In this document: positions 1-64,000 of the stretch, piece by piece
Numbering within the stretch: the first letter of the stretch is position 1
How the letters are laid out: each line of letters opens with the position of its first letter
From: Obrimoposthia wandeli
Taxonomy: Eukaryota
Length of the DNA: 64,000 bases
Assembly (NCBI GenBank): GCA_977020255.1
Contig: CDROCS010001822.1
Coordinates: forward strand, 124,001 to 188,000
Direction of reading: 5' to 3'
Translations under genes and position numbers: made by a program
The notes under the pieces: model-generated
Told to the model about the DNA's origin: nothing
The model's input: the letters and a program-made list of their open reading frames with translations, nothing else
Database searches by the model: none

Positions 1-3000
1 TATATGCTTAATTAGTTATACCATTAATTACTGATTTCATTAATTTGTGCATATATTTCTTTCGTCTTCGTGCGTTATCTAGTTGAATCTCTCTCCTTCA
101 TTTCCTAACTTTTCAATAATCATTTTGACTTTGTTGTCCTTTATTTGGAATACTCCATTACTTTTGCGTGCTTCTAGTCTTTGCGGATTCTCAATTTATT
201 CGTTTATTCACAACACTATGTTTCTACTTGTTTTGGTTTTCACTAAGTCATCATTTATAACATATGTTGTATTTATGTCATGTTGATTTTTCGACGGCTT
301 GGATTTGCATTTGTGTCACAGAAAACCATTTCTTCTTGTCTCTGTTGTAATGTTTACTATGCTGTTCTTTATTCTGATATATATATATATAGTCATTTTA
401 ACATAGAACTCATTACAGGCATTTTGGTGAATGTGTGCATGTATGGTATGGTAGATGTGTATTTTTGTGTTGTATGTGTTTATGATTTGTTTGTGAAATA
501 TTATGCGCTGTATGCGTTGATCAAGTTACATTGTGTAAAGATACGCATTAATGTTTTTGCATTTAATCCTACAATAGCGTGTGAATTGTTACTGTTAGTC
601 TGTTTATTTTTTTCTATTCTTCTGCAAAGCCTAACAGTTTTGTACTAAATTAGATTGTTATTTCTACTTTAGGTTTATTTTGCTTTACGTAATATATCGC
701 TTCGTCTATTGAGAAGTTGTTGTGATCAATTATCAAATCATAAGTCCCATCGTACAATCTCCTTTTTCATATATTAATACTTTGTTATTATTTAGTTCGC
801 TTCCAATGGAGAAAATCAGCTTTGGTAGGTGTTCTCTTATTTCAGATTACTGTTTTCCTGATGAAAGAACGATCTCTTGTTTATGTGTTTTAAGATTAGT
901 TTTGAGACGTTTATATCTCTTACATGACTTTTATACGTTAGGTAAAATTTCTGGTCTTTTAATTTGGCTGATTGACAATAACCTTGTTATAGTTAAGGAT
1001 TATAATTCTTTTTCATCTGGTCTTCCGGATTGTTACACAATTGCTGTTCTCTTGCTGTTCGATCTGATTCTTAAAAATTTGTACCAGGAAATTAAGATTT
1101 GGGTTAACTATACTTCTAGGTTTTTGTAAATATTTTAACACTTTCACCAATTCATGTCTTGATGACCTTCTAAATATGGCATGACCACTTCGGGTGACCG
1201 TGGTATTCCTTCGTAACAATGACCAAGGAATTTCCCTTTGTTCTATATTTTCATTCTCTTCAAATTCTCAATTTCATTGTTTTTTACTTTAATTGTTGTA
1301 CAGTTTAATTCCCTAAATTCAGTTTCATGTGGACATGTTACATTTATAACGTATGTTACTCCTAGGGTTAATAACTTTAATTCGTTTATAGCGTCTTTTT
1401 AATTGCCTATATATAGTTAATTTTTCAGAATTTCTGTCTCGAATCCTATAATAGGTTTTTTGGTTACCTTTTTTAGATGCATCTATTTTTTACTATAAAT
1501 TTTAACGGATTTAGAAATTTTTCACTGATGGGGTTGTACTCATTTTAACTTAAATATCGCAACACACATCTAGAGACTACATATGATAAAAATACAAAAA
1601 ACTACAATAACAAATCAATGGGAGAAAATAATTATCTAGTATTTCTATGTGCGTATTTCTACAATATTTAGAACTGATTTTACAATCGATAATATGAGTG
1701 CCATTGAGAATGATGTGGAGATTACTATCTTTATTAGATTCTGTAACTTGGTGTCTGTGTTGTGTATATTACTTAAAATTCTTGATATACTTTTCTGAAC
1801 ATTCATGTTCTACCAGAGCTTAGATATAGCTCTTGCGATTCCATTAATGTATACATACTATGAAGCCAGTATTCATTAACTTTTCCCCATTTTCTTTCGA
1901 TTTTGTATTCTGCATAATTTGAATATGTCTCTTTTGTACCTCGGTTTAGGAACTGACTTCTGATTCTTCGATTAATTTGGGTGAACTCGCTGCACTCTGT
2001 ATCGTACTGTCAATCCGAAATGGCCAAACTACTGGATTTTCTATTCCATGTGTCAATTTGTTCTCATTTACTGCTCTATTTTCTGATTCATACAGTGCTA
2101 TTTCAGATATATCGCTCTCTGAGCTCGTATTCATGATGTCTTTCCCGTTGGTCGTTGATATTACCTGATTTTCCGGTGTCTATCGATATGCTGTATCGTG
2201 CATTCGCGATTAGCAACATTTGGTGTGCTTTTCCGATTACCGTCGAAAAATGAAATACATAATATGGTTAATACATCGTTATTGGTGGAATCACTAATTT
2301 ATGCGCTGGTGTTTGCGACTGATTGTCAATTTTTAATAAATAAAATGATGATATCTTCATAATTGGAATGGTTTTCTCAAGATACGGCAGCTATTATGCC
2401 TACCTCGTTTTTTATAATTAAATGCTGTTCGTATTATAATAATTAATCATCTGATCATACTTACTTTTCCATTATTCTTTTTTTAGAAAGCTATTTTATT
2501 TATACTTATTATTCACTTTTATTTCTACATTAGCTATTTAGCTATTTATTAGCTGTTTAAAGTGTTGTTTCATCGAGGCTGCGTACTGATTTCTTCGTAT
2601 CAGCTACATTATTTGATAATGTTATGTCGACGTTTTCGCTTGTTAATTTACATTCATTGGATATTCACTGTTTGTCCATCAAAGAACTTTACCTTTTGAC
2701 ATAAAATTTTGTTTTTAGTTATATTAATTAAGTGTACTTTTATTAATGTTACTTTGTCGAAAATGTTCGTTAATGTTGCGATAATGTTTTGATGTCCACT
2801 TAGCATTAGTTTAGGTGCACCATGTTATACTTGTTTCTCAATTGCATCAAGTTCATCTGCCCGTAAAGTTTGATAAAGTATACTGGTTTTATCGTCTAGA
2901 GTTTCCTCGTCTAAATCATATTAGTTGTCATAATGGCTTGCTGATTCTGGTAGGTAAAACTGTTATTTGGTACAGTTAAATTTAATGTCATACGTAACCT

Positions 3001-3170
3001 TATTTGTATTTTAGTTAAATTAAATAAATCTTGATCTACGGTTACTTTTGTAAGGTTTTTGTTTGTAAATCTCAAAGCGAATTTGGGTCCCAACATAAAC
3101 TAACTGATTTCGATAATTCCAGTTATATTTTTAATATAATTGTTAGATATATATTTTTGGGCATTAACAA
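1..3170 (-). mobile_element. Decayed relative of the giant Ty3/gypsy element (post-integrase region: Ig/IPT-like repeats, phosphatase, pseudophosphatase)
   Basis: Minus-strand translations with stops and frameshifts match the intact element. IKVHLINITKNKILCQKVKFFDGQTV (~2650-2760) vs MRVHLIDADTEKIICQMDTKYFDGKTI. NKGKFLGHCYEGIPRSPEVVMPYL (~1170-1245) vs NQGKVLVHCQKGISRSATLVLAYL. LKYLQKPRSIVNPNLNFL (~1090-1145) vs LKYLQERRSIANPNLNFL. SIDEAIYYVKQNKPKVE (~662-712) vs TPEEAMVYIKQNRPNTE. Confidence 0.85.
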
Positions 3171-3339
3171 CAGTTTTGTTTGAGAATTGTTAAGTTGTAA
3201 TAATAATAATCTGTGCGGATCAAAAAATGTGGTCACTGGAAACTACTATCTTTTATACAGAAACTATAGTAGCATCGATAATTTTGCCCACATTGTCAAT
3301 TCGTCAGCCACACACAATCAGGAGCACAATCAATTTCCT

Positions 3340-3430
3340 ACCGTCACCTCCCTTTTTTCATTATTATCTCTGGCTTTGCGGGAAGCTCTACCTCGAAGTC
3401 AAAGATAATAAGCCATCCCACTGAAGAGCC
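3340..3430 (+). mobile_element. Short fragment homologous to the putative Penelope-like 3' end at 10650-10740
   Basis: cattattatctctgg...gaagtcaaagataataagccatcccactgaagagcc aligns with cattattatttctg...gaagtcagagataacaagccatacaactgaagagcc. Confidence 0.45.
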
Positions 3431-5411
3431 ACTTCATAAATAATTTTTTATTTGATAAAATTTTGAATATTATTCTATTTTTACTTTAAAGATTTCATTA
3501 TATAATTCCCTTGATCATTCATGTCAATATGAATTTTAAAAATATCGATCAGATTAAAATTTTATATAAACATTGTTTTTCATAATTTACTAAATGTAGT
3601 TTTAATTTATATATTTTTTTAAATTTCAACAGCAGATTTTAAAGAGCAGTGATTATAAAATAATAAATTAATCTTATATATTATGAAAGCTTTTGTAAAG
3701 TTTTATTACAAAACAAACAAACTTGCCTTCAAATAACTAAGTCCTTATAAAGTTTACAAAAAGTTATTTTTTTCCAATTTCTAAATATCAATATTACGTG
3801 TACTACAAATTTGAAAGATCATTTTACTGAAGTTTTAAATAGTGTTTCGTTAAAATTTAAGAAACACTTAGATTTGTTAAACTCAATATATAAAATATTA
3901 TACTGCAATTTGTTTGAATATTTAAATTTTAAATTTTATATTTTTTAAATTTTAAACATTTTATAAATTGTCACTTAAATTAATAACCTTATTAAATTGC
4001 ATTTTATAATGACTGAATTTATTACTAAAATTTTAATTTAACATAAATACTTGAAGTTCAATTCTTGAACCTAAATATTAAATAATTGTGTTATAAAGTT
4101 TTAAAATATGTAATTATATAAGTTCATAGGTTATTTAGTAAATTACATTTAATTTTTTTAAATACATTGCAGACATTAGTTAAAATATACCTTTAAATTC
4201 AGACGAATTATAAATTGTTTCATTTAATCGTATATTACTTTTAAAACTTTTTAAGGGTACCAATCAAACATAGTTTTTTCTATTAAGCATATATTTGTAT
4301 ATGTCAAAAATAATATTCTAATTATTATAATATTTAACCATTTTAATGGTTAAGTAGACTTTATTTTTATATCGTTTTCAGAGAAGTGTATAACAGGGAC
4401 TGAACCAGAAAAACCCAAAATCTAATTGAATATTTAATTTTTTGATAACTGAAAAATGAATAATCTCTTTTATATTGATGAAATAAGTTTTAACATAGTC
4501 AGTTGGATAAATGGTTTATTAAACTTTAGGCTTGTGAAGCTGAGTTTAACAAAATAATTGTATGATGGTTTTCTCATTTTTATAATTTAAACTAATCTAT
4601 TATAATTCACCAAATTAAAATGTAGTAAATTTAGGGATGTCTATTAGTAATGGTTTATTGTTACATTTCGTTAATTTCCCCCTATAGTCCCTTACTAAAT
4701 TCATTATAATCAGTTTCTTTTAGATACATTTTCGAAAAACAATGTAATTTGCAGGATCATTATACCCTAAAATGATCTAAATTATAAATTCAATTTAAAA
4801 TCTACAAAAAATATAATAAGTTTTACAAAGATTTACAAACCCAATTTCACCAAGTTCACAAAAATTTTAGAACTTCCGATTTTAGAAAATCTGATATAAT
4901 AATTTGGCATTTTATAAAATATGTATTTTAGGGATTTTAATTCTTTTTTTATTATAAAATGAATAACTTTTTTTGTTAGTTTTATCACCTTTAAGATAGT
5001 TGATAATACTTGATTTATTAACACTGTGGTAAATGCATTCAAAATGTTTTATTAAAAAGTTACCAAGTTACCAAGAAACAAATAAATAAAATACCATGTA
5101 TTAAATTTGATTGATAATACAAAAAAGAAAACTATATCTGAAAATACATCAATGTTTAATAATAAAAAATGCTCATGTGTTGCAAAAAGCTTTGGTGAAA
5201 ATTAATGAATAAATGCAAATTTGTTACAAAAAATTTATAAAAGAAGATTTCATATAAATTCTTAAACATGAATGACAATAAATTTAGCAAAAATATTCAT
5301 ATGCTGATTTGTTACTGAAAATTATAATTTATTTGTCCCATTTACAATCATTTATAATTGTAATTAGGTCGTTTTTTTTTAGTTTTTGTTTATTTTATTT
5401 TTTGATTGATA

Positions 5412-5906
5412 ATGACCTCTAATACTGGAAGAATTTTACTTCAACGGTGTACAAAAGTGAAACTTACGAATAATGTAGGTGGAAGTGAATATTCAGTCGA
5501 AATTAATAACGGTTTGATGGCTTACATAGCCTTTTTAAGAGGAGCTTCGGAAAATACTGTTGAAAAAATGGTCCAGTCAATTTTATTTACCAGACTTTTT
5601 ACGAAGGATGGGGAGAAGGGTAACGTGGATATTGGAACACTGCCTGGTGATTTATTAATAATTCCTCATTTTTGTCTCGGAGGAAAGCTGAAGGGCAAAC
5701 AATTCCAATATCATGATGTGGTGGACAGGGAGACTGCGAATAAATTGTTTGAATGTCTAGTGAATGATTGCAGAACGAAACTGTCTGAGAATACGGAATG
5801 GAGCGAGTACAAGTGCAGAGTAGAGTCGGGAAAGTACGGTGCGCAGCAAAATCTGAATGCAGTTATGGAGGGTCCAATGAGTCAAATAATTGAAATATCA
5901 GATTGA
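5412..5906 (+). CDS. DTD2: D-aminoacyl-tRNA deacylase 2 / Animalia-specific tRNA deacylase (ATD), single coding exon, 164 aa
   Basis: Colinear with human DTD2 (recalled) over the full length: RILLQRC~[19 protein letters not shown]~[37 protein letters not shown]~[35 protein letters not shown]~[20 protein letters not shown]~NGPFTHLIEF. First ATG at 5412; the ORF track starts at an upstream TTG. Confidence 0.92.
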   Translation: [164 protein letters not shown]

Positions 5907-6562
5907 GTTATTTAAAATACATATTATAGTTTTGTGTTCTTATATTTTTTTCACGAGACTCATTCTTAAATGTGCTAAGAAGTCTAACATCTAAATCATT
6001 GTCGAAAATGTCATTTTCTATATAGTTTGTTACAATTACATTCAAATTTATAGTAGGCCTAAATCTCTTAGTTGATTTTGAAGTTTGACATATGCTCATT
6101 CAGTTACGGTGAAAATAGAGCCGCGGAGACGGATGACATTTGCAAGAGAAATGCTAAAATGAGTCGTGTGCTATGGGTTTTCAGTTCAAGCGCTTAGAAG
6201 AAATAAGTATTCATCTCACAATGTATTTATTCCCAATTCCACGTAAAAAATATTCAATTGAGGATTTGTTAATAATGTTCCAAGCAATACTCAAACACAA
6301 CATTGTTTAAATGATAACAATTACTATGTCTCACAACTGCCTACGGCCACGATGGGTATGGCTATCACGGGTTTCATTGGAAGCGTAGATGCCTAAAATA
6401 TGTATAAGTGGGGATTATGGTCAGAATCTCTATTGCAATCATTTGAATTGAACTAATTTGGATATTCAATTGAATTCTCTTTGAATGATATATCTTGCAA
6501 GAATCGTGCCCTTCTTAATTGTAATTGTAAAGTGCAATAAGTAATAATTGGAGATTTTAAAA

Positions 6563-6763
6563 TCACCGGTTTCGCATTACCAGGCACATCGGGGGAGTGG
6601 CATATGTTATATACGACTTCGCAGTAGTCAACACCCGCGAAGCCGGAGGTAACAAGTAAGTAAAATCTGCGATAGAAGCCAATTTAGGAAAATATTTCTT
6701 ATCCTGAGCGAGTTTCACCAAGTATAGCTCCAGTTCCGGCTGGAATTTCTTAGTTGACAGCAT
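6563..6763 (-). mobile_element. hAT transposase C-terminal dimerisation-domain remnant
   Basis: KYFPKLASIADFTYLLPPAS-RVLTTAKSYIT resembles the hAT motif FPxLxxLAxxYLxxPAxS..ERxFSxA. Confidence 0.45.
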
Positions 6764-7019
6764 CTCCCTGCCATCATTCCCCGGTCAGCGACAATTTCTC
6801 CCTACCAGGCGCCAATATTTGTGGCCATTCTCTCCTCTCTCCTGGCCTCGCCTCTCTCTCCTTTTCTATGTGTTTCGTTACGGACACAATCTCACTCTTC
6901 TATCTTTATAATTGCAGTTAACAAACTCTACTATTTGAATGTTCAGTATTAAGTATTTCTGACAAAAAAGAAACTTAAAAATAAATACATTTTGAGACTA
7001 CGTTAACACAATTACTTCA

Positions 7020-9340
7020 TTAGCTAATTCAATGGGACAACAACAAAATAACTGTGATTCTATTGTCCATACGAAGAGATTTACAAAGAGAGTTCGACTT
7101 TGAGAAACAAACATATCCATTTGACCATCTGTTTCCAATTATAGCAAATGTAAGTTCTTAACTTCATAATATGCATCCAAGTCAATGATATCACAGCTTC
7201 TGAATTTCTCACTTTCTTACATTAATATCTTCGATGGTATCGATCTCTTGGTTATTGTAGGACATTTTAACTCAAACCATAATTGTTGGTACAAAAACAA
7301 TGTTAACAAAGATGAGCTGACTGATGCTTTTATTAAAGATAGGATAAGAATCGAAAAACTGAAGGAACAGATTGTATTAAAACCTCAGATGCCAAAAGAA
7401 ACAGTAGATACATTGGCAAAGGTTTATAGCGAAACCCGAGATTGCACAAGTCCAAAATAGATATGCTAATACATTAAAAATAGAATACAACCATCCTCAT
7501 GTATCAAACAATACGAAGAAACACTCAGTACCAGTACCAATATATCATGAAGAAAGAAGATATGCCACCGAAGAAATAAAAGACACATTAAAAGGGTGCA
7601 TAAAACCAAAATAATAGGAGACAAATGGATAGATTTTCTTTAAAACAAATAGCTAAAATGATATAAAACTTAACCAAGGAACTACCTGTTACACAAAATA
7701 AAGAACTCCCCCAGGAGCATGTTTTTGTTGAAGTGAAAAAGGTCATTTCCGAAACATATGTCCTCTTAATCAAAAATGTTTAATTTGCAGAAAAGAATGT
7801 CACAATTTTAAATATGTATATGAAGAATGATGTATAAAAATATGTATATGAAGAATGATGAACGCGAATGGAGTATAATGACGATTACTGATGTATATGT
7901 TGAAATGCTGTTGGATTCCAGAGCATCAGTTAATGTAATGAGTAAGAAACGTTGGAAGAAAGTAGGATGTCACAAAAGGATAGAGAGTAGTTTGGAGTTT
8001 TTTCAAATAGTTATCAACAAACTTTGGATAGGTTTAATACTAAAGTGTTGTGGAATGAAAAGGTGATTTTTGTAATTGAAATAACCATTGTAAAGGAAAT
8101 TAAATCAGATTTTATTAGGGAATCGATACAATGAAAACATTCGGGATAAAGCTGCATGAAGTATGTAATTTGGATTCGTCTTACAAGATGAAAATTATTT
8201 TCTCGAAAGAAAGAACAAATAAAATATGTAATTCTTTAAAATGCGATAGAGACTCAATTCTAGGACATTATATTTAGAAGTTTGCAAAAATATTTTGGTG
8301 TTCTAAATTTGATTTAGGATATACCAAAATTGTATCCCTTAAAATTGAGATTATTGCCGATCTAATTTGTCAAAATCCTAGATGACAACCAATGAATTTA
8401 AAAAAACAAGTTGAAGAAGTGATTGAAAATTTACTCAAAGTAAACGTACTTAGGCATTGTGAAAGTCCTTGGAATTCACCATTAGTCATTGTAAAGAAAC
8501 TAGACAATACAATTTGAATGTGTGCTGACTAAAGACAATTAAATTTTGAAACCAATAAGTTTAAATTTCCAATACTGGGTGCACAACTTTTGTTCGATTG
8601 TCTTGGTGATGCAAAAATACTTACGACAGTTATTATTGGACAAGCTTATTACCAGGTAGATCTAGAGAATGAGTCTCAGATAAATACTGCCTTCGTACAA
8701 AACTGGGACAATTTTCTTTCTATCGGTAGCCATTTTGGTTGACTACATCACCGGCAACATTCCAGAACCTGATACAAAAAGTATTGAATGGTTTGCTGTT
8801 TATAGGAACAATTGTATATCTGGATTATATCCTTGTTTATAGTAGCAACCAAGAAGAATATAATAAATTATTAAGGTAAATATTCAAAAGAATTCACAGC
8901 CGTATGCCTCAAAATAAACCCTAATAGATGATGCATTGGTCAGAAACAGTTAAAATGCTTAGGTCATACCATAATAGAAAGCGGAATACATACAAATCAG
9001 TTGAAAGTCAATTAAATGATAAATATCAAAGAAACAGATTGAAGTGGAAAACGAAAATCATTCCTAGAAATGACAAACTATTATCGGCGATTCATTAAAG
9101 ATTACGCCAAAATATCAGCTCCACTTTATGCAGCGCGTTTAGGAGATAAGAAGTTAATACAAAGGGCATCAGATTATGACACAAGTTTTGCAATCCACAA
9201 AGAAAAATAAACAACGGCTCCCATATTAGACTTTCTCGTGCGAAATAGAAAATTTATAATTGATATAGACAGAAATATCCTACCAAGAGTATTTGCTGAT
9301 AAATATCCTGTGTACATGAATAAATCTTGTGTATGTAGAA
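7020..9340 (+). mobile_element. Heavily decayed Ty3/gypsy gag-pol relic
   Basis: Broken motifs in order: gag-like LTDAFIKDRIRIEKLKEQ; CCHC remnant ACFC*SEKGHFRNIC (~7715-7760); protease LLDSRASVNVMS (~7910); RT PWNSPLVIVKK, YYQVDL...TAF and IVYLDYILVYS (~8460-8845); RNase H-like APILDF...FIIDID (~9215-9270). Confidence 0.8.
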
Positions 9341-9482
9341 TCTGACTCTTTTGAATTTTTTCTACAATGGAGAACATAACTTAATAAAAAAATTAAAAAA
9401 AGATTTTTTACATATTAAATTATAATACTTAAAATAAACTTTTATTTATAATATTTTTAACCAAATAAATATGTTTAAGTTA

Positions 9483-10292
9483 GGGTTTTATTGTGTTCTT
9501 TAGTTAGAATACTGATTTATTTTGAGCTCCCACGGAAATGCTTTGGGATAGTATATTATTTTACTAATATCTATCTATATGTCATATTTCAATCAATTCT
9601 GAACGTCCAAGTTTGAAGCCTTCAACTTGTGACTTAGTAATGATAAGTTTACGAATATTTGTTATAAATACTGATGAATCTATTTTATATATACATTTTA
9701 GGGAATTCAATTTTTTTAAATGAATAGCATATTATTGTTTAGAAAACAATTTTGAAAAGTATTTCAATAATATTGGTAAAAATTTATGATTGTATTTCTA
9801 ATTTCCAATCAATATAATTGGGGGAAAATTGATGGTTACTATTCAATTTTTTTCCCTCTGAAATACTTATTTTTGGCAGCACTTATTATAGTGCCGCCCT
9901 TTCGACACATATACGTACAAATCAGTACAAGGGTCGGTAAATTCACTGAATCGCCGAAGTAATTTCACAAAATTTATAAATTGTTATCAGCACAAACACA
10001 TGCACTAGAGAAACAACACACACGAGAAAAAATCACACTGTTATCGATCCCTTTCATAAAATCTCATGTATATTTATGGGTTTTATTGTGTTCTTTAGTT
10101 AAAATACTGATTTATTTTGAGCTCGCACGGAAATGCCTTGGGATAGTATATTATTTTACTAATATCTATCTATATGTCACATTTCAATCAATTCTGAACG
10201 TCCAAGTTTGAAGCCTTCAACTTGTGACTTAGTAATGATAAGTTTACGAATATTTGTTATAAATACTGATTAATCTCTTTTATATACATTTT
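9483..10292. repeat. Direct repeat of about 215 bp (9483-9698 and 10078-10292)
   Basis: Both copies read gggttttattgtgttctttagtta...ctgaacgtccaagtttgaagccttcaacttgtgacttag...tatacattt with few substitutions. Confidence 0.9.
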
Positions 10293-10299
10293 TAATGTA

Positions 10300-10790
10300 A
10301 ATAATGTTGCAATGTGTCATGGTCTGTAATTCAGTTTGTGCCTGTATGTGGAGAGATTTTTAGTCGGGAACTAGCGGTAACGATTGTTGCAGTAATACAT
10401 ATTGCTGACGTATGGATACTAAAACTAGTCCCGCTACGATTGCGTATTTTCTTGCAAACGATGCCGATCAGTACACAGTCGATGTGATTGCCACCAGATG
10501 GACTAGTGTTGGACTAGTTTTGCGGTTTACTTCTTCTGGTCGTGGGCTTTCATGGATGGTTCGAGAATCAAATATATTTAATCCCACCTCGATCCCAGTT
10601 CTAAGTGAGTGAAAAGGGGCACTCGATCTGTGATAGAGACTCCCTCTGATTTTCTTTCCTGTGCCATTATTATTTCTGTATTTGCGTAATCTCTACTGTG
10701 AAGTCAGAGATAACAAGCCATACAACTGAAGAGCCCGGCAGGGCAAAACAATTAAAAAACTGTTGATGGTTGAAAACTAAAACTGCCATA
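10300..10790 (+). mobile_element. Putative decayed Penelope-like element 3' end (GIY-YIG remnant plus degenerate minimal hammerhead)
   Basis: CTGAAGA-GCCC-GGCA-GGGC-AAAAC-AATT at 10726-10753 matches the hammerhead core CUGANGA-stemII-GAAAC with a G>A change. The upstream sequence weakly resembles a frameshifted GIY-YIG domain. Confidence 0.4.
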
Positions 10791-12343
10791 GTGTATTTAA
10801 ATTAAAAAATACTTGATGGATTTATACTGTTTACAAAGGTAAGTAAATTTTAAAATTCGTATTTCTGAAATTAATATAAATGCCGTAAGTTCATAAATCG
10901 CTCTTGATTCTGTCTTGTATTATTGATTTTAATTTAACTCTTTGAAAAGTGTTGTTATTTTGAAAATAAGAAAATACTTGTGAAAGATGATACAAAATTT
11001 CATGTCATCTCTCCAACCGGGATTATGTTTTAAATTTACCCTGTCTGATATGTAATTATTTAGAAAAAAATATTTCTTTAATTTATCATTATTTGTTTTA
11101 ATTGTATCTGCAAATCTGTGATTAATATTTTGCTACTGTGTTTAATTTTGTATTACTTCGTTCATCACATGTTTAAAATTAAATCGAAAATATAATATTG
11201 ATAACGAATATGTTGAGGAATGATAACGTCTGTCTATAATAATTTTTGTAGCTTGACAATAACTCCATTTTTATTTTCCCTGTTAGTATTTGTCGCATCA
11301 CAAAAATTATCTTTATTGACCGTGTTAATTGATACAAAATTAAAAATTTAGCAATGTGATTATAAATTGTTTCGACCTTGACATTTGGTAAGCTTAGTTC
11401 TGTCAGATATACTTCTTTATTAATATTTTTGAATACAATAACTTCTTTCTATCCATTTATATTTTTCCACATCAAAGTTGTAACACACTGTGTTTTTTTA
11501 AAGATTTTGTTTAATTATTTCTTTGAAATCAGCAGCTTTTCGATACCTTGCCCTGTGAATGGCAGATAGTGATGGTTCCTAAATATTATTTCTTTCATTT
11601 TTTAATATTTAAAAAATTTTTGATGATTTTTTTTGTTTATAGTTAAGATACAGCAATTAATTTTACCACTAAATCAGTTTTAAGATTTTAATATTTTTTA
11701 ATTTCTTAAAGAAAATTATCAAAATAAAAATAAAACTCAACATTTGTACAAAGCCAAATATTAAAAAATACCATACACCTAATATATATATATATGTATA
11801 CAGATAATATATTCAACAGATAATAATTACAAATATTTATTTTATTATCTATCTAAGTGGAAATTGTATATTATTTTGTCAAGAAAAATTAATCGATTCT
11901 TAACTATAATTTGAATACCTTCATACAATTTTATACATTTAATCTCACATAATCTCCAGGACGGTAAATGTAACCAATTTTTTAAACTTTATTTGTTCAT
12001 TTCTGGACGTTAACATTCGTGGTGGTTTGAAACGTTTTCATCTGCAAAACTTCAGTATCATAATTTGCTGGAATTTAGGTAGCCCATAGGATTCAGGTAC
12101 AATTCTCGATATATGGTGTTTAAACTAAGAATGTTAAGATAAGGATATCGGAATAGGTAAGTGTATAATCGAAATACATGTCATATAGATAACTTGAGGA
12201 ACAGGTATACAAAGTCAGCAAAGAATATCAATAAGAATATATCGTATGGATTTTAGTCTAGTGATGTCATGCCTGGTGTGTAGTTCAGATGACTGATCTG
12301 AAATCTGGAACCTACTCTCTGATGAGATCTATTCTGGTTTAGG

Positions 12344-13571
12344 TGTTAGATTAGGAAAAATGAAGTTAAATAAATAATAAAAGTATTTATAATAATAAAT
12401 AACCTTCTCAATTGAAGATAAATTTAAAAAATGATAATAATAATAATTAAATAAATATTTTTCATTACAAAACTATTTAATTGAGACCTTGGTGAGGTTA
12501 TAGAAATGTGTTTCTAAGTTAAGCAAATATTGAGAAAAAAGCTGTGGAAGAAATTATAGTTAGGTGAAGATATCAAAATTAGGCCGAACGTGGCGATGGG
12601 GTGACATTCTCACAATCATTAATCATCGACAGCCGGCCCTGCGAGGGTGAAAACAGTAATCACATAGATTGTGATTATCACCAAAGTTGTAATTGTCAAT
12701 TTTACAGAAGTTATAGCTGATAGTCACCCAAACAACAGGCAATCAAGCCAGAATTGAATTGGTGATTGCTGCGGGTCGTATGGGGTTCGCATCGCGACAA
12801 TACCCGTTCTCCTGATTTAATCACCGAATCGGACAAATAATCGAACTCCGACCGATTACGCACATGCCGCACTTCACCAATTATCCGGCCTCGAGATTTC
12901 TGCAGACATCACTGTAAGTATATAAGGCGATCCTTAGCCGATTTACGCGTTAAAAAATTAGGAGCACAATTGTTAGGAACATGATATTAGGTAATAGTGA
13001 TCGAGACACTCAGTGGACGGAATTGAACTACCGATCATACGGAGATAAATTCAAATAGATGGACTCAGTATCCAGGGAACTTAGATTCTAGCGAGACCAG
13101 TTTGGAGTTTAAGACGTTCAAGACCAATTTAAATATTTTTGGATGGAGAGGCAGCAACCGCGAAGCGACAACAAGATAAAGAATCGGCTAATTGGAATAT
13201 TCTGGACGAAGGATAAAGAATTGGTGGGCGAAAGCTTTTGTAATTCAGAAATAGTAATTTGTTGTAGTCATAGATTACGTTTGTAATTTGGAAAATAATA
13301 ATTGTTATAGTAATTTGGAAAAGAGTAATTGGAAAAGAGTACTCAGAAAATACATTTGAACTTCTAAGATTGAATAAAGATAATTTAAGAAGTTGAATAA
13401 ATATAAAACTAATATAGAATGTAACCCTACGTTAGTAAGAAGTTTAGCTAGCACCATAGCTTGTACAACAATAAGTTACACCTGTGGTTAAAATAAATAT
13501 AGTTTTGAGGTACAAACTGCGAATTTAACATTTTGTATTGATCCCCTTTTTGAGCGCCAAATTAGAACAAC
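12344..13571 (+). mobile_element. Probable solo LTR of another family
   Basis: Starts TGTTAGATTAGG, similar to the other LTRs in the window. Has a TATA-like gtatataagg (~12918) and AATAAA signals at ~13373-13498. Flanked by TAGG on both sides (12340-12343, 13572-13575), but the right end reads ...GAACAAC rather than ...CA. Confidence 0.4.
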
Positions 13572-13834
13572 TAGGAGATCCACAAATCGAGAGTTAACCA
13601 AAGAGACGGTAACCTAAGCTCTTATACATTAAGAGAATTATCGGCGACGTCGATTGAATCCAGTTTATTTTGGTTTTTTCTGGTATTGGTTTTGCAGACC
13701 ATTTTTAAAATTAAAATCCAATTTGGCCTAGTCGGTTTTTTAAATGAGTCCTACACAGCATAACAATAGTTTTTGGGACCCTCACGTTATATTGAATACA
13801 GACTCTTTGAAACAGCACAAACAACCTTCAGAGA

Positions 13835-14045
13835 CTAAGATAGGTAGGCCACATCAGTAGGGAGAAGTGATGACTTCGACTCAAGGCAATAAGTCACCCT
13901 CTCCCCGAGAGGAAAGATTCTCCCGAGTATGATGGCCGTTGCCACGTAAGCGTGTTGGGTGCCATGGCAATTAGCACACACCGTTACCATGTGTGCGCGC
14001 GTGTGTTTCCATGGCAACCAGTTCTCCCGAGTACGTAAAGGTAAT
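13835..14045 (+). promoter_or_regulatory. GC/CpG-rich promoter-like island with clustered RFX X-box motifs
   Basis: Full X-box GTTTCCATGGCAAC at 14005-14018, near-match GGTGCCATGGCAAT at 13958-13971, half sites GTTGCC (13938) and GTTACC (13983). TTCTCCCGAGTA occurs twice. Possible splice donor AAG|GTAATT at 14040/14041. Confidence 0.55.
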
Positions 14046-14324
14046 TATTTTGTTTAAACACGCCAAAGTCATTTTTGTTTAAACGCATCAATATTTGTGC
14101 GCACCAAATTCAAACTTTCGAGGTCAAATTTTCAAAACAATTTTTTGGCGGTTTTTCAAAATATTTTCAAAAAAATGATTTTTTGTGTAACTTTTCAAAC
14201 TTTTCAAAAAGTTAAAATTTTTGAAAACTTTAAAATATTTATATTATGCATTACTTTTATTCACAAGTAACAAATATTTATCAGAATTTAATCTTTGTGT
14301 TTTATAATATTATCCAAAGGAAAC

Positions 14325-14665
14325 TTATCCTCATCATAATCCTTCATCCTTCATCTCATCTATGTAATCCTTTATCGTAATCCGGCATCTAATTTTCATT
14401 ATCGCAATCCATCATCCTTCATTTAATCATCTTCATTACCCCAATCCATCATCCTACATCTTCATTATCGTTCAATGCAATCCTTCAACGCAATCATTCA
14501 TCATAATCCAGCATCTAATCTTCATTATCGCAATCTCTCATCCTCATCTCATCATCTTCATTATCACAATTCCTCATCCTTCATCTCATCATCTGCATTA
14601 TCGCAATCTCTCATCCTTCATCTTACCATCTCATCAGTGCCATCCTTCATCGTAATCATTCATCT
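14325..14665. repeat. Low-complexity TCATC/CATCCT degenerate repeat into which the giant element inserted
   Basis: Repeated tcatc, catcctt and cattatcgcaatc units; the same sequence type resumes at 37998. Confidence 0.75.
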
Positions 14666-14840
14666 TGTTAGGTTTAAGAATTAAGAAATTAAAATAATTT
14701 AGTCGATTAAATACTAAAATAAAAATCCTTGAAAGCAAGGTTGAAAATTAAATTAAATATTAATTTTAGATTCAAAATTGAAATTAGTGGAAGTTAGGAT
14801 AAAAATTAGGAGGACCACGAAGGTCGTGTATAGTGTAGGA

Positions 14841-14848
14841 TATATAAG
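14841..14848 (+). promoter_or_regulatory. LTR TATA box
   Basis: TATATAAG; the homologous position in the solo LTR reads ATATATATAG (43261). Confidence 0.6.
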
Positions 14849-14939
14849 GTTAGATTAATTAACCCAAAAGTGCAACAAAAAGCACATAATTAAAGGAAAA
14901 GCAAAAGGGAACAATTGAGAAAATCGAACGTCAATCAAG

Positions 14940-14989
14940 GTAAGCACTTTTTCGTGCAGTTAAATTGGAGTAACTAAATTATTTTTCAG
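14940..14989 (+). other. Predicted 50-nt mini-intron in the LTR leader
   Basis: CAAG|GTAAGC...ATTTTTCAG|C; a 54-nt equivalent occurs in the solo LTR (43818-43871). Confidence 0.6.
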
Positions 14990-15146
14990 CTGCCGCCAAA
15001 ACTCCAGTTGAAACAGCTGTCGACATTGCTGATTGACAGCCAGGAGTTGCAGAAATCGACTATAAAAGTCGTCGACCAAAAAACAAATAGACACGAAAGA
15101 AAAAATCAATATCCCAAATCTACTGAAGGGAATCGACCACATATTG

Positions 15147-15152
15147 GTAAGT
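15147..15152 (+). promoter_or_regulatory. Major 5' splice donor of the LTR leader
   Basis: TATTG|GTAAGT, a perfect consensus; the equivalent in the solo LTR is TATTG|GTAAGA (44028). Confidence 0.7.
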
Positions 15153-15200
15153 GAGATTTGGTGAAATTTGGATTAACTTATTGTAGATCACAAGTCTATT

Positions 15201-15522
15201 GCCAATATCGTTTGAAAGAAATATCGTTAAATATTGCCAATATCGTTTGAAAGAAATATCGTTAAATTTTGCCAATATCGTTTGAAAGAAATATCGCTAA
15301 ATATTGCCAATATCGTTTGAAAGAAATATCGTTAAATATTGCCAATATCGTTTGAAAGAAATATCGTTAAATTTTGCCAATATCGTTTGAAAGAAATATC
15401 GTTAAATTTTGCCAATATCGTTTGAAAGAAATATCGTTAAATGATGCCAATATCGTTTGAAAGAAATATCGTTAAATTTTGCCAATATCGTTTGAAAGAA
15501 ATATCGCTAAATATTGCCAATA
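15201..15522 (+). repeat. 35-bp tandem repeat in 5' LTR, 9 full copies plus a partial
   Basis: Unit GCCAATATCGTTTGAAAGAAATATCGTTAAAT(A/T)TT starts at 15201, 15236 ... 15481. Confidence 0.97.
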
Positions 15523-15623
15523 CATTGTTAAAAGAAGCCGATCGTCGCAATATTCCCAAACTACCTACGGATCCTGTACCGGAATTTCAAGCAGCATATA
15601 GGTAAGAACACCGACTAAAGCAT

Positions 15624-16060
15624 TCATTGCCCCTAGTTGGCAATTAGGATACATTCATTGCCCCTTGTTGGTAATTCGAAATTGTAATATATTTTAACCA
15701 TATTCATTGTCCCTAGCTGACAATTAGGATTGCTGTCTCTTTAACCAAATCATTGTCCCTAGTTGACAATTAGGATTGTCCATTTTATTCATTGTCCCCA
15801 GTTGACAATTAGGAATTGTACGAGTTTTTTCCCGTAAGATTCATTGTCTCTAGCTGACAATTCGGTTCACTCATTGTCCCTAGTTGACAATTCGGAACAA
15901 ATACTCATTGTCCCTAGTTAACAATTCGGTCCACTCATTGTCCCTAGTTGACAATTCGGAACCAACACTCATTGTCCTAGTTGACAATTCGGAGTAAGTT
16001 TTCATTGTCATCGTTGACAATTAGGTTTTTAGGAGAATCATTGTCCACAGTGGACAATTC
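15624..16060 (+). repeat. Array of 12 short palindromic units TC-ATTGTC-n6/7-GACAAT
   Basis: Units at 15626, 15657, 15706, 15752, 15791, 15843, 15873, 15907, 15937, 15971, 16004 and 16040. Confidence 0.9.
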
Positions 16061-16329
16061 GTGGTTAAATACACAACAGATAGAGTTACGGATTCAAGAA
16101 ACTTTATCCACACATAAGAAGTTGAGTCGAAGAAATTTAAGAGGGTTGCGTTATAGATTAACCAACCTAGGAAGAAGAATAACCCTAAAATCTCGATCAC
16201 CCGAACGTAAAATCGATACGTGGTTCATCCCCACTTCTTGTAGAGACTTACAGAAGTCTTAGGAATTTTACCATACTTTTTAGAGATACGTACATAAACG
16301 TATTGTTGTGTTTAGTTACGTGAATTACC

Positions 16330-16335
16330 AATAAA
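16330..16335 (+). terminator. LTR polyadenylation signal (functional copy expected at 37787-37792)
   Basis: The only AATAAA I found downstream of the TATA box in this LTR; conserved in the solo LTR (~45729). Confidence 0.6.
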
Positions 16336-16548
16336 CAATTTCCTACATTAGAACAAGTTGTTTTTGCACCCTTCAGAATAAGAGACATCGAATCAAATAC
16401 CTTCAGATAGTACAAGAGATAGGCAACCATAACACTAAGTAGGCCACGACCAACTTTAAGACCTGCTTCTAATCGAACTCACGTTGGGGCCCTCCGCATT
16501 TCAGAGGATCTGTACCAAGTTTCGTATAGAAACCCCAACATATTAAAG

Positions 16549-16566
16549 TGGTGCCCCGAGTGAGGA
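16549..16566 (+). other. Primer-binding site complementary to the 3' end of elongator tRNA-Met
   Basis: TGGTGCCCCGAGTGAGGA vs the complement of vertebrate elongator tRNA-Met 3' end (recalled) TGGTGCCCCGTGTGAGGA: one mismatch. Separated from the LTR by TATTAAAG. Confidence 0.8.
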
Positions 16567-16605
16567 TAGCTCGTCGGACACAGCGAATTCACGTGGAATA
16601 AGTTC

Positions 16606-16965
16606 AGATATTGAGAATAAGTTTCAGGTAAAAAGAATAAGTTTAGATAAGTTTCAGATAATTGAGAATAAGTTTCAGGTAAATAGAATAAGTTCAGATA
16701 AGTTTCAGATAATTGAGAATAAGTTTCAGGTAAATAGAATAAGTACAGATATTAAGAATAAGTTTCAGATATTAAGAATAAGTTTCAGATATTGAGAATA
16801 AGTTTCAGATAAATTGAGAATAAGTTTCAGATAAATTGAGAATAAGTTTCAGATAAATTGAGAATAAGTTTCAGCAGAAGAATATAGACAATTGAGAATA
16901 AGTTTCAGAAGAAGATATAAGCAAATTTAGAATAAGTTTCAGAAGAAGATATAAGTAAATTGAGA
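16606..16965 (+). repeat. Degenerate tandem repeat (~20-nt core TTGAGAATAAGTTTCAGATA) in the 5' untranslated region
   Basis: More than 12 variants of gagaataagtttcag. Confidence 0.9.
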
Positions 16966-17455
16966 TAAGAATTTGATAAGTTTTTGAGAAATCGAGTAGA
17001 TTTGTTCCTCGAAGTTAAGAATTTGATAAGTGTTGAGAAATCGGGTAGATTTGTTCCTCGAAGTTAAGAATTGATAAGTTTTGAGAAATCGGGTAGATTT
17101 GTTCCTCGAAGTTAAGAATTTGATAAGTTTTGAGAAATCGGGTAGATTTGTTCCTCGAAGTTAAGAATTTGATAAGTTTTGAGAAATCGGGTAGATTTGT
17201 TCCTCGAAGTTAAGAATTTGATAAGTGTTGAGAAATCGGGTAGATTTGTTCCTCGAAGTTAAGAATTTGATAAGTTTTGAGAAATCGGGTAGATTTGTTC
17301 CTCGAAGTTAAGAATTTGATAAGTTTTGAGAAATCGGGTAGATTTGTTCCTCAAAGTTAAGAATTTGATAAGTTTTTGAGAAATCGGGTAGATTTGTTCC
17401 TCGAAGTAAGAATTCGATAAGTTTTGAGAAGTCGAGTGGATTTGTTCCTCGAGCC
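16966..17455 (+). repeat. 49-bp tandem repeat, about 10 copies, in the 5' untranslated region
   Basis: Unit GTTAAGAATTTGATAAGTTTTGAGAAATCGGGTAGATTTGTTCCTCGAA. Confidence 0.93.
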
Positions 17456-17991
17456 AGTAAATTTGATAAAGTGAGAATCGAGTGGATTGATACTCGAAGT
17501 AATTAATTGAATAGGTTAAGTCGGGAGACTCTGTCCTCGAACTAATTAAAGAGATAAAAAATCGTAAAATAAGAATTGTGAAATAAGATAAAAATAATAA
17601 GTAAATTGATATCGTAAACGAATACATAATTGATAAGACAACGGATAATAGAAAAGGACCCGCGTATAATACTAGAAGACAAAGTCAGATTCCCAAGGAA
17701 GAGATAAATAATAATAAAGTTAACCGAATTGAACAGGTTCCCCAAACAGATAACAAAGTAACAGAAAAGACTAGAGTCGAAGAAAACGTATCAGAAAGAG
17801 ACGTAAATCAATCAGCAGTTTCAACCGATAGTTTTGATCTGACTGAGTTATTTGGTGACATAAACCCAGAAGAAATTGATAATCTTGAAGTTCAAAACCC
17901 AGAAGAAATTGAAATTGCCAATCCAGTAGTGATTGAAGAAGTTCAAGTAAATAATATTGAAGGAATAGTTGAAGACGATATAGTTGAAGAT

Positions 17992-18687
17992 ATGGCTCAC
18001 CAAGGAGCTCCACCAGATATTAATGCAGGAAATAATGTAGGTGAAATGAATGCCGAGCAGTTGGCACAAGCTTTAAATGCGACGTTGAGACCCAATTTTT
18101 CAGGATCATTGCAGATTACAAAGTTTAAAGGAGATGAGGAAAGTATTTGTGACTTCCTCGCAGAATATTCGAGTTGTGCAGATGTTCAAGGATGGAACGA
18201 TAAAGAAAAATGTGTCAGAGTACAGGCACATTTAACCGGATTAGCACTTGAAGTGTATAAACATTTGACAGAAGCAGAACGCATAGATTGGCCAACGTTG
18301 GAAAATGCTTTTATTGGAAAATTGGTATTAGGAGACTTAGCCAAAGTAAATAAGCGACTCATGAGAGAACGGAAACAGAAACATGATGAAGGCGTGAACG
18401 AATACGCGTATGTTTTGAGAACCTTGGCCGCAAGAGCGTACCCAAGAAGAATAATGAGAAATCAGGACGGTAATCCTGTAGCTCCAGAAGCACAAGCAGC
18501 GGAAAATGACCGGAACCAAAATGAAATGGCAGAGGTTTTGTTAGATATATTTAGAGGAGGATTGAAAAAGGATATTAAAGTGTTATTAGCAGTATCGGAT
18601 ACAAACGATTTTGATAACGCCGTACGAAAGGCGAGAGAGATTGAGAAAAATATAAAAATAATGCAGCATTGGCAATTTACGCAATGA
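17992..18687 (+). CDS. gag: Gag capsid portion; the frame is open from 17605 without an ATG; probably continuous with the large ORF
   Basis: ITKFKGDEESICDFLAEY...GWND...LTGLALEVY...WPTLENAF...QKHDEGVNEYAYVLRTLAARAYP...IFRGGL is a typical Ty3/gypsy capsid. Confidence 0.88.
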   Translation: MAHQGAPPDINAGNNVGEMNAEQLAQALNATLRPNFSGSLQITKFKGDEESICDFLAEYSSCADVQGWNDKEKCVRVQAHLTGLALEVYKHLTEAERIDWPTLENAFIGKLVLGDLAKVNKRLMRERKQKHDEGVNEYAYVLRTLAARAYPRRIMRNQDGNPVAPEAQAAENDRNQNEMAEVLLDIFRGGLKKDIKVLLAVSDTNDFDNAVRKAREIEKNIKIMQHWQFTQ

Positions 18688-21600
18688 CTGCAGGTGACGA
18701 CGATAAAACAAAGGTATTTGTGAATAAAACAGAACCGAGTAATTTTCAGAATCGAAATTATGGACAAAATAAGTTCGAAAAAGTAGATGAATCCAGTAAC
18801 GGAAATAGAGATAATTTCCGAAGTAGGAATCGAGATGATTCGAGAGGTAGAAATAATAGTGAGTCTTGGAACAGGAATCGAGATGATTCAAGAGGTAGAA
18901 ATAATAATGATTCGTGGAATAGAAATAGAGATGATTCCAGGAATAGATTTAATAGAGATAATTCAGGAAATCGCCAACCTTGGAGAGGAGACGATAGGAA
19001 TTATAACGCCAACAGAGGAGAGCGAAGTGACTCTCGATTTGGAAATAATACAGGAAATAGCGACGGAAGATTCAATAATCGAGGAAGCGGTTTTGAATCG
19101 AATTTCCGAAGAAATTATTTTAGAGGGCGCTATGATAATAGACAGAATAGTCGTCGAGTACAGTTCGAAGATGAACAAAATAAGATAGATATTCGAGGGA
19201 GAATAATGTGTTACACGTGTAAGCAAATGGGTCACTATTCGAGAGATTGTACGAGAAGTAAAGAGTTCGGAACTAACAGATTTGGAAATAATAATTTCGG
19301 TAATAATAATTTTGGAAATAATTATAGAGGATATAATTCACCTCCGCCATGGAATAGAGGTGGTGGATATACTCCACAGCCATGGAGACCGAATAATCAG
19401 TATACAGATAGACAACAGTCACCAGGTAGATACAATAACTATGCAGACAGACAGCAAGGAGCTGAGAGATACAATAATTACGTAGGACAGCAAGGAGCTG
19501 AGAGATATAATAATTCTGGTAGATATAATAATAATAATGTCGACAAGACAAATAGTCGTGAGAGTTCGCCGAAACCGAAAGGAAATTTCAGTTATGTAAG
19601 CGATGACAGTGATAGGAATCGCGAGACCGAACTTCGACGCGAAATAGATTTTGAAGATAGTGATAGTAAATTTGAACGAATGTTGGGAATAATTAAAGAT
19701 TCACCACATACAAAGATGGCAAATTCATCTACGTTGTCGAAACAAGAAAAAAGTCTACACTCGAGAGAAGATATGAATGATTTAATGAATAAAATACTAG
19801 AAGCGTATGAGACACCAATAGAGAAAACGTGTAACGCACAACCGATGATTGAGCATGTAGAAGCAGCGAGAAATGCTACGAGTATGGAAAATGTAAAAAA
19901 GATAATTAGTGAAGCTAAGGAGACGTTAAATCAACCGTTAGATGAAACGAGTGAAGCTCCAGAAGTTTTGGCCAAATTACAAACAATTAAAGTGCACCGA
20001 TTGGAAGAAGTGCGTGCAGAATTGGTTAAACATAGTCATGATAACTTGGATTACAAAGAAGTACCACGAGGATTATTGAAAGGTTATGGTCGTTACGTAC
20101 AGAGATCAAACCAAAAAGGAACGATGAAAATTTCACTTCGATTAATTTCCGGACAGATAATACATGAAAAACTTAACGTGTATCAAACAATGAAAACGAT
20201 TCGGAAAAAGTTAGCCGAGAAACTTGAAATTGATGGAATGAATATGTTGTTCCATTATAAAGGGAGATCACTAGATGATGAGGACGTACCAGTCGAGTGT
20301 GGATATCCGATAGGAAATGAATTAGAGGAAAAAATTGATGTCATCACTGTAGGACGTCAAGAGTTAGTAGATAATGAAGGATTAACGGAGATATTGAATT
20401 CTGCGTTAGAAATGATAAAAACGCCTATAGAAATTTTAGACAGTTCAAGCGAAAGCGGAGATAATGATGTAGCTGAAGCTTGGAACAAGACATCCACACC
20501 AGAACCGTACGTAGCTGAATTACAAGATATGAATTTAGAAAATGAGTTGACAACTCCAGTGGTCGAGGTGCCACCAGAACCAGATATAATTCAAATCAGA
20601 CAAGATGAAGTCACGGATACAGCTAACCAAGTGCGACAAAACGAAACCGTAACCCAACTAGTAGGAGAAGACGAAGTCTCCGAGATTGTAGATTTGGATT
20701 CACCAATTTGGCATGCCGCATACAGAGATAGACAAGCAGAGCAAATGATGCGACAAAATGAAGAGATTGGCCATGAAGAAGGACCAAGTCACGAGATACA
20801 GTATAATGGTGAACCGTATGATCCAGGAGAGAATCAAACTGAGTATCAGTATTTTCGAAGAGGACCTGGAAGACCTAGAAAAGGCGAAAGTATATTACGA
20901 AATGTTCTAACTGCACCACAAACTGATGAAGAGAGACATCTAAGTATTGGACAGTTAGCAGCGTCATTAGAGCAGTATAGTGCAGAGAGGAATGAAGATA
21001 TCAGAGGTGATATGAATTCGGAAACTCCAAGTAGTAAAGATATACTTACGGGAATTCTCAGGCAAGTGAAGCCGAAGTTGTTTAAAATGTACAGAGATGA
21101 AACAACCGATATAACAGACAATTTGACTAAAGCAGTTAGATCACAAATGTCTGCAGTAAAGAGAATGACTGCGAATCATGTATACCATGCATCCATAGAT
21201 AGATTCTATGACGGTGAAGTTTTAGCGAGATTATGTGGAAACCAAACTACAAATAAAAAGTTAATTACAGCGATCACATATCTATGTTTCCAATTGACGG
21301 AACGAACGAGCCAACCTCACGAAGTCAAACAAGGAATAAATGAAGCGATGTATTTGATCGAGAATGTATTACAGAGACGAATTGACGAAAATGGAGGTTG
21401 GGCAAAATTAAGTGACTACGCTAAAACCATTTTGGAAATGAATGAAGACGATGACGAACAATGTCATGAGAATCGTCAAAAGGAAAATAAACAATACCGT
21501 CCGAAAGAGAGAAACAATCAACCAAATATGTCCACAACAATGATGATGATGATGTTAGTAATGTTTATGGGAATGCAACAGGCATCAGGATTGATAGCAT

Positions 21601-24600
21601 ATGACTGTAGCATACCAAAGATGGGACAAAAGTATTCACTGCTTGACAGCGAAGACTGTCCAGAGTCACAGCCGTCAAAATTAGAAGTTAAAGGTGTTGA
21701 AAACTACTTTGTGTATCAGGATGTTGATAAAGTACAAGTAGAAGTGAAAGAATGTTCAATCCATTCAAGTTATCACGAATTCTATTGTGGCCATAGAAGT
21801 TTTATGTCAGAAATTACACCTACCACACCGTACAAGGCACATAAGGTTTTGCCGAGAGATTGCGAAGACGCATTTCGAACGGGAACAATAGAGGTAGACA
21901 AGAATTACAAACCTGATGTAAAAATTGGAGTGAGACGATACGAAACAGTCACGAGAGTCGGACAACGATGGGCTGATGGATCTTGTAACGGAGGAACAAA
22001 AAACGTACGTGGAACCAAAGTAACTGCGTTAGTAATGGACGTAACTTACAAAATCGAATTAAAAACATGGACCGCCAATTTTGATAAAAAGACACAACTA
22101 ATGATGACGTATCCAGAATGTAAAATGACAGATACATCTTGTTTTACAGGCGAATCCACAATTGTGTATCAAGTGAATCCGAAGCAATGCTCTTTAGTAT
22201 TTTTGAAAGAGATTAGTTTTAATAAAATAAAAGGATTCCTGTATAATAGAGATGGAGAAGGATTCCTGTATAATAAAGTTGGAAAAGGATTGCTCAATGA
22301 AACAAGACCAATCCCAATGACAAAAACACCTACACTGTTAATGGCAACATCAATAGAAGAAGGATTGATATTTATTAAAAAGAGAAACAAGACGCGATGC
22401 GGAATGACTGTTAGTACTACAAACTATCCAGGAATAGTTTTGTCCAAAGAAGCAATAGCATTGGCAGAAACCAAGCTAAAACCAAAAAATATGCAGCTAC
22501 ACACGTATTTTAGTAATAAAATTGATTTCTATTATCATAAAGGATTGATGCAAATGGAACAGTTATATCGAATGATGATCGAAAGAGATTGCCAGCTAAA
22601 CAAAGAGATCGTAAGAACAAAGTTAGCATTAGCTATTACGAATCCAGACATGGTAGCACCATTATTACCCTTGGATGAAGGAGTATTTGCTAAAACCATG
22701 GGAGAAGTATTGTATACTTACAAGTGTAATAAAGTAGAAGTACAGTTGAGAACAACAAACCGATGTACGAGTGAATTGGCAGTAACGTATAATTTAAAAG
22801 ATCTTTTTGTTGAACCAATCACGAGAATGATACTTCCAAAAGACACTCCAACTAAAGAAATCAGCTGCTCTAATATAATGGCACCTGAATATCAGATGAC
22901 GAATGATTTATGGATAACGTTACCTGATCGAAAGCCAACGAAAACCCCAGCGATGATAAGAATGACGAATCTTAAAGGTAAAATGAAATTCCAAGCGGTG
23001 GAAAATATGGAGAACGCAGGATTGTACAATGAAAAAGATTTAAAAGCGGCGTGGAACGAAATAATGTTTCCAGTAAAAAGAGCCAGAGTACTTACGGAGA
23101 TGGTACATCGAGCATTACCGCCAGGAGCGAGATATGCGAATTTCGATATGTTATTATCGCCAAGTCATTTCAAGGAAGCAGCACATCAGACACTTAGAAA
23201 GATGTGGGGGAAATTCCTTGTTTTAGGACAATTATTTTCGGGTATCATAGGTATTTATGTTATAATTAAATTTGTGCAGGTAATTATAGCCCAGGTGTTG
23301 TCTACGTATAGTTTATACAGGATAACCGGAATCACCTGGCAACTTATAATTGGATGTTTTCCATTTTTAGCAAAATATCTAATGCACCATCATCACGAGA
23401 ACGAGTTGCGAGCCCTCAAGAAGGAACAACACCAAACGAGAACCATGATGCGAGAACCAAGAAACTATCGAGACGACAACGACGACGATAATGATAGTCC
23501 AGGAGTATATGCAAAGATACCCGGAAAACCAAAGATTCCGTTACCAGACAAGGAAGAAGTGGCGTTAAACCTATATCCAATGAAGGAACTAAAGGAGGAG
23601 AAGGAAAAGTTCAAGAGAGGCATCTTAATGATAAGATGGCCTAAAGTGAGCTACAGTGAGATTCCACAAGCAGAGGAAAAAGACAAAAAAGATAATTCCA
23701 GAAGAATTCTGAAGTCTAGGATATCAAATGAGAATCCAAATGCTCCACCACAAGTAGCAGTAACATTAAACGGAAGAGAATATCTTGCCGAAGTTGATAC
23801 CGGATCTGCAGTATCAGTACTGAGTAAAGAAATCTTGTCATCAAAAGAATTAAGAGAAGTATGTCCTAGAAAACAGACATTTGTTAACGTGAATGGTACA
23901 GATGTAGTGTCGGAAGGAACACTGAAATGTTCGTTGAATATCGATGGAAGAGCATTGCAGTTAAATGCTAGAATATTCACAGATTGCGGTAGTCCAGTCA
24001 TGATTTGGATGGACGTAATACGAATGTTTGAAGGAATAATTATACTACCAAACAACAAGAGTTATAAGAATGACAGTTCAGTGAGAGAGATAAAAATGTT
24101 GAGAGGACCTATAGTCGAAAAGGAAAAATACACTACGTTCCGTATGGGAAATTCGTACCAAGACAAAAAACAGGAAGCGCTAGTAAAGTCGATACTTCAC
24201 TACAAAAACGTAAACCTCGGACCACAAGAGATGACGAGGAGAAAAATAACATATGTGAATCTGTCAGAAAGGGATCCCATGAGATTCGAGAGAAAGAGAC
24301 GAAATATATTAGAACTGTACTATTCAAAAGAAATGGCACGTAAAATGGCAAGATCAGGTTTAGAAATGTTAAATGCGACAAGCAGTTATGGTCATGAGAT
24401 AGTAGTACGATGCGTATGGTGTAGAGTAAAGTTTAGAGAGTGGGAAAAGAATGAAAACCCAATGAGACGTCATAAAAGAGATGCACCAAATTGTCCATTT
24501 CTTTTAAAACTGAAAACTTCAAACGTACCAGAAATCCAAACGGGAAAAGTACCCGATTTCGATTACAGTGACGGGATTCCAAAAGGAGAATCAGCTCTAA

Positions 24601-27600
24601 TAACAGGTAGAGTAATAACAAATAGCCGAATTGAAGATATATTCGAAGTTATGCGAGAAGTGAACGAATGTGACGAACAGTATCGAGAAGTAACTTTCGA
24701 AGACCCAAGACTTAAAAAATTGGCAAAAAAGGGACTTTTTGCTATAAAAAAGGATGGTAAAGACGTAATTAAATGCCACAAGTGTAAAAAAGAACGAATT
24801 ATCGACAGATATACTCTTGAGCTACCTAATAAAATTTTACATCATGAATTTTGCGAGTTTGGTATGTTAAAAAACAAAATAAAGCAAAAAGAACAGAAAA
24901 CCGAATGTATAATCGAATACCAAATCACACGAAAAGAGATTTTGGCTCAACAAGACACACCAGTAGTGTCATTCGTGAGAAGGTTATATCCAAAAGAAGC
25001 AGAAAGAATCAGAGAATTGGTAGAATTAAAAATAAAAACTACGCGAAACGGATACGGATCGATTTTTGAATTACTGCGAGATAAAGATGACAGTACAATT
25101 GAAACAAAAGAGAAAGAGTACATAAATGAACTAGAATACGTACTAGAAGATCCGGAATGCGCAGTTTGCATGGTCAACAAAATAGAAGTTGCCTTTCTAC
25201 CATGCGGACATGTAAGAACATGTCGGAGATGTGCGAATGAAATGGTATCATGTCCGATTTGTCGAAGAATAATAGATCGACAAGTGAGAAACATTAGATT
25301 TCACTATCCAAACATAGGAAGTGGACTGACAGAGTGTAATAATTCGATAAATACAATATACCATATGGGAAACATAAATGGAGCACAGCGACCAGCAGCT
25401 ATCATTAGAGTAAATAATTTAAGAGTAAAAGCCTTAATTGATACAGGTGCTGTAGCTTCGATAGTAAGTGAAGACTGTTTGACAGAGGAACAGAAACGAA
25501 CAATGGCAGAACCAGATGAATTCTTGGTATCGGTCAATGGAGACCCTGTAAAAGTGACGGGAATATTACCATGTACATTTATAATTGGACGTAATACGAT
25601 CACTATACCAGTTAGAATCATGAAAGAATGTCCTGAACCTACAATTTTAGGAATGGATGTACTATCACAACTTAAAGGGATAAGTATTGATTTACAAGAT
25701 CCAAGATTGAAGGATAGCACATCAAACAGACAAATAAACCAAATTGATGTAATTATAGAGAATCCTATAAAAATCGGTAAAAGATCACAATTTCTCATTC
25801 AAGGTCACACATTATCAGAAGATAAAGGACCAGTTGTGTTCGAACCATCACGAGATTTCATAGAGAAATACGAATTACCAGTTGTGAGTACAGTATGCCT
25901 GATCGAAAACCACAAAATACCAGTTAGACTGATGAATACAACCAACAATGACATTCTATTATACAGAGGAATGAGGTTGGGAAAGATAGCACAGATGGAG
26001 AATCCCACCGTGTGTGCTACGAAACTCGATAAAGATACGAATGATTACGAAGAAATAGTAATCCAATCAGAAAGACTGACAACTAGAGAAAAGAAACAAT
26101 TACTTGATCTAATACATAAATTTCCGAAAGTAATTGCAAAAAATCCATATGACATAGGAGAAACACCTGTCATAAAACATACAATACCACTGACAGAAGA
26201 CAAAGTAGTCAGAAGAAGACCATATCGAGTACCATTACAATTACAAGATGAAGTAAAAAGTCAGATTGAAGATATGTCTAAAACAGGAGTAATTAGACCG
26301 AGTTTTTCGCCATTCTCAGCACCTGTGGTGTTGGTAAAAAAGAAGGATGGGAAAATGAGATTCTGTATAGATTTCAGAGAACTGAACAAGATCACAAGAA
26401 AAGATGTGTATCCATTACCTAGAATCGAAGAGATGCTCGATAAATTGGGTAATTCAGATTATTTTACGACATTAGATTTGCAGAGTGGATACTGGCAAAT
26501 CGAGATAGAGGAAGAGGACAAACACAAAACAGCCTTTTCCTGCGGAGATGGACTGTACGAATGCGAAAAGATGCCATTCGGACTGACAGGAGCTCCAGCA
26601 ACATTTCAGCGTTGCATGAATTTTGTACTCGCATCGTGTGCAAACACGATGGTTTATATTGATGACATAATAATATTTTCGAAAACGTTCGAAGAACATT
26701 TAAAAAATCTTGAAGTTGTATTTAAAAGACTGGAAAACGCTAAATTAAAAGTTAAACCTACAAAATGCGAATGGGCTAAAGAGCGAGTAACATTTTTAGG
26801 ACATATAGTATCGAAAGAAGGCATTCGTCCTGATCCGGCAAAGATCGAGAAAGTAAAAGCGCATTTAGCGCCAAAGACTGTTAAGGAGATACAGAGTTTT
26901 TTAGGTCTTGCGAATTATTACAGACGATTTGTTGAACATTTTTCAGATATAGCAACACCATTGAGAAAGTTGACGAGGAAAGATGAGAAGTTCATATGGG
27001 GAGAAGAAGCCCAACAAGCATTCGAGCATTTAAAAGAAAGACTGATAAAAGAACCAATATTAGCGTTTCCAGATATAAACCGACAATTCATACTCATGAC
27101 AGATGCAAGTAACTATGCTGTAGGAGCAGTATTGGGACAAGAGGATGACGAAGGAAGAGAACACGTCATCGCGTATGCGAGTAGAGGATTAAACAGAGCC
27201 GAAAGAGGATACTCTGTTATCGAAAAGGAATGTCTAGCCATAGTGTATTCATGTAGACAGTACAGACACTACTTGCTAGGACAAAAAGTATTCCTGTATA
27301 CAGATCACAAACCACTACAGTTCTTATATAAACATAGAGATGAGATGAGTAGATTAAACAGATGGTTTCTAAAATTGGCCGAATTCGATCTAGAAATCCG
27401 TTATAGAACCGGAAAGTCGAATGGCAACGCAGATTGTTTATCGAGATTGACAAATGTAGATGAAAAAGGAAACATAATTCCAGAGGAAAAACAAGATGAA
27501 ACCAATGACCAAAAAGGAGAAGCAAATCTACTGACGATTTTGCTAAAGACGGTTAAAATAGACAAAGAGATCATCAAAGAACAGAAAGAAGATGAAGAAC

Positions 27601-30600
27601 TGAGTCTAATCAAAGAATTGTTGGTGAAAGGAGATCTAAACGATGAAATGACGAAAAAATACTCGATAAAAGAAGGAATCTTGTATATTGTCAATAATGT
27701 CGGAAAGATAGTAGTAGTAATTCCGAAGTCATTGAAAACAGCAGTGATGATCCAGTATCACGACGGAACACTAGGAGGACATCTGTCAGGGCGAAAGACA
27801 ATAGCCAGAATCAAAGAGAAGTACCATTGGGATGGTATGGAAGACGACATAAAACAATGGTGTAAACAATGTAAAGTATGTTTAACCAGAAAAGACACTG
27901 GAACTCGTACTAAAGTTCCACTGAAACCAATGCCAGTTCCCTTGGCACCAATGGAATTCATAGCGATGGATATATTGGGACCATTGAGAGAATCAAGTAA
28001 AGGAAACAAGTACGTCATAGTATTTACGGATTACATGACGAGATGGGTAGAAGCATATCCCATGCAAAACCAGAAGGCTGAAACAATAGCACAAATCTTA
28101 GTGGAAGAGATAATATTTCGATACGGAGTGCCTAGAAAGTTGTTAACGGATCAAGGTAAGAACTTCACTGGAGAAGTCATAAAAGCAGTATCGAAGATAT
28201 TCGGAATCATGAAGTTACAAACTTCACCATATCACCCACAGACAGATGGTCTGGTAGAAAGGTTTAATAAAACTTTATGTATGATGGTACAATCCTATTG
28301 CTCCGACAAGCAAGAGGATTGGGATAAATATTTACCTTCATGTTTATATGCTTACAGGAATTCAGTTCGAGAGGCGACGGGTCACACACCATTCTATCTG
28401 ATGTATCTCAGACAGAACAATATGCCGATGGATCTGGAGTGGACCGAGCCAACATCTCAGTATCTAGAAACTGAACAATACATTGTCGTCATGAAGGAAA
28501 GATTACAAGATGCTTGGACCAAAGCCGGATTGAAGTTGAAATTCAATCAAGAAGGTTACAAGGAACAATACGACAAAAAAGCAAAACCACATGAATTTAG
28601 AGTCGGAGATCAAGTGATGATATTTTATCCAGTCATCGAACCAGGTCTATTGTTTAAACTTCATAGACCATACAAAGGACCATACAAGGTGATCCAGACA
28701 ACCTCAACAAATTTGAAAGTAATCAACGAAGAGAATCGGAACAAGGAACCGATGATTGTACATGCAAATCGATGCAAATTAGTACCAAATAAAGATAATG
28801 CGTCACGATATGAGTTAAGATCACAGAAATCGAAATCGAATACCAATACCATTAAACTTACACGAATGGTAAGTGATCGGAACTACATAAACATGATGAC
28901 GAGTGGTAGCGAGAAAAAACCAGCGAGAATTGGTATGCTCAGAATGAAGTACCAAGAGGAAAAGGAAGTAATCCGACACATCGCACCACAAGAGATATTA
29001 GAAGAAGACGAAGAGATAATAGTCGTTTTCGAAAAAACACAACCCACAGATGTGGCTAAAGAAGTCATTGTGAAAGATGCACTGACAAACGAATTTCTGT
29101 GCGAACTTAGAGTGTCATACTACGACGGAAATACATTAGTCGCAGCACTATATCAAAACTCCAATGTGTTTACGACTGAGAAAGTGCTAATCGAAATCAC
29201 ATTGACACCAAACATAGTTGCATGGCAGAACTATGACAGTACTGAAGCAGGACTAGCCAGTCAGGAAGAGAAGGAACCGGCCGGTGGTCACATACTGCAT
29301 GGTACACCAAAAAGACTTAAACAAGAATACCCCGATGTAATAATGGTATTACGTAATTCACATGGGAAAAGAGATATCATGAGAGTCCATTTAATCGACG
29401 CTGATACTGAAAAGATAATTTGTCAGATGGATACTAAATACTTTGATGGAAAGACAATTGTATGTTGTATACCAGAATCTCACCGGTTAGACACAGATCA
29501 AACGGAAGTATCTGTAAGGTTGAGCGTAATAGAAGGATTCCATTCGCCAACCCATCCGGAAGTGACTAACAATAAAATCATCAAAGCAACGGCAGAGTTA
29601 CGCATTGACAGCGGATACCGGAAGTGGGAAGCTAAAAATAAAAAACCACAAAGAATCAATATGATCCGAGAACAAGTGACCAACTCAATCCAGCCAAAAT
29701 ATCATGCTGAAATAGTATCATCCGCGCCAAGTGTGATCACATCGATAAACGACGAAATTATAATTTTACTAAAAAATCGATGGCCGTCATCAACTGAGAT
29801 ACGAGTAAACTTAATTAATTATGCGAAGACACCGATATCTAAGCTGAATGTTACCTATTTCGATGGATTGTCCATCATGGGTAAATTAGAAACAATTGTC
29901 ATGTGCTATGGAGCACAGTTCCAAGTTGAGATACTTAAAGATAGTGTAATACCGTATCCGATTCACAAATACGAAGGGAAAATCAATCCAATTATTCTAA
30001 CCCCTTCATTAATTTCAGTTCAGACAGACATACCAGAATACCCTTCGAGCGAGTCTAGTGAAGACAGCGAACCAGAAAGTAACGATACAGAATCAACAGA
30101 ATCCGAAGATAACATAATAGAGCGATTCGGAAGAACCATGGAGGTTGAATTCGCTAAAGAGAGCAGAAAAAGACAAAACATAGAATTCGTGAAACAGAAT
30201 ATACAAGAAAGACGAATTAAATCTGCAGAAGAGACCGAGTCGGAAGAAGACTCAACAAAGGAACAGACATCAGAGACAAAGATGAATATCTCTCCAGCAA
30301 TACGAATGCTGAGAGGAAAGAAACTGGCGAAACTATCCAACATCGACGAACAAATAGAGAAGAGATTAGAAAGACTAAAACTTGAAGAGTCAGAATTAAT
30401 GCCACCAATGAGTGAGATCATAACAGGTAAGTTATACCTCGGAAATGTGGAGGATGCAACAGATGAAAAGAAACTGTTGGAACAAGGGATAACATACGTG
30501 ATCAACGTTACAATGAATCACAAATCGCAATATCAGACGATCAGAGCTATGACATTAAGAGTAAAAGACTCAATGGACGCTAATCTTCTCGAATGGTTTG

Positions 30601-33600
30601 TAGAAACAAACGAAATACTTCACAGAGAACTCCGGAACCAAGGAAAAGTGTTGGTACATTGTCAGAAAGGAATTTCTCGATCAGCAACTCTAGTATTAGC
30701 ATACCTAATAAAGACTAGACGAATGCAGGTACTAGAAGCGCTAAAATACCTACAGGAGAGAAGAAGTATTGCAAACCCAAATCTTAATTTTTTGGGACAG
30801 TTGGCAAATTACCAACTTCTGTTGCAAGAACAAAGACGGATGGACAACATTCCTGAGGATCCAAAGGAAAAGAATTTCCTCCAAGCATTATCATTGACCG
30901 GGTTATTCTTAGCCGGAGTCGACAAAATTACACAGATAATGCCAAAAGTATTTTTATGTCATCCAGGAGATATAGATACTGCTGGATTAAAGTTCCACAG
31001 TATCAACCGAGTAATCAACATTGTTGAAGTAGGAAACGAGATAATTAGTCTGTGTCAAAATACTGAAGATGACACCACTCGATACATACATGCTTCCAAT
31101 CGAGAAATAAACGATGCACAACAACATCTGACGAAATTGACTCAAACCATCCAAGCTGAAGTCACAGAAGGAAACGGCGTTCTGATATATCAGAAAAAAG
31201 GTACAATGTTAGCGCCTACCATAGGTGTATCCTTGTTGGTAGAGTACCATGGTCACACGCCAGAAGAAGCGATGGTCTACATCAAACAGAATAGACCAAA
31301 TACGGAATTCAAACCGTTACTCGTTCGAGAAATAGAGAAATACACCGAAAAGAGGAAGCAACAACGAGAAACAAATGAAGCTACAACAACAGTGCCCAGC
31401 TTTCAATACCAAAGATTGTTAGCAATAGGCTTGTTAAGTTGTCTAATGCCGATAACGGGAGCACAAGAAATAGGCTCCAACCACGGAAATAGTTCCTGGT
31501 TCAACGAAATCCACAACTACACCATACAGTACCATACGCCGGCACTGATGATGCTATTAGTGTTGTTAGGACTAATTGATGTGTGGATCATCCGAAAATG
31601 TCTTCGATCCATGAGAACCGACAGTAAAAGATTTCAGTTTGTAAAGATGAAAAGACCAAATGGACCAACGAACAAAGTGCTTGTGTATCTAGACGAAAGG
31701 ATCGAGGACAACATAGTAAATGAAGCGATATTTTACCCACAAAACAGAATACTGAATCAATTCCGAATAGATTACGAAGCTGACCGACAGCGCACACTTG
31801 ACCGAATATCAACAACATTCGCCGGATGCAAGCGAAGAAAACGAGTTGTAAAGGAAATACAAAAAGATGCTGATACAAAAGGACCAACGTATATATTCGA
31901 CGGCGATGTCATCAAAACACGTGAGTATGGAAGTAAGAGAGTGATAATTGAAACGATGGAAGGACATAAAACATGCTTCGGAAAGTTGACGATACAAGGT
32001 AACCCGGTACAGTTAATTATCGGAAAAAATGGAATCGAGGAGATGTCAAAACAACGACAGATAACAAAACGATCTAATCAGAAACAGATATCTCTCAAAC
32101 GATTGATAATTAAAACCCTTTGCAAAAGGTCAGTCAAGGCCCTGTGCACCGTTGCACAAGGATTGATTTATGGAGTAGTAATTGGATTGGTACTGCAAGC
32201 CATGCCAACCAGTAAAGCCGAATTGATGACACTATCCGAATATAATTTACATTTGAGAAATCTAGACAACACCCTAGAAATAATCAAGACATCCCACAGT
32301 AAAGCCGTGATGATCATGTGTGTAAAAGGATGTCCAGGACGAATGTGTATAGTCCCAGCGACCGAAATGATAACACTTAATGGACATTATGGAATTAGTG
32401 TTGTCACATGTGAAGACTACATATTTGGACAAACTAAAATAGTACTTCTCAGTGACATGTCCAACCAAAGTGCACACAAATTTAAAATATTAACCATCAA
32501 GAGTAAAGGAATACCAGCAGTACGTTACGGTATTCTAGAATTGGTTAATCCAATACTTGCACTGATCATTGGACTCATAATATTAATATTACTCATCTTG
32601 TTTTGTTGTACAAAGATAGAGTTGAGATCAAAAAAGAAGCGTCATGATCTCGCAAGACGAACAGGTCAAATGAACTTACAAAAATTCAACACAATTATAC
32701 CAAGACCACCATTTCTAGATGAACCAGCACCGGAGTACCAGCCAACGATATATGAACATATCGAGGAAAGACCGTACTATATGAGTAATTTGACTTGTTT
32801 CATTGAAGTTCCTGAGTTTAGGAATCGAACGATCATAGGAATCATGCTGATCATACAAATCACCACTACCAAGGCTAGTTATGAGATCATGATCAGTAAA
32901 TGGAGACAAGACGTAATACGGGCAGTATACATAGAAATCGCCCTTCTAAAAACAAATCACGTAGTAGACATTCATCTACAGACGTCAGCAACTGACAATA
33001 TCGATCAGAAATTGTATGTCATCCGACAGGTCAGAATAAAAATCGACCAAAGTACACCCGATTACAATTTAATATTATTATATCATGAAAGAGTGTTATA
33101 CCTACGGATAACAATATCAAAGAGGAAGCGGATTATCCAAAGTATCCGAACAAAGTCATTAATATTGCCTAGAGATGAGCGCATCTGGAAAATTGTCGAC
33201 AGGATTATGATCACAGGTAGACGACGTAAAGCCGTATGGAATTCCGTTAGGATATTTTTCAGATTGCTAGAAACCGACAGAGTAACAGTAATGTGTCCCA
33301 ACTCAGATGGCGGAATCAGATTCGAAATCCAAAGCCAAATGTTAGTACCACATTTTAACACAGAATGTCTGTGTAATCGAATTTCCAGTAATACTACAGA
33401 GACCTCGACCATAATCATGATAATAACAGGTGAAATATTCTACATAACTCTAAGATACCAGAACCGTCGATTTCGTAGATCCGGTATAAGTATCAAACCC
33501 AGGAAAATCATTCCCAAAAGACCAATCCTAGTCAAAAAGAAGGCAAAGGTAATCGAAAGTAAACGCCATTCCAAAAAACCGACAGTGATCAGAACAAAGA

Positions 33601-33899
33601 CAGAAGCGAAAGAAAAAGAGCTCAATTCCAGAAACCAAAGTACAATTATTAAGAGGACAAGAGTGAGGGGAACGATCCCACTAGATCCCAAACATCATTT
33701 CCAATCCAAAATAATAATACCTGTTCCATCAGAAACAAAACACCCAAATCCAAGAATTTTTAGAAAATCGGACATAATACATGGAAATCGATCAAAACCC
33801 ATGGAAATGTCATTCGAACCGACAAACAACAAAATGAAGTATGATTATAAATCATCAGACAACGGAATAACAGCGGTCAATGCTCTAATGTTCTATTGA
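18669..33899 (+). CDS. pol: 5,076-aa Gag(NC)-accessory-Env-Pol-accessory polyprotein; the frame opens at 18645
   Basis: Uninterrupted 15.2-kb ORF with the CCHC, protease, RT (YIDD), RNase H and integrase motifs plus the cargo domains listed separately. Confidence 0.96.
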   Translation: MAIYAMTAGDDDKTKVFVNKTEPSNFQNRNYGQNKFEKVDESSNGNRDNFRSRNRDDSRGRNNSESWNRNRDDSRGRNNNDSWNRNRDDSRNRFNRDNSGNRQPWRGDDRNYNANRGERSDSRFGNNTGNSDGRFNNRGSGFESNFRRNYFRGRYDNRQNSRRVQFEDEQNKIDIRGRIMCYTCKQMGHYSRDCTRSKEFGTNRFGNNNFGNNNFGNNYRGYNSPPPWNRGGGYTPQPWRPNNQYTDRQQSPGRYNNYADRQQGAERYNNYVGQQGAERYNNSGRYNNNNVDKTNSRESSPKPKGNFSYVSDDSDRNRETELRREIDFEDSDSKFERMLGIIKDSPHTKMANSSTLSKQEKSLHSREDMNDLMNKILEAYETPIEKTCNAQPMIEHVEAARNATSMENVKKIISEAKETLNQPLDETSEAPEVLAKLQTIKVHRLEEVRAELVKHSHDNLDYKEVPRGLLKGYGRYVQRSNQKGTMKISLRLISGQIIHEKLNVYQTMKTIRKKLAEKLEIDGMNMLFHYKGRSLDDEDVPVECGYPIGNELEEKIDVITVGRQELVDNEGLTEILNSALEMIKTPIEILDSSSESGDNDVAEAWNKTSTPEPYVAELQDMNLENELTTPVVEVPPEPDIIQIRQDEVTDTANQVRQNETVTQLVGEDEVSEIVDLDSPIWHAAYRDRQAEQMMRQNEEIGHEEGPSHEIQYNGEPYDPGENQTEYQYFRRGPGRPRKGESILRNVLTAPQTDEERHLSIGQLAASLEQYSAERNEDIRGDMNSETPSSKDILTGILRQVKPKLFKMYRDETTDITDNLTKAVRSQMSAVKRMTANHVYHASIDRFYDGEVLARLCGNQTTNKKLITAITYLCFQLTERTSQPHEVKQGINEAMYLIENVLQRRIDENGGWAKLSDYAKTILEMNEDDDEQCHENRQKENKQYRPKERNNQPNMSTTMMMMMLVMFMGMQQASGLIAYDCSIPKMGQKYSLLDSEDCPESQPSKLEVKGVENYFVYQDVDKVQVEVKECSIHSSYHEFYCGHRSFMSEITPTTPYKAHKVLPRDCEDAFRTGTIEVDKNYKPDVKIGVRRYETVTRVGQRWADGSCNGGTKNVRGTKVTALVMDVTYKIELKTWTANFDKKTQLMMTYPECKMTDTSCFTGESTIVYQVNPKQCSLVFLKEISFNKIKGFLYNRDGEGFLYNKVGKGLLNETRPIPMTKTPTLLMATSIEEGLIFIKKRNKTRCGMTVSTTNYPGIVLSKEAIALAETKLKPKNMQLHTYFSNKIDFYYHKGLMQMEQLYRMMIERDCQLNKEIVRTKLALAITNPDMVAPLLPLDEGVFAKTMGEVLYTYKCNKVEVQLRTTNRCTSELAVTYNLKDLFVEPITRMILPKDTPTKEISCSNIMAPEYQMTNDLWITLPDRKPTKTPAMIRMTNLKGKMKFQAVENMENAGLYNEKDLKAAWNEIMFPVKRARVLTEMVHRALPPGARYANFDMLLSPSHFKEAAHQTLRKMWGKFLVLGQLFSGIIGIYVIIKFVQVIIAQVLSTYSLYRITGITWQLIIGCFPFLAKYLMHHHHENELRALKKEQHQTRTMMREPRNYRDDNDDDNDSPGVYAKIPGKPKIPLPDKEEVALNLYPMKELKEEKEKFKRGILMIRWPKVSYSEIPQAEEKDKKDNSRRILKSRISNENPNAPPQVAVTLNGREYLAEVDTGSAVSVLSKEILSSKELREVCPRKQTFVNVNGTDVVSEGTLKCSLNIDGRALQLNARIFTDCGSPVMIWMDVIRMFEGIIILPNNKSYKNDSSVREIKMLRGPIVEKEKYTTFRMGNSYQDKKQEALVKSILHYKNVNLGPQEMTRRKITYVNLSERDPMRFERKRRNILELYYSKEMARKMARSGLEMLNATSSYGHEIVVRCVWCRVKFREWEKNENPMRRHKRDAPNCPFLLKLKTSNVPEIQTGKVPDFDYSDGIPKGESALITGRVITNSRIEDIFEVMREVNECDEQYREVTFEDPRLKKLAKKGLFAIKKDGKDVIKCHKCKKERIIDRYTLELPNKILHHEFCEFGMLKNKIKQKEQKTECIIEYQITRKEILAQQDTPVVSFVRRLYPKEAERIRELVELKIKTTRNGYGSIFELLRDKDDSTIETKEKEYINELEYVLEDPECAVCMVNKIEVAFLPCGHVRTCRRCANEMVSCPICRRIIDRQVRNIRFHYPNIGSGLTECNNSINTIYHMGNINGAQRPAAIIRVNNLRVKALIDTGAVASIVSEDCLTEEQKRTMAEPDEFLVSVNGDPVKVTGILPCTFIIGRNTITIPVRIMKECPEPTILGMDVLSQLKGISIDLQDPRLKDSTSNRQINQIDVIIENPIKIGKRSQFLIQGHTLSEDKGPVVFEPSRDFIEKYELPVVSTVCLIENHKIPVRLMNTTNNDILLYRGMRLGKIAQMENPTVCATKLDKDTNDYEEIVIQSERLTTREKKQLLDLIHKFPKVIAKNPYDIGETPVIKHTIPLTEDKVVRRRPYRVPLQLQDEVKSQIEDMSKTGVIRPSFSPFSAPVVLVKKKDGKMRFCIDFRELNKITRKDVYPLPRIEEMLDKLGNSDYFTTLDLQSGYWQIEIEEEDKHKTAFSCGDGLYECEKMPFGLTGAPATFQRCMNFVLASCANTMVYIDDIIIFSKTFEEHLKNLEVVFKRLENAKLKVKPTKCEWAKERVTFLGHIVSKEGIRPDPAKIEKVKAHLAPKTVKEIQSFLGLANYYRRFVEHFSDIATPLRKLTRKDEKFIWGEEAQQAFEHLKERLIKEPILAFPDINRQFILMTDASNYAVGAVLGQEDDEGREHVIAYASRGLNRAERGYSVIEKECLAIVYSCRQYRHYLLGQKVFLYTDHKPLQFLYKHRDEMSRLNRWFLKLAEFDLEIRYRTGKSNGNADCLSRLTNVDEKGNIIPEEKQDETNDQKGEANLLTILLKTVKIDKEIIKEQKEDEELSLIKELLVKGDLNDEMTKKYSIKEGILYIVNNVGKIVVVIPKSLKTAVMIQYHDGTLGGHLSGRKTIARIKEKYHWDGMEDDIKQWCKQCKVCLTRKDTGTRTKVPLKPMPVPLAPMEFIAMDILGPLRESSKGNKYVIVFTDYMTRWVEAYPMQNQKAETIAQILVEEIIFRYGVPRKLLTDQGKNFTGEVIKAVSKIFGIMKLQTSPYHPQTDGLVERFNKTLCMMVQSYCSDKQEDWDKYLPSCLYAYRNSVREATGHTPFYLMYLRQNNMPMDLEWTEPTSQYLETEQYIVVMKERLQDAWTKAGLKLKFNQEGYKEQYDKKAKPHEFRVGDQVMIFYPVIEPGLLFKLHRPYKGPYKVIQTTSTNLKVINEENRNKEPMIVHANRCKLVPNKDNASRYELRSQKSKSNTNTIKLTRMVSDRNYINMMTSGSEKKPARIGMLRMKYQEEKEVIRHIAPQEILEEDEEIIVVFEKTQPTDVAKEVIVKDALTNEFLCELRVSYYDGNTLVAALYQNSNVFTTEKVLIEITLTPNIVAWQNYDSTEAGLASQEEKEPAGGHILHGTPKRLKQEYPDVIMVLRNSHGKRDIMRVHLIDADTEKIICQMDTKYFDGKTIVCCIPESHRLDTDQTEVSVRLSVIEGFHSPTHPEVTNNKIIKATAELRIDSGYRKWEAKNKKPQRINMIREQVTNSIQPKYHAEIVSSAPSVITSINDEIIILLKNRWPSSTEIRVNLINYAKTPISKLNVTYFDGLSIMGKLETIVMCYGAQFQVEILKDSVIPYPIHKYEGKINPIILTPSLISVQTDIPEYPSSESSEDSEPESNDTESTESEDNIIERFGRTMEVEFAKESRKRQNIEFVKQNIQERRIKSAEETESEEDSTKEQTSETKMNISPAIRMLRGKKLAKLSNIDEQIEKRLERLKLEESELMPPMSEIITGKLYLGNVEDATDEKKLLEQGITYVINVTMNHKSQYQTIRAMTLRVKDSMDANLLEWFVETNEILHRELRNQGKVLVHCQKGISRSATLVLAYLIKTRRMQVLEALKYLQERRSIANPNLNFLGQLANYQLLLQEQRRMDNIPEDPKEKNFLQALSLTGLFLAGVDKITQIMPKVFLCHPGDIDTAGLKFHSINRVINIVEVGNEIISLCQNTEDDTTRYIHASNREINDAQQHLTKLTQTIQAEVTEGNGVLIYQKKGTMLAPTIGVSLLVEYHGHTPEEAMVYIKQNRPNTEFKPLLVREIEKYTEKRKQQRETNEATTTVPSFQYQRLLAIGLLSCLMPITGAQEIGSNHGNSSWFNEIHNYTIQYHTPALMMLLVLLGLIDVWIIRKCLRSMRTDSKRFQFVKMKRPNGPTNKVLVYLDERIEDNIVNEAIFYPQNRILNQFRIDYEADRQRTLDRISTTFAGCKRRKRVVKEIQKDADTKGPTYIFDGDVIKTREYGSKRVIIETMEGHKTCFGKLTIQGNPVQLIIGKNGIEEMSKQRQITKRSNQKQISLKRLIIKTLCKRSVKALCTVAQGLIYGVVIGLVLQAMPTSKAELMTLSEYNLHLRNLDNTLEIIKTSHSKAVMIMCVKGCPGRMCIVPATEMITLNGHYGISVVTCEDYIFGQTKIVLLSDMSNQSAHKFKILTIKSKGIPAVRYGILELVNPILALIIGLIILILLILFCCTKIELRSKKKRHDLARRTGQMNLQKFNTIIPRPPFLDEPAPEYQPTIYEHIEERPYYMSNLTCFIEVPEFRNRTIIGIMLIIQITTTKASYEIMISKWRQDVIRAVYIEIALLKTNHVVDIHLQTSATDNIDQKLYVIRQVRIKIDQSTPDYNLILLYHERVLYLRITISKRKRIIQSIRTKSLILPRDERIWKIVDRIMITGRRRKAVWNSVRIFFRLLETDRVTVMCPNSDGGIRFEIQSQMLVPHFNTECLCNRISSNTTETSTIIMIITGEIFYITLRYQNRRFRRSGISIKPRKIIPKRPILVKKKAKVIESKRHSKKPTVIRTKTEAKEKELNSRNQSTIIKRTRVRGTIPLDPKHHFQSKIIIPVPSETKHPNPRIFRKSDIIHGNRSKPMEMSFEPTNNKMKYDYKSSDNGITAVNALMFY
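19209..19250 (+). other. CCHC zinc knuckle (nucleocapsid)
   Basis: CYTCKQMGHYSRDC within an R/N/D/G-rich region. Confidence 0.95.
20124..20354 (+). other. Ubiquitin/SUMO-like domain in polyprotein
   Basis: MKISLRLISGQIIHEKLNVYQTMKTIRKKLAEKLEIDGMNMLFHYKGRSLDDED follows the beta-grasp pattern; no C-terminal GG. Confidence 0.7.
21030..21440 (+). other. Bcl-2-like helical domain (divergent)
   Basis: BH2-like RRIDENGGWAKLSDY; the BH1-equivalent helix TTNKKLITAITYLCFQL lacks NWGR. Confidence 0.55.
21528..23384 (+). other. env: Internal signal peptide plus chuvirus-type viral envelope glycoprotein with C-terminal membrane segments
   Basis: MSTTMMMMMLVMFMGMQQASG|LIAYDC...YSLLDSEDC; Cys-rich ectodomain with N-glycosylation sequons; KIDFYYHK...CQL; GEVLYTYKC; W-GKFLVLGQLFSGIIGIYVIIKF...YSLYRITGITW. 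This matches the recalled pattern of chuvirus-like glycoproteins. Confidence 0.78.
23745..24047 (+). other. Aspartic protease copy 1 (DTG intact, ILG motif altered to MIW)
   Basis: AEVDTGSAVSVLS at 23796; PVMIWMDVI at ~24000. Confidence 0.88.
24279..24506 (+). other. BIR domain (canonical CX2C-X16-H-X6-C)
   Basis: MARSGL...VRCVWCRVKFREWEKNENPMRRHKRDAPNCPFL. Confidence 0.92.
24687..24863 (+). other. Second, degenerate BIR-like domain
   Basis: LAKKGLF...DVIKCHKCKKE...HHEFCEF. Confidence 0.6.
25158..25290 (+). other. IAP-type C3HC4 RING finger
   Basis: CAVCMVNKIEVAFLPCGHVRTCRRCANEMVSCPICRRII. Confidence 0.93.
25389..25700 (+). other. Aspartic protease copy 2 (canonical)
   Basis: KALIDTGAVASIVS at 25440; PTILGMDVL at 25644. 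Confidence 0.93.
25755..25990 (+). other. dUTPase-like remnant between protease and RT
   Basis: IPVRLMNTTNNDILLYRGMRLGKI resembles the dUTPase-fold C-terminal strands found in many animal gypsy elements. Confidence 0.45.
26151..26813 (+). other. Reverse transcriptase core
   Basis: SPFSAPVVLVKKKDG, RFCIDFRELN, LDLQSGYWQ, MPFGLTGAPATFQR, YIDD (26655). Confidence 0.98.
27087..27449 (+). other. RNase H
   Basis: TDASNYAVGAVL, YSVIEKECLAIV, TDHKPL, NADCLSR. Confidence 0.96.
27720..28823 (+). other. Integrase (HHCC, DDE core, GPY/F module)
   Basis: YHDGTLGGH...CKQCKVC; MDILGP; TDQG; DGLVERFN; GPYKV; ends RYELRS. Confidence 0.96.
28947..29942 (+). other. Three ~85-aa beta-rich repeats, Ig/IPT(TIG)-like
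   Basis: Shared pattern I..xP..I....E(V/I)I(I/V)xL.N......V.L.......I..L...Y(Y/F)DG.T(L/I): SYYDGNTLV, KYFDGKTIV, TYFDGLSIM. Confidence 0.55.
30408..30830 (+). other. Dual-specificity protein phosphatase, catalytically intact
   Basis: LYLGN, VINVT, VKDS, VLVHCQKGISRSATLVLAYL (HCX5R at 30657), NPNLNFLGQL. Confidence 0.94.
30924..31343 (+). other. Second dual-specificity-phosphatase fold lacking catalytic residues (pseudophosphatase)
   Basis: ITQIMPKVFL...INRVINI...GVLIYQKKGTMLAPT...EEAMVYIKQNRP; HCX5R is replaced by YQKKGTML. Confidence 0.75.
31413..32765 (+). other. Membrane-protein region with alternating signal-like and transmembrane segments
   Basis: Hydrophobic stretches at 31413-31463, 31539-31592, 32139-32219 and 32532-32609; a small Cys-containing ectodomain; tail PAPEYQPTIYEHI. 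Confidence 0.6.
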
Positions 33900-34153
33900 C
33901 AATCGTGTGCGTGAAAGGCAGTCAAGTATGCCCAAGAATACGACGAAAATGCGAAGGATTGCGATGCTGTGACACACCCACCATGGAGGAAGTGGAATTA
34001 GACTTACCTCCGCCTCCCATCAAGATATGATAAGTCAGAGGAGGTTGTAGATAAATTAGTGTGTGAAATATGTAGAAATATCTAGAAGCGATTGTACAAA
34101 TAGTAGAAATATATAAAACTCATGTAGAAATTAATCATCATCATGTATTTAGA

Positions 34154-34453
34154 ATGTCCGAAGAATGCCCAATATGTTTGGAAGATCTAACCGAACGAAG
34201 AACAAGACCCGAAACCTGCAACCATTTACACCACGAGGAATGTTTATCGACATAGATCAGAACTTATGGACAGTTCGGACATCCAACATACCCTTGTTGC
34301 CCTGTATGCAGAAGACAATTCGCAAGATTCATCATGTTAGAACCCAACCAAGAGGATGTATATGTACAGGTGGTATTCTGTTGGAAGAATTTCGGAGAGT
34401 GTTGGTGTTATTACTGTTTGTCAGAACGACAAAATCCGACCACTTTTGTGTAA
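34154..34453 (+). pseudogene. RING-H2 accessory gene 1 with an in-frame TAG at 34253 (W codon in paralog)
   Basis: MSEECPICLEDL...TCNHLHHEECLST*IRTY...CPVCRRQF...FCWKNFGECWCYYC is colinear with gene 2. Confidence 0.85.
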
Positions 34454-34513
34454 ACATCACACAACCACCAGTCCTCAATCGAGCCCAAATTCAACATCAA
34501 CCCTCTCACAGTA

Positions 34514-34819
34514 ATGTCTGGAGAATGTTCCATCTGCTACGAGAGCATCATGGACTTCTACACCAAGCCCAACAACTGCGACCACCTCTTCCACGTCGAA
34601 TGCCTCGAGACGTGGATCCCCATCGCCAACAGCAACAATCCCCTCGACTTCCCAACCTGCCCGATGTGTAGAGCGACCTTCTCAGTACACTACGTGTACA
34701 ACCAGGACAGCCTCCAAGCAGTGGTACCCATAGTACACTGCTGGAAAACCATCTGCGATTGCTGGTGCTCGTTCTGCGTGGAGGAGCGAAGCACAGGCCA
34801 GCCCAATTCCCAACAATAA
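34514..34819 (+). CDS. RING-H2 accessory gene 2 (101 aa, putative E3 ligase)
   Basis: CSIC...CDHLFHVECLETW...CPMC, followed by the extra Cys cluster HCWKTICDCWCSFC. Confidence 0.88.
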   Translation: MSGECSICYESIMDFYTKPNNCDHLFHVECLETWIPIANSNNPLDFPTCPMCRATFSVHYVYNQDSLQAVVPIVHCWKTICDCWCSFCVEERSTGQPNSQQ

Positions 34820-35158
34820 TCGAAGGTAACTTTCTGACTTGAACGTGACATCATGAACTACCCTGTGTATCGCATACCGCGATAAATTAGCTACCATAAT
34901 TGTAATCATAATTATATAATCTTGTGAACTGTAAATTGACCATTACCATTTTTATGTATGATGTTTAACTGAAATTGTAATTATTATACTGAAATTCTAA
35001 AAAGACAATTTTTATGCTTAGTGTGAATGTGTAAACATGCCTAAAATCGGAACAAAACTCGGTAGGATTAAATAACTAAGGATTCGTTTTGAAATAAAAT
35101 TTAAATTAACGATGAGAACGGTGAACCCCAAATTGAAAGGAGTTATTTTCTTGTGCAG

Positions 35159-35656
35159 ATGAAGTGTACCGTCTGCCTCGAGAAAATTTGGACGGCATCG
35201 GCATCCCCTGTCGGCTGCCGTCACAAATTCCACGAATCATGCCTATATACTTGGGCCCGACTTCGACCCGAAGGACACGTAAATTGTCCATTGTGCCGTA
35301 CTCCCTTCGCGGAATGGACACTGCAGTGTCGAGGGCGCCACAAGGGCACCCATTCGCTCACCAGCTGTATTGGTGGCGAGCACTGCCATTGCCCCAATTG
35401 TATCGCGCGCCGTCGCGATGCAAAACTCGCTCTCCGCGAGAAATATCGGTCAACTCGCGACCCCCGCTCATGGCAGCGTGGCCGTCAAATATGGCTCGAG
35501 AATCGCGGAGTACACGGGCGGTACACGACCATTTTTCACCCGAGCCAACATCTCACCATGCGCCAGCAGATGATACTGTACAATGGCGGCCCACCATCGT
35601 ATCCAGAACTACCACTGGAGCAGGTCTTGCTGTTCCTGAAGGACAGGAACGGTTGA
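35159..35656 (+). CDS. RING-H2 accessory gene 3 (165 aa, putative E3 ligase)
   Basis: CTVC...CRHKFHESCLYTW...CPLC, plus HCHCPNC; ATG directly follows TTTTCTTGTGCAG. Confidence 0.88.
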   Translation: MKCTVCLEKIWTASASPVGCRHKFHESCLYTWARLRPEGHVNCPLCRTPFAEWTLQCRGRHKGTHSLTSCIGGEHCHCPNCIARRRDAKLALREKYRSTRDPRSWQRGRQIWLENRGVHGRYTTIFHPSQHLTMRQQMILYNGGPPSYPELPLEQVLLFLKDRNG

Positions 35657-36478
35657 CATATCCCTGACAATCTTGTTGACAGATCCCTGACAATCACCCT
35701 TAATCTTTTCTTGTGTGTAAATTTTTAGTTGTGATAAGTAATAATGTATGGTTTGAGACTTGCTCCAAATTATACATTATGATTCCCACTAAAAACCGGG
35801 GTTTTGAAAAATTTTGTTTTGGGCATGTTTGATGAGTTGAATGATTGATTTTGTAGGGATGAACCTAAAATCAACAGCCAGAGGCTTGTATAAGTAAAAT
35901 CGATACGTTCCGGGGACGTAACTTTTTTGGAACCCCCGAGGTATGTTAGGTTTAAGAATTAAGAAATTAAAATAATTTAGTCGATTAAATACTAAAATAA
36001 AAATCCTTGAAAGCAAGGTTGAAAATTAAATTAAATATTAATTTTAGATTCAAAATTGAAATTAGTGGAAGTTAGGATAAAAATTAGGAGGACCACGAAG
36101 GTCGTGTATAGTGTAGGATATATAAGGTTAGATTAATTAACCCAAAAGTGCAACAAAAAGCACATAATTAAAGGAAAAGCAAAAGGAAACAATTGAGAAA
36201 ATCGAACGTCAATCAAGGTAAGCACTTTTTCGTGCAGTTAAATTGGAGTAACTAAATTATTTTTCAGCTGCCGCCAAAACTCCAGTTGAAACAGCTGTCG
36301 ACATTGCTGATTGACAGCCAGGAGTTGCAGAAATCGACTATAAAAGTCGTCGACCAAAAAACAAATAGACACGAAAGAAAAAATCAATATCCCAAATCTA
36401 CTGAAGGGAATCGACCACATATTGGTAAGTGAGATTTGGTGAAATTTGGATTAACTTATTGTAGATCACAAGTCTATT

Positions 36479-36975
36479 GCCAATATCGTTTGAAAGAAAT
36501 ATCGTTAAATATTGCCAATATCGTTTGAAAGAAATATCGTTAAATATTGCCAATATCGTTTGAAAGAAATATCGTTAAATATTGCCAATATCGTTTGAAA
36601 GAAATATCGTTAAATTTTGCCAATATCGTTTGAAAGAAATATCGCTAAATATTGCCAATATCGTTTGAAAGAAATATCGTTAAATTTTGCCAATATCGTT
36701 TGAAAGAAATATCGTTAAATATTGCCAATATCGTTTGAAAGAAATATCGTTAAATATTGCCAATATCGTTTGAAAGAAATATCGTTAAATTTTGCCAATA
36801 TCGTTTGAAAGAAATATCGCTAAATATTGCCAATATCGTTTGAAAGAAATATCGTTAAATTTTGCCAATATCGTTTGAAAGAAATATCGTTAAATATTGC
36901 CAATATCGTTTGAAAGAAATATCGTTAAATTTTGCCAATATCGTTTGAAAGAAATATCGCTAAATATTGCCAATA
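36479..36975 (+). repeat. 35-bp tandem repeat in 3' LTR, 14 full copies plus a partial
   Basis: Unit starts at 36479, 36514 ... 36934; partial at 36969. Confidence 0.97.
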
Positions 36976-37076
36976 CATTGTTAAAAGAAGCCGATCGTCG
37001 CAATATTCCCAAACTACCTACGGATCCTGTACCGGAATTTCAAGCAGCATATAGGTAAGAACACCGACTAAAGCAT

Positions 37077-37517
37077 TCATTGCCCCTAGTTGGCAATTAG
37101 GATACATTCATTGCCCCTTGTTGGTAATTCGAAATTGTAATATATTTTAACCATATTCATTGTCCCTAGCTGACAATTAGGATTGCTGTCTCTTTAACCA
37201 AATCATTGTCCCTAGTTGACAATTAGGATTGTCCATTTTATTCATTGTCCCCAGTTGACAATTAGGAATTGTACGAGTTTTTTCCCGTAAGATTCATTGT
37301 CCCTAGCTGACAATTCGGTTCACTCATTGTCCCTAGTTGACAATTCGGAACAAATACTCATTGTCCCTAGTTGACAATTCGGAACAAATACTCATTGTCC
37401 CTAGTTGACAATTCGGAACCAACACTCATTGTCCTAGTTGACAATTCGGAGTAAGTTTTCATTGTCATCGTTGACAATTAGGTTTTTAGGAGAATCATTG
37501 TCCACAGTGGACAATTC
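37077..37517 (+). repeat. Palindromic-unit array in 3' LTR
   Basis: Copy of 15624-16060. Confidence 0.9.
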
Positions 37518-38029
37518 GTGGTTAAATACACAACAGATAGAGTTACGGATTCAAGAAACTTTATCCACACATAAGAAGTTGAGTCGAAGAAATTTAAGAG
37601 GGTTGCGTTATAGATTAACCAACCTAGGAAGAAGAATAACCCTAAAATCTCGATCACCCGAACGTAAAATCGATACGTGGTTCATCCCCACTTCTTGTAG
37701 AGACTTACAGAAGTCTTAGGAATTTTACCATACTTTTTAGAGATACGTACATAAACGTATTGTTGTGTTTAGTTACGTGAATTACCAATAAACAATTTCC
37801 TACATTAGAACAAGTTGTTTTTGCACCCTTCAGAATAAGAGACATCGAATCAAATACCTTCAGATAGTACAAGAGATAGGCAACCATAACACTAAGTAGG
37901 CCACGACCAACTTTAAGACCTGCTTCTAATCGAACTCACGTTGGGGCCCTCCGCATTTCAGAGGATCTGTACCAAGTTTCGTATAGAAACCCCAACAATC
38001 TTATCTTCATCATAATTCAGCAACTAATC

Positions 38030-38737
38030 TTAGAATCACTTAAATATCATAAATGACATGGACATCTAGTTAATTTGTCTTTCAAACCACTTAATATCAC
38101 AAACCCATATACTTTGCATTTATTCCTTCTCTATCCTTATTCTAAATCAGCTAATATGATAAAAATCATACATACTTATTAATATCCTCTAAAAGTCTCT
38201 TTATAATCCTTCATTGTAATCATTCATCTTATCTTCATCATAATTCAGCAACTAATCTTCATTATCGCTATCCTTCATCTCATCAATGTATTCCTTCACA
38301 AACTAGATGTTTATGTCATTTATGATATTTAGATGATTCTAAAAGACTAATAATAAGTCTTTCTTAGAAGAAAATTATGAGATGTTCAGGAAAATTGTGA
38401 TGTTTTACGAGGAATATTACTAGTATATTATGTATTGATTCTTATTGAAATTGATTCATATATGTTCAGAAGGAGAAATTAACGATATGTTTATAGAATA
38501 GAATTCCCCGAGATGTGATATTTACTGATATTAAGATGGTTTAGAGGATATTTTAACGATTATTAAGAGACTTTTAGAGGATATTAATAAGTATGTATGA
38601 TTTTTATCATATTAGCTGATTTAGAATAAGGATAGAGAAGGAATAAATGCAAAGTATATGGGGTTTGTGATATTAAGTGGTTTGAAAGACAAATTAACTA
38701 GATGTCCATGTCATTTATGATATTTAAGTGATTCTAA
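38030..38737. repeat. Near-perfect ~179-bp inverted repeat (38030-38208 and 38558-38737)
   Basis: tagaatcacttaaatatcataaatgacatggacatctag... is the reverse complement of ...ctagatgtccatgtcatttatgatatttaagtgattcta; one mismatch seen. Confidence 0.92.
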
Positions 38738-41700
38738 AATAATAAGCATAAAACCATCTTAGAATAAATTTACGTGGTGTTCAGGAAATTTGTGTTATTT
38801 TAAAGAATTAACAGGGTGTTGGTTTCAGAAGAGGAAATTAGAGGAGTTTAGAAGCAAATTTAAGCATATATATTAAAAATTTAGAAGGATTTTAGAAGGG
38901 AAAATGTCATAGAGGTGATATTACCCAGATGGTTCTGGAAGATAAATTTAAGATATTTTGTTGATTATGAAGTAATTTCAGGAAATTTATGATGTTTAGA
39001 GGATATAGAAAACGGAAATTTGTGATATTTATAAGATTTAACGGGAGTATTGCTTTAAGAAAAGTAAAAATATAGGCTTAAAATGGGTTTACAGGGGAAT
39101 TTAATGGAGGTGTTTGTTTCAGAAGAGAAAATATAACCTGTAAAGGGGTTCAGAGGGGGATTTAAGATGTTTCAGAAGAGGGAATTAATGGGTTTTAGAA
39201 GCAAATTTAAGCATAGATATTAACAATTTCGCAAAAGTTTAAAAGGGAAAATGATATAGAAGACAAATTATCAACTCATAGAGGATATTAGATAGTTGCT
39301 TCTAGATGCTTCTCCAAGAGAAATTTATGAAACGTAGGTGGTTAAGAACTAATTTCAGGAAATTTGCGATATTTATATGCTTTTAGAAGAGAAATTTATG
39401 ATATGTAGATGGTTAAGAAGTAATTGCAGGAAATTATTTAAGATATATAGGAAAGAAAATTAACAAGGTGTTCAGGAAATTTGAATATGTAGATGATTAA
39501 GAAGATAATTTAAGGTTAAAGTATATATAATTAGCTAATTTCCTATCCTTAAAGCTTTCAACCTTCACATTATTTTTTCTTCTAAATCTCTCTACCACCA
39601 CGAAATTATCCTCTTCTTAAATCCCATATTACTCTTCTATCCTTAGAGGAGATATTATGGATTATTTTATGATATTCTAAGATAACATTACCCAAATCCC
39701 CATCTTTATCAATATTTATATCATAAAGATGGAATACATAAATATATAAATTCGAATCAATAATGTAGCTATAACTTACTCTAACAACTTACACTATTAA
39801 GTCATAGTAATTTAGGTAAAGATAATCAGAGTATTAGTGTTCAAGCTGTTAGGGTAATTTTGAAAAATCAGTTTCCTCATACTTGATAATTGATTTATAA
39901 TATATCTCTGAAATTGATCTAAGACCATTGAAGTATCAGTTATATCTAAATATTCTGTCATTATTTGATCATTTTTATATAAATGCATTCCCGCTGAAGC
40001 CAATAAGTTATATCTAATGTCTGCTAAATAACGAATCTCTGAAATTGATGAGTTAGAAATTATTACGTATTATAGGAAAATAGCTAAACCGGTCCTAAAG
40101 TGAATTATTAATAGACATATCAATATATGAGAGAAAGTTATGATATTTAGCTTGTTCTAGAAGAGACATTAATGATAAGATCAGGAAATTTATGATATCT
40201 AATCCGGCTCTAAAGTGATTTATTGCTAGGCTTATATCGATATTTGAGGGAAATTTATTATATTTGGATGTATGTAGAGGATAAATTAATTATATATTCA
40301 GGAAATTAATGACATTTAGGTAGTTCCAGAGGAGATATTAATGATATGATCAGGAAATCAATGATATTTATGTGTTTCTGAAGGCAAAATTAATGATATA
40401 TTCGGGAAATTAATGATATGCTCAGGAAATCTATGATATTTAGGTAATTCCAAAGATGAAATTCATGATATATTCAGAAAATTAATGATATCCTCAGGAA
40501 ATTGATGTTATCTAATCCGATCCAAATGGTTTATTGATAGGATTATATTAATATTTGAGGGAAATCAATGATATTTAGATAGTTCCAAGGGTTAAATTAA
40601 TGACATATTCGTGACATTAATGAAATCGTCAGGGTATTTATGATATTTATATGGTTCTAAAGACGAAATTAATGATATATTCAAGAAATTAAAGATTTCT
40701 CTAGGAAATTTACAATATTTAGATGCTTCTAGAGGATAAATTTAGGAAACAGCATACATTGATGGAGTGTGTATTTGATTCAGTTTAATAGTCTTATTGA
40801 AAATTTAGTCCATATGGCGATATCAGAGACTGTTGTCCGATCAATAACTTCTACCAAAATGTAATCAATATGGTTGAGAAAGTATGATAATGAATCTCTT
40901 TATATGACTTTATTGGATGTAACTGCAGATGTGTTTACATCAAGATTACCACCGAGGATAGAACTTATCAATATCTTCTATATTCCAAGTAAGATATTAT
41001 CATAGGATTGCACGCGCTTTCATGTCCTTACAGCTGGAATATACTATGGAATTGATCCCGGGATGATGTTTGAAGAAGGTATTTGCGGGAGAAGGACATT
41101 TATCAACCAACATTACTAACTCTGAGGGTGATTCTATTTTAATAATCTCAATTTTCACCAGTTGGAGATTCACCCGGGTAATAAATTAATTAGATGGAAG
41201 AAGATGAAAGTATTCCGAATGAATTACATGATAAACTTATAAATCTTAGAAAATAATATTGGAAAACTTTATTATACAAAGAAGACTGCTTTCATTATTT
41301 TGTTTACAAGATGTTACAGTAGGGAAATTAATGATATTTAGGCATTTCTAGAAGAAACATTAATGATATATCTAGGAAATTTACGATATTCTGATGGTTC
41401 TATAAGAGAAAGTAATAAAATGTTCAGGAAATCTATGATATTTAAGTGATTCTAAAAGAGAAATGTATGATATCTTCGGGAAATCAACGATATTTAGGTG
41501 ATTCTAGAGGCGAAATTATTGATATATTCAGGAAATTTATGATATTTAGATAGAGGAGAAATTATTGATATGTTCATCCAATGATATATTTAGAAGGTTC
41601 TAGGAGGATCCCATTGAACGTTTAACTCATTATTCAAAGAAGTACCTTCGGATTACTTCAGATGTAGCCTAAAATAGATTTCATACATAGAAGATAATTC

Positions 41701-41960
41701 CGCATAAAGGGGAACTAAGGATTTTGATTATTATAAGTCAATTTAGATGATTAGAGAATAATCTCCTGGTAATTAGGTAAATCTCGTTGTAGTTAGGGAA
41801 ATCTTGTGGAAGTTGAGAGGTTTAAGGAGGAAAATAACGTGGTAGTTAAGATAATATCGTGGTAGTTAGGGAAATCTCGTGATAGTTGAGTGGTTTAAAA
41901 AGAGGAAAATAACGTGGATGTTAAAAGGTTTAAGAGGAAAAATATAACAAGTATTAGAGT
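38300..41960. repeat. Degenerate satellite-like region (core CAGGAAAT(T/C)(T/A)ATGATAT) with interspersed unique segments
   Basis: Many diverged copies of ttcaggaaatttatgatatttag...tctagagg. Confidence 0.6.
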
Positions 41961-42097
41961 TTAAGGAGAGAATAGCATAGAAACATGTAGTATTTAAACT
42001 GATAATAATTTATAAGGGTTAAACATAGTACCACTATTAAATGCCTCATTTATCAAAGCAGACAAAATGAAGGATATTTTTTTAAATAACAGACATC

Positions 42098-42407
42098 ATT
42101 TAGCTTTCTTTTGATATCAATTTTGATTGTTGAAATATTCTACATTGCAGTTGTTTAACTTTAAACATTTTGTTGTAAAACCTAAGATATTAAGACTTAT
42201 AATATTTGAGTTAGATGATTAGGTGAGGGTGTAAAAGGAAAATATTGGAAATTTAGCTTTCTTTTGATATCAATTTTGATTGTTGAAATATTCTACATTG
42301 CAGTTGTTTAACTTTAAACATTTTGTTGTAAAAACTAAGATATTAAGACTTATAATATTTGAGTTAGATGATTAGGTGAGGGTGTAAAAGGAAAATATTG
42401 GAAATTT
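42098..42407. repeat. 153-bp tandem duplication
   Basis: atttagctttcttttgatatc...ggaaaatattggaa starts at 42098 and again at 42251. Confidence 0.92.
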
Positions 42408-44040
42408 TATAAGAATGAATCTAATAATCAATAAATCGAGATATATGTATCCATTACTAACATGTCTATCGTTTCATGAATCTTCTTTCAAAAACTTTCA
42501 ACCCCAACTTTCAGAGAAATCACCAAATACCATAAATTCATATATTACCATAGATACATATTGATTATTGAAAAACTGAAATTATCAATATTATTATTAA
42601 CATCCAGTCTCACTATCATCAAACAGCATAAAGTCGCTGATAATAGGAATAATGATATTTCTAATATGTCATTGAGATTTAGAGTATAAATTGGAGTAAT
42701 ATAGCAAATTATGGAGAAGACTTAGATGTTTTGAAAGTTAAATTGATTTTTATACAAGGCCACATACAATTCATTATAACAGACGGTATAAGTTGTTACT
42801 TTATTGAATTAATAAGGAAAGATTATTGTTCATTACTAAAAAAGTATAGTGGGAACATTAATTTAATATAATACAAATTGTCCGACAAAAAATTGGAGAG
42901 GCTATTACCTAGAACTGTATAATTTAGTGTGCACTTTCAACTAATAAACGTTTTAATGATTTCTCAAAAATTGATTTCAAAAGTCGTGCATCAATATCTT
43001 CATCGATATGGAATTCCAGGGCTATATTTTGTTTAAAAACATTTTTTCTTAAAAATATTAACAATGAAAAAATGAATGTTGCTTGTGTTAGGATTAGGTT
43101 TTATTAAAATTAATTAAAATAATTAAACTATTTATATTAAAATAAAAATCCTTGAAAGCAAGGTTATAAATTAGGATAAATTAATTATAAGAATTAAATT
43201 CATGAAAATAAAAGTAGTGGGAAAATATTAGGGACCACGAAGGTCGTGTGTGGTGCGTAAATATATATAGGAGTTTGAATCTATTAAAAGGGCCCCCAAA
43301 AACAAGAATCCATTTAGAAATCGAAGAAGTTAAGTAAACGAAGGAGAAATTAAACGAAGGAGAAATTAGAAAATTATAAGCTAGAAGGAAATCAACCAGG
43401 AAGCCTCCATTAGAAGCCTCCATTAATCGGGACACCCGTCTAGAGCATTAGCACTTAGCTAAGTATACAACGAAGAAGCTAGAAGAAAATCACCCAGGAA
43501 GCCTCCCTTAGAAGCCTCCATTAACCGGAACAACCGTCTGGAAAATTAGCACTTAGCTAAGTGCACGTCACGGAAAACACTCAGCGTCGGGCCAACGCCG
43601 AGAAACAGATTTTCACTCATCGATAACATTCGCGCTAGTGGAGAATTCGCTGAACAAGTCTGGAAAACACTTAGCGTCAGAGGTAGAATTTCTATAAATA
43701 AAATAAAACTAAACCGCTCGTTTAGTACGAGTACACGACAGTCCGAAATCAACGAAAAAACCAAGAGCTCAGCGAATTCCGGCGACCATTACGACAGCAA
43801 CCAATCTTCAGAAGCAGGTGAGCAGAATCCAGGTTCGGAAAATCGATTAGAGTTAACCACATTATTTGCAGAAGGCACACGGAACCGGGAGATCAATTCA
43901 GCTTAAACTCCGGAAGAGTGATTGAACGCGACAACATTTGGGCAGGATCGACGCCAGCTATCCAAGCTAGTAGTCCTCGGCATCACACTAAGGACGTGGA
44001 TCGGAATTTGCAGCAATTCCACTATTGGTAAGACGAAGGG

Positions 44041-45117
44041 AAATTGGTAATTTAAATTGAAAGAAAACATAATTGTCCCTCTGAATTTATTGAATTGATA
44101 ATTTAAATTGGTAATTTAAATTGAAAGAAAACATAATTGTCCCTCTGAATTTATTGAATAGATAATTTAAATTGGTGATTTGAATTGAAAGAAAACATAT
44201 TGTCCCTCTGAATTTATTGAATTGATAATTTAAATTGGTAATTTAAATTGAAAGAAAACATAATTGTCCCTCTGAATTTATTGAATTGATAATTTAAATT
44301 GGTAATTTAAATTGAAAGAAAACATAATTGTCCCTCTGAATTTATTGAATAGATAATTTAAATTGGTAATTTAAATTGAAAGAAAACATAATTGTCCCTC
44401 TGAATTTATTGAATAGATAATTTAAATTGGTGATTTGAATTGAAAGAAAACATATTGTCCCTCTGAATTTATTGAATTGATAATTTAAATTGGTAATTTA
44501 AATTGAAAGAAAACATATTGTCCCTCTGAATTTATTGAATTGATAATTTAAATTGGTAATTTAAATTGAAAGAAAACATAATTGTCCCTCTGAATTTATT
44601 GAATTGATAATTTAAATTGGTAATTTAAATTGAAAGAAAACATAATTGTCCCTCTGAATTTATTGAATTGATAATTTAAATTGGTAATTTAAATTGAAAG
44701 AAAACATAATTGTCCCTCTGAATTTATTGAATAGATAATTTAAATTGGTAATTTAAATTGAAAGAAAACATAATTGTCCCTCTGAATTTATTGAATAGAT
44801 AATTTAAATTGGTGATTTGAATTGAAAGAAAACATATTGTCCCTCTGAATTTATTGAATTGATAATTTAAATTGGTAATTTAAATTGAAAGAAAACATAT
44901 TGTCCCTCTGAATTTATTGAATTGATAATTTAAATTGGTAATTTAAATTGAAAGAAAACATAATTGTCCCTCTGAATTTATTGAATTGATAATTTAAATT
45001 GGTAATTTAAATTGAAAGAAAACATAATTGTCCCTCTGAATTTATTGAATAGATAATTTAAATTGGTGATTTGAATTGAAAGAAAACATATTGTCCCTCT
45101 GAATTTATTGAATTGAA
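44041..45117 (+). repeat. 63/64-bp tandem repeat, about 17 copies, inside the solo LTR
   Basis: Unit AAATTGGTAATTTAAATTGAAAGAAAACATAATTGTCCCTCTGAATTTATTGAATTGATAATTT, with a recurring variant (GTGA...TTGAA...CATATT). Confidence 0.95.
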
Positions 45118-45328
45118 AAATCTAAATAATTTGTGTATTAACATCAAGTTTTTGTATTGATTTGAAGAATCTAAATAATTTGCGTATTGTTATCAAGTTT
45201 TTGGATTGAATTGAAAAGTCTAAATAATTTGCGTATTGATATCAAGTTTTTGTATTGAATTGAAAAGTCTAAATAATTTGCGTATTGATATTAAAGTTTT
45301 TGTATTGAATTGAAAAGTCTAAATAAAG
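45118..45328 (+). repeat. ~49-bp tandem repeat, 4 copies, inside the solo LTR
   Basis: Unit AAGTCTAAATAATTTGCGTATTGATATCAAGTTTTTGTATTGAATTGAA. Confidence 0.9.
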
Positions 45329-47468
45329 TTCACAGTGTTTAGATAGAGTTTTCGTGTACGGAATTGTAAAAGACAAAGTGTTAAGTCTATATTAGATAAA
45401 GTGAGAAAAGACCCTCTAAACTTAACCCATAAATTGCCCATATTTTTTAGAGAAATAACTCTCTAACTCGACCATATTTTACCATAGTTTGAGCAACGAG
45501 CTTAACCCTCAATCCCTAATTTAGAGCAAACATCTCTTAAAAAACCTATCACTTTCACCTTGCCACGTTTAGAGTAAAGACTCTAGCGACCAACCAACCC
45601 TAAACTTAAAATCGATACGTGTTTCATCCCCACTTCTTGTAGAGACTTACAGAAGTCCTTTAGGAATTTTGTCATACTTTTTAGAAATACGTACATAAAC
45701 GTATTGTTGTGTTAGTTACGTGAATTACAAATAAACAATTTCCTACATTAGAACAAGTTGTTTTTGCACCCTTCAGACTAAGAGACATCAAATCAAATAC
45801 CTTCAGATAGTACAAGAGATTAGGCAACCATAACACTAAGTAGGCCACAACCATCACTAAGACCTGCTTCTAATCGAACTCACGTTGGGGCCCTCCGCAC
45901 AGTCAAGAGGCTCTATACCAAGTTTCGTATAGAAACCCCAACACTTGTGAGTTCATTGCTTATTATTGGGCTAAATTTTGGTTTACCTGCCGATACCAGA
46001 AAGATTTAAATTGGAATGAATTAGGAGATATTTTGAAATTGAAATATCAAACTATGTACAATTGTATATAAATACATTGAAAGAATAATACATTTTTATA
46101 TTTATTTATTTTTAGTTCAATGCCTCTTAACATTACTTACACAAATGAAAACTATTATGACATATTATATTCTTTGAAAGTCTTTTTGTTATTTAATTTT
46201 TGACTAATAAACCTAATTTTTAATGTAAAATAATATTTATGTGATGGTGGGTGACTGTATTAAACTTAACGTATAAATTAAATAAGCATACCATTAGGAA
46301 TCTTGTTTAAAATGCCATTTACTTTTTGTAATTTTAAGTGTCGCAATTTATATGTTATCAGATGGTTCTTCAGTGTTTCTGTGGCGACAATTATGGTGAA
46401 AAAATCGATCCAATATTTAGAAAAAGAATATGTAGGTGGGTAATGTACATGTCCCAGTCAGTTAATGACAAGAGTGCTACTTATCTTTTTGGGTTATTGC
46501 CAAATTTTAGTTTTATTGGGATATATTGGACTTTAACCTCAATTGGAAAATCCAAATTTACTCTTAACTTTATTCAGATAAGCTGATTCTATTTCGAAGT
46601 TCGGAACTAATCAACAGTGAAAATTAATCTGTTTTAAATTTCAACGAGTTTCTTGTATGATATTCTATATATGATATTTATTTAGCTTGTGTTGTGATTT
46701 TTTAAAGTAATATTTGAGGTCCTCAGATTTTAGTTTTACACTCTGAAAATAATTAAATGATACACAATAAAAAGACTTCTCTATTTATCTATTGACTCAA
46801 CAACTATTTGGTATCTGATTTTATTTATATCAAGCGTTGTGCAGATTTATATGAATGACTAGTAGACATAAAATCTCATTTTATTTATTGTTCATTAGAA
46901 ATGTCTTTCTTTAAATAAAATGTTAAAACGCTGACCGACAAAACTTCACTTCACTTTATTATTACAAAGTACAACATCAAAATCACTGCTTTACAAAACA
47001 ACTACAACATCACAAAATGTCTGGTTATTTTGATAACTTCAGATTGGATAATAAGTTCTCAAATAACAATCTGATTTTGGGATATTTGAAATTTATTTTC
47101 GAAATATTTACAACAATTCTCCGACGAATACAAGACACTATAAAAAACTTTACGATTAAGAAGATAATACCAAAATTAATGGAAAACAGGAAGGTCTTTT
47201 TATTGACAATAAGAGAAGATTGGAACGAACCAATAGAAATCTTAAAGAATGACATTGGTTTAAAATATCGGAGCAAAGATGTCAGAGAAATATTTATTTT
47301 ATTAATACAATGACTGCTATTTGCCTGATACGAGACGAACAACCAACCATCAAGCAGTAAGTTCAGCAAATCATCATTCTTCAAATATGAAAATGTACTT
47401 TTTTCTACATGTATAAAGCATCTACTGCAATACAAAAGACTTTCCACAAAATATCTTAAAACTGTGTC

Positions 47469-48953
47469 ATGAAGACGAAGCTGATCATAATTTTTTACGT
47501 GATTACGTTCTCCTGGGGATATTTGCCGGACTACAAGGAGCACTATCAGCCGGGAGATATATTGATAGCCGGCCTACTGCCGATTAGAGTCACGTGTCCT
47601 GGATTCTCCACAAACATGTTCCCGTTCGTAATCGGATTTCAATCCGGCATCGATGCCGTGAATGCCGATAACAGTCTCATCTTCCGTAGACTCAACATCA
47701 CCCTCGGTTACGTTCTGATGGACACCTGTTCCGACGAGTCTCGCAGCCTGGGCTTCTCCAAATATCTGGTTCCCCACGACTATCCAAGCCGCGAACAGTG
47801 CGACTCGTTCAATCAGCTTGGCGACTATCAGAGGTGCTCCCGGGATTTTGCAGTTCGCTCCTACTCCGTGGTTGGAGTTATCGGAGCGGTTTTCAGTCGT
47901 GTGACCCTGCTTCTGTCAAAGTACCTCAGAAACTTCCAGATCCCTCTACTGACCGCCCAATCGACTTCTGACGATCTCACCGACAAAATCGCTAATCCGA
48001 CTTTGTTGCGTTTAGTCGGATCCGACAAGTTTCAAGCCGGCGCCATTTACGATATCATCGAGAAGTTGACAATTCGGCACGTTGCAGTAGTGTACACTGG
48101 GGACTCATATGGCAACAGTTTGCTGAAGTTTTTCAAAGACAAAGTCAACGATAACAGGTCTATTTGTATCGCACAGACAGTGAATTTGCTTAACAATGAC
48201 AATCTCGACCAGGAAATCCAAAACCTATTGGCTTCCAAAGATTATCTGACTTACATAGTATATTTCAGTGAGTGGAACAGTTATTTCCTCTCGAAATTAA
48301 TCGATAGATACTTCATCTATATCGGGTCAGACGCCACATTCGGAATACCAGACCAATTCGGGAGGTTGACTCTGAATTTCATCACTCTTAACCTGGCACT
48401 GAACGCAGACTCTGAAGCTACTACAATTTATAATTCCCTGAATCTCAGCAACGGCCAGAAATATCCATTCTTCAAGGATCTCTGGCGAATGGAGTTCAAT
48501 TGCTGCTATCCAGAAGACGTGAATTGTACCAACAGCCCCTGTGACAGTTACTTGACAATGATGAAAAACAAATCCGACATAATCAATTTTCAGAGACTGA
48601 GAGATGCTGTGAAAATATACGGCTATGCAATCACAAAGTACGTGGAGCAAATCCAAAATTTGGAAAGTTTGGATAAAAGAAAAATCTTCAAGAACATTGC
48701 TGGAGCTCAGCTATATCAAGAAATGTTGAAGACGACTTTTCAGGGTTCGGATGGACAGATCAAGTTCAATGAAATCGGAGATTCTGACCCAATCTACGCA
48801 GTACTGCAGCAGAAAACGCAAACAGAAATCCAAAAGATCGGAATCTGGTCACTCAGGGAGGGATTGCAGCTTTCAGAAGAAATTTCCCAAGCCAAAATGG
48901 TGACTGGACTGAATCCAAAGAAAGAGTGCATTATGGAGTGCGGACCTTTTCAG
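47469..48953 (+). CDS. Class C GPCR (mGluR/taste-receptor-like), exon 1: signal peptide and Venus flytrap domain
   Basis: GDILIAGLLP, NITLGYVLMDTC, VVGVIGAVFSRV, QIPLL..STSDDL.DK, SDKFQA, GDSYG; phase-0 donor CAG|GTTTGA at 48953/48954. Confidence 0.92.
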
Positions 48954-51150
48954 GTTTGAGCTGGAATTTTATTTTTTTCAAGTTTCTTTTGTTTGTTATT
49001 GATTCTAATTGTGGGGTTAGTTTTTATAACATTTTTAATGCACAATTAGTGTAAAGAAATTTGTAACTACCTTTAACCGACCAATTTAATTATTGCTAAA
49101 TTATTCATAAAAAGAAAAATAAATATTAAAAATGATTTCTTGTTCAATTGATATGCTTCTTTAAGTTACTTAAAAATTCTAAACATAAAACTCTTTAAAA
49201 ATTATTTGTTAATTAAATACATTTCTAACAAAATGAATTCAAAAGCATTAAAATTTTAACCAGTTTTATTTATCTGAAAAATAGTATAACTTAATATACA
49301 AAGCTATAGAAAATAACACTATCCAAAAACATTAGTTTGAAATTTCGACAATTTAAGAGAATTTAAACATAATTAATTTGATATTTTAGTTTAATTATTT
49401 TTCACTTTTTAAAGTATTGAGCGACTATGAATCATAAAAAATGATATATTATAAATATTTACCTTAATTTTATTTTTCAGAAGTTCCTAGTTATTTTTAT
49501 TGTAAATATTTGATAAATAAAAATAGAAATAGGAATAAATTATGAATTTTTATTTTTTCTTATGTCACAAATTTATTTCGATTTTTTATAACCTAAAAGT
49601 CAAGGTGAAATAAATATAAACAAAGATCACATTGTTTATCTGTGACTACGGGTTCACAAACAAGCTTTCATATATAAGTCACATGATTAAATATGCAGTT
49701 ATTTCTTTGCTATATTAAAAATTAATATAACAGCAATGTTCATAATTGTTTTTATTAGATTGTTTCTTTCATTTTAAATTGATAATATGGCACATTGTGT
49801 AAATGTGCCTTATGTAATTCTTAAATAACATGTAATTATAAAAGTTTAAATAAGTACATGATTTTTTGAGTTTTAAAATTGATATAATTTTTGCATTAAC
49901 TTTAGGAATTGAAACATTATTTTATTCTTAGTCATATCAAGGTCACACGATAAAATGAACCTTTGAATTTGTTTACAAGGTAGTAATCCCAACTGGACTG
50001 ATATAAATATTAAGTAGATAATCGTTATAATATGTCATTTTATCATTCCAAACTGTAAAATCTAAGAAGTTTTGATAAAATATCAAAATAATTTTGTTTA
50101 TAAGCTCATAAATAGTCAAAATTTCAAATAAAATTGAATTTGAAAGAAAAAATCTACAATTAAACATGAATATTATATAAATCAGTTTAGCTAATTTTAC
50201 TATATGACGTTTATAAAATTAAGGGTTTTTAAAAATACTGAAGTTAAAAATAATTTTTGTAACATTTGTTTAATTTACAAATTTTATAGCTTCTAAAATA
50301 GTTTATTTTATGTTCACTCTAAATTGCTTTTCATTATTTTAAAATCGTATTTTTATAGAAATTAACAAACTCTAAACAATAATTATAATCATTTCTCAAC
50401 TTTTTTCTCGTAGTTAGCAAATTTTAGGCATACATTTATTGTCAATTTTATATTATTAACCTATAAAATTATCATGAAAAATATTGCGATTTTTTCATTA
50501 ATAAAAAACTTTATTTTGGGACAATTTAAAATCTTACCTGCAACAAAAATAATAATAAAAAATGAGAAAATAAATACTATTGACAAAAATTGCAATAAAT
50601 TTTTTATTTAATTTTTATTAAAATTAGACAATTTTGTCATGTATCTTTACACAAATAGACTTTGTGCCGGTAACAAGCAATTGCAGTGTTCACTAAAAAT
50701 TGTTTTAAACTAAGATCTTTTCTGAGAACGACAAGCGTATAACCAGGTTCAGCTGTTTGGTACGCTTCAAATGGTGTACTTTCCGAAGTTATGCAGTGTA
50801 TGGAGTGTTGAAAGATCGCTTATTTCAATACGACATCATATTTGATATATTTTTTGCATGGAGCATTAAAATTATGTTTTTCTTAATTTTCATATTGCAA
50901 TTGGTAATGGTAGAAAACATTACACCACAATTTAAACCAATATGAATTGCAGTAAATTTTAAATTTCTTAATTTCATAAACGAGGAGAAATACGATTTTC
51001 GATGTCAATTAAAATTCAAACATTAAAACATCATTAAATTTTGATATTCATTCTATTATATTATTTTATAACACATGTACAAGCAACAATACACACGTAG
51101 TGACATTATAAACACTATTCAATCCTATGAGTTAATTATCCCCATTGTAG

Positions 51151-51420
51151 GTGCGGTCACAACTGTCCACTTGCTGTCTGCTCTGTCGAAATTGTGACTT
51201 GAACGAGGTCGTATCCACAGATCGGTTGCGCTGTCTTGCATGTCCATCGCTGTCGTGGCCACGCCCGAACTCACTCGAGTGTGTTCCGATCGAAGTCGAG
51301 TTTATTCAGTGGTCTTCTTGGCTTTCCATCATCATCTGTCTTCTTGTTGGCCTTGGAACAGCAGCAAATGCTGTTGTGCTCTTCATCTACGTCAGCCGCA
51401 GGCAGAGCCGACTTCTTAAG
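51151..51420 (+). CDS. Class C GPCR exon 2: cysteine-rich domain and TM1
   Basis: Acceptor TTGTAG|; VRSQLSTCCLLCRNC...CLACPSLSWP...C; TM1; donor AAG|GTCAGT. Confidence 0.9.
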
Positions 51421-51594
51421 GTCAGTGACTGACAGCCAACATCAATAATTTTCATGGTGAATTAAGAAGGAAAATGATGTTATTTTGCCGTTATTAAATA
51501 ATAAAATCAAATATTACTCATTATAAAATGCATACCGTCTTTATCCTTGTATAAACTTCTCCCCTGAAAACAGCAAATGTCCAATGTTCTGCAG

Positions 51595-51867
51595 GCCAGC
51601 TCATTCGAGAGCAGTCTAGTCACTTGTTTGGCCATCTTCGTGACATACTGGAGCATGGTATTCTCACTAGGAACTCCCACCAACGAGAAGTGTGTTCTGC
51701 AGTCTTTCCTATCGGGTTGGTCACTCGGAGTTGTCTACACGAGCACTCTAATGAAGACCTTCCGTATCCATAGACTATTTACATCTGGAGCCAAAGGCGC
51801 TAAGAACCTCAGATTCACCTCCAATCGGTTCCTGCTCATTGCTACAAGTGTCATCGTTTGCCTAGAC
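51595..51867 (+). CDS. Class C GPCR exon 3: TM2-TM3 and start of TM4; remaining exons not found in the window
   Basis: Acceptor TTCTGCAG|; LLK|ASSFES matches the VKASGRE motif; LMKTFRIHRLF matches LTKTNRIARIF; donor GAC|GTGAGT. Confidence 0.88.
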
Positions 51868-54800
51868 GTGAGTGTCTTTTAGAGGATTATTTTTATTTTA
51901 AAAACTTTAAAATATCAGATATTAATAAACACGATAAAATACTTTCAAACTGAATATCAGATAATCGCAAGCTCCACAAAATCGGGTCTAAACAACAGAA
52001 TTCACCAAATTATTAATACAAGTAGGTGGATGTGTCCGGTCTAATCCATCCCTATGTAGGACGACGTACCTCTGTCCATTAAAACCGCGTATGAGCGTAT
52101 GGAGTGAGATTTCATGCACATTTGTATAAAAAATGAGACGGGCTAAGATTATAAAAGCAACGAATGAGGTAGGATTATTTTTATTTAAATCATACGATTT
52201 TTAATTTATCTTAATTCATAAACTCGAACTGAGCAAACCTCTCGCCACTTTGACACCAAGGGAAGCAGCAAGAGAAGGATCAACAAGAGGAGAAGCAGCA
52301 CGAGAAAAAGGGCACAGAGATCCCAATACATCAATCTGATTTGCCTGGATTCGATAGAAAATTGGGAAGACTGTACTCCTCAGCGGAATACCGTCAACGT
52401 TGTTCAGCCGTCAACTTCAGCGGAAAGAGCAAAGACACAATCGGTGACACCATCGAGTAAAAGGAGCAACCTCTTCAACAACATTGATGCTAAGATCAAA
52501 CGCCAATGTTCGTAGTAATTGATACCTTTGTCTCAAACGGATAGGGTCTTCGCTCCAGACACTGACAAGGACTTGTTTAGCGATGAAGAACCTGCTGACG
52601 ATTAAACAACTTTCAAACCGGCAACACAACAGGAGGATGAAAGAAATTTGACTCTGTTTTTCGAGGATTGGGACGACGTGATTTCAAATATCTCATTGAA
52701 TTCTGTCGCACGAGAAATCAGAGACATAATAATGCCAAGTATGATGAGAACGAGGATTTAGCTCCTTTTCTAGACGAAATGAACGGCGCCACCCCAACGC
52801 TCCCGACAAGCAGCGTAGCTCTAACCACAATGATTCAATCATCGCCGAGTTGGACGATGACGAGTGACACATATTCACCGACGAATGAGATGGTCTTACC
52901 ACATCACCTGCTGCTACTCCAACTTCTACTGCAAATGACACGGTGCTGCTGCCAGAGACCGTATTTTAAAGGCCACGGACTCCTGTGAGACGGGCTAGGA
53001 GAATAAATGCGACGAATGAGACTGGCTTATTTATTTATATCAAGGTTTTTAAATTTATCTTTCTTCAGAAACTCCACCTAGATATGGCGCAATCTGTGAC
53101 TTCTGTGAACAGGAGATTATCGCCAGCTAAAACAGTCAGGAGTTATCGAGGATTCAGTTGCGATACCTACCGTGCTACGATAATATTTAAGTAAGAGGCT
53201 GCTCCTATAATACCGGCAGATCAGAAATATGCAGTGGTGCGTAAATCAAGGAAGCAAGGTGACGAAGAAAATCATCTGAAGAAAGAAATCGAAGTTGTCG
53301 AAACATGGGAAACTGCCAATTATAAAATTAAATTATTGATATATTTTGAATTTTTTTTTATGCATGAACCCGATCAGGTGTAGCTACTGGAGAAATTGCT
53401 GGGAGAGGATACTCATATCTCAACAAACTACAAGCAGTTAACGGCAGTACACTGGCAGAAAAAGAGGACAGTGACAACCAAAAGCCTCACGACTGCAGTG
53501 GCGCTGTCGGTGCAGCAAGATAAACTACCATCAACTGCAGACTACAGGCCTATCTTGTACCTGAGAATCCCAGTCCATCCGATCGAGATTACTCCTTCAG
53601 CAAGCCATCGTCGTCTGTAGGAGACAATATTGGTCAAGAACTCGAAACTCCGCACCCACAGCCGCAACCAACATACGGGTATCATGTTTTCAAACGGCAA
53701 CAGGATGCAGTGGCACGGCAGCTGGAGTGTAAGAGGAAGATGTGAGGCCCAAAATAAGAAGAAGGCTGTAGCTTCTATATCTCTGCCATAAACCTAATCG
53801 GTTGGGACATCTACTTCTAAATAGATGTTGATGCGTTTCCTAAAAAAGAAGCAATGGATTGTAACAATTCGGCTATATGGTTACAAGAAGAATGAACTTG
53901 GAACAAAGCTACCTATGTGAATATTAAACATGCTCATATACCTATGTTTTGACTGTTTTTTTCTTCTATGTTACTTTATTTTACCATGCTTTTTTCGTTT
54001 GTTTATTTTTACATGTATTCAAGTAATAAATAGTAATCAGTTTTATTTATTTGTATCTTGTTTAAATATATATATTTTTATGAACTTTGTTTTTCCATAT
54101 GTTTTATTTATTTTAGAATGGATGCTCTTCTGAGTTATGTACGAAATTTTTAAAAACCGGAAAGATTTTGAAAAGGAAAATCGTGTAATATATTAAAAAA
54201 TGCATCAAATTATACAAGTTATAAATCCTGTAAAAATATCAGAAGTCGAAAATAAATACATAATTAAAATCTTTACATTTGATATTGATCAATTCAAAAA
54301 TATTTTGGAATTTTACATATCTGATTATGCATACAAAGGAAATTATTTCAAATTAGAGATGGCCATGATTATTTGATTACTTCACTTTTAGATAGAGAAA
54401 TATGGAATATTTCAAAATGGTTTAATGGATATTATGCTGATGGCGATGAAAAATACAATCTCTTTGGTCTTTGAATGAAGCTAATATGGTGTTTTTTATT
54501 TGATATTTGTGTTGATTTACTAAATGTATTGAAATTAATTTTTGTCTTGTTTTGTATTTTTTCTCCTAAAATGTTAAAAGTCTGACCTACATATTTTGCC
54601 CTCCTTACAGGCATGAAAATGTAGTAATTTATTCATACAAAATTATCATCTAAAATCTTGTCTACGGTAAGTCGATTACTGACGATGTAATATGGATTCC
54701 TTTGGTCTTCTATAATAAAATTTCCTTGGAGGTCGGATGTGAAATGTCACTTCATACTCAAAATATTGATCCTGGAACTCTTTATTCCTTTTATTTATTA

Positions 54801-55199
54801 GCTGATCGTATCAAGTTATGGAGGGAATATGATGGGAATCTTTTCGAAAAAAAATTCTAGTAAACGCTAAATATTATGTTTTTTTTTGTACCATGAAATT
54901 ATTTGAGAATTCAAACTATACCAAGATGCATAATAAAATTCTATTTTTTATCATATTTGATTGAAAGTTTTTCAAATTCTGTATTGGAATTCATTCATAA
55001 AAATGTCACTTTTGTTAATTTAAACGTTTATTATTGAAACTTTACAGATGAAGTTCTATGCAATTAAAAAGCTTACATTAACGAACCAAACATCATTTTC
55101 AAATATAAACAAATTCAAATTAAATTAGTCATAGTGGTTCAAAATGTTATAAAACATAAAAGATGTTTCCTCGTAACCGATTGATTTTGTTAACGAAAT

Positions 55200-55450
55200 A
55201 ATTTTATATTAGTTAATCTTTTCCAAGGGCCGTCATCTAGGAACTCTAAACTATTAAAAACCAAAATTTTAAGATATAAAGTTAGATAAAAATCTCACTC
55301 TCATCTGAACGGGTTCTCTCCGAGCAACAGGTAAAGGGACTGGGGAAATTTTAGTTACAGACGTCATCATTATGGTTAAACTTTGTAGTATTTTAAATGT
55401 CTATAAGGTCTTCTAATTGCTGGCCACTGGCTTTGATTTTTTATAGTTCA
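55200..55450 (-). mobile_element. Possible hAT transposase fragment
   Basis: Minus frame reads FPSPFTCCSERTRS, resembling LPVTTCSxERSFS; short and degraded. Confidence 0.3.
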
Positions 55451-57473
55451 AATTTCTATGTTTCAGGAATTCCATTAATAAAGTAATTTATTAAAATAAA
55501 AGTATAGTTTTATATTTGAAGCCAAACACAATTATAAAATTACACAATTTTAGGTATGATATATATTAAATATAATGCGTTTTTAGAGACTTTTTATAAT
55601 AAATGATGTCTTTTGATAAATGTGGCTTTGAATATTCATTATTCATTGTACAAGGAAATTCGCTGTCGTTTTTGAAGAGCCATTCAAATTTTGCCTTTTA
55701 ACAATTCACAATTTCCCCCTTCAGTTTTGAACCGTGCATTACAGTCAGATTTTTTAAACAAAGAGTATTTAACCTCCCTTTCGCCACTGTACAACGTTTT
55801 ACATTAATTAAGTTGAAATTATGGAATTAGTGGCCAACGAGCCAAAGAAATTCTATAAATCTTTTATTTGACTTTACTGCATTAAAATCTACCCGAAAGA
55901 GGTGTTTAGATGAACATTCGGTTTCTTAATAATAGAAAACAAACACTCGTAGTATTATGTCCTTCAAAATCCTTTAAAAAATACACCGCGGAGAAACGAG
56001 TTTTATGCTCAGAAAGTGCATTTTAAAATTAGCTAGATTTTAGCCATTTTGAGTTATGAAATTAATTTTATAATTGATTTATCAACCCAGCAGCAGCATG
56101 CTTCAAATGGAAAATGTAGGCCGAATTTTGCTTTAAAATGAAACAATTAACTGAAACTTAAACGGAAACCTCAATATCGATAATGTCATAAAATTTCAAT
56201 CCAAATGGTACATTAAATCAAATGTTATAAACGTTTCTACAGCCAATAGATCTAATCGACATCCCACGAGGATAAGTGCGTGTGAAATATTAGTTTATTT
56301 AGATGACTGAGTTATTCATTTAAAAAATATTAATCTGTTGTTACTCTGAATTACAATAAAATGATAAATTATACAGAAAAATCAAAATTTTATCGAGTTT
56401 TGTGAAGTTTACTGTATTCAATCTGAAACATTTATTGTGAGACACGGTTTTTCAACAACTCACTTTAGACGTCAGCTACAGAAAACTAAAAAGAAATTAT
56501 AAGTTCAACTTAGAAGTGTAATTAAAAGCATAGAAAAGAAAAACATTCCTAAATTGAAAATTCTTTGTAATCTCTAAACAAAGTCTTTGTATCTAAAATA
56601 CGACTAAAGCAATAAAGAACGGATTTTGTGATGCTGATAGTCTCAACTAATGTAAACATCATAAGAATTTTTGAAACATCCATGACCATATATATAAAAT
56701 ATTTATTTTAATTCAAATAAAAAATCAATTGCCATTTTAGTTAATTACCCGAAGATTTTAAAGTATCATTTTTAATTAACATTTTCCAGAGAGCGAAGTG
56801 ATCAAGGAAATAATTTTTTCCTAGCATTGTAAATTTCAGTTATGTCATATTATGTTGAAATGATTGTACAATCAAGAAAATTAAATTATAACATTAATTT
56901 TGATATAAACATCAAAACTTGTAGCACAGGTATTTTTGGTATCAAAGGAAAATATTAAAAACTTACAAGTTGCTCTTCACAAAAATATACAAATATTTAA
57001 TGTGATTTAATTTTTAAATATATCCGTATAAATTGGAAAAATATTTTTAATTTATTTTGTAAAATAGATTAATAAAAATATTTACAATTGTCGAATCTTC
57101 GATTATTTACTCAACAGCTTATCAGGCAAATTATGTAATTAATGAAATGTACTTATAGTATATAGTATATTTCATTATATGATGCAGCAAACTTACTGAA
57201 TTAGTTGGCCATTCAAACAATTTACGAATTACTATTTAATATATTGTATTCAAATCGTTGAATTACTTCTTTCTAAAAAGAAGATAGTCAAACCCAAATT
57301 GCGTGGTTTAAGGCCGATGGCTGCTGTGCCTGGGTTGGTGTGTTGGTGAGTGCGACTGTGTATTATCCAGTCAGAATTGGACTGAGAGCAGAGTTGTGAA
57401 TGGTTTTATGTTGTTGATGTAATGTAAATAAAAAGAACAGACGATCAATTTTATTACTGATACGAGTCTTAAT

Positions 57474-57627
57474 GTTGAAGATCCACACCCTGATGTTGCT
57501 GAAGCGGTTCTATATGATAGATTCCAGTAGAATATATTTTTGTCTATAAGATTATGCAGAGATTTGGTTACGAGAAAATCTTTTAGTTATGCTTATGTGA
57601 ATTACAATTTCACAACTGAAGCAAATG
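57474..57627 (+). pseudogene. PABPC1: Poly(A)-binding protein RRM1 fragment (processed pseudogene piece)
   Basis: VED(P)HPDVAEAVLYDRF..(frameshift)..LSIRLCRDLVTRKSFSYAYVNY vs [40 protein letters not shown]. Confidence 0.8.
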
Positions 57628-57649
57628 TAGCAATGATTAGTGCTGTTAG

Positions 57650-58190
57650 GATTAGTGCTGAAGCTTGTTCAGCTATGTTAGATGGAGTAGATGTAGCAAA
57701 GGTAGTTCAAGATGTTGATGTTGATCAAGTTGGTCAAAGAATGAAAATATTTCACAAGTTTCTATAACATCTGCCGATGTGGATACGGTATGTGGTGATG
57801 TTATTGAAGGACTGACGTTTAATAGAGGTTATAGCTCACCATACTTTATCTAGACCAACAGAAAAGAAAATATCAAATAGTCAAAGTATTATTTACGATT
57901 TAGAGTTAACTTACAAAACGAAACATCCTCTTCTAATTGTTGTCGAAGGTGTAGACGGAGAAATGTTAACAACTCTTGTTTTGAATCTGTTGAAATTAGG
58001 TCTTCAAGTTTGTGCAGTTAAATCTCAAGGATTTGGTGACAATTATAAAGATACAATGCGAGATTTGGCTATTGCTTCTGGTAGGCATTGTGTTTGGTGT
58101 TGAAGCTGGAACTTTCGAATGGGAAGATTTGTAGATTCATAATTTAAGCAAAGATAAGGCCATGAGGGTTGCTGTAATGGCTGCCAAGAA
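57650..58190 (+). pseudogene. HSPD1: HSP60 (chaperonin 60) fragments with internal deletions
   Basis: AEACSAMLDGVDV; IEGLTFNRGYSSPYFI; KISNSQSI...PLLIVVEGVDGEMLTTLVLNLLKLGLQVCAVKSQGFGDNYKDTMRDLAIASG. Confidence 0.85.
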
Positions 58191-58199
58191 ACACCTACA

Positions 58200-61100
58200 A
58201 AAATATACAATGGAATAAAATAATTCAGAGTTTGATGAGCGACGCAATGTTGAATTTGTACATAGAGGTCTTCGACAAAAACAAAAGTTGACTTTTCATA
58301 GTTTTAATGGAAATTCTTATGAATTTGAGAAAGACACATTTAACGCTTTAATTAATAAGGTAGCGGGAGATAAAGTCCATAATTTATTACATTTACGGCA
58401 ATATCTGGGTAAAAGACCATTGAGATTAATAGAGAATCTAGATTCCACAGCATAATAATATGATGTAGCACTTGGATGACAGTAGGTTACAAAAACGGGT
58501 TATATTTCAAAATATTTCACAAAATTACAACAGATTCAAATGAAAAATTGGACTAGATGGATGCGATATGAAGATTTTGACGAAAGTTTTTGTAATCGTT
58601 AAAATGGGCCCAGCAAGAAATGACACTTTTTTGAAATTTTAACTAGATTTTAAGATGTGAAAAGAAAAGATGATTATAAGCATAATTTTCTTAGTATAAC
58701 AAATGAAATAGACGTTAAAAAACAAGTTTTCATTAAAAATATAAAATACAGATCGTAATAAACATTGGTTAAAGTGCGGAAAAAGTCACAATACTGAACA
58801 GTGTGAAAAGTTAAAGCAAATGAAAGTAAAAGAACACATAAAGTGGGTTAAAATGGGCATCTGTAAAAATTTTATTAAAAAGGGTCAATAGACCTACAAA
58901 ATTATGTCGAAAATAAAGATGTATCTTCCAACATCATTGTCTTTTACATGTGAATAACTTCAACGACTTAAAGTCTGAGAACGATTTCGATGAACAGGAG
59001 AAATCTCACTTAACAAGATACATAAATTGTAAATCAAATTGTATCAATAAGAACAATTGCCATGATAATACCTAATGGCCCTAGAGAAGTTACGATAGAT
59101 GCTCTACTAGACAATGCAAGTACAACCCGTTTTCTTAATAACAAGGTTGCTGACTATCTAAGTTAGAAACTATATGAAATTAATACTCAATGGAACGATT
59201 GGAAGAAGAAACGAGTCAATGATTTGTTGGGAGGTAATCTGCAAAATTGAAAGTTATAATAGACATAAATATATAGTTTTATAAATGTTTTGGCAGTTAA
59301 ATAAATAACATCTGAATTAATTATAATATATTGAACAGGTGCAGCAAGAAATTGGAATCATGTAGAGGGAATAAGGTTTCCTTCGATAGAAAAAGCAATT
59401 CAATTTGATATAACCCTTGGTGCAGACCAAATTGAATTACAACGGTTAATTAGAGAAATCGTTGAAAACTAAGGTAATGATAGAGTAAGATTAACTCAGC
59501 TGGAATGGACATGCATAGCGAGAGTAAAAGTGATACGAGTTGTACAAATCAAACAAATTTCATTCATGCGTTTTCAACAAATACTCTACATGATGTTCAA
59601 TTAGATTTTCTTGGGAAATTGATCCTATTTAAAATGAAAAATATGACATGTCTAAACCAGATTGAAAGAAATGATCAGAATAGATGGTCGGTACTACATA
59701 AAAATATCATGGAAACAAAATAAAGATCAATTACTCCCAAATAAAAATGTTGTATTAAATTATTTAGAATCGTTGCATTGGTGGCTAAACAATGATTCCT
59801 CTCTAAAAGTGAATATTCAAAAATGAGCAATAACAAAATAGAGAACGGATATTTATAGGTGAGATATGAATCAAAAGATGTAATTACAAAATGGTATTTA
59901 TCTCACTTACCAGTTATCCGAATTGACAAAGAAACTACAAAAAACGTAAATAATTGATACTGGGGTAAAAGTAAATAGTTTGTGTCTCAATGATATCATT
60001 GAATGTGAACCTAAGCTACAATGAAATTTAGAAAATTTGTTTTTGCGTTCTGACCGAAAAAAATATAGCTCAAGTGTGCAAGGTTTCTTTAATGTATTTG
60101 CCAATAGTTGTTCTTCAATAGGATAAAATATGGTTACGATTTCTGTGGAAGAATAACGAATCAAAACTGGAGATTTATAAATATGAGAGAGTTGTTTTTG
60201 GATTAAACACATTACAACTTTAAGCAGAGTTAATAATAAGAGGAAATACTCGTAGATTTAATCAGACCATTCGGAGCCGCTGAAGCAGGGTTCAAATCTA
60301 ACTAAATGGATGACACATTAGATTCCGTTGAATCAGTAGAAGAAGCAATAAGTTTAAAAATGATTTGACTGATGCTTGGAAAGAAGCTGGAATGATAGCG
60401 AAAAAGTGGATTAGCAAAATGACGATGTAAATCACACTATCGCAGTAGAGGAAAGAGCAAATGAACTACAAATAGAAGATAAAGCTGAATAATAATTTGA
60501 ACTTTAGGAATTAGCTGACAATCGACAGAGGATGTTTTAACATTTTCAGTAAATTTGAATGATGATCATGTAGTGACCAAGAGTACGTTTTTAGGGTGTT
60601 TGTCCAGAATATTCGATCTATTAGATTAATAAGCCGTTGGATGATATATGCTAAGATAATTATACAGCGAATTTGGTTGTCCAGAAGTGGATAGGATGAC
60701 AGTTTAAGTAAAGTTTTGAAAGAGAGCTTTAATGTTGGATAACCGTTTTTCATGCTTTAGTTAAAGTTCAAATTCAACATTGATTAATGAAAACAGACAA
60801 CAAAGCTTTAAGAATATGTTTATTTGTGGATGCCTCTATTGTAGCTTATGGAGCCGTATCGTATATCCAAGAAACTAATTTGGATAAAGTGGAAGTTCGA
60901 CTAATTGTATCAAAAGCAGAAGTAACATCTTCAAAACCAGCAAGTATTCAAAGATTAGAACTAATAGCGGCATGCAAAGAAGTTCGATTCGCAATGTTGA
61001 TTGTAAGCGCTTGGTTATGTTTTGATGTGACTGTGGAACCGTGCTTCGGTAGATGAAACAAACGAACTGGTGCTATAAAACGTTTGTTGTTAATCGAAAT

Positions 61101-61900
61101 ATGACAGATACCAGAAGACACAATTCCCGAATAATGGCGATGTGATTTGGTCTCGTGACAATGACGCATTTCATTGTGCTAATAATACAGTATGGTGGCA
61201 TGGACCAAAATGTTTAAAGAAGAGTGAGACAAAATGGACAGAAAGTTCGAATTTTCTGAACAAACGTTATGATACAGAAAAAAAGAAACCTATAATTACA
61301 TTAGTTACTTCAGTTTAAAATGGTTTCCCGCTGAAGATTTATTCCAGTTTTAATAGATTAGCGAGAGTACGAGCTTTATTTTGCGATTTCTTAATAATTG
61401 TAAAGTTAGACAATGAAAATGGAGATCAGGAAAAGTTAGTGTGAAAGAATTAGAATTTAGTGAAATAGAATTATACAAAAACCATCAGAATTGAATTGGA
61501 CTGGAAAAGTGAGAAGATCAAGCAAACTGCTGAAAGTGAACTCAAATTTAGATGACTTTCAAATCATGCAATCAAATTCCGGACTAGTTCATGCACACTT
61601 TTAGATCTAGATTCGAGATACTCCATAGTTTTGCCAGGAAAATGTTGGATAACTCGATTATTGGTCAAAGAAGTACATGGGAAACTCAAACCTTGTGCAG
61701 GCGTTCGACATATATTAAACGCAATACAACGACGGTTTAAAATGCCAAGAGTGAGACAAATTATCCTAAAAAAGAAAATCAAGGCGTGTTTCGTACCAAA
61801 TTTAAAGCTATGTCCATGTTTCAAATAATGCATCCTTACCCAGTTTGCGTTTTGAGGTACACTTAACCCATTAACGACGTGCGTATCTATATAGATAAAA
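58200..61900 (+). mobile_element. Decayed BEL/Pao LTR retrotransposon gag-pol
   Basis: Gag-like LHLRQYLGKRPLRLIENL; protease LLDNASTTRFL; Pao RNase H LFVDASIVAYGAVSY and IVSKAEV...SIQRLELIAA (60787-61056); integrase zinc region LLVKEVHGKLKPCAGVRHILNAIQRRF (61631-61828). Confidence 0.82.
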
Positions 61901-62107
61901 TTCCACTGCAATTAGTAGATCTTAGATAATTTATAGACTGATTTTGTTATAGCTAGTAATATTAATCTAGCTGCAATCCCCAGAAAATGCAACAGTCAAC
62001 AGACCGCTATCATGAATAGAAGTCGAAAGTAAATATCTACGTTTACTATGCACTTTCGCATGATATATACTTTTACATTCAAATTTCGGTGGTTTACAAT
62101 AATACTA

Positions 62108-62365
62108 CAGTCAGACCTCTACATAACGAACACTGTACATAACGAACACTGTACATAACGAACACTGTACATAACGAACACTTTTTTTTAACGAACGGTA
62201 AACCAAAATTCCCTGGATTTTTATTGCTTTTTTGAACTTTAAATACATGTCTTATTGTAGTTTATTTTGTTTTATAAATAAAAGTTTATTAAATTGTTCG
62301 TTCCATTTTTTAACGAACATGGAATTTTTTGAAAAGTTGGTGTTCGTTATGTAGAGGTCTGACTG
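62108..62365. mobile_element. 258-bp Tc1/mariner-type (pogo/Tigger-like) MITE
   Basis: 26-bp TIR CAGTCAGACCTCTACATAACGAACAC, TA duplication on both sides, and four 16-bp subterminal repeats TACATAACGAACACTG at the left end. Confidence 0.92.
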
Positions 62366-62599
62366 TACATAATGTAAGGTAACAAGATTATATGTTTATC
62401 CATACTATTTTATTGGAATGCATTTCTGTTGTTGGAATATGGTGGCATAATAAGAATACGCTGGGCGGATACGATCTCTTTCAACGTGTTCTATGTTCGT
62501 ATGCTAGTAAAGAAAGAAAACTTTGTGGATATACTACAATAAAACATAATTTCGTTTCGTGTATTTATCTGTTTATTTGCAATTTGAAGAATGCTTAAG

Positions 62600-63215
62600 A
62601 GTAAGAATATTTTTAGGAACTTGATGAGTAATTTTTTTTCGTTGCTTGATGAAGATGAAGACGAAGAAGGAAAAGTGGATAAAGTTCTTATAGAACCTCC
62701 CGTGTGTTATATAAATTTTGTAGAAGATTCAGTCAATGAAGACGAGTTCTACAGGATGGACAATATGTTTGGGTCTCAACTTCGTTCAAGAGCGTCACTC
62801 GGATACAGAAGTGGAAAGCGACTGGAATGTCCAATTGAATCTAAAATAGATTCTAAACGTAAGAATATTTAATTGGTCTCATTTTCACAAATCTGTTGTT
62901 TCCAGCAAATAACTACAAACAATTTTGTGACAAAACTCCAGATCATATATTTGAAATATTCTTTGACAACAATGTGATGGCTGACATGATAAAATAAATT
63001 CAGAAGTATGCACTTTAAAGTAAAAAGTGATCCAGGAGTTACTATTGAAGAAATAAAAGTGTTTATTGGTATTCTAATAGTGACAGGGAGCAATCAACTA
63101 TCATCCGAAAGACAATATTAAGAATCTGAAAATGATACAAGAAACGAAGGATACATAGAGTAATGCACATAAACAGATTTCTACAAATAAAACAATTCCC
63201 ACATTTTGCTTATAA
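62600..63215 (+). mobile_element. piggyBac-like transposase remnant
   Basis: TPDHIFEIFFDNNVM...KYA...VTIEEIKVFIGILIVTG...RQY*...MHINRFLQIKQFPHFA follows the piggyBac transposase pattern, with stops. Confidence 0.75.
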
Positions 63216-63909
63216 CACCACTGTCCTTTAAAACTGTGCATGTGTGTGGAGTGAAATTTCGTATATGTGCGTCCGGCCTAATCCTCTTCACCCATGGGGT
63301 GTCCAAAACATTTTTATCGCGGCACGAAGCTTCTTCTATTAATTTATTTCACTATATACTCAAAATTTATCGAATTCACATACCCCTTCTCAATTATGTA
63401 ATTATTTATTCAGAAAGTTTGAATTTCAAATTAAAAAGTGATTAAAGAAGACCACAGGAATCCAAATTGATCTCATCGGCTTATCGTGCACGAGATTTAA
63501 GATAATACTTTTATATGAATAAATGACTGTTAGGATGACAAAAATATGTAGCTCAGACTTTTATATTTTTATGAGAAAAAACACAAACCCGTCTAAATTA
63601 TTAATTTTTTCAAATGGCACTGACAATGAAGGGGTTCGTTTTGTTGACAAAAGATTTTTTGGAAAAATTAAGAGTAAACAAATTTTATCAGAATTACAAA
63701 ATAATGATACAACAAGAGATAATATTGAAATATTGGTTAGATCACATGTGATTCGAGATTTTAGAAATCGAACGCAAATAAATAAAATTATAGCCAAAAA
63801 TTCATTATTTAATTTTTGTATTTCATCAACAGTAGCTCTGGCATTATACTTTCCAATAAGGAAACTTAAATGATAATAAACACAATATTAAAATGAAAAA
63901 GTATATGTA

Positions 63910-64000
63910 ATGGAGCTGAATAATAATGCCGTATTTCAAATAGTTGGTATTAGTGGAAGTGGAAAGACTCATTTCGTATGTAAATTGTTACAAAATGAAA
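63910..64000 (+). CDS. N-terminus of a P-loop ATPase, probably Polinton/Maverick packaging ATPase (runs off the window)
   Basis: MELNNNAVFQIVGISGSGKTHFVCKLLQNE: Walker A very close to the N-terminus, intronless, next to a dense AT-rich ORF (63523-63873). Confidence 0.5.
   Translation, partial: MELNNNAVFQIVGISGSGKTHFVCKLLQNE

What the first reader, a model, noticed from the sequence alone, without database searches (positions are those of the whole stretch)
14666..17991. A 3.3-kb AUG desert precedes the first gag ATG
On the + strand I found no ATG from the LTR start to 17992, except ATGATG at 15441-15446 in one variant repeat unit that is absent from the 3' LTR. Dozens would be expected in AT-rich sequence of this length, though tandem repeats reduce the independent length. 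The solo LTR, with entirely different repeats, is also ATG-free from 43205 to its end. This suggests selection for long-range ribosome scanning through the leader, and the private ATGATG may handicap this copy.
Basis: partly seen in the sequence, partly recalled or inferred. Interest (0 to 1): 0.72.

Follow-up and report, generated by a model that had tools for sequence, protein, structure and literature searches.

The report
Kilobase AUG-free leader of giant retroelement
A giant jumping gene keeps the three to four thousand letters in front of its main gene almost free of start signals in dozens of copies whose sequence there otherwise differs, likely so that ribosomes can slide that unusually long way, and its first protein likely begins at a non-standard start codon upstream of the first AUG.

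Summary
The desert is real. The window holds a 23.3-kb Burro-like, env-bearing Ty3/gypsy element. After collapsing repeats its leader has 0 ATG against 31 expected. Across 44 copies with differing leader repeats there are 5 against 186 in 14.2 kb of non-redundant sequence. CAT, near-cognate codons and the 3' region show nothing comparable.

(1) The desert starts at the TATA box (14841), not at the LTR start. In 16 copies picked by env there are 28 ATG in 2.8 kb upstream of TATA and 10 in 52 kb downstream. All 17 downstream sites in 44 copies are single-copy. This points to selection on the transcript. (2) The first ATG is probably not the only Gag start. The Gag frame is open 117-129 codons further upstream in 47 of 51 copies, with codon periodicity and in-frame shared indels. 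A second family (RT about 58% identical) has an AUG-poor leader and an upstream block under clear coding constraint.

Best reading: cap-dependent scanning of about 3 kb, with leaky non-AUG plus AUG initiation. No RNA data were available. The private ATGATG is unsupported by run contigs.

The parts
14666..16540 (+). 5' LTR (TGTT...AACA); 4-bp target-site duplication ATCT around the whole element 14666-37997
14666..14870 (+). Short U3 (inferred); ATG-free in this copy but carries shared ATGs in other LTR subfamilies
14841..14847 (+). TATA box, 170-178 nt from the LTR start wherever both were located; 5' edge of the ATG desert; transcription start inferred about 25-30 nt downstream
   Evidence: the start site is inference
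14870..17991 (+). AUG-free transcribed leader (R, U5, PBS, repeat arrays, Gag extension)
14940..14989 (+). Predicted 50-nt GT-AG intron; a GTRAG donor sits 91-135 nt after TATA in all 19 type-A copies
   Evidence: not confirmed by RNA
15147..15186 (+). Predicted 40-nt GT-AG intron
   Evidence: not confirmed by RNA
15197..15522 (+). 35-bp tandem array (9.3 units; 14.3 in the 3' LTR)
15441..15446 (+). Private ATGATG in one repeat unit; would open a 54-codon out-of-frame uORF; not supported by run contigs
15602..15606 (+). Last strong predicted splice donor (AG|GTAAG); candidate donor for subgenomic RNAs
   Evidence: inference
15841..15993 (+). 30-34-bp repeats, each with a short inverted repeat
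16330..16335 (+). AATAAA about 210 nt before the LTR end in every copy with a located LTR end; if used, R is about 1.5 kb here. Some subfamilies have earlier AATAAA, so this is uncertain
16549..16565 (+). Primer-binding-site-like TGG motif, identical in LTR subfamilies A and B; tRNA not identified
16596..17452 (+). Post-LTR tandem arrays (20-34 bp and 49 bp units), ATG-free
17605..17991 (+). 129 open codons in frame with Gag, without Met: likely non-AUG-initiated N-terminal extension (basic patch, then acidic linker). Candidate starts ATT 17629 (A at -3, G at +4), ACG 17641, ATC 17611, ATT 17605
17992..18687 (+). First AUG (purine at -3, G at +4 in 51 of 51 located copies) and Gag capsid region; the frame ends early in this copy
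18645..33899 (+). Rest of the polyprotein (5084 codons): zinc knuckle, weak ubiquitin-like and Bcl-2-like matches, Monjiviricetes fusion protein, protease-like, BIR, RING, protease, RT, RNase H, integrase, dual-specificity phosphatase
34154..35656 (+). Three small RING-finger ORFs (34154, broken in this copy; 34514-34819; 35159-35656), each starting 0-2 nt after an AG; ATG density here is normal
35944..37997 (+). 3' LTR, no ATG
43086..45943 (+). Solo LTR of a second LTR subfamily (TSD CTTG); about 10-16% alignable to type A; one ATG upstream of TATA, none after

Best explanation
This giant Ty3/gypsy element keeps AUG out of everything between its TATA box and gag across its family, likely because ribosomes load at the cap of the largely unspliced full-length RNA and scan about 3 kb, with some predicted to start at a near-cognate codon about 120 codons early and the rest at the strong first AUG. 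Shown: the depletion, its limits, strand and codon specificity, and that downstream ATGs are single-copy. Inferred: transcription starts just after TATA; the LTR is short U3, very long R, short U5; copies that gain an AUG make too little polyprotein (or lose their RNA) to leave descendants, which needs a cis link between an RNA's translation and its replication; leaky initiation gives a long and a short Gag polyprotein; the same AUG-free 5' exons serve spliced RNAs for the three RING ORFs.
For: Repeat-collapsed 0 against 30.9 in this copy; 5 against 185.6 in 14.2 kb non-redundant sequence from 44 copies, CAT 164 against 213. Leaders turn over fast: pairwise alignable fractions fall to about 40-60% among type-A copies and about 10% against type B, yet stay ATG-free. 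Boundary at TATA: 15 ATG in 4.5 kb upstream against 6 in 86.9 kb downstream (26 of 29 copies), replicated in 16 of 20 copies picked by env, 28 in 2.8 kb against 10 in 52.2 kb. Upstream ATG sites are shared by up to 5 copies and come as close as 3 nt to TATA; all 17 downstream sites are single-copy. The stretch after the last strong donor is ATG-free too (0 against 14.0), so it is not simply spliced away. Extension: open 117-129 codons in 47 of 51 copies; 3 of 3 shared indels in frame inside, 8 of 8 frame-shifting in the 143 nt upstream; 0 of 20000 shuffles give such a frame; 3-nt periodicity p 7e-14, absent just upstream. Second family: 24 ATG against 292 in 9 leaders, and a 33-codon block upstream of its first AUG with pN/pS 0.08-0.22 between subfamilies, like Gag proper at 0.07-0.18. 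It begins at AAA-ATT/ATA or AAG-ATT; in three subfamily types an in-frame stop lies just upstream with no AG between.
Against: No transcript, start-site, splicing or ribosome data. In family 1 the extension shows no synonymous excess (16 against 15.7) and stop avoidance is borderline (0 against 2.6, P 0.06; 0 against 3.0, P 0.04), so it could be a recently decayed coding relic. Near-cognate codons are not depleted in the leader. U3 is itself somewhat depleted (3 against 9.9 non-redundant). The second family tolerates some shared weak-context ATGs, its TATA assignment was unsure in several copies, and its conserved block was chosen after looking. The two families' extensions do not align significantly. 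Copies are related, so counts are not independent; some of the 8 upstream indels may be one event aligned two ways. At 6-8 nt/s (cell-free rates, PMC3141257) 3 kb takes about 6-8 min per scan.
Confidence: 0.68

Rival explanations
1. AUGs are purged to avoid uORF-triggered nonsense-mediated decay of the 21-kb genomic RNA, while Gag is reached by an IRES or a shunt rather than by full scanning.
For: Predicted leader introns (GGTRAG 12 against 1.6, 0 of 300 shuffles, sense strand only) would place exon junctions after any early uORF stop. The boundary at TATA fits equally well.
Against: An IRES makes far-upstream AUGs matter less, and pararetroviral shunts need a short uORF and a large stem-loop (PMC3542737 passages). 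Here there is no uORF and 200-nt windows fold only weakly (z from -2.4 to +3.7). Depletion runs unbroken right up to gag.
Confidence: 0.15
2. An 'ATG desert' promoter: transcription starts are dispersed along the LTR and leader, the translated RNAs are short, and the desert ensures all of them give the same Gag (compare separate translated and packaged RNA pools in BARE).
For: The concept is described for dispersed promoters (PMC5580651 passage). BARE uses a downstream TATA for its translated RNA (PMC3735527 passages).
Against: One positionally fixed TATA marks a sharp edge. Dispersed starts are described over 50-100 nt, not 3 kb. The most upstream RNAs would still have to be scanned for their AUGs to matter.
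Confidence: 0.08
3. The open frame upstream of the first AUG gets its start from a trans-spliced leader ending in AUG, not from a near-cognate codon; the RING ORFs might also be trans-spliced.
For: Flatworm spliced leaders end in AUG and planarians trans-splice (PMC12582326 passages). In-frame AG sites exist in the family-1 extension and in one family-2 subfamily.
Against: Three family-2 subfamily types have no AG between the upstream stop and the conserved block. Trans-splicing would discard the leader and remove the reason for a 3-kb desert.
Confidence: 0.07
4. A chance product of tandem repeats and base composition, or a mutational bias.
For: About 40% of this leader is repeated sequence (3326 to 2058 bp after collapsing).
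Against: 5 against 186 in non-redundant sequence; ATG is the lowest of 64 trinucleotides; U3 and the 3' region pass through the same replication cycle and keep ATGs.
Confidence: 0.01

Closest known systems
Burro giant Ty3/gypsy retrotransposons of planarians (PMC6431247, section 7 read)
   Same: Thousands of candidate copies; one polyprotein of about 5000 aa; mononegavirus-type fusion protein in frame between gag and protease; BIR; weak ubiquitin-like and Bcl-2-like matches; tandem repeats.
   Different: Shorter (23.3 kb). Carries a dual-specificity phosphatase and three 3' RING ORFs. No MATH or dUTPase match by Pfam. The section read says nothing on leader AUG content or non-AUG starts. The 2026 Burro1 paper was not held.
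Rice tungro bacilliform virus and badnavirus leaky scanning (PMC3542737, PMC5902531 passages)
   Same: A reverse-transcribing element that keeps a long stretch free of AUG, with an AUU start upstream of AUG starts.
   Different: About 895 nt there against 2.2-4.4 kb here. There it covers separate ORFs reached after a uORF-dependent shunt; here it is mostly non-coding repeat-rich leader without uORFs, and the non-AUG start would extend the same frame.
Murine leukemia virus CUG-initiated N-terminally extended Gag (PMC3542737 passage)
   Same: Upstream in-frame non-AUG start giving long and short Gag forms.
   Different: The MLV extension has a signal peptide. Here it is basic then acidic with no hydrophobic run (read from the sequence), and the candidate codons are AUU, AUA or ACG.
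Human LINE-1 900-nt 5' UTR (PMC3141257, PMC6769788 passages)
   Same: Retrotransposon leader scanned cap-dependently over a long distance.
   Different: Non-LTR element, GC-rich, three to five times shorter.
ATG-desert promoters (PMC5580651 passage)
   Same: ATG deficiency next to a promoter.
   Different: Those are dispersed-start promoters; here a TATA box forms a one-sided, sense-strand edge.

Membership tests
Ty3/gypsy LTR retrotransposon | PR-RT-RNaseH-IN order, LTRs, PBS, TSD | tested here: met
Burro | Single gag-to-pol polyprotein of about 5000 aa | tested here: met
   5084 open codons here; 40 of 51 copies read through the gag junction
Burro | Mononegavirus-type env in frame between gag and protease | tested here: met
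   PF24664 E 9e-94 upstream of the proteases
Burro | BIR (IAP) domain with RING | tested here: met
   PF00653 and PF13920 above cut-off
Burro | Ubiquitin/SUMO-like and BCL2-like motifs before env | tested here: inconclusive
   E 0.0015 and 0.062, both below cut-off; no Bcl-2 hit in PDB
Burro | dUTPase-like domain between PR and RT; MATH domain | tested here: inconclusive
   No Pfam match; the published dUTPase call came from HHpred, not run here
Burro | Sequence or RT-tree placement with Burro1-4 | not tested
   No named Burro sequence was obtained; filed as Burro-like only
Burro | Triclad planarian host | not testable with these tools
ATG-desert promoter class | Dispersed start sites inside the ATG-poor region | not testable with these tools
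   No RNA 5' end data; the fixed TATA edge argues against
Glyco-Gag type extension | Signal peptide in the non-AUG extension | tested here: not met
   No hydrophobic segment in the translations (by eye, no predictor run)
Non-AUG N-terminal extension | Coding constraint upstream of the first AUG | tested here: inconclusive
   Met in family 2. In this family frame, indels and periodicity support it, but there is no synonymous excess
Non-AUG N-terminal extension | Initiation shown at the near-cognate codon | not testable with these tools
   Needs ribosome profiling or proteomics

The most novel reading that the evidence does not exclude
Burro-like elements are complex, retrovirus-like proviruses whose full-length RNA is scanned from the cap over 3-4.4 kb of fast-evolving repeat sequence constrained mainly by absence of AUG. 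Gag begins at AUU/AUA with a conserved basic peptide that AUG-based annotation misses in at least two families, a kilobase-long R region carries short introns, and spliced subgenomic RNAs make three RING proteins.
Probability: 0.4. Interest if true: 0.75.

Novelty: new variant of a known kind. Interest (0 to 1): 0.6.

Why it matters
If it holds, this is a natural case of scanning three to five times longer than the LINE-1 and tungro-virus examples found in the papers read, and hundreds of natural leader variants offer a test of scanning processivity. The ATG edge maps the promoter of a major genome-shaping family without RNA data, a trick usable on other elements. It implies that translation and replication are coupled in cis, and that Gag N-termini of such elements may be annotated about 110-130 residues too short.

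Tried and rejected
No RNA holder was listed for the leader. The 4 runs laid gave no splice-type joints among those shown and say nothing on expression.

Programmed frameshift between gag and pol: rejected, since 40 of 51 copies read through. The break in this copy lies in an A-rich run, 1 other copy stops at the same codon, and it may be an assembly error.

An AUG formed by cis-splicing: rejected for the strong donors, whose exons end in G.

Shared-versus-private ATG test by single substitutions on this copy's sequence (second part): discarded, because it scored variants outside their own context. It was replaced by direct ATG context counts.

BEL/Pao control (13 loci): that family has only about 200 nt before its first ORF and no desert, so it is uninformative on long leaders.

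Protein searches: two word-based Gag searches found nothing. The profile search gave generic gypsy Gags without DNA context. One (P0012) has a basic-then-acidic N-terminus, but it did not align to the extension. The family-1 and family-2 extensions did not align.

Acceptor motifs were not enriched in the leader (10 against 8.5). No earlier scan notes existed for this genome.

Loci dropped: L022 and L027 (LTR start not found); L035 (no TATA anchor); L043 and L050 (left out of the totals); 10 of 20 type-B loci without gag; L102, L108, L093, L099 in the replication set; 7 of 16 family-2 loci without anchors; 3 of 7 3'-end loci without LTR.
Full report
OBSERVATION. The + strand has ATG only at 15441 and 15444 between 14476 and 17991, none in the 3' LTR, and none in the solo LTR after 43204. 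Against dinucleotide expectation this is 2 against 54.0 raw, and 0 against 30.9 after masking repeated 12-mers (which also masks the ATGATG); the solo LTR gives 0 against 12.2. ATG is the lowest of 64 trinucleotides. CAT (O/E 0.83), near-cognate codons, the element's own 3' region (46 against 50) and the flanks (649 against 695) show nothing comparable.

THE ELEMENT. It spans 14666-37997 with a 4-bp TSD. Its LTRs differ by about 8 substitutions plus repeat number. The polyprotein has Gag, zinc knuckle, Monjiviricetes fusion protein, BIR, RING, protease, RT, RNase H, integrase and a dual-specificity phosphatase, plus sub-threshold ubiquitin-like and Bcl-2-like matches. This matches the Burro layout described in PMC6431247 (passages and section 7 read); I call it Burro-like, as placement with named Burros was not tested. 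First-look candidates in the genome number 2280 and 2650 for two probes (not copy numbers). In this copy the Gag frame ends at 18687 and the rest lies in another frame. 40 of 51 copies read through, so this is a break of the copy or the assembly, not a recoding site.

FAMILY-WIDE TEST. I fetched 20 copies by the gag start, 20 by the solo-LTR type, 20 by RT and 20 by env. Leader interiors are very variable: some type-A pairs align over only about 40-60%, and the solo type over about 10%. In 26 copies with both anchors there are 15 ATG in 4.5 kb upstream of a TATA box fixed about 175 nt into the LTR, and 6 in 86.9 kb between TATA and the gag AUG. Sixteen of the 20 copies chosen by env, blind to the leader, gave 28 in 2.8 kb against 10 in 52.2 kb. 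Pooled over 44 copies, 14.2 kb of non-redundant leader has 5 ATG against 186 (CAT 164 against 213); masking hides point variants, but the raw list holds only 17 downstream sites. Each of those is in one copy, whereas upstream sites are shared and come as close as 3 nt to TATA. TATA-to-AUG distance is 2.2-4.4 kb (one deleted copy 1.4 kb). So AUGs arise after insertion (or as assembly errors) but are not inherited, and only in the part that would be transcribed before gag. Against this, U3 is itself somewhat ATG-poor (3 against 9.9), one copy has three ATGs within 131 nt after TATA, and copies are related.

LTR ANATOMY (inferred). TATA at 14841 implies a U3 of about 200 nt. An AATAAA about 210 nt before the LTR end, present in all copies with a located end, implies an R of about 1.5 kb here; some subfamilies have earlier AATAAA, so this is uncertain. 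GGTRAG donors are enriched on the sense strand (12 against 1.6; 0 of 300 shuffles; antisense 2 against 1.9), with two plausible 40-50-nt introns; acceptors are not enriched. Removing those introns shortens the leader by only 90 nt, and the stretch after the last strong donor is still ATG-free (0 against 14.0). Three small RING ORFs near the 3' end each begin 0-2 nt after an AG in a region of normal ATG density. The first was intact in 4 of 4 other copies with a located 3' LTR, the second in 3, and the third was full length in 2. They are best read as spliced subgenomic products that would share AUG-free 5' exons.

GAG STARTS EARLIER THAN THE FIRST ATG (likely). The Gag frame is open 129 codons upstream of 17992, while the other frames have 27 and 12 stops. 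It is open 117-129 codons in 47 of 51 copies. Shared indels are in frame inside (3 of 3) and frame-shifting in the 143 nt before it (8 of 8, some possibly the same event); the last of these lies 15 nt before 17605. Codon periodicity is strong (p 7e-14) and absent just upstream; 0 of 20000 shuffles give such a frame. However, there is no synonymous excess and stop avoidance is borderline, so this family alone does not prove current translation. A second env-bearing gypsy family (RT 53-65% identical; domains) is clearer. It has 24 ATG against 292 in 9 of 16 leaders (95 against 126 upstream; TATA unsure in several; some shared weak-context ATGs). Its frame is open about 106 codons upstream in most copies. 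A 33-codon block there has pN/pS 0.08-0.22 between subfamilies at pS 0.3-0.9 (block chosen after inspection; whole extension 0.3-0.63). It starts at a lysine codon followed by ATT or ATA; in three subfamily types a stop lies just upstream with no AG between, which leaves near-cognate initiation as the simple reading. The two extensions do not align significantly. The first AUG is kept in strong context in 51 of 51 located family-1 copies (located by a pattern that includes it) and is present in 13 of 16 family-2 copies, suggesting two Gag forms.

MECHANISM. Cap-dependent scanning of the full-length RNA over about 2.7 kb to a weak non-AUG start and about 3.1 kb to the AUG. A weak start is especially sensitive to upstream AUGs, which would explain the strictness (inference). 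Purging requires that an RNA's own translation or stability affects its replication (inference). Confidence 0.68. Rivals: NMD avoidance with internal entry (0.15), dispersed starts (0.08), a trans-spliced AUG for the extension (0.07), chance (0.01).

THE PRIVATE ATGATG. It would open a 54-codon out-of-frame uORF. In 4 runs of one sample every contig covering 15444 had another letter or a gap. Contigs drop rare variants and the sample may differ from the assembly, so it is either private or an error; the handicap idea is untested.

LITERATURE. Passages only were seen of PMC3542737, PMC5902531, PMC3735527, PMC12582326, PMC6769788, PMC5580651, PMC3141257, PMC8532177 and PMC13465017. AUG-free scanned stretches of about 900 nt (tungro virus), a scanned 900-nt leader (LINE-1) and non-AUG Gag extension (MLV) are known. 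Ten searches listed no paper on an AUG-free leader or non-AUG Gag start in Burro or other gypsy elements; only listings were seen for most, and one search was poorly aimed. The 2018 planarian genome paper was not read, and the 2026 Burro1 paper was not held; they or their supplements may describe transcripts or starts. No supplements were read.

VERDICT. Real, strongly selected, larger and more structured than first reported. A known principle at unusual scale, with a probable hidden Gag extension; unproven without RNA data. New variant of a known kind, interest 0.6.

Noticed in passing
window 34154-35656: Three paralogous small RING-finger ORFs between the polyprotein stop and the 3' LTR, each right behind an AG, conserved in other subfamilies; candidate accessory E3 ligases from subgenomic RNAs.
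   Followed up: partly
window 18645-33899: The polyprotein carries a dual-specificity phosphatase domain (two stretches) after integrase, a second protease-like segment before BIR, and about 1100 further residues with hydrophobic runs and no Pfam match.
   Followed up: no
L051-L066: Second env-bearing gypsy family with at least four subfamilies (75-98% DNA identity in RT), a longer GC-richer U3, an AUG-poor leader and a conserved Met-less peptide upstream of its first AUG.
   Followed up: partly
window 14666-16540 and L011-L050: LTR subfamilies share the first 200 and last 350 nt and a near-identical internal region but have unrelated interiors with different tandem arrays (35, 64, 67 bp and others), suggesting module swapping in R.
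   Followed up: partly
L071-L083: A BEL/Pao-like family with a very short 5' end whose first ORF includes a segment that by eye resembles a chaperonin fragment (recalled resemblance, not searched).
   Followed up: no
window 47460-48959 (+): 499-codon open frame matching the ANF_receptor ligand-binding domain; host gene exon.
   Followed up: no
window 5406-5906 (+): D-Tyr-tRNA deacylase ORF.
   Followed up: no
window 14359-14665 and 37998-38281: The element inserted into a CATC-rich repeat; a nested inverted-repeat pair (38027-38740) follows, MITE-like.
   Followed up: no

What the first reader, a model, noticed from the sequence alone, without database searches (positions are those of the whole stretch)
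14666..37997. A 23-kb virus-like retrotransposon carrying an anti-death and signalling toolkit in one ~5,300-aa polyprotein
A normal gypsy Gag-PR-RT-RH-IN core is interleaved in frame with ubiquitin-like, Bcl-2-like, envelope, IAP (BIR/BIR-like/RING), Ig-like, phosphatase, pseudophosphatase and membrane modules, followed by three RING-H2 genes. This cargo resembles the host-control genes of large DNA viruses such as baculoviral IAPs, viral Bcl-2 proteins and poxviral VH1. Inference: the element keeps its host cell alive and damps stress or immune signalling while replicating. Near-identical LTRs and an open 15-kb frame point to recent activity. Giant 'Burro' gypsy elements are known from Schmidtea, and I recall an anti-apoptotic module reported in one, so part of this may already be described; the full architecture needs checking.
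Basis: partly seen in the sequence, partly recalled or inferred. Interest (0 to 1): 0.95.

Follow-up and report, generated by a model that had tools for sequence, protein, structure and literature searches.

The report
Giant flatworm-type retrovirus-like element with host-control cargo
This is a real, recently inserted 23-kb retrovirus-like element of the already published 'Burro' kind, whose giant protein carries an inhibitor-of-apoptosis module and, apparently undescribed so far, a stress-kinase (MAP-kinase) phosphatase next to a dead copy of itself.

Summary
The element is real. It has two LTRs (14666-16540, 35944-37997), TG..CA ends, a 4-bp target duplication, a tRNA-type primer site and a 5,084-codon open frame (chance: 10^-169).

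Tools confirm these parts in one frame:
- Gag zinc knuckle and a weak ubiquitin-like domain
- a complete viral fusion glycoprotein (Pfam E=5e-94) with its own signal and anchor
- a second protease-like domain
- an IAP module (BIR plus a cIAP/XIAP-type RING)
- PR-RT-RNaseH-IN
- after integrase, an active-looking dual-specificity phosphatase, a catalytically dead copy, three membrane segments and an orphan tail

Three RING-H2 paralogues follow; two are intact.

Not confirmed: the Bcl-2-like and Ig-like modules. The '~5,300-aa polyprotein' requires crossing one frame change.

The phosphatase is a cellular MAP-kinase-phosphatase type (DUSP10/4-like) with the JNK-docking motif, not VH1-like.

The kind is already published: giant planarian Burro/GYPSM1 elements with in-frame Env, BIR, BCL2-like and Ubl domains, and the 'meddles with apoptosis and ubiquitination' idea (Jurka 2007; Grohme 2018; Arkhipova & Yushenova 2019; Chary & Hayashi 2026).

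The post-integrase phosphatase block and the RING-H2 trio appear in none of the texts I could search. No database relative carries them, but a decayed relic in the same window does.

Verdict: new variant of a known kind.

The parts
14662..14665 (+). Target-site duplication, left copy (ATCT)
   Evidence: Same 4 bases directly flank both LTR outer ends.
14666..16540 (+). 5' LTR (1,875 bp), TG..CA termini; holds a 35-bp tandem array (9.3 units) and a 30-34-bp array
16549..16566 (+). Primer-binding site (begins TGG; complement ends in CCA like a tRNA 3' end)
   Evidence: Read from the sequence. The tRNA was not identified, and there is no tRNA gene in the window.
16596..17452 (+). Leader with tandem arrays (20-22 bp x ~14; 49 bp x 9.9)
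17992..33899 (+). gag-env-pol-cargo polyprotein gene. The Gag N-terminal part is in one frame, followed by a 5,084-codon open frame. One frame change (-1) separates them; it is either a single indel or sequencing error, or an unconventional programmed shift.
   Evidence: relatives have both parts in one frame; no canonical slippery heptamer; no outstanding downstream structure.
19209..19253 (+). Gag nucleocapsid CCHC zinc knuckle
   Evidence: Pfam PF00098, E=1e-5.
20136..20303 (+). Ubiquitin-like domain (weak)
   Evidence: Pfam ubiquitin E=0.022. PDB ubiquitin variants E=0.005. A profile built with relative P0004 hits only ubiquitins, E~1e-3. The stretch is conserved in relatives.
20307..21524 (+). 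All-helical stretch claimed as Bcl-2-like; identity unverified
   Evidence: No Pfam or PDB hit. No conservation with relatives. AF2 pLDDT 37, helices only. Fold search non-significant.
21528..23504 (+). Envelope: internal signal-peptide-like segment, fusion-glycoprotein ectodomain (14 Cys), transmembrane anchor, short tail
   Evidence: Pfam PF24664 Monjiviricetes_fusion, E=5e-94, covering profile positions 4-632 of 653. Signal-like segment. Anchor. About 40% identity to the Env of relatives.
23754..24044 (+). First retropepsin-like domain (DTGS motif), conserved in relatives
   Evidence: Pfam aspartyl protease E~2e-3; motif; relatives.
24330..25292 (+). IAP module: BIR (CX2CX16HX6C core), a second weak BIR-like stretch, and an IAP-type C-terminal RING
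   Evidence: Pfam BIR E=7e-12 and zf-C3HC4_3 E=3e-12. PDB cIAP1 RING E=1e-14, XIAP, NAIP, DIAP1. BIR core. Absent from the 10 closest long relatives.
25404..25679 (+). Main retroviral-type protease (DTGA)
   Evidence: Pfam RVP and gag-asp_proteas, E=2e-13; motif.
26334..27386 (+). Reverse transcriptase (YIDD) and RNase H
   Evidence: Pfam RVT_1 E=2e-38 and RT_RNaseH E=1.5e-38; motif.
27720..28844 (+). Integrase (H2C2 zinc domain, catalytic core, C-terminal part). Homology to relatives ends here.
   Evidence: Pfam PF17921 E=4.5e-18 and rve E=3e-12. About 50% identity to relatives up to about this point.
28845..30389 (+). Post-integrase stretch of unknown fold: beta-rich first half, long helices before the phosphatase. 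The claimed Ig-like module would lie here.
   Evidence: No Pfam, PDB or database relative. AF2 pLDDT 39. Fold search non-significant. Part of it is conserved in the decayed relic in the left flank.
30390..30869 (+). Active-looking dual-specificity phosphatase domain of MAP-kinase-phosphatase type. It keeps the general-acid Asp, the HCX5RS loop and an LNFL docking motif.
   Evidence: Pfam DSPc E=9e-41. PDB DUSP10 E=1.7e-23. Nearest named relatives are DUSP10 of Lingula (45%) and DUSP4 of oyster. Alignment A1; motif. Significance of the motif: PMC4802042.
31017..31424 (+). Degenerate DSP-like domain (pseudophosphatase). Asp, Cys, Arg and the docking motif are all lost.
   Evidence: Self-comparison. 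Pfam DSPc E=7e-5, below the cutoff. Alignment. Matches MKP catalytic domains on its own, E=2e-5.
31416..32609 (+). Region with three or four hydrophobic membrane-span candidates; the last is very hydrophobic and followed by a basic cluster
   Evidence: Kyte-Doolittle scans. No homologues.
32610..33896 (+). Basic, low-complexity C-terminal tail, orphan
34154..34432 (+). RING-H2 paralogue 1, interrupted by one in-frame stop
   Evidence: tblastn with paralogue 2: 38% identity over 93 codons, E=1e-20.
34514..34819 (+). RING-H2 paralogue 2 (101 aa, ATG start), intact
   Evidence: Pfam zf-RING_2 E=1e-8. RING-H2 pattern. GC3 0.77, foreign to the element.
35159..35656 (+). RING-H2 paralogue 3 (165 aa, ATG start), intact
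   Evidence: Pfam zf-RING_2 E=2e-8. PDB RNF126, RNF24 and synoviolin RINGs, E>=2e-4. 35% identical to paralogue 2, E=4e-10. GC3 0.60.
35944..37997 (+). 3' LTR (2,054 bp); the 35-bp array has 14.3 units
37998..38001 (+). Target-site duplication, right copy (ATCT)

Best explanation
This is a young, nearly intact endogenous retrovirus-like element of the Ty3/gypsy group. It has the flatworm GAG-ENV-POL type and is Burro-like in gigantism and architecture.

Shown:
- It has the full equipment of an LTR retroelement: LTRs, primer site, Gag with zinc knuckle, protease, RT, RNase H and integrase.
- A complete viral fusion glycoprotein lies in frame between Gag and Pol, with its own internal signal-like segment and membrane anchor.
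- Host-derived domains sit in two cargo slots.
  - Between Env and the protease: an IAP-type module (BIR plus RING E3 ligase).
  - After integrase: a roughly 1,650-aa extension. It carries a MAP-kinase-phosphatase catalytic domain with all catalytic residues and the JNK-docking motif, a catalytically dead duplicate, membrane spans and an orphan tail.
- Three small RING-H2 genes of foreign codon composition follow.

Inferred:
- The polyprotein is cut by the element's protease(s), and around Env by host signal peptidase, releasing these modules in the expressing cell.
- The IAP module restrains caspases or ubiquitinates death regulators.
- The phosphatase switches off stress-activated MAP kinases of the JNK/p38 class, which trigger apoptosis in planarians.
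- The dead domain acts as a substrate trap, scaffold or regulator.
- The RING-H2 proteins mark host proteins for degradation.
- Together they would keep the host cell alive and quiet while the element replicates.

The cargo differs between related elements (ankyrin repeats, helicase or nothing in the same slots), so these slots work as exchange points for captured host domains.

The confidence given (0.75) is a blend: about 0.9 for what the element is, about 0.5 for the inferred function of the cargo.
For: Retroelement hallmarks.

Domains.

Env signal and anchor.

Relatives:
- They share the Gag N-terminus, Ubl, Env, first protease-like domain and PR-RT-RH-IN at 40-50% identity, but not the IAP module or anything after integrase.
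- In the Env-PR slot, P0007 has ankyrin repeats and P0002 has nothing. P0015 lists helicase domains.
- The contig of P0004 has three extra ORFs after pol.

Phosphatase:
- Nearest relatives are metazoan DUSP10 and DUSP4.
- The Asp, Cys and Arg are kept, and LNFL sits at the FXF docking position.
- The catalytic domain alone of MKP7/MKP5 binds JNK1 through that motif and blocks UV-induced apoptosis (PMC4802042).
- JNK triggers apoptosis in planarians (PMC4055413).

The cargo is old and maintained:
- 1,684 codons are open (chance 10^-56).
- Third-position composition equals the rest of the frame.
- A decayed colinear relic in the left flank is closer to this cargo (221 bits) than to any cellular MKP (at most 97 bits).

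Published precedent for the kind and the hypothesis: PMC6431247 and PMC13524379.
Against: - There are no expression, cleavage or activity data.
- There is only one full copy, so selection on the cargo cannot be measured.
- One frame change separates the Gag N-terminus from the rest, so this copy may not make the full polyprotein.
- The phosphatase lacks the rhodanese-type kinase-binding domain of true MKPs, so its substrate is a guess.
- The Bcl-2-like module, which would complete the 'anti-death' picture, is unverified.
- About 1,350 aa of the cargo (the stretch before the phosphatase, the membrane region and the tail) has no recognisable fold or relative.
- The organism was not identified.
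Confidence: 0.75

Rival explanations
1. The cargo is a passive passenger. Host gene fragments were picked up by template switching or read-through and are carried along in a young lineage without any role. Only the Gag-Env-Pol core matters.
For: - No database relative shares the IAP module or the post-integrase block.
- Large parts of the block have no recognisable domain.
- One phosphatase domain is already dead.
- One RING paralogue has a stop.
- The RING genes still have foreign codon composition, as expected for recent pick-ups.
Against: - 1,684 cargo codons are open in A+T-rich DNA (10^-56 by chance).
- All three catalytic residues and the docking motif are intact in the active domain.
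- Cargo composition is fully adapted to the element.
- A much older, diverged relic in the same window carries the same block, so it has persisted through many replication cycles.
- Published Burro elements also keep BIR and BCL2-like domains across species.
Confidence: 0.2
2. The giant frame is an assembly artefact: two or more different repeats were joined in silico, so that the phosphatase block does not really follow integrase in one molecule.
For: - Planarian-type genomes are repeat-rich and hard to assemble (PMC11410931).
- The exact protein is not on record elsewhere.
- Reads cannot be checked here.
Against: - Matching 4-bp target duplications flank the two LTRs, which are 99.6% identical outside the arrays.
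- There is no stop or frame break at any domain junction over 15.25 kb.
- Base composition and strand skew are uniform from Gag to the tail.
- The left-flank relic has the pre-phosphatase stretch and the phosphatase in the same order.
Confidence: 0.04
3. It is a purely intracellular retrotransposon. The envelope gene and the membrane-spanning tail are relics with no role in cell-to-cell spread, and the cargo serves intracellular replication only.
For: - Env sits inside a cytosolic polyprotein, an awkward place for a secreted glycoprotein.
- A published study found no evidence of infectious properties in smedwi-2(RNAi) planarians, in which transposons including Burro are upregulated (PMC8532177).
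Against: - Env covers nearly the whole Pfam model at E=5e-94 with signal-like segment, 14 cysteines and anchor intact.
- It is conserved at about 40% identity among relatives.
- The GAG-ENV-POL order is conserved in several phyla.
Confidence: 0.25

Closest known systems
Burro-1/GYPSM1 and Burro-2 to -4 of Schmidtea mediterranea, and the Burro-like element of Dugesia (Girardia) tigrina (Jurka 2007; Grohme et al. 2018; Arkhipova & Yushenova 2019, PMC6431247)
   Same: - Giant gypsy-like LTR element with a polyprotein of about 5,000 aa (4,873 and 5,140 aa published; 5,084 codons plus the Gag N-terminus here).
- Gag with CCHC; Ubl; env in frame between gag and pol, with hits to mononegavirus glycoproteins; BIR.
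- Tandem repeats, accessory ORFs, and cargo tied to apoptosis and ubiquitination.
   Different: - This element is 23.3 kb, not over 30 kb.
- No MATH/TRAF, ankyrin, Smc or dUTPase domains were detected.
- BCL2-like is unverified.
- It has an IAP-type RING, a post-integrase MKP-type phosphatase plus pseudophosphatase, membrane spans and a RING-H2 gene trio. None of these is named in the texts I could read.
- Grohme et al. 2018 and Repbase were not available, so identity with Burro-2, -3 or -4 cannot be excluded.
Flatworm, nematode and bryozoan GAG-ENV-POL errantiviruses with HSV gB-type (class III) envelope (Chary & Hayashi, eLife 2026, PMC13524379)
   Same: Ty3/gypsy pol, envelope placed between gag and pol, and an envelope related to glycoproteins of negative-strand RNA viruses.
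   Different: That paper does not mention Burro, phosphatases or giant polyproteins. I did not show structurally that this Env is class III: the PDB sequence search was empty and no model was made.
Cellular MAP-kinase phosphatases of the JNK/p38 group (DUSP10/MKP5, DUSP16/MKP7) and DUSP4/DUSP1
   Same: Catalytic domain 40-46% identical, with the Asp, the HCX5RS loop and the FXF-type docking motif in its MKP5-like form.
   Different: There is no rhodanese-type kinase-binding domain upstream. The domain is embedded in a retroelement polyprotein and followed by a dead duplicate.
IAP proteins (cIAP1/2, XIAP, DIAP1; baculoviral IAPs)
   Same: BIR zinc fold signature plus an IAP-type C-terminal RING.
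   Different: Only one clear BIR, with a second that is weak. It is embedded between two protease-like domains of a polyprotein. No baculoviral protein came back as a named hit; the best hits are cellular IAPs.
Poxviral VH1 and baculoviral PTP
   Same: A virus-like agent carrying a dual-specificity phosphatase.
   Different: No VH1 or other viral phosphatase was returned among the best 60 PDB matches or the named database hits. The domain is MKP-type, so the analogy is functional at most.

Membership tests
Ty3/gypsy (Metaviridae-type) LTR retroelement | Two LTRs with TG..CA ends, short target duplication, primer-binding site after the 5' LTR | tested here: met
Ty3/gypsy (Metaviridae-type) LTR retroelement | Domain order PR-RT-RNaseH-IN, with gypsy/retrovirus-type RNase H and H2C2 integrase domains | tested here: met
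   Pfam PF00077, PF00078, PF17917/PF17919, PF17921 and PF00665 in this order. Long hits are gypsy-type polyproteins.
Ty3/gypsy (Metaviridae-type) LTR retroelement | Placement inside the Ty3/gypsy clade in an RT/IN phylogeny | not tested
Burro family (planarian giant gypsy elements) | Giant polyprotein (~5,000 aa) with env in frame between gag and pol | tested here: met
   Definition from PMC6431247.
Burro family (planarian giant gypsy elements) | Total length above 30 kb | tested here: not met
   23,332 bp.
Burro family (planarian giant gypsy elements) | BIR, Ubl/SUMO-like and BCL2-like motifs | tested here: inconclusive
   BIR met. Ubl weak. BCL2-like not detected.
Burro family (planarian giant gypsy elements) | Sequence similarity to Burro-1 to -4 / GYPSM1 consensus; host in Dugesiidae | not testable with these tools
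   No Burro sequence or planarian genome was reachable. Grohme 2018 is not held. The window's organism was not identified.
GAG-ENV-POL errantiviruses with class III envelope | Envelope gene between gag and pol, with signal, ectodomain and anchor | tested here: met
GAG-ENV-POL errantiviruses with class III envelope | Class III (gB/G-like) fold of the ectodomain | not tested
   Only the Pfam PF24664 match. The PDB sequence search was empty.
IAP family | BIR domain with CX2CX16HX6C zinc site | tested here: met
IAP family | C-terminal RING of the cIAP/XIAP type | tested here: met
   PDB cIAP1 E=1.3e-14 and XIAP E~1e-9.
MAP-kinase phosphatases (MKP subfamily of DUSPs) | DSP catalytic domain with general-acid Asp and HCX5R(S/T) loop | tested here: met
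MAP-kinase phosphatases (MKP subfamily of DUSPs) | FXF-type MAPK docking motif at the start of helix alpha5 of the catalytic domain | tested here: met
   LNFL aligned with the LNF/FNF of DUSP10, DUSP4 and others. Motif definition from PMC4802042.
MAP-kinase phosphatases (MKP subfamily of DUSPs) | N-terminal rhodanese-type kinase-binding domain | tested here: not met
   No similarity to the rhodanese part of five MKPs. No Pfam Rhodanese hit. The domain is therefore MKP-like, not a full MKP.
Bcl-2 family | Bcl-2 fold or BH motifs recognised by profile or structure | tested here: inconclusive
   No Pfam or PDB sequence hit. The model is too poor. Bcl-2-family structures appear only at E=2-5.
RING-H2 E3 ligases | C3H2C3 zinc-ligand pattern | tested here: met
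   Two intact ORFs match the pattern and Pfam zf-RING_2. A third paralogue carries one stop.

The most novel reading that the evidence does not exclude
This would be the first LTR retroelement or endogenous retrovirus lineage known to carry a MAP-kinase phosphatase. The captured domain is a JNK/p38-type MKP catalytic domain that keeps its kinase-docking motif. It is paired with a dead duplicate and a membrane-anchored tail, on top of an IAP module and a trio of RING-H2 ligases. On this reading, a retrovirus-like agent of a regenerating animal has assembled a layered brake on stress-kinase-driven apoptosis of the kind otherwise seen only in large DNA viruses.
Probability: 0.3. Interest if true: 0.75.

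Novelty: new variant of a known kind. Interest (0 to 1): 0.5.

Why it matters
If the cargo is functional, this is a compact natural example of a retrovirus-like element collecting host regulators of cell death (IAP), stress signalling (MKP-type phosphatase) and protein turnover (RING ligases, Ubl) inside one polyprotein.

It also shows that the two slots (Env-PR and post-IN) act as exchange points, since relatives carry different cargo there.

For planarian biology it would link an abundant repeat family to JNK-dependent apoptosis, which controls regeneration and remodelling.

For annotation, it warns that BIR, DUSP and RING 'genes' in such genomes may be parts of retroelements.

The kind itself, and the idea that it manipulates apoptosis and ubiquitination, are already in the literature, so the gain is incremental.

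Tried and rejected
- **Programmed -1 frameshift between the Gag N-terminus and the long frame.** No canonical slippery heptamer, and downstream folding is not outstanding (z=-1.6). Relatives are in frame. A single indel or read error is therefore likelier; this stays open.
- **Host MKP gene in the left flank as the source of the cargo.** Rejected. The match is full of stops, colinear without introns, and closer to the element than to cellular MKPs.
- **Rhodanese domain before the phosphatase.** Not found.
- **Structure prediction of the claimed Bcl-2-like and Ig-like stretches.** Both single-sequence models were unusable (pLDDT 37 and 39). Fold searches gave nothing significant. No alignment could be built because relatives do not share these stretches.
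- **Search for sister copies of the cargo.**
  - Word-indexed protein searches.
  - Exhaustive HMMER search of the last 1,200 aa. Only DSP-domain matches came back, and weaker hits to the tail could be hidden behind about 19,000 DUSPs.
  - DNA pattern scans of metagenome and viral contigs.
  - Exact look-ups.
  - All were negative.
- **Organism identification.** Failed.
- **Grohme et al. 2018.** Not held. The supplement of the eLife paper is not held either.
- **Minus-strand ORFs inside the element and Rfam families.** Nothing.
- **Other domains and weak hits.** dUTPase, MATH, ankyrin and Smc domains known from Burro-1 were not detected. A weak Pfam hit of the last membrane span to reovirus p10 (E=0.038), and of the pre-Ubl stretch to VPS28 (E=0.055), are treated as noise.

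Full report
**Observation**

The window holds a complete LTR element at 14666-37997.
- Two direct repeats of 1,875 and 2,054 bp bound it. They differ mainly in the copy number of a 35-bp array (9.3 versus 14.3 units).
- Outside the arrays they differ by 5 mismatches and 2 indels in 1,252 bp.
- Both LTRs start TG and end CA.
- The same four bases (ATCT) flank the element on both sides.
- A TGG-initiated primer-binding site lies 8 nt inside the 5' LTR.
- Between the LTRs one frame is open for 5,084 codons. At its base composition the chance of that is about 10^-169. No other frame or strand holds a recognisable gene, and no Rfam family is present.
- Host-type genes lie on either side: a D-Tyr-tRNA deacylase at 5412-5903 and an ANF-receptor exon at 47469-48956.

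So this is an insertion in an animal chromosome, and a recent one.

**Anatomy**

In order along the long frame, Pfam and PDB sequence searches give the following.
- A CCHC zinc knuckle.
- A weak ubiquitin-like domain.
- A roughly 400-aa helical stretch without any match.
- A viral fusion glycoprotein (PF24664, E=5e-94, nearly the whole model). It is preceded by a Met-rich signal-like hydrophobic segment and followed by a membrane anchor.
- A first retropepsin-like domain with DTGS.
- A BIR domain with the canonical zinc site, and a RING closest to cIAP1/XIAP.
- The main protease (DTGA), RT (YIDD), RNase H and integrase.
- After integrase, about 1,650 further residues:
  - about 500 aa of unknown fold;
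  - a dual-specificity phosphatase domain (E=9e-41);
  - a second DSP-like domain that has lost the catalytic Asp, Cys and Arg;
  - three to four hydrophobic spans and a basic orphan tail.
- Downstream, before the 3' LTR, three tandem RING-H2 paralogues. Two are intact with ATG starts; one has a single in-frame stop.

The Gag N-terminal part lies upstream in another frame. The ten closest relatives have it in frame with the rest. No canonical slippery site is present. I therefore count one frame change in the polyprotein gene, most simply an indel or a read error.

Breaks in the element in total: one frame change (gag part of the polyprotein gene) and one stop (one RING-H2 paralogue).

**Relatives**

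The closest long proteins in 5.8 billion clusters are unnamed polyproteins from ENA and JGI assemblies.
- They share the Gag N-terminus, Ubl, Env (about 40% identity), the first protease-like domain and PR-RT-RH-IN (about 50%). They share neither the IAP module nor anything beyond integrase.
- In the slot between Env and protease, P0007 has ankyrin repeats and P0002 has nothing.
- P0015 lists helicase domains.
- The contig of P0004 has three extra ORFs after pol.

The two slots thus vary between lineages.

Searches for the post-integrase block found only generic DUSP-domain matches. None of the window's proteins is on record.

The window itself gives a second witness. A decayed, colinear relic on the minus strand of the left flank (outer bounds 1049-2824) matches the pre-phosphatase stretch and the phosphatase. 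It scores 221 bits against this element and at most 97 bits against cellular MKPs. The block therefore pre-dates this insertion and exists in a diverged lineage of the same genome.

Third-position composition of the block equals that of Gag, Env and Pol (GC3 0.27-0.38). The RING-H2 ORFs are foreign (GC3 0.60-0.77), which suggests a later capture.

**The phosphatase**

- Its best solved relatives are DUSP10, DUSP4, DUSP1 and DUSP16.
- The nearest named proteins are DUSP10 of Lingula (45%) and DUSP4 of oyster.
- The closest of all (P0028) is a rhodanese-plus-DSP protein from a sequencing run of unknown organism.
- The alignment shows the general-acid Asp and the HCX5RS loop. It also shows LNFL at the position of the FXF-type docking motif.
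- According to Liu et al. 2016 (PMC4802042), that motif lets the catalytic domain alone of MKP7 and MKP5 bind JNK1, dephosphorylate it and block UV-induced apoptosis. MKP5 has Leu at the first position, as here.
- No rhodanese-type kinase-binding domain precedes it.

It is thus MKP-like, not a full MKP, and not VH1-like by descent.

**What is not supported**

- **Bcl-2-like.** No Pfam or PDB hit, no conservation with relatives, an unusable model and a non-significant fold search. Published Burro elements have a BCL2-like motif in the same position, so it stays possible.
- **Ig-like.** There is only a low-confidence beta-rich prediction.

**Mechanism**

Shown: a complete retroelement machinery, an intact-looking envelope gene, and cargo with intact catalytic or zinc-binding signatures.

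Inferred:
- The polyprotein is processed by the element's protease(s), and around Env by signal peptidase.
- The IAP module restrains caspases or acts as an E3 ligase.
- The MKP-like domain turns off JNK/p38-class kinases. JNK triggers apoptosis in planarians (PMC4055413).
- The dead domain serves as trap or scaffold.
- The RING-H2 proteins target host proteins for degradation.

I rate the identity of the element at about 0.9 and this functional reading at about 0.5.

**Comparison and novelty**

- Jurka (2007), Grohme et al. (2018) and Arkhipova & Yushenova (2019, PMC6431247) described giant planarian gypsy elements (Burro/GYPSM1). Those have a polyprotein of about 5,000 aa, Gag, MATH, Ubl, BCL2-like, in-frame env, BIR, dUTPase and ankyrin domains. 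They also proposed that the elements meddle with apoptosis and ubiquitination.
- Chary & Hayashi (2026, PMC13524379) described GAG-ENV-POL errantiviruses with class III envelope in flatworms.
- None of the texts I could search mentions a phosphatase in such an element.
- The primary Burro paper and Repbase were not available.

I therefore file this as a new variant of a known kind, with moderate interest.

- The organism is unidentified, there is only one full copy, and there are no reads.
- I used it in no tool and give it no weight.
- While checking the RING paralogues I saw the place of the one stop. The printed output lists open stretches from which that place can be inferred.
- My early notes give the bounds of the two open frames that bracket the frame change.

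Noticed in passing
window 1049-2824, minus strand: Decayed, colinear relic matching the element's pre-phosphatase stretch and phosphatase domain (39-48% aa identity), with several stops and at least one frame change. It is closer to the element (221 bits) than to cellular MKPs (at most 97 bits). It is evidence for an older, diverged lineage with the same cargo.
   Followed up: partly
window 43086-45943: Solo LTR of a related family. Its first ~170 bp are 74% and its last ~340 bp 93% identical to the element's LTR. It has TG..CA ends, a 4-bp target duplication (CTTG) and its own 64-bp tandem array (43944-45262).
   Followed up: partly
window 8278-9270, plus strand: RT-like stretch, 27% identical to the element's RT, with many stops. 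It is a remnant of another retroelement.
   Followed up: no
window 5412-5903 and 47469-48956, plus strand: Host-type genes flank the repeat-rich region: a D-Tyr-tRNA deacylase ORF (164 aa, Pfam E=6e-27), and a 496-aa exon with an ANF-receptor ligand-binding domain (E=7e-37) and GC3 of 0.56. Neither exact sequence is in the 15-billion-protein collection.
   Followed up: partly
window 14366-14631 and just right of 37997: The element is inserted into a host tandem array (37- and 126-bp periods, CATC/ATCT-rich). The target duplication is part of that repeat.
   Followed up: no
window 33897-35943: The accessory region after the giant frame has a different base composition (43% G+C, little A/T skew) from the rest of the element. 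Its RING-H2 ORFs have GC3 of 0.60-0.77, and overlapping alternative-frame ORFs of about 170 aa have no Pfam match.
   Followed up: partly
window 23754-24044 and 25404-25679: There are two retropepsin-like domains per polyprotein (DTGS and DTGA). The first is conserved in position in most relatives, and some relatives have a further one after integrase. Whether they pair as a heterodimer is unknown.
   Followed up: no
locus L003 (JGI 3300027940 contig), 11375-13852: A relative's contig carries three ORFs (222, 434 and 67 aa) after pol. The 434-aa one has a weak exonuclease (RNase_T) match, E=9e-4. This is another case of variable accessory genes.
   Followed up: no

What the first reader, a model, noticed from the sequence alone, without database searches (positions are those of the whole stretch)
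14841..15152. Non-coding leader exon architecture conserved between two otherwise diverged LTR subfamilies
Element LTR: donor 14940, 50-nt intron, 157-nt exon (14990-15146) ending CACATATTG|GTAAGT. Solo LTR: donor 43818, 54-nt intron, 156-nt exon (43872-44027) ending CACTATTG|GTAAGA. The intervening sequences barely align, yet splice-site spacing is kept, and in both a tandem array starts just after the second donor. With TATA near the start and AATAAA near the end, the R region would be about 1.5 kb. The donor may also suppress the 5' LTR poly(A) site, as in HIV-1 (inference).
Basis: partly seen in the sequence, partly recalled or inferred. Interest (0 to 1): 0.8.

Follow-up and report, generated by a model that had tools for sequence, protein, structure and literature searches.

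The report
Conserved leader intron in retroelement LTRs
Two diverged versions of the long terminal repeat of a giant virus-like retroelement in an unidentified invertebrate keep the same strong splice signals (short intron, ~157-nt non-coding exon, second donor) inside a kilobase-long start-codon-free leader, which suggests retrovirus-style spliced messages, although no RNA data were available to prove it.

Summary
All coordinates are exact, and the donor / 50-54-nt intron / 156-157-nt exon / donor arrangement occurs nowhere else on either strand of the window under a strict motif definition. Simulated chance of the matched spacing in the solo LTR is about 5e-5. Conservation sits on the splice signals (intron z=5.0), not on the exon (z=1.1).

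The setting is a 23.3-kb GAG-ENV-POL Ty3/gypsy-type element (14666-37997, TSD ATCT) plus a true solo LTR (43086-45943, TSD CTTG).

New supporting evidence:
- From the conserved TATA to the gag ATG (3.1 kb) the + strand has essentially no ATG (0 versus ~38 expected with arrays collapsed).
- A canonical poly(A) site lies in the 94%-conserved terminal block, so R would be about 1.5-2.5 kb.
- All three 3' RING accessory ORFs start 0-2 nt after acceptor motifs (p about 1e-6).

Corrections and caveats:
- Exon 1 is not length-conserved, because the homologous TATA of the solo LTR is at 43262.
- The ATG desert also covers the "introns", so unspliced RNA is translated too.
- Donor 2 overlaps an ATTGG/CCAAT box that both downstream arrays multimerise.
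- SL trans-splicing could serve the RING acceptors.
- No transcript data exist.

This is a new variant of a known kind (a splice donor in R, as in foamy viruses).

The parts
14662..14665 (.). Target-site duplication ATCT, repeated at 37998-38001
14666..16540 (+). 5' LTR (1875 bp; TGTTAGG...CCCCAACA)
   Evidence: 98.7-98.8% to the 3' LTR
14666..14870 (+). Putative U3: blocks shared with the solo LTR, hairpin-like GGACCACGAAGGTCGTGT (about 14811-14829), TATA at 14841-14848
   Evidence: the TSS position is inferred
14871..14939 (+). Putative leader exon 1 (5' end inferred from the TATA; ATG-free)
14940..14989 (+). Putative intron 1, 50 nt: GTAAGC ... TAAC branch-like motif ... attatttttcag
   Evidence: (z=5.0 against the solo copy)
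14990..15146 (+). Putative leader exon 2, 157 nt, no ATG, no sequence or structure conservation
15143..15152 (+). Donor 2 (ATTG|GTAAGT); overlaps an ATTGG box
   Evidence: the 9-mer ATTGGTAAG occurs only at donor 2 of the three LTRs
15197..15522 (+). 35-nt tandem array (9.3 copies; 14.3 in the 3' LTR), one CCAAT per unit
15602..15607 (+). Third strong donor motif (atag|GTAAGA); not conserved in the solo LTR
15620..16060 (+). Array of ~30-34-nt hairpin-like units carrying ATTGTCCC
16199..16540 (+). Terminal block 94% conserved with the solo LTR: acceptor-like tract (exon start 16244), AATAAA at 16330-16335, CA sites, GTTGTTTTTG, putative U5 (about 16351-16540)
16549..16566 (+). PBS-like TGG... 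sequence 8 nt after the LTR end
   Evidence: similar position in relatives L001 and L002; no tRNA gene in the window to match
16541..17991 (+). Internal leader, 1451 nt, no ATG; 20-22-nt array (16596-16969) with GTTTCAG x13; 49-nt array (16966-17452)
17605..18687 (+). gag-like ORF: first ATG at 17992, frame open 129 codons further upstream; weak Retrotrans_gag match
18669..33899 (+). Giant ORF, 5076 codons without a stop: CCHC knuckle, class III fusion glycoprotein (PF24664), BIR, RING, aspartic protease, RT, RNase H, integrase, dual-specificity phosphatase, ~900 aa unknown with TM segments. In a different frame from the gag-like ORF (one frame change)
34154..34513 (+). RING accessory ORF 1 (interrupted: one premature stop and apparently one frame change); acceptor motif 1 nt before its ATG
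34514..34819 (+). RING-H2 accessory ORF 2 (101 aa, intact); acceptor motif 2 nt before its ATG
35159..35656 (+). RING accessory ORF 3 (165 aa, intact); acceptor motif abuts its ATG
35944..37997 (+). 3' LTR (2054 bp); same sites at 36218 (donor 1), 36268 (exon 2 start), 36425 (donor 2); AATAAA at 37787; no ATG at all
43086..45943 (+). Solo LTR of a diverged subfamily (2858 bp; TSD CTTG at 43082-43085 and 45944-45947)
43262..43270 (+). TATA of the solo LTR, colinear with the element TATA; the only ATG of this LTR (43202) lies upstream of it
43818..43871 (+). Putative intron 1 of the solo LTR, 54 nt (GTGAGC ... TTAAC ... attatttgcag)
43872..44027 (+). Putative leader exon 2 of the solo LTR, 156 nt, no ATG
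44024..44033 (+). Donor 2 of the solo LTR (ATTG|GTAAGA), first of 18 ATTGGT motifs
44041..45116 (+). 64-nt tandem array (16.9 copies), each unit with ATTGGT and ATTGTCCC; followed by a 49-nt array at 45106-45326
45598..45943 (+). Conserved terminal block of the solo LTR with AATAAA at 45730

Best explanation
The flagged region is the start of the transcribed leader of a giant (23.3 kb) GAG-ENV-POL Ty3/gypsy-type endogenous retrovirus-like element.

Proposed mechanism:
1. Transcription starts just after a TATA box conserved in both LTR types, about 180-200 nt into the LTR (inferred).
2. It ends at a canonical poly(A) site about 190 nt before the LTR end (inferred from sequence). R is then 1.5-2.5 kb and contains the tandem arrays.
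3. Near the 5' end of R lie a real but inefficiently or facultatively spliced 50/54-nt GT-AG intron, a 156/157-nt non-coding exon and a second strong 5' splice site.
4. That second site serves as the major donor for subgenomic mRNAs, joining the AUG-free leader directly to acceptors that abut the start codons of three 3' RING-finger accessory genes (inferred).
5. The unspliced RNA keeps the introns, arrays, U5 and PBS. It is both the template for reverse transcription, which is why the intron survives in the LTR, and the gag/polyprotein mRNA, read by ribosomes that scan a 3.1-kb leader purged of AUG.
6. U1 snRNP bound at the unspliced donors may also silence the poly(A) site of the 5' copy of R, as shown for foamy viruses (speculative).
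For: Shown by sequence:
- Exact GT/AG positions and spacing in three LTR copies of two subfamilies.
- The arrangement is unique on both strands of the window and P is about 5e-5 by simulation.
- Donor motifs are about 6 times denser in the LTRs than elsewhere.
- Conservation is concentrated on the donor, a TAAC branch-like motif, the Py-tract/AG (intron z=5.0) and the donor 2 flank (z=3.0), while exon 2 is random-like (z=1.1) yet keeps its length to within 1 nt.
- ATG desert: the four longest ATG-free runs of the + strand (2813, 2547, 2109, 965 nt; next 390) are the LTRs and leader. With arrays collapsed there are 0 ATG against 37.8 expected (P=4e-17), and 0 against 24.2 for the solo LTR (P=3e-11), whereas the other A/T/G permutations occur 14-51 times.
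- The solo LTR's single ATG lies upstream of the conserved TATA.
- The conserved AATAAA with downstream CA and a GT/T-rich element sits in the 94% block, and the element LTR has no other AATAAA between the TATA and that site.
- Acceptor motifs lie 1, 2 and 0 nt before the three RING ORF ATGs (P=1.3e-6).
- The same acceptor|ATG pattern appears at accessory ORFs of distant relatives L002, L004 and L005, and relatives also have ATG-free leaders.

Precedents: a donor in R upstream of the poly(A) signal with U1 suppression in foamy viruses (PMC3694450); a spliced accessory mRNA in the Ty3/gypsy element Cer1 (PMC10309623).
Against: - No RNA evidence of any kind; the TSS, poly(A) site and junctions are all inferred.
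- There are only two independent LTR types.
- The ATG desert covers the proposed introns too, so it supports transcription and scanning of the region but not splicing.
- The arrangement is not seen in the leaders of relatives at ~55% Pol identity.
- Exon 1 differs about 7-fold in length between the subfamilies.
- Donor 2 overlaps an ATTGG box that the arrays multimerise, so part of its conservation may be at the DNA level.
- The two host introns that could be mapped are 153 nt and 2.2 kb, not ~50 nt.
- The RING acceptors could be SL trans-splice sites if the host trans-splices.
Confidence: 0.55

Rival explanations
1. The conserved motifs act at the DNA level as promoter or enhancer elements and are not spliced. 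Donor 2's ATTGG is an inverted CCAAT box, the downstream arrays are multimerised CCAAT/ATTGG (plus ATTGTCCC) binding sites, and the fixed ~157-bp spacing reflects promoter geometry (for example one nucleosome).
For: - ATTGGT is repeated 17 times at 64-nt spacing right after donor 2 in the solo LTR, and CCAAT 10-15 times at 35-nt spacing after donor 2 in the element LTRs.
- ATTGTCCC occurs only in the LTR arrays of both subfamilies.
- An ATTGG/ATTAG also lies in the conserved part of intron 1.
- Exon 2 has no sequence or structure conservation, only length.
Against: - It does not explain why donor 1 and the acceptor are near-consensus splice sites with a Py tract and branch-like motif at the right distances.
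- It does not explain why only the first ATTGGT copy has the full GTAAG while array copies have GTAAT or GTGAT.
- It does not explain why acceptors abut the accessory ORF starts.
- The two readings are not mutually exclusive.
Confidence: 0.2
2. The accessory-ORF acceptors are spliced-leader trans-splice sites of a trans-splicing host, so they need no LTR donor. The LTR donors then serve at most the small leader intron.
For: - Acceptors 0-2 nt upstream of start codons are typical of SL trans-splicing (established knowledge for nematodes and flatworms).
- GAG-ENV-POL elements with class III env are reported from Nematoda, Bryozoa and Platyhelminthes (PMC13524379).
- The pattern recurs in relatives whose leaders show no strong donor.
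Against: - The host is unplaced: the best GPCR hit is an unnamed 44% match and there are no close nematode or flatworm hits.
- No SL RNA or any other Rfam family is found in the window.
- Donor 2 is a near-perfect U1 match with no downstream partner inside the LTR other than sites in the conserved block.
Confidence: 0.2
3. Transcription starts downstream of the flagged sites, for example from the TATAAAAG at 15061 inside 'exon 2' or further on. Donor 1 and the acceptor would then lie in U3 and never be transcribed from the 5' LTR.
For: - A consensus TATAAAAG flanked by a GTCGAC palindrome lies at 15061-15068.
- The TSS is nowhere measured.
Against: - That TATA is absent from the solo LTR's exon 2.
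- The TATA at 14841/43262 is colinear and preceded by a conserved hairpin in both subfamilies.
- The solo LTR is ATG-free from 43203 onward, including ~420 nt between its first TATA and its second TATA-like motif (0 ATG against ~8 expected over 43270-43817). That fits a start at the upstream TATA.
Confidence: 0.1
4. Chance resemblance, or neutral retention of spacing between homologous LTRs, with no function.
For: Only two independent LTR types exist; AT-rich sequence is rich in weak splice-like motifs (359-462 acceptor motifs per strand).
Against: - Simulation gives P=5e-5, and there is no other strict triple in 128 kb.
- Exon 2 has diverged to randomness while three 6-12-nt signals survive.
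Confidence: 0.03

Closest known systems
Foamy virus (Spumaretrovirinae) LTR: major splice donor in R upstream of the poly(A) signal (PMC3694450)
   Same: The order is promoter - 5' splice site - poly(A) signal inside R. There is the same need to silence the poly(A) site in the 5' copy, and a proposed role for U1 snRNP binding independent of splicing.
   Different: Here R would be 1.5-2.5 kb rather than a couple of hundred nt (own knowledge). There are two or three donors and a complete intron inside R, and the donor lies ~1.2-1.7 kb from the poly(A) signal. The host is an invertebrate and the element is Ty3/gypsy-type. Nothing has been measured.
HIV-1 major splice donor / 5' poly(A) suppression
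   Same: An unspliced 5' splice site near a duplicated poly(A) signal; an AUG-free scanned leader (HIV-1 scanning: PMC3130279, title and abstract seen).
   Different: In HIV-1 the donor lies downstream of the poly(A) site and of the PBS, outside the LTR. Here the donors lie upstream of both, inside the LTR.
Deltaretroviruses (HTLV-1/BLV) with a long R and a splice donor in R (own knowledge, not tested here)
   Same: A donor within an unusually long R; spliced mRNAs for accessory/regulatory genes at the 3' end.
   Different: No complete intron in R; R is about ten times shorter; unrelated Pol lineage.
Cer1 of C. elegans (Ty3/gypsy) with a spliced mRNA for the accessory protein CERV (PMC10309623)
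   Same: A Ty3/gypsy-type element that makes a spliced accessory mRNA while exporting unspliced genomic RNA. In that study consensus acceptors precede the predicted initiator ATG.
   Different: In Cer1 the exons are carved out of gag/pol coding sequence, and no LTR-internal intron is reported in the passages read.
GAG-ENV-POL 'errantiviruses' with class III (gB-type) env in Nematoda, Bryozoa and Platyhelminthes (PMC13524379)
   Same: Gene order gag - class III fusogen - pol; Ty3/gypsy Pol; LTRs and a PBS.
   Different: This copy is 23 kb with one 5076-codon ORF that also carries BIR, RING, a second protease-like domain and phosphatase domains, plus three RING ORFs. The paper's text has no mention of splicing, giant size or phosphatase.
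Drosophila gypsy / ZAM / Idefix leaders with tandem repeats (own knowledge)
   Same: Tandem arrays of short factor-binding repeats in the transcribed 5' leader; spliced env mRNA from a leader donor.
   Different: There the arrays lie downstream of the LTR. Here they lie inside R and multimerise CCAAT/ATTGG and ATTGTCCC motifs.

Membership tests
Ty3/gypsy-type (Metaviridae) LTR retroelement | Direct LTRs with TG...CA ends flanked by a short target-site duplication | tested here: met
   LTRs 98.7-98.8% identical, TGT...ACA ends, 4-bp TSD ATCT; the solo LTR has TSD CTTG
Ty3/gypsy-type (Metaviridae) LTR retroelement | Pol domain order PR-RT-RNase H-IN | tested here: met
   Pfam hits in that order within the giant ORF
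Ty3/gypsy-type (Metaviridae) LTR retroelement | tRNA primer-binding site next to the 5' LTR | tested here: inconclusive
   A TGG-initiated 18-mer lies 8 nt after the LTR, at a similar place in L001 and L002. No tRNA was available to match it
GAG-ENV-POL errantivirus-like group (PMC13524379) | Class III fusion glycoprotein encoded between gag and pol | tested here: met
   PF24664 at E=9e-94 between the CCHC knuckle and PR. No sequence-level match in the PDB
GAG-ENV-POL errantivirus-like group (PMC13524379) | Placement within the published Pol clades / gB-type cysteine-bridge pattern | not tested
   No tree or structure was built. The nearest relatives are unnamed metagenome contigs at 51-57% identity
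U2-type GT-AG spliceosomal intron | GT at the 5' end with U1-complementary flank, and AG at the 3' end preceded by a pyrimidine tract | tested here: met
   aag|GTAAGC...attatttttcag and cag|GTGAGC...attatttgcag
U2-type GT-AG spliceosomal intron | Branch-point-like motif 15-40 nt upstream of the AG | tested here: met
   TAAC / TTAAC about 16-17 nt upstream of the AG, conserved in both
U2-type GT-AG spliceosomal intron | Exon-exon junctions observed in RNA | not testable with these tools
   The source genome and transcripts are absent from the collections
Retroviral major splice donor in R with U1-mediated poly(A) suppression (foamy-virus type) | 5' splice site located in R upstream of the poly(A) signal | tested here: inconclusive
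   The order TATA (14841) - donors (14940, 15147, 15602) - AATAAA (16330) is in the sequence, but the R boundaries are inferred, not mapped
Retroviral major splice donor in R with U1-mediated poly(A) suppression (foamy-virus type) | U1 snRNP binding at the donor suppresses cleavage at the 5' LTR site | not testable with these tools
   Requires RNA 3'-end data
Spliced-leader trans-splicing acceptor | Acceptor immediately upstream of the start codon | tested here: met
   1, 2 and 0 nt before the RING ATGs
Spliced-leader trans-splicing acceptor | Host possesses SL RNA, and SL-bearing reads occur at the site | not testable with these tools
   No Rfam hit in the window; the host is unplaced

The most novel reading that the evidence does not exclude
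An invertebrate giant endogenous retrovirus-like element runs a 'complex retrovirus' expression programme that evolved independently of vertebrate retroviruses. It would have a kilobase-scale R (1.5-2.5 kb, far longer than any R I know of) holding a complete intron and the major splice donor. It would have a 3.1-kb AUG-purged leader scanned to reach gag (possibly with non-AUG initiation in a 129-codon upstream extension). It would also use donor-dependent control of the duplicated poly(A) site and make spliced mRNAs for captured RING E3-ligase accessory genes.
Probability: 0.3. Interest if true: 0.75.

Novelty: new variant of a known kind. Interest (0 to 1): 0.55.

Why it matters
If RNA data confirm it, splice donors placed in R, leader introns and spliced accessory-gene mRNAs would be shown to arise in invertebrate Ty3/gypsy-type elements too. 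These features are otherwise known from foamy and delta retroviruses.

It would also expose two unusual constraints that can be studied by sequence alone:
- An intron inside R must be kept by packaging only unspliced RNA.
- A 3-kb leader can be kept entirely free of AUG by selection.

The ATG-desert criterion found here is a simple, annotation-free way to delimit the transcribed leader, and hence the approximate U3/R boundary, of LTR elements in unannotated genomes.

Tried and rejected
- gag homologue search, meant to fetch 5' LTRs or transcripts: nothing at E<=1e-5.
- Exact-sequence look-ups of the two intact RING ORFs, hoping for other copies or transcriptome contigs: not on record.
- Scan of JGI metagenome and IMG/VR contigs with a 21-mer identical in both LTR types: no match.
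- Relatives at 51-57% Pol identity (L001-L005): their LTRs are unalignable, truncated or chimeric with bacterial DNA. None shows the donor-acceptor-donor triple in its leader even with relaxed donors. They did support ATG-free leaders and acceptor|ATG accessory ORFs.
- Conserved RNA structure in exon 2: rejected (z=-2.2 against +1.5).
- Env subgenomic mRNA: no acceptor motif before the internal signal-peptide ATG at 21528, so env seems to be made from the polyprotein.
- Host placement through the class-C GPCR: best hit an unnamed 44% match. Rfam found nothing and there are no tRNA genes.
- Calibrating intron size on host genes: only two introns could be mapped (153 nt and 2.2 kb), too few to judge.
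- The bacterial promoter/terminator scan is irrelevant to a eukaryotic element and was ignored.
- Two simulation scripts timed out before a faster version ran (then 49).
- The consensus line printed by the aligner was not used.
Full report
OBSERVATION

- Element 5' LTR: aag|GTAAGC at 14940, ttttcag|C ending at 14989, a 157-nt segment 14990-15146, then attg|GTAAGT at 15147.
- Downstream LTR: cag|GTGAGC at 43818, tttgcag|A ending at 43871, a 156-nt segment 43872-44027, then attg|GTAAGA at 44028.
- The 3' LTR of the element repeats the first pattern at 36218 / 36268 / 36425. Only one base differs from the 5' LTR across 14666-15196.

WHAT THE SEQUENCES ARE

- The element spans 14666-37997 (23,332 bp). 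Its LTRs are 1875 and 2054 bp and 98.7-98.8% identical. They differ mainly by 9.3 versus 14.3 copies of a 35-nt array.
- The LTRs have TGT...ACA ends, a 4-bp target duplication (ATCT) and a TGG-initiated PBS-like sequence 8 nt after the 5' LTR.
- The second LTR (43086-45943) is a true solo LTR. It has the same termini, its own 4-bp duplication (CTTG) and no internal sequence beside it.
- It shares the first ~220 bp (73%) and the last ~340 bp (94%) with the element LTR. At 16/20 stringency nothing colinear is shared in between.
- Internally there is a gag-like ORF (first ATG 17992) and, in another frame, a 5076-codon ORF with no stop. That ORF carries a CCHC knuckle, a class III fusion glycoprotein domain (PF24664, E=9e-94), BIR, RING, aspartic protease, RT, RNase H, integrase and dual-specificity phosphatase domains.
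- Three small RING-finger ORFs follow.
- Break count: the giant ORF has no breaks. The gag-like ORF and the giant ORF are in different frames (one frame change; I could not tell whether it is programmed or mutational). RING ORF 1 is interrupted (one premature stop and apparently one frame change). RING ORFs 2 and 3 are intact.
- The gene order gag-env-pol with a class III fusogen matches the 'GAG-ENV-POL errantiviruses' described from Nematoda, Bryozoa and Platyhelminthes (PMC13524379).
- The nearest relatives in the protein collection are unnamed metagenome contigs at 51-57% identity across PR-IN that also carry PF24664.
- The host is an animal: a class-C GPCR and a D-Tyr-tRNA deacylase flank the element. 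It could not be placed.

IS THE ARRANGEMENT MORE THAN CHANCE?

- I used a deliberately simple definition: donor = G|GTRAG; acceptor = YAG preceded by at least 8 pyrimidines in 12.
- The + strand then has 20 donors in 64 kb, 8 of them in the three LTRs. The only donor-(40..70 nt)-acceptor-(120..200 nt)-donor triples on either strand are the three LTR ones.
- In 20,000 first-order Markov simulations of the non-array part of the solo LTR, 0.35% gave any such triple and 0.005% gave one with spacing within +-4 / +-1 nt of the element's.
- With relaxed donors the background is 7 triples per ~122 kb, which still leaves the match at the 1e-3 level.

WHERE CONSERVATION SITS

Global alignments against shuffles give z=5.0 for the intron, z=3.0 for the 50 nt after donor 2, z=1.1 for exon 2 and z=1.4 for the 75 nt before donor 1.
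- Inside the intron the shared parts are the donor, a GAGT(T)AAC motif with a branch-like TAAC about 16-17 nt from the AG, and the attattt(t/g)cag tract.
- Exon 2 has no shared sequence and no shared RNA structure (z=-2.2 and +1.5), yet its length is kept to within 1 nt.

This is the pattern expected of selection on splice signals.

THE MOST INFORMATIVE NEW RESULT: AN ATG DESERT

- On the + strand the 3' LTR has no ATG in 2054 nt.
- The solo LTR has one ATG in 2858 nt, at 43202, 60 nt upstream of its TATA.
- The 5' LTR has two, both in one variant array unit that the 3' LTR lacks.
- The 1451 nt from the LTR end to the gag ATG have none.
- The four longest ATG-free runs in the window (2813, 2547, 2109, 965 nt) are exactly these regions; the next longest is 390 nt.
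- Collapsing each tandem array to one unit still gives 0 ATG against 37.8 expected (P=4e-17) from the TATA to the gag ATG, and 0 against 24.2 (P=3e-11) for the solo LTR. The other permutations of A, T and G occur 14-51 times. CAT is common, so the effect is strand-specific.
- Relatives L001, L003 and L004 also have 0.5-2.1-kb ATG-free stretches directly upstream of their first gene.

I read this as the footprint of a scanned 5' UTR: essentially the whole LTR downstream of the TATA, plus the internal leader (3.1 kb in all), is present in a translated mRNA.

This has two consequences.
- Because the desert also covers the 'introns' and the arrays, the unspliced RNA must itself be a translated message. 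Splicing at these sites cannot be constitutive.

The second point is also required by retroelement logic (established knowledge). The R-U5 of new LTRs is copied from the 5' end of the packaged RNA, so an intron in R can persist only if unspliced RNA is what is packaged.

PROMOTER AND POLY(A)

- The TATA at 14841 is colinear with a TATA at 43262 in the solo LTR. Both are preceded by the conserved hairpin-like GGACCACGAAGGTCGTGT.
- The 420 nt between the two are ATG-free (0 against ~8 expected over 43270-43817).
- So exon 1 would be about 70 nt in the element but about 530 nt in the solo subfamily. The 'conserved architecture' holds for intron 1, exon 2 and donor 2, not for exon 1.
- The AATAAA at 16330 / 37787 / 45730 lies in the 94%-conserved block. 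CA dinucleotides follow 12-20 nt downstream, then GTTGTTTTTG, which is a canonical animal poly(A) site.
- The element LTR has no other AATAAA between the TATA and this site. The solo LTR has three others.
- With these assignments R is about 1.48 kb (5' LTR), 1.66 kb (3' LTR) and 2.46 kb (solo LTR), and U5 is about 190 nt. All of this is inferred.

WHAT THE DONORS MIGHT SERVE

- The start codons of the three RING ORFs (34154, 34514, 35159) lie 1, 2 and 0 nt downstream of acceptor motifs.
- Only 1.1% of internal positions have that property, giving 1.3e-6 for all three.
- The same acceptor|ATG arrangement precedes accessory ORFs downstream of pol in L002 (19559), L005 (11375, 12169) and, 3 nt away, L004 (12411).
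- Joining donor 2 to any of these acceptors would create no new ATG and would place the ORF's own ATG first.
- No acceptor precedes the internal signal-peptide ATG of the glycoprotein (21528).
- Spliced accessory mRNAs are documented for the Ty3/gypsy element Cer1 (PMC10309623).

The best model is therefore a foamy/delta-retrovirus-like layout: splice donor(s) in R, upstream of U5 and the PBS, feeding subgenomic mRNAs, with unspliced RNA serving as genome and gag/polyprotein mRNA.

A 1.5-kb R puts that site far from the cap, so promoter-proximity occlusion cannot apply. The idea has its closest precedent in foamy viruses, where the donor lies upstream of the poly(A) signal in R and U1 snRNP binding suppresses it (PMC3694450). 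Here it is untested.

CAVEATS AND RIVALS

1. Donor 2's conserved core ATTGGTAAG occurs only three times in the window, once per LTR, but its ATTGG is an inverted CCAAT box. In the solo LTR it is the first of 18 ATTGGT motifs that then repeat every 64 nt. In the element the array that follows repeats CCAAT every 35 nt. A second 8-mer, ATTGTCCC, occurs only in the LTR arrays of both subfamilies. The arrays therefore look like multimerised factor-binding sites, and part of donor 2's conservation may be at the DNA level. Against this being the whole story, only the first copy keeps GTAAG (array copies have GTAAT or GTGAT), and donor 1 and the acceptor have no such alternative.
2. Acceptors that abut start codons are also typical of SL trans-splicing, and two of the three phyla known to host GAG-ENV-POL elements trans-splice. 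The host is unplaced, and no SL RNA was found in the window.
3. A consensus TATAAAAG lies inside exon 2 of the element (15061), but it is not conserved in the solo LTR.
4. The triple is not seen in the leaders of relatives at ~55% Pol identity.
5. The two host introns I could map are 153 nt and 2.2 kb, so ~50-nt introns are not shown to be typical for this host.
6. There is no RNA evidence at all. gag has no detectable homologues in the collection, the RING ORFs are not on record, and a 21-mer conserved in both LTR types finds nothing in the metagenome or viral contig collections.

COMPARISON AND NOVELTY

- The element type (GAG-ENV-POL with class III env) is known. Splice donors in R, U1-mediated poly(A) control and spliced accessory mRNAs are known from retroviruses and from Cer1.
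- Features I did not find described in the papers I could search: a complete intron plus a second donor inside a kilobase-scale R in an invertebrate Ty3/gypsy-type element, a 3.1-kb AUG-free leader, and the giant gene complement (IAP-like BIR+RING, phosphatase, three RING ORFs).
- I rate it a new variant of a known kind with moderate-to-high interest, limited by the lack of RNA evidence and by having only two independent LTR types.

DECLARATION OF SLIPS

- In my private reasoning I once wrote from memory a short primer-binding-site string attributed to a known retrovirus, as a mental comparison.
- While reading RING ORF 1, I worked out in my reasoning where its interruption lies.

The consensus line printed by the aligner was not used.

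Noticed in passing
window 14476-17991, 35944-38052, 43203-46015 (+ strand): ATG desert. The four longest ATG-free runs of the window coincide with the LTRs and the internal leader. With arrays collapsed there are 0 ATG against ~38 expected (element) and 0 against ~24 (solo LTR). Relatives L001, L003 and L004 show the same upstream of their first gene.
   Followed up: yes
window 17605-17991; L001 about 3423-3707: The gag reading frame is open for 129 codons upstream of its first ATG (P about 1e-6 given the local stop density) and encodes acidic, coding-like sequence. L001 has a similar ~95-codon ATG-less extension. This suggests non-AUG initiation or an N-terminal extension of gag.
   Followed up: partly
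window 18669-33899: One uninterrupted 5076-codon ORF carries NC, an internal signal peptide plus a class III fusion glycoprotein, two aspartic-protease-like domains, BIR+RING (IAP-like), RT-RH-IN and dual-specificity phosphatase domains. It ends with ~900 residues that have no Pfam hit but several hydrophobic segments. Env has no acceptor before it, so it appears to be made from the polyprotein.
   Followed up: partly
window 34154-35656: Three paralogous RING-finger ORFs lie between pol and the 3' LTR, one of them interrupted. The region has higher GC (43%) than the rest of the element, and each ATG directly follows an acceptor motif. Relatives carry different accessory ORFs (RNase_T-like, ankyrin) at the same place, some with the same acceptor|ATG pattern.
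   Followed up: partly
window 15197-15522, 15620-16060, 36475-37480, 44041-45116: The LTR tandem arrays of both subfamilies multimerise CCAAT (element, forward) or ATTGGT (solo, inverted). They share the 8-mer ATTGTCCC, which occurs nowhere else in the window. These are probably reiterated factor-binding sites.
   Followed up: partly
window 16596-16969: A 20-22-nt leader array carries GTTTCAG in 13 units, and three units read tttcag|GTAAA. This makes a cluster of acceptor-like and donor-like motifs just downstream of the PBS.
   Followed up: no
window 14366-14665 and 38000-38300: The element is inserted into a satellite-like C/T/A-rich array (37/126-nt periods) that continues on the other side of the insertion.
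   Followed up: no
L001 about 16500-24948; L002 1-about 7180: The metagenome contigs carrying the closest relatives (ENA ERZ25039515) switch abruptly from ~35% GC element sequence to 55-77% GC DNA with bacterial genes. They are most likely chimeric assemblies.
   Followed up: partly
window 40262-41924 and 42098-42407: Further tandem arrays (52/72-nt units rich in ATTAATGATAT) and a 153-nt tandem duplication lie between the element and the solo LTR. Their origin was not examined.
   Followed up: no
window 47469-51868 (+) and 5406-5906 (+): Host genes: a class-C GPCR (ANF_receptor + 7tm_3) with introns of ~2.2 kb and 153 nt, whose closest homologue is only 44% identical, and a D-Tyr-tRNA deacylase. 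The host lineage is poorly represented in the protein collections.
   Followed up: partly
L004 2-38 and 16741-16777: A 37-nt head-to-tail redundancy at the contig ends of a relative (NODE_1 of its assembly). It could reflect LTR or R overlap, or an RNA-derived contig.
   Followed up: no

Follow-up and report, generated by a model that had tools for sequence, protein, structure and literature searches.

Within a 64,000-nucleotide stretch of Obrimoposthia wandeli DNA (hereafter the window), twelve short palindromes are lined up in the long terminal repeat (LTR) of a transposable element, raising the question of whether they serve as RNA hairpins or as binding sites in double-stranded DNA. The first-pass annotation had read them as an array of RNA stem-loops, with inverted Sox-like sites as the alternative. 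Judged from sequence comparison, the twelve palindromes are very likely RNA hairpins on the element's own transcript.

The element that carries the array spans 14666–37997 (23.3 kb) and is flanked as a whole by a 4-bp target duplication, ATCT. It contains the following features:

14666–16540, plus strand: 5′ LTR (TG...CA), from LTR comparison
35944–37997, plus strand: 3′ LTR, 98.7–98.8% identical to the 5′ LTR outside repeat-number differences
15624–16062, plus strand: predicted hairpin array of 12 units in the 5′ LTR (units at 15626–16058), from pattern search, alignment and covariation
37077–37519, plus strand: second array of 12 units, in the 3′ LTR (units at 37079–37515), from pattern search
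15197–15522, plus strand: 35-bp tandem array, a second variable leader module upstream of the hairpins, from tandem-repeat analysis
16549–16565, plus strand: primer-binding site, complementary to the 3′ end of tRNA-Met(CAT)
17992–18687, plus strand: Gag-like open reading frame (ORF) from the first conserved AUG, presumed to be Gag from its position
18645–33899, plus strand: polyprotein of 5,084 aa, from Pfam
34154–35656, plus strand: three RING-type accessory ORFs (starts 34154, 34514 and 35159), with a Pfam RING match for the third only

The polyprotein comprises a CCHC knuckle, a Monjiviricetes-type fusion glycoprotein (PF24664 at residues 1227–1612, E 9e-94, in frame before the protease), a BIR domain (PF00653), a RING domain, protease, RT, RNase H, integrase and a dual-specificity phosphatase. 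A Pfam search with the Gag-like ORF gave no match; this ORF and the polyprotein overlap at 18645–18687 in different frames. The first RING ORF (34154–34255) encodes 33 aa in the window copy and 99 aa in 11 of 17 other copies. This layout matches the published description of the planarian giant Gypsy elements Burro and GYPSM1. Their polyprotein of ~5,000 aa has a mononegavirus-like fusion glycoprotein that precedes, in frame, the protease-RT-RNase H-integrase block; they also have a BIR domain, accessory ORFs and thousands of copies, and tandem repeats are marked in a figure legend (PMC6431247). The Gypsy order of protease-RT-RNase H-integrase within one long ORF, the glycoprotein before the protease, the BIR domain and the accessory ORFs are common to both. 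In contrast to Burro, the element here is shorter than 30 kb, its LTRs are shorter (mostly ~2 kb), one CCHC knuckle is detected by Pfam where Burro has two or three, and a phosphatase and 3′ RING ORFs are present; the account of Burro consulted mentions neither a hairpin array nor a long R region (PMC6431247). A protein search found no named Burro element among the 120 matches listed, the nearest being metagenome proteins at 50–57%.

Several noncoding features accompany this layout. Within the same insertion the 35-bp array differs in copy number between the LTRs, with 9.3 at 15197–15522 (5′ LTR) and 14.3 at 36475–36975 (3′ LTR), and its slot holds a different repeat in nearly every LTR subtype. 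An 11-nt U5 stretch (16472–16482) is complementary to the T arm of tRNA-Met(CAT), resembling a primer activation signal, and tRNA-Met(CAT) genes form tandem arrays on contigs C2252 and C2837. A polypurine tract of the canonical type is absent before the 3′ LTR (35925–35943), and many copies have the same C-rich end there. A 14-bp direct repeat lies just 5′ of the 3′ LTR (35895–35908) and again at 16208–16221, 37665 and 45607, where it forms the start of the conserved 3′ block in every LTR of the window. A 3′ untranslated hairpin (35845–35876) and a small hairpin of the conserved LTR block (16220–16234 and 37677–37691) have complementary loops, and the two might form a kissing contact (35845–35876 with 16220–16234) that circularises the genomic RNA. 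The motif of the former precedes 23 of the 25 LTRs screened as candidate 3′ LTRs, the other two apparently not being 3′ LTRs. To the right of the element are a 186-bp inverted repeat of 98% identity (38027–38211 and 38555–38740) and a host single-exon ORF with an ANF-receptor ligand-binding domain (47460–48959).

All twelve units reported by the first-pass annotation were located in the 5′ LTR, and the arms it gave for unit 1 (ATTGCC/GGCAAT), unit 2 (ATTGCC/GGTAAT, starting at 15657) and unit 12 (ATTGTCC/GGACAAT) were confirmed. Its general formula, ATTGTC-n7-GACAAT, describes a 6-bp stem with a 7-nt loop and holds except in units 10 and 11, which have 6-nt loops, and in unit 8, which has a C·A mismatch present in one of 35 aligned LTRs. 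The strict pattern has 21 matches in the 64-kb window against 0.13 expected and a maximum of 2 in 100 shuffles; three further units differ from it by one base, in the 5′ LTR units 2 and 8 and in the 3′ LTR unit 2. The sequence between units had been taken to vary freely, which is correct for spacer length; the loops and the immediate flanks, TC and T(A/C)GG, are constrained.

Units were compared in a sample of 80 regions with 85 LTR ends, drawn from the first 100 ends listed and including some cases in which both LTRs belong to one insertion. Detection relied on the flanks, the outer stem and the end of the loop, allowing up to 3 mismatches; the three inner stem pairs were unconstrained. At least three units were found in 43 of the 85 LTR ends (450 units in total), and the array was absent from the other 42. 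The hairpin is ~25 nt long and occurs in 3–19 copies per array. Its loop is seven bases long in 419 of the 450 units; in these, position 1 is C (411) or T (8), and position 5 is G in every case, this G being part of the detection anchor with its three allowed mismatches. Positions 1 and 5 could thus form a C–G cross-loop pair, for which a both-sided change is absent. Conserved loop ends and flanks beside free spacers are common to many LTR subtypes.

The family is abundant in the 1.35-Gb genome, with 10,874 exact matches to a 19-mer from the LTR end, ~31,700 neighbouring unit pairs per strand (control, 0) and 32,128 copies of the commonest unit form, which has a GTC/GAC stem. The unit pattern had no match in viral contigs, and its single, isolated match in a metagenome contig, in apparently coding DNA, was taken as chance. 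An Rfam search with the array returned two sub-threshold matches only.

The way in which the stems vary helps to tell RNA from DNA. The 450 units comprise 2,625 Watson-Crick pairs, 61 G-U pairs, 5 A·C pairs (two of them from two apparently misdetected windows) and 9 others, and the stems form a series (GTC/GAC, GTC/GGC, GCC/GGC, GCC/GGT, ACC/GGT) in which every step passes through a plus-strand G-U pair. In the whole genome, pair 4 is G-U in 4,512 copies, A-U in 4,417 and A·C in 63, and pair 5 is U-G in 1,936 and C·A in 31, with 129 extra C·A matches at pair 5 that lie nearly all in the longer, amplified terminal hairpin of one subfamily. At pair 4 the wobble is therefore ~70 times as frequent as its mirror mismatch; at pair 5 the excess is ~12- to 60-fold. 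Moreover, left-C and right-A arms are each common and are almost never found together. The background in the conserved LTR end is strand-symmetric, with 0.449 (A>G) versus 0.456 (T>C) and 0.40 (C>T) versus 0.44 (G>A) variable sites per site. Double-stranded DNA is blind to the difference between G-T and A·C, yet the two differ 12- to 70-fold, which disfavours Sox sites; the ACAAT core is also missing on both arms in 129 of the 450 units (29%).

In a set of 74 distinct seven-base-loop units, out of 91 distinct unit strings, the paired fraction, the number of both-sided cells and the covariation score were each reached by none of 500 shuffles, slid registers scored far lower than the true stem register, and RNAalifold gave the same 6-bp stem. 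The two measures taken at the level of pairs, which are robust to relatedness, are not significant, with 99 and 95 of the 500 shuffles reaching them, and the shuffle test therefore does not exclude relatedness. The first-pass interpretation is partly supported: the genome-wide wobble bias at pairs 4 and 5 and both-sided changes above all 500 shuffles back its RNA stem-loop reading far more than a single window could, with protein binding, export or packaging as proposed roles. On a tree of 35 LTRs built with the unit columns left out, ~26 pair-state changes fell across eight unit positions, indicating that the genome counts reflect amplification of few events. Position-specific loops, for example that of unit 3, are retained while both arms change, which argues for pairing inside each unit. 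An alternative fold of the loop with the 3′ flank was 74% paired with no covariation and was rejected, as was loop-loop kissing between units, since CGAAG, CACAG and CCUCG are not self-complementary. A hairpin on minus-strand DNA or antisense RNA predicts an excess of plus-strand A·C, and the opposite was observed.

Folding energy is modest and counts against the structure. The z-score of the array is −2.8 for the sense strand and −4.9 for the antisense strand, which folds better (−133 versus −113 kcal/mol), and local z-scores of 26 hairpin-type arrays lie between −0.4 and −3.8 except for one of +0.4. Unconstrained folding favours pairs that join different units; even under a 40-nt span limit, only 8 of the 12 units form at ≥0.69. 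The hairpins would accordingly require co-transcriptional folding or a bound protein.

The position of the array in the predicted transcript bears on its role. Three further features of the 5′ LTR are relevant:

14813–14849 (LTR position ~145–180), plus strand: conserved promoter block with a TATA-like box, from conservation
15599–15607 (GT at 15602), plus strand: predicted 5′ splice donor, 22 nt before the array, from its motif
16330–16335 (~210 nt from the LTR end), plus strand: poly(A) signal at the presumed end of R, from conservation

Of the 81 LTRs with a 5′ anchor, nearly all have the promoter block and an A(A/T)TAAA signal ~210 nt from the LTR end. AUGs are common until ~40 nt past the start of the promoter block and nearly absent thereafter. 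Hairpin arrays contain 1 AUG against 293 expected, other arrays 4 against 744, and the stretch 14870–17991, from the putative start to the Gag AUG, 2 against 51; of the 37 distinct array types, none carries an AUG within the first 100 nt of the array, where 31 would be expected to. In the controls, the 3′ region has 46 AUGs against 51 expected and host DNA 253 against 290, and the first 200 nt of the LTR also has AUGs. Because this almost AUG-free leader begins just past the TATA-like box, the array is likely to lie inside an unusually long R. Transcription would start near 14870 (LTR position ~205), giving an R of ~1.5 kb that holds the array and a leader of 3.1 kb. Further tandem arrays 3′ of the primer-binding site (20–22 bp and 49 bp; 16596–17452) are likewise AUG-free.

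In 40 of 41 hairpin-type LTRs a GT(A/G)AG donor motif precedes the array by no more than 60 nt, mostly by 22–23 nt, and 20 of 40 other LTRs have one in that interval. Predicted acceptors, each a pyrimidine-rich AG, lie 0–2 nt 5′ of the RING-ORF AUGs in 17 of 17, 17 of 17 and 10 of 10 copies found. A genome search for precise loss of the LTR-internal intron gave 5 matches and no junctions, and the four unlabelled sequencing runs showed no GT..AG among 15 joints listed of 284, being uninformative on expression. Predicted mini-introns of 40–50 nt were also noted in the LTR leader (14940–14990 and 15147–15187), with tandem duplicates in some subtypes.

Direct observation covers the units and their wobble-biased covariation, the AUG-poor leader and the constant location of the array just past a donor-like motif. 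Placed beside a splice donor and in a leader devoid of AUGs, the array has a narrower range of likely roles, and, given that the units are RNA hairpins, a function in splicing or in the fate of unspliced RNA is somewhat favoured. The leading explanation as a whole, in which a host protein binds the array at many sites, restrains the neighbouring donor and favours unspliced genomic RNA, we hold at about even odds. Each unit would have a 6-bp stem whose upper three pairs can change if pairing is kept, a 2-nt 3′ bulge, a 2-bp lower stem and a (C/U)NNNG(U/C)(U/A/G) loop across which C and G may pair. A host RNA-binding protein would bind this multi-copy pad and hold back the adjacent donor. Splicing from the donor at 15602 to the 3′ acceptors would yield mRNAs for the RING proteins with the 5′ array removed, while unspliced RNA would retain it for export, translation and packaging. 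The start site, the splicing and the structure in this model are predictions from sequence. Against it, a second copy of the array lies in the 3′ LTR, 5′ of the poly(A) signal, and is hence on spliced RNAs too; the array alone therefore cannot mark unspliced RNA, and even the best model leaves the 3′ copy unexplained.

Other explanations differ in how well they withstand these data. In the first, which is improbable, the hairpins are RNA and their partner is Gag or nucleocapsid, making the array a packaging signal in many copies that doubles as the switch by which the RNA leaves translation for assembly. Retroviral packaging signals sit just behind the splice donor, as this array does, and the invariant loop G and the CCHC knuckle of the polyprotein fit such a partner. 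Multimerisation of Gag has also been proposed to repress translation of Ty1 RNA (PMC4974528). However, elements without hairpins carry a near-identical Gag and knuckle, and the presence of the array in the 3′ R and in solo LTRs makes it unselective for genomic RNA.

Quite unlikely is a role of the hairpins in tuning U1 at the adjacent donor so that the poly(A) site of the 5′ LTR is suppressed and that of the 3′ LTR allowed. In the foamy virus R, too, a donor precedes the poly(A) signal in both LTRs (PMC3694450), but here the donor lies ~730 nt from the signal and outside the hairpins, and the local context is equal in both LTRs over a long R. Unlike foamy virus, the element also has an R of putatively ~1.5 kb, further predicted small introns and repeat arrays.

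We give as little weight to a functionless repeat whose palindromy arose by template switching in reverse transcription, with wobbles from biased mutation or A-to-I editing and chance amplification. The few independent events, the lack of the array in half of the LTRs and the rare single variants at pair 4, which are within ~twofold of each other among the matches listed, are in line with such an origin. Against it stand the symmetric background spectrum, the inability of A-to-I editing to make C>T wobbles, the loop ends and flanks conserved beside free spacers, and the constant location just past the donor. The least probable explanation is a downstream enhancer in which a Sox-like or another dimeric factor binds the units as double-stranded DNA. 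It draws on the commonest arms (CATTGT and ACAAT), the near-fixed loop length, the weak folding energy and the frequent occurrence of tandem factor sites in LTRs. Against it stand the wobble asymmetry, the avoided combination of left-C and right-A arms and the lost cores, and although the inverted ACAAT and ATTGT cores recall SOX18/SOXE dimer sites, the SOX18 dimer site described is ACAAT-n5-ATTGT (PMC6265484) whereas the units read ATTGT-n9-ACAAT, opposite in orientation and different in spacing, at variable distances from one another.

LTRs without hairpins carry other tandem arrays in this slot, of 30 distinct types, which stop roughly as far from the LTR end as the hairpin array does. Among 23 elements, hairpin-type elements and those with other arrays are mostly 90–100% identical per 250-aa window, broken or chimeric copies excepted. 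None of 1,409 informative internal coding sites tracked array type (best p 0.003, uncorrected; 9 hairpin-type and 14 other elements, thus at low power), suggesting, at that power, that the slot is exchangeable and giving no indication of a dedicated partner encoded by the element. A pairing with an element protein variant in the manner of Rev and RRE was discarded on the same 9-versus-14 comparison. Since array type tracks no coding difference of the element, the partner of the array is probably a host protein. Elements L135, L149–L150 and L134 have the same LTR ends with internal proteins of which long stretches are only 40–60% identical; they may represent a second family, or chimeras, using these LTR ends.

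The loop pattern of the hairpins recurs in 6 of the 30 other array types on the sense strand and in 1 on the antisense strand, with ~20% per type expected by chance. The divergent types L036, L039, L041 and L104 have this pattern with different closing stems, which we treat as a lead only given the near-chance rate. A general reading of all other arrays as hairpin arrays was rejected, as most are without a folding signal and the loop-pattern frequency is close to chance.

A solo LTR of another subtype in the window holds a different array in this slot:

43086–45943, plus strand: solo LTR (target duplication CTTG) whose slot is occupied by a 64-bp array, 14 nt past a donor

It shares only its ends with the array-bearing LTR (93% over 342 bp and 74% over 177 bp). 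The first-pass annotation had taken it to keep only a half site and hence to favour a half-site reading. This argument is weak, because the LTR belongs to a different subtype and its 64-bp unit has a candidate partner arm, GATAATT, 19 nt after AATTGTC; the 45-nt piece folds at −2.4 kcal/mol.

Known RNA elements offer partial parallels. The MPMV CTE, HERV-K RcRE and MER11 CTE are structured cis-acting RNAs, some in LTRs, proposed to act for unspliced RNA, and recombination can exchange one such element for another (PMC11379458). Those elements are large, multi-stem and near the 3′ end, whereas the hairpins here are small, repeated and behind a donor, and no Rec- or Rev-like partner tracks the array. 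A conserved RNA structure on the genomic strand, a feature of transport and packaging elements, is seen here by covariation alone. The iron-responsive element and other pseudo-triloop hairpins have C and G as loop bases 1 and 5 around three bases, with a variable stem (PMC8466369), and the array hairpin resembles them as a small hairpin of an untranslated region with C...G at these positions and a variable stem. It departs from the iron-responsive element in its 7-nt instead of 6-nt loop, in middle bases that are free and not AGU, in a 6-bp stem with a predicted 3′-side bulge in place of a five-bp upper helix over a bulged C, and in giving no Rfam match; on these points it does not agree with the descriptions of that element (PMC8466369; PMC3884659). 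A literature search found no description of the array; the LTR repeats are possibly covered by Grohme et al. 2018, which lay outside the scope of the search.

Mapping of cis-acting RNA signals in animal Gypsy elements is poor, and the literature searched yielded no account of one from a Burro-like element. A 25-nt hairpin in tens of thousands of natural variants is a ready mutational scan and a small bait for its protein. The long AUG-free leader and the putative 1.5-kb R overturn the default view of a variable LTR middle as a DNA enhancer. Tentatively, and with a good deal of doubt, the array may be an exchangeable RNA cassette behind the main donor within the 1.5-kb R, one of more than 30 interchangeable cassettes that would recruit different host RNA-binding proteins; the hairpin array would then be a natural counterpart of engineered MS2-type tag arrays. 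If this were true, near-identical elements would choose cell type and escape silencing post-transcriptionally and not via enhancers. Planarian transposons are de-repressed tissue by tissue (PMC8532177), and, should the host indeed be a planarian, exchangeable RNA cassettes would be a testable means of reaching such tissue specificity.

Follow-up and report, generated by a model that had tools for sequence, protein, structure and literature searches.

A predicted gB-like envelope protein inside the Gag-Env-Pol reading frame of a Burro-like giant Ty3/gypsy element family of Obrimoposthia wandeli

Introduction

Planarian Burro elements, giant LTR retroelements with an env gene lying in frame between gag and pol, were reported in 2019 (Arkhipova and Yushenova, PMC6431247). 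That account likens Burro env to gypsy/F-type proteins on the basis of HHpred, and describes MATH/TRAF and ankyrin domains as varying among Burro-like elements, the main ORF of the D. tigrina element being devoid of MATH. GAG-ENV-POL elements with a gB-type env have since been described in flatworms, nematodes and bryozoans (Chary and Hayashi, eLife 2026, PMC13524379), in a paper whose main text does not use the words polyprotein, frameshift or splicing. We found no published tests of topology, processing or infectivity in such elements.

Two further systems are relevant. Anakin, a mosquito BEL/Pao element, carries the same glycoprotein family on an LTR backbone (Dezordi 2020, PMC7642597). Atlas virus of hookworm likewise has its Env within one polyprotein of an LTR element, but it is a Belpaovirus of Gag-Pol-Env order with a class II, phlebovirus-like C-terminal fusogen, which was studied as a recombinant protein (PMC9094657).

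Here we analyse a 64-kb stretch of the Obrimoposthia wandeli genome (contig CDROCS010001822.1, positions 124,001 to 188,000), referred to as the window.

Results

A young, high-copy Ty3/gypsy family

The window contains a retroelement of the Ty3/gypsy LTR type spanning 23.3 kb from LTR to LTR (Table 1). Its two LTRs differ by 12 mismatches over 1,874 aligned bases and three gap events, and a 4-bp target-site duplication, ATCT, flanks the element at both ends. The primer-binding-site-like stretch, presumably a match to the 3' end of tRNA-Met, is the same or nearly the same in all 40 scored genomic hits; a search for tRNA genes within the window found none. Among scored genomic hits of the element, 40 of 40 are at 98% or more. 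The element family is high-copy and young.

Direct TG...CA LTRs with a duplication in the 4-6 bp range, the order PR-RT-RNase H-IN and the YxDD, HHCC, DDE and GPY/F motifs are those of Ty3/gypsy elements; in the Pfam scan of the window the RNase H and integrase profiles, too, were of Ty3/gypsy type. The RT region is 49-60% identical to that of relatives. Anakin, unlike this element, is built on a BEL/Pao backbone; DUF5641 had no Pfam hit in the window.

Table 1. Features of the element, in window coordinates.
Feature	Position	Strand	Basis and remarks
5' LTR	14666..16540	+	1,875 bp; TG...CA ends; internal 35-nt tandem array
Primer-binding-site-like stretch	16549..16567	+	begins TGG, 8 nt past 5' LTR
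Gag N-terminus and capsid ORF	17605..18687	+	overlaps main ORF; out of frame in window copy only, break near 18,650
Main ORF, 5,071 aa	18684..33899	+	stop-free frame; order NC, ubiquitin-like, Bcl-2-like, Env, PR1, BIR/BIR/RING, PR2, RT, RNase H, IN, two DSP phosphatase-type domains, membrane-rich C-terminus
CCHC zinc knuckle (nucleocapsid), aa 176	19209..19253	+	PF00098, E 9e-6
Ubiquitin-like domain	20136..20303	+	PF00240, E 9e-4, under curated cut-off
Bcl-2-like domain	21030..21470	+	PF00452; directly 5' of Env signal peptide
Internal Env signal peptide (predicted), aa 949-969	21528..21590	+	same place as N-terminal signal peptides of stand-alone homologues
Class III (gB-like, chuvirus-type) ectodomain (predicted), aa 970-1508	21591..23207	+	Pfam, AlphaFold, Foldseek
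Ectodomain N-terminal half, probably domains I-II	~21700-22500		by analogy with published gB-type Env; two types in genome
Membrane-proximal region, one predicted transmembrane helix, short less hydrophobic second segment with conserved Cys-x-Pro	23208..23384	+	hydropathy, model
LYPxxxL motif in Env tail	23571..23591	+	motif enrichment
Aspartic protease 1 (DTGS, aa 1705)	23751..24053	+	Pfam, motif
IAP-like module: BIR, weak second BIR (E 0.018), RING	24327..25280	+	Pfam
Protease 2 (DTGA), RT (YIDD), RNase H, integrase (HHCC, DDE, GPY)	25404..28700	+	Pfam, motifs; Ty3/gypsy order
Dual-specificity phosphatase (HCxxxxxR intact), then DSP-like domain without the motif	30432..31301	+	Pfam, motif
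Three short accessory RING-finger ORFs	34154..35656	+	Pfam RING for second and third; first judged by eye
3' LTR	35944..37997	+	2,054 bp

One reading frame from capsid to Pol

An earlier reading of the window, made from the sequence only, had put Env inside the polyprotein, after Gag and ahead of protease. This holds across the family. In the window copy itself the CCHC knuckle shares the frame of Env, and the capsid part of Gag occupies a separate, overlapping ORF (Retrotrans_gag E 0.002, under the Pfam cut-off). A frame-changing indel separates the window copy from 20 of 20 other copies, in 17 of which capsid and nucleocapsid share a single ORF. The break being private, a programmed frameshift between capsid and nucleocapsid was ruled out, and the window copy, with its capsid out of frame, is unable to make the full chain.

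We also looked for a programmed stop or frameshift around Env. No 20-residue bin between aa 600 and 2000 holds a break common to at least three of 32 type-A copies (the two Env types are described below); the 23 type-B copies are broken at varied places, at most six of them within one bin, that near aa 1020. Env is followed by protease in one chain in 10 of 16 scanned relatives, and in five of these ten by RT as well. Capsid through Env into Pol is one reading frame across the family. The 1:1:1 synthesis of Gag, Env and Pol proposed earlier stands at the DNA level only, in that copies share no break. In four runs of one sample (RNA or DNA, contigs only, differences under-counted), all 30 bins were covered, the capsid/nucleocapsid junction was absent from the indel table, and none of the 15 joints listed out of 373 had GT-AG ends; these observations tell in neither direction.

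Env resembles chuvirus and herpesvirus fusogens

The Env region extends from Met949 (nt 21528) to residue 1567, which ends at nt 23384. The signal peptide, LIAYDC start, Cys-rich ectodomain and membrane region noted by the sequence-only reading are all seen inside the 5,071-aa ORF. LIAYDC begins at aa 970 (nt 21591), directly past a hydrophobic stretch ending in ASG, after which signal peptidase is predicted to cut. There are 14 Cys (aa 975-1395) and two N-glycosylation sequons, at Asn1205 and Asn1235, in the ectodomain, where a pattern search found no furin-type site.

The same reading had proposed a chuvirus-type, gB-like fusogen, and profile and fold searches bear this out. Env matches Pfam PF24664 (Monjiviricetes_fusion) with 321 bits and E 1e-95, the cut-off being 27. 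Its AlphaFold model (pLDDT 90.8) contains a long central helix of 48 residues (model positions 303-350). When the model was compared with the PDB by Foldseek, all 39 rows listed were gB (best E 1e-12, TM about 0.4), and the best rows in BFVD were chu-like viruses (E 4e-42). The Env family profile gave 32 matches among PDB sequences, of which 31 were herpesvirus gB, none of them strong (best E 0.02), and the single Env sequence retrieved nothing meaningful from PDB (best E 0.15), gB being reached only via family profile and fold search. Since the model matches both chuvirus G and herpesvirus gB, Env is, as judged from sequence and model, a class III gB-like, chuvirus-type fusogen, with a predicted fusion function. 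Polyprotein-embedded Env relatives form a clade of their own, which excludes recent chuvirus capture as the origin of Env; stand-alone or Anakin-like homologues, 21-28% identical, fall outside it.

Membrane topology and the Env tail

By a simple window method with hydrophobicity scales, only one segment, aa 1509-1544, passes the 19-residue hydropathy cut-off; AlphaFold models no membrane. The following segment, aa 1546-1567, is conserved and moderately hydrophobic (mean hydropathy 1.24), and is less favourable than the first in 23 of the 24 proteins where both were scored. The LYPxxxL motif of the tail is, we assume, of the late-domain or YxxPhi sorting type. Motifs of the form YPx(1-3)[LI] occur in 8 of 17 embedded tails against 1.4 expected from shuffles, and in 54 of 114 stand-alone tails against 6.9, an enrichment of about 6- to 8-fold. 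This conserved motif supports a single-pass topology with Pol in the cytosol. Signal-peptide position in homologues, segment scores and tail motif all point to the internal signal peptide suggested previously and to a single-pass Env, which would leave Pol cytosolic.

Two Env types under purifying selection

The genome contains two types of Env, each with at least 40 copies; they diverge by 27% over the ectodomain's N-terminal half and by 4% in Pol. The region from Bcl-2 to PR1 is stop-free in 4 of 23 type-B versus 24 of 32 type-A copies, the two sets coming from separate searches and the initial 20 copies of type A having been selected as the best matches to the window Env. Variants shared among 20 copies comprise 19 non-synonymous and 37 synonymous changes (omega 0.17, p 9e-11). 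Comparison of the two types gives omega values of about 0.21 for the N-terminal half and 0.11-0.13 for the C-terminal half, and all 14 Cys are retained in the three type-B copies checked. Env is under purifying selection. Positive selection was ruled out as the cause of the two types, as dS climbs with dN (dS about 1.0, omega 0.21).

Accessory domains

PF00452 is matched by all four aligned homologues of the Bcl-2-like domain (best E 3e-5), the window sequence itself scoring 0.047, below the Pfam cut-off; profile comparison with Bcl-xL gave E 8e-4. The best nine VIA-align rows for its model (pLDDT 68) are Bcl-2-family folds, the top one with Z 7.1 and rmsd 3.9 over 117 aligned residues, which is middling for a helical bundle. 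ESM Atlas matches of this region to fungal DUF6532 were set aside for low recognition. The domain is missing in several relatives.

A dUTPase-like domain was sought between PR and RT, where aa 2345-2455 have no Pfam match; this stretch is conserved in five relatives. MATH/TRAF and ankyrin had no Pfam match in the window, and ankyrin is present in one relative (P0153). The first accessory RING ORF is broken by a stop in the window copy.

Discussion

Kinship with Burro was judged by the published description and domain order. As described for Burro and GYPSM1 of dugesiid planarians, one ORF of some 5,000 aa (in the family; the window copy has its private break before NC) holds Gag, ubiquitin-like and BCL2-like domains and env in frame before PR, and then BIR, the ubiquitin and Bcl-2 scores here being under Pfam cut-offs. 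An env matching arthropod and fish mononegavirus fusion proteins, accessory ORFs and very high copy number are also shared. Burro, however, exceeds 30 kb and has two or three CCHC knuckles; with 23.3 kb and one knuckle, our element is therefore filed as Burro-like and not as one of Burro-1 to -4. It also differs by the lack of a MATH/TRAF or ankyrin match, by having two proteases, DSP phosphatases and, further downstream, three RING ORFs, none of which figures in the Burro description, and by an Env modelled as class III gB-like instead of gypsy/F-type.

With the HSV/gB-type 'errantiviruses', above all Smed_errantivirus_1-6, the element shares Ty3/gypsy pol, gag, gene order, multicopy state and a gB-like Env related to chuvirus G, its ectodomain lying between signal peptide and TM. 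Compared by eye, the published domain I-II sequences from Schmidtea have their eight Cys and their TGES and TNY-G motifs at places matching those in the window Env; none of six diagnostic motifs occurs in the window element, which is identical to none of Smed_errantivirus_1-6 as far as short motifs tell. Two ectodomain types on one young backbone contrast with the infrequent, ancient env recombination described for those elements (PMC13524379).

The sequence-only reading took the arrangement to be unprecedented. It had in fact been published, for Burro (PMC6431247) and in 2026 (PMC13524379), so that the layout is no surprise to a specialist; two Env types on nearly the same backbone are the addition. 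We found no earlier report in print of the two types, of the late-domain-like tail motif or of an Env signal peptide possibly serving as the membrane anchor of Bcl-2.

The best explanation of the whole, to which we give a probability of about 0.8, is that a giant Ty3/gypsy element of Burro-like kind has Env as its envelope gene and translates it within one Gag-Env-Pol polyprotein. The ribosome would first make Gag and then, still in the cytosol, the ubiquitin-like and Bcl-2-like parts. Once the internal signal peptide has directed the growing chain to the ER, cleavage by signal peptidase would leave LIAYDC as the N-terminus of Env. Folding of the ectodomain would then take place in the lumen and one helix would stop the transfer, so that tail, both proteases, IAP module, RT, RNase H, integrase and phosphatases remain cytosolic and are separated by the element proteases. 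The Bcl-2-like product upstream may keep the signal peptide at its C-terminus as a membrane anchor, an idea which cannot be general because several relatives miss the Bcl-2 domain. Env would trimerise, its YPxL-type motif may aid trafficking or budding, and enveloped particles could fuse with other host cells.

A bolder version, which we put forward tentatively and at less than even odds, sees the family as an endogenous enveloped virus, recently mobile between cells. It would combine a flavivirus-like membrane polyprotein with late-domain budding and a Bcl-2 protein anchored by the Env signal peptide, keeping producer cells alive; its two envelope subgroups would stem from a swap of the ectodomain N-terminal half on one backbone, resembling retroviral receptor-interference groups.

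The same protein and topology might also serve without any cell-free infectious particle, Env acting inside the cell (ER or endosome envelopment) or in cell-cell fusion or contact transfer from somatic to stem or germ cells. We consider this rather unlikely. Budding retroviruses make Gag in excess, and equimolar Gag, Env and Pol are far from that; PSAP, PTAP and PPxY are absent from the main ORF. Env-based transmission is described as unresolved outside Drosophila (PMC13524379), and expression of BURRO1 in differentiated tissue upon PIWI loss, reported in PMC8532177, fits soma-to-stem-cell transfer by any route. On the other hand, the YPxL-type motif and the two ectodomain types are, indirectly, easier to understand with an exposed, receptor-facing phase.

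It is improbable that most Env is made from a spliced or subgenomic mRNA whose start is the Met run at aa 949-957, with the in-frame fusion secondary and the stoichiometry other than 1:1:1. Env of Drosophila gypsy is spliced, the run of Met codons opens the signal peptide in the window family, and GT-AG-like sites can be found by eye in the LTR. Yet a Met 16-35 residues ahead of the cut site is missing in eight of 12 embedded relatives, and since no stop lies between Env and Pol, a spliced Env mRNA would still yield Env-Pol. Ten in-frame slippery heptamers occur within aa 1-2300, the downstream 60 nt folding at only -1 to -10 kcal/mol (values without a control).

That the membrane region spans twice, making PR, RT and IN lumenal and the fused form non-functional, is very improbable. 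The second hydrophobic segment is conserved, but besides being the weaker one almost throughout it contains the conserved Cys-x-Pro, and a basic stretch and a Tyr motif of cytosolic type come after it. Moreover, a family that is unbroken between Env and Pol has reached high copy number, which requires RT and IN in the cytosol. Finally, Env as an inert passenger, kept because a stop within it would also remove Pol, would logically account for purged stops and frameshifts in a single ORF but leave amino-acid changes free, and is largely refuted by the omega values and retained Cys given above.

The family offers natural controls, since two Env types on a near-identical backbone mark where Env was pressed to change, and predictions that are both precise and cheap follow from the boundary of the signal peptide and from the conserved motif in the tail. 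Were particles to move between cells, the Burro-like elements would count as animal viruses equipped with a class III fusogen, and not as transposons. Should the endogenous-virus reading be true, the two types would indicate for the first time that receptors or defence drive envelope turnover in a gB-type retroelement.

Structure of the element and its cargo

The element spans 23.3 kb between its LTR ends, with an ATCT target duplication and 12 mismatches in 1,874 aligned bases between the LTRs; the spacer from 5' LTR to primer-binding site is 8 nt. The main order is capsid, CCHC, ubiquitin-like, Bcl-2-like, Env, protease 1, BIR-BIR-RING, protease 2, RT, RNase H and integrase. Downstream of integrase lie two phosphatase-type domains, then a membrane-rich C-terminus and three short RING ORFs. 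The domain upstream of Env is identified as Bcl-2-like from three moderate lines: Pfam matches in all four homologues, a profile match to Bcl-xL (E 8e-4) and Bcl-2-family folds in each of the top nine rows of a fold search. Together, the predicted phosphatases, Bcl-2, IAP and three RING ORFs are a dense candidate cargo for host manipulation.

Features of the element and its host surroundings (window positions)
Feature	Position	Remarks
5' LTR	14666-16540	TG...CA ends
Capsid ORF	17605-18687	Out of frame with main ORF
Main ORF	18684-33899 (+)	5,071 aa
Env	21528-23384	Exactly Met949 to residue 1567 of main ORF
Aspartic protease 1	23751-24053	Intact; before IAP module
Most variable part outside Env	24100-24400	Before/in first BIR; omega 0.3-0.5 for aa 1791-2230
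Aspartic protease 2	25404-25670	Intact; after IAP module
Dual-specificity phosphatase	30432-31301	Intact, plus catalytically degenerate second copy; within polyprotein
Putative accessory membrane region	31390-32890	aa 4236-4735; three signal-peptide-like stretches, two TM segments
Segment before 3' LTR	35915-35943	Classical polypurine tract not found
3' LTR	35944-37997	TG...CA ends
Tandem array	44041-45276	64-nt unit
LTR fragment	45603-45943	340 bp, 94% identity to LTR 3' end; adjoins tandem array
Host ORF	47460-48959	ANF-receptor ligand-binding domain, E 7e-37; sole database match a class C GPCR-like protein, 24% identity

Env is a gB-like fusogen by profile and predicted fold, probably of an old embedded lineage

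The sequence-only reading had proposed a chuvirus-type fusogen with an LIAYDC start, a Cys-rich ectodomain and a membrane region, and had named a profile search against chuvirus G and herpesvirus gB as its check; these proposals are borne out. A hydrophobic stretch with an ASG end leads to LIAYDC at aa 970, followed by 14 Cys and two N-glycosylation sequons, and the membrane segment occupies aa 1509-1544. Env matched PF24664 (Monjiviricetes_fusion) with 321 bits, and herpesvirus gB accounted for 31 of 32 PDB rows, each weak, with a profile of 115 homologues. A PDB search with its AlphaFold model (pLDDT 90.8, pTM 0.69) had gB in every one of the 39 rows shown (E down to 1e-12, TM ~0.4); in BFVD the model matched glycoproteins of chu-like viruses (E as low as 4e-42, TM reaching 0.69).

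The layout had also been thought unprecedented, which does not stand. Chary and Hayashi 2026 (PMC13524379) already describe elements of GAG-ENV-POL order whose env is gB-type, from Nematoda, Bryozoa and Platyhelminthes; six are from Schmidtea, and AlphaFold trimers are given. Our element is a Burro-like addition to this class, the arrangement itself being known. It is filed as Burro-like, and not as Burro (giant gypsy elements of planarians), on account of its different length and knuckle count, the comparison being with the published Burro description; paired aspartic proteases, present here, are not mentioned in the Burro description consulted. Its likeness to published elements suggests a planarian host. 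In the open-access literature we found nothing on topology, tail motif or env types of Burro env.

Searched against 1.84 billion representatives, Env had 1,267 matches; among the 150 listed, the nearest homologues are long chains with 30-43% identity. Env is followed by a protease in 10 of 16 scanned relatives (five of these also with RT), six carry two or more protease stretches, and Gag lies upstream in five. In relatives, protease stretches number two to six. A quick tree of 45 of the 116 near-full-length rows (midpoint root, no bootstrap) united the window Env with 14 relatives, 13 long chains and one shorter fragment with Bcl-2 upstream, in a clade (SH-aLRT 99) that leaves out all 30 stand-alone homologues. 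This separation points to the embedded Env being an old lineage rather than a recent chuvirus capture. The same genome holds a second, compact Gag-Env-PR-RT family (5/20 loci, L025-L028 and L032) with Env ~42% identical, one protease and no match to Bcl-2, ubiquitin-like or BIR markers. One relative, P0008 (Env-PR-RT-IN without Gag), is deposited under a Flavobacteriaceae metagenome bin, annotated as a hypothetical protein, and is probably mis-binned animal DNA.

Reading frame and selection

In the 1.35-Gb genome, all 40 scored Env matches were at least 98% identical; the 4,438 first-look candidates from which they were drawn do not give a copy number. The capsid frame break is private to the window copy, since a frame-changing indel separates it from 20/20 other copies, 17 of which have capsid and nucleocapsid in a single ORF. 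Among 32 type-A copies (the Env type of the window), no 20-residue break bin within aa 600-2000 was common to three or more, and Bcl-2 through Env to protease 1 was stop-free in 24, the copies being best matches and thus biased towards intact ones. We therefore reject a programmed frameshift or read-through around Env in this family. Equimolar synthesis would follow from the single frame only if splicing and selective degradation play no part.

Env variants shared among the first 20 copies comprise 19 non-synonymous and 37 synonymous changes (omega 0.17, p 9e-11), and singletons give omega 0.29; for shared RT variants omega is 0. Env is thus functionally constrained at the amino-acid level, more loosely than RT.

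Predicted membrane topology

The claimed internal signal peptide is supported in its position, which is that of the N-terminal signal peptide of stand-alone homologues, and by the lack of Met within 16-35 residues before the cut in 8/12 embedded relatives. From this we infer that the stretch before LIAYDC would act as an internal signal; its cleavage is a prediction. After a signal-peptidase cut the Bcl-2-like product would keep the signal peptide, possibly as its tail anchor; the Bcl-2 domain is absent from several relatives.

The main TM helix is followed by a second, weaker segment, which on hydrophobicity scales ranks below the first in 23 of the 24 proteins scored. YPx(1-3)[LI]-type motifs work in the cytosol, where they serve as late domains of the ALIX type or as YxxPhi sorting signals. 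Such a motif is found in the tail of 8/17 embedded and 54/114 stand-alone proteins (expected 1.4 and 6.9), which supports a single-pass Env; all Pol enzymes would then remain cytosolic. No report of a late domain in chuvirus-type glycoproteins was found in the open-access literature, none of the ten papers listed mentioning chuvirus.

Downstream of the phosphatases, three further signal-like stretches and two further TM segments suggest small accessory membrane proteins, so that the polyprotein probably crosses the ER membrane repeatedly. After the second of these TM segments come CC and a basic run; the match to reovirus FAST p10 is weak (E 0.07).

Two envelope types

At three loci Env is just 76-79% identical, the neighbouring domains mostly exceeding 90%. 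Most of the difference falls within aa 1000-1290 (dS ~1.0, omega 0.21), dS in flanking non-Env regions being 0.10-0.23; all 14 Cys of Env are retained. Between 33 type-A and 23 type-B sequences (the second Env type), mean distance is 26.6% at 21700-22500, 10.3% at 22600-23150, 5.3% from TM to protease 1 and 3.9% from protease 2 to RT, against 2-4.6% within types. For each type, 40/40 scored matches reach at least 98%. The confinement of the dS rise to one region indicates a probable origin of the two types by recombination with an older sister lineage.

Env is free of breaks in just 9/23 type-B copies, which disfavours an ongoing role of type B. A same-codon stop near aa 1020 in 5/23 type-B copies stems either from common descent by way of trans-mobilisation or from a mutation hotspot. 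We give roughly one chance in three to the reading that this family is an enveloped endogenous virus whose envelope subgroups have been swapped.
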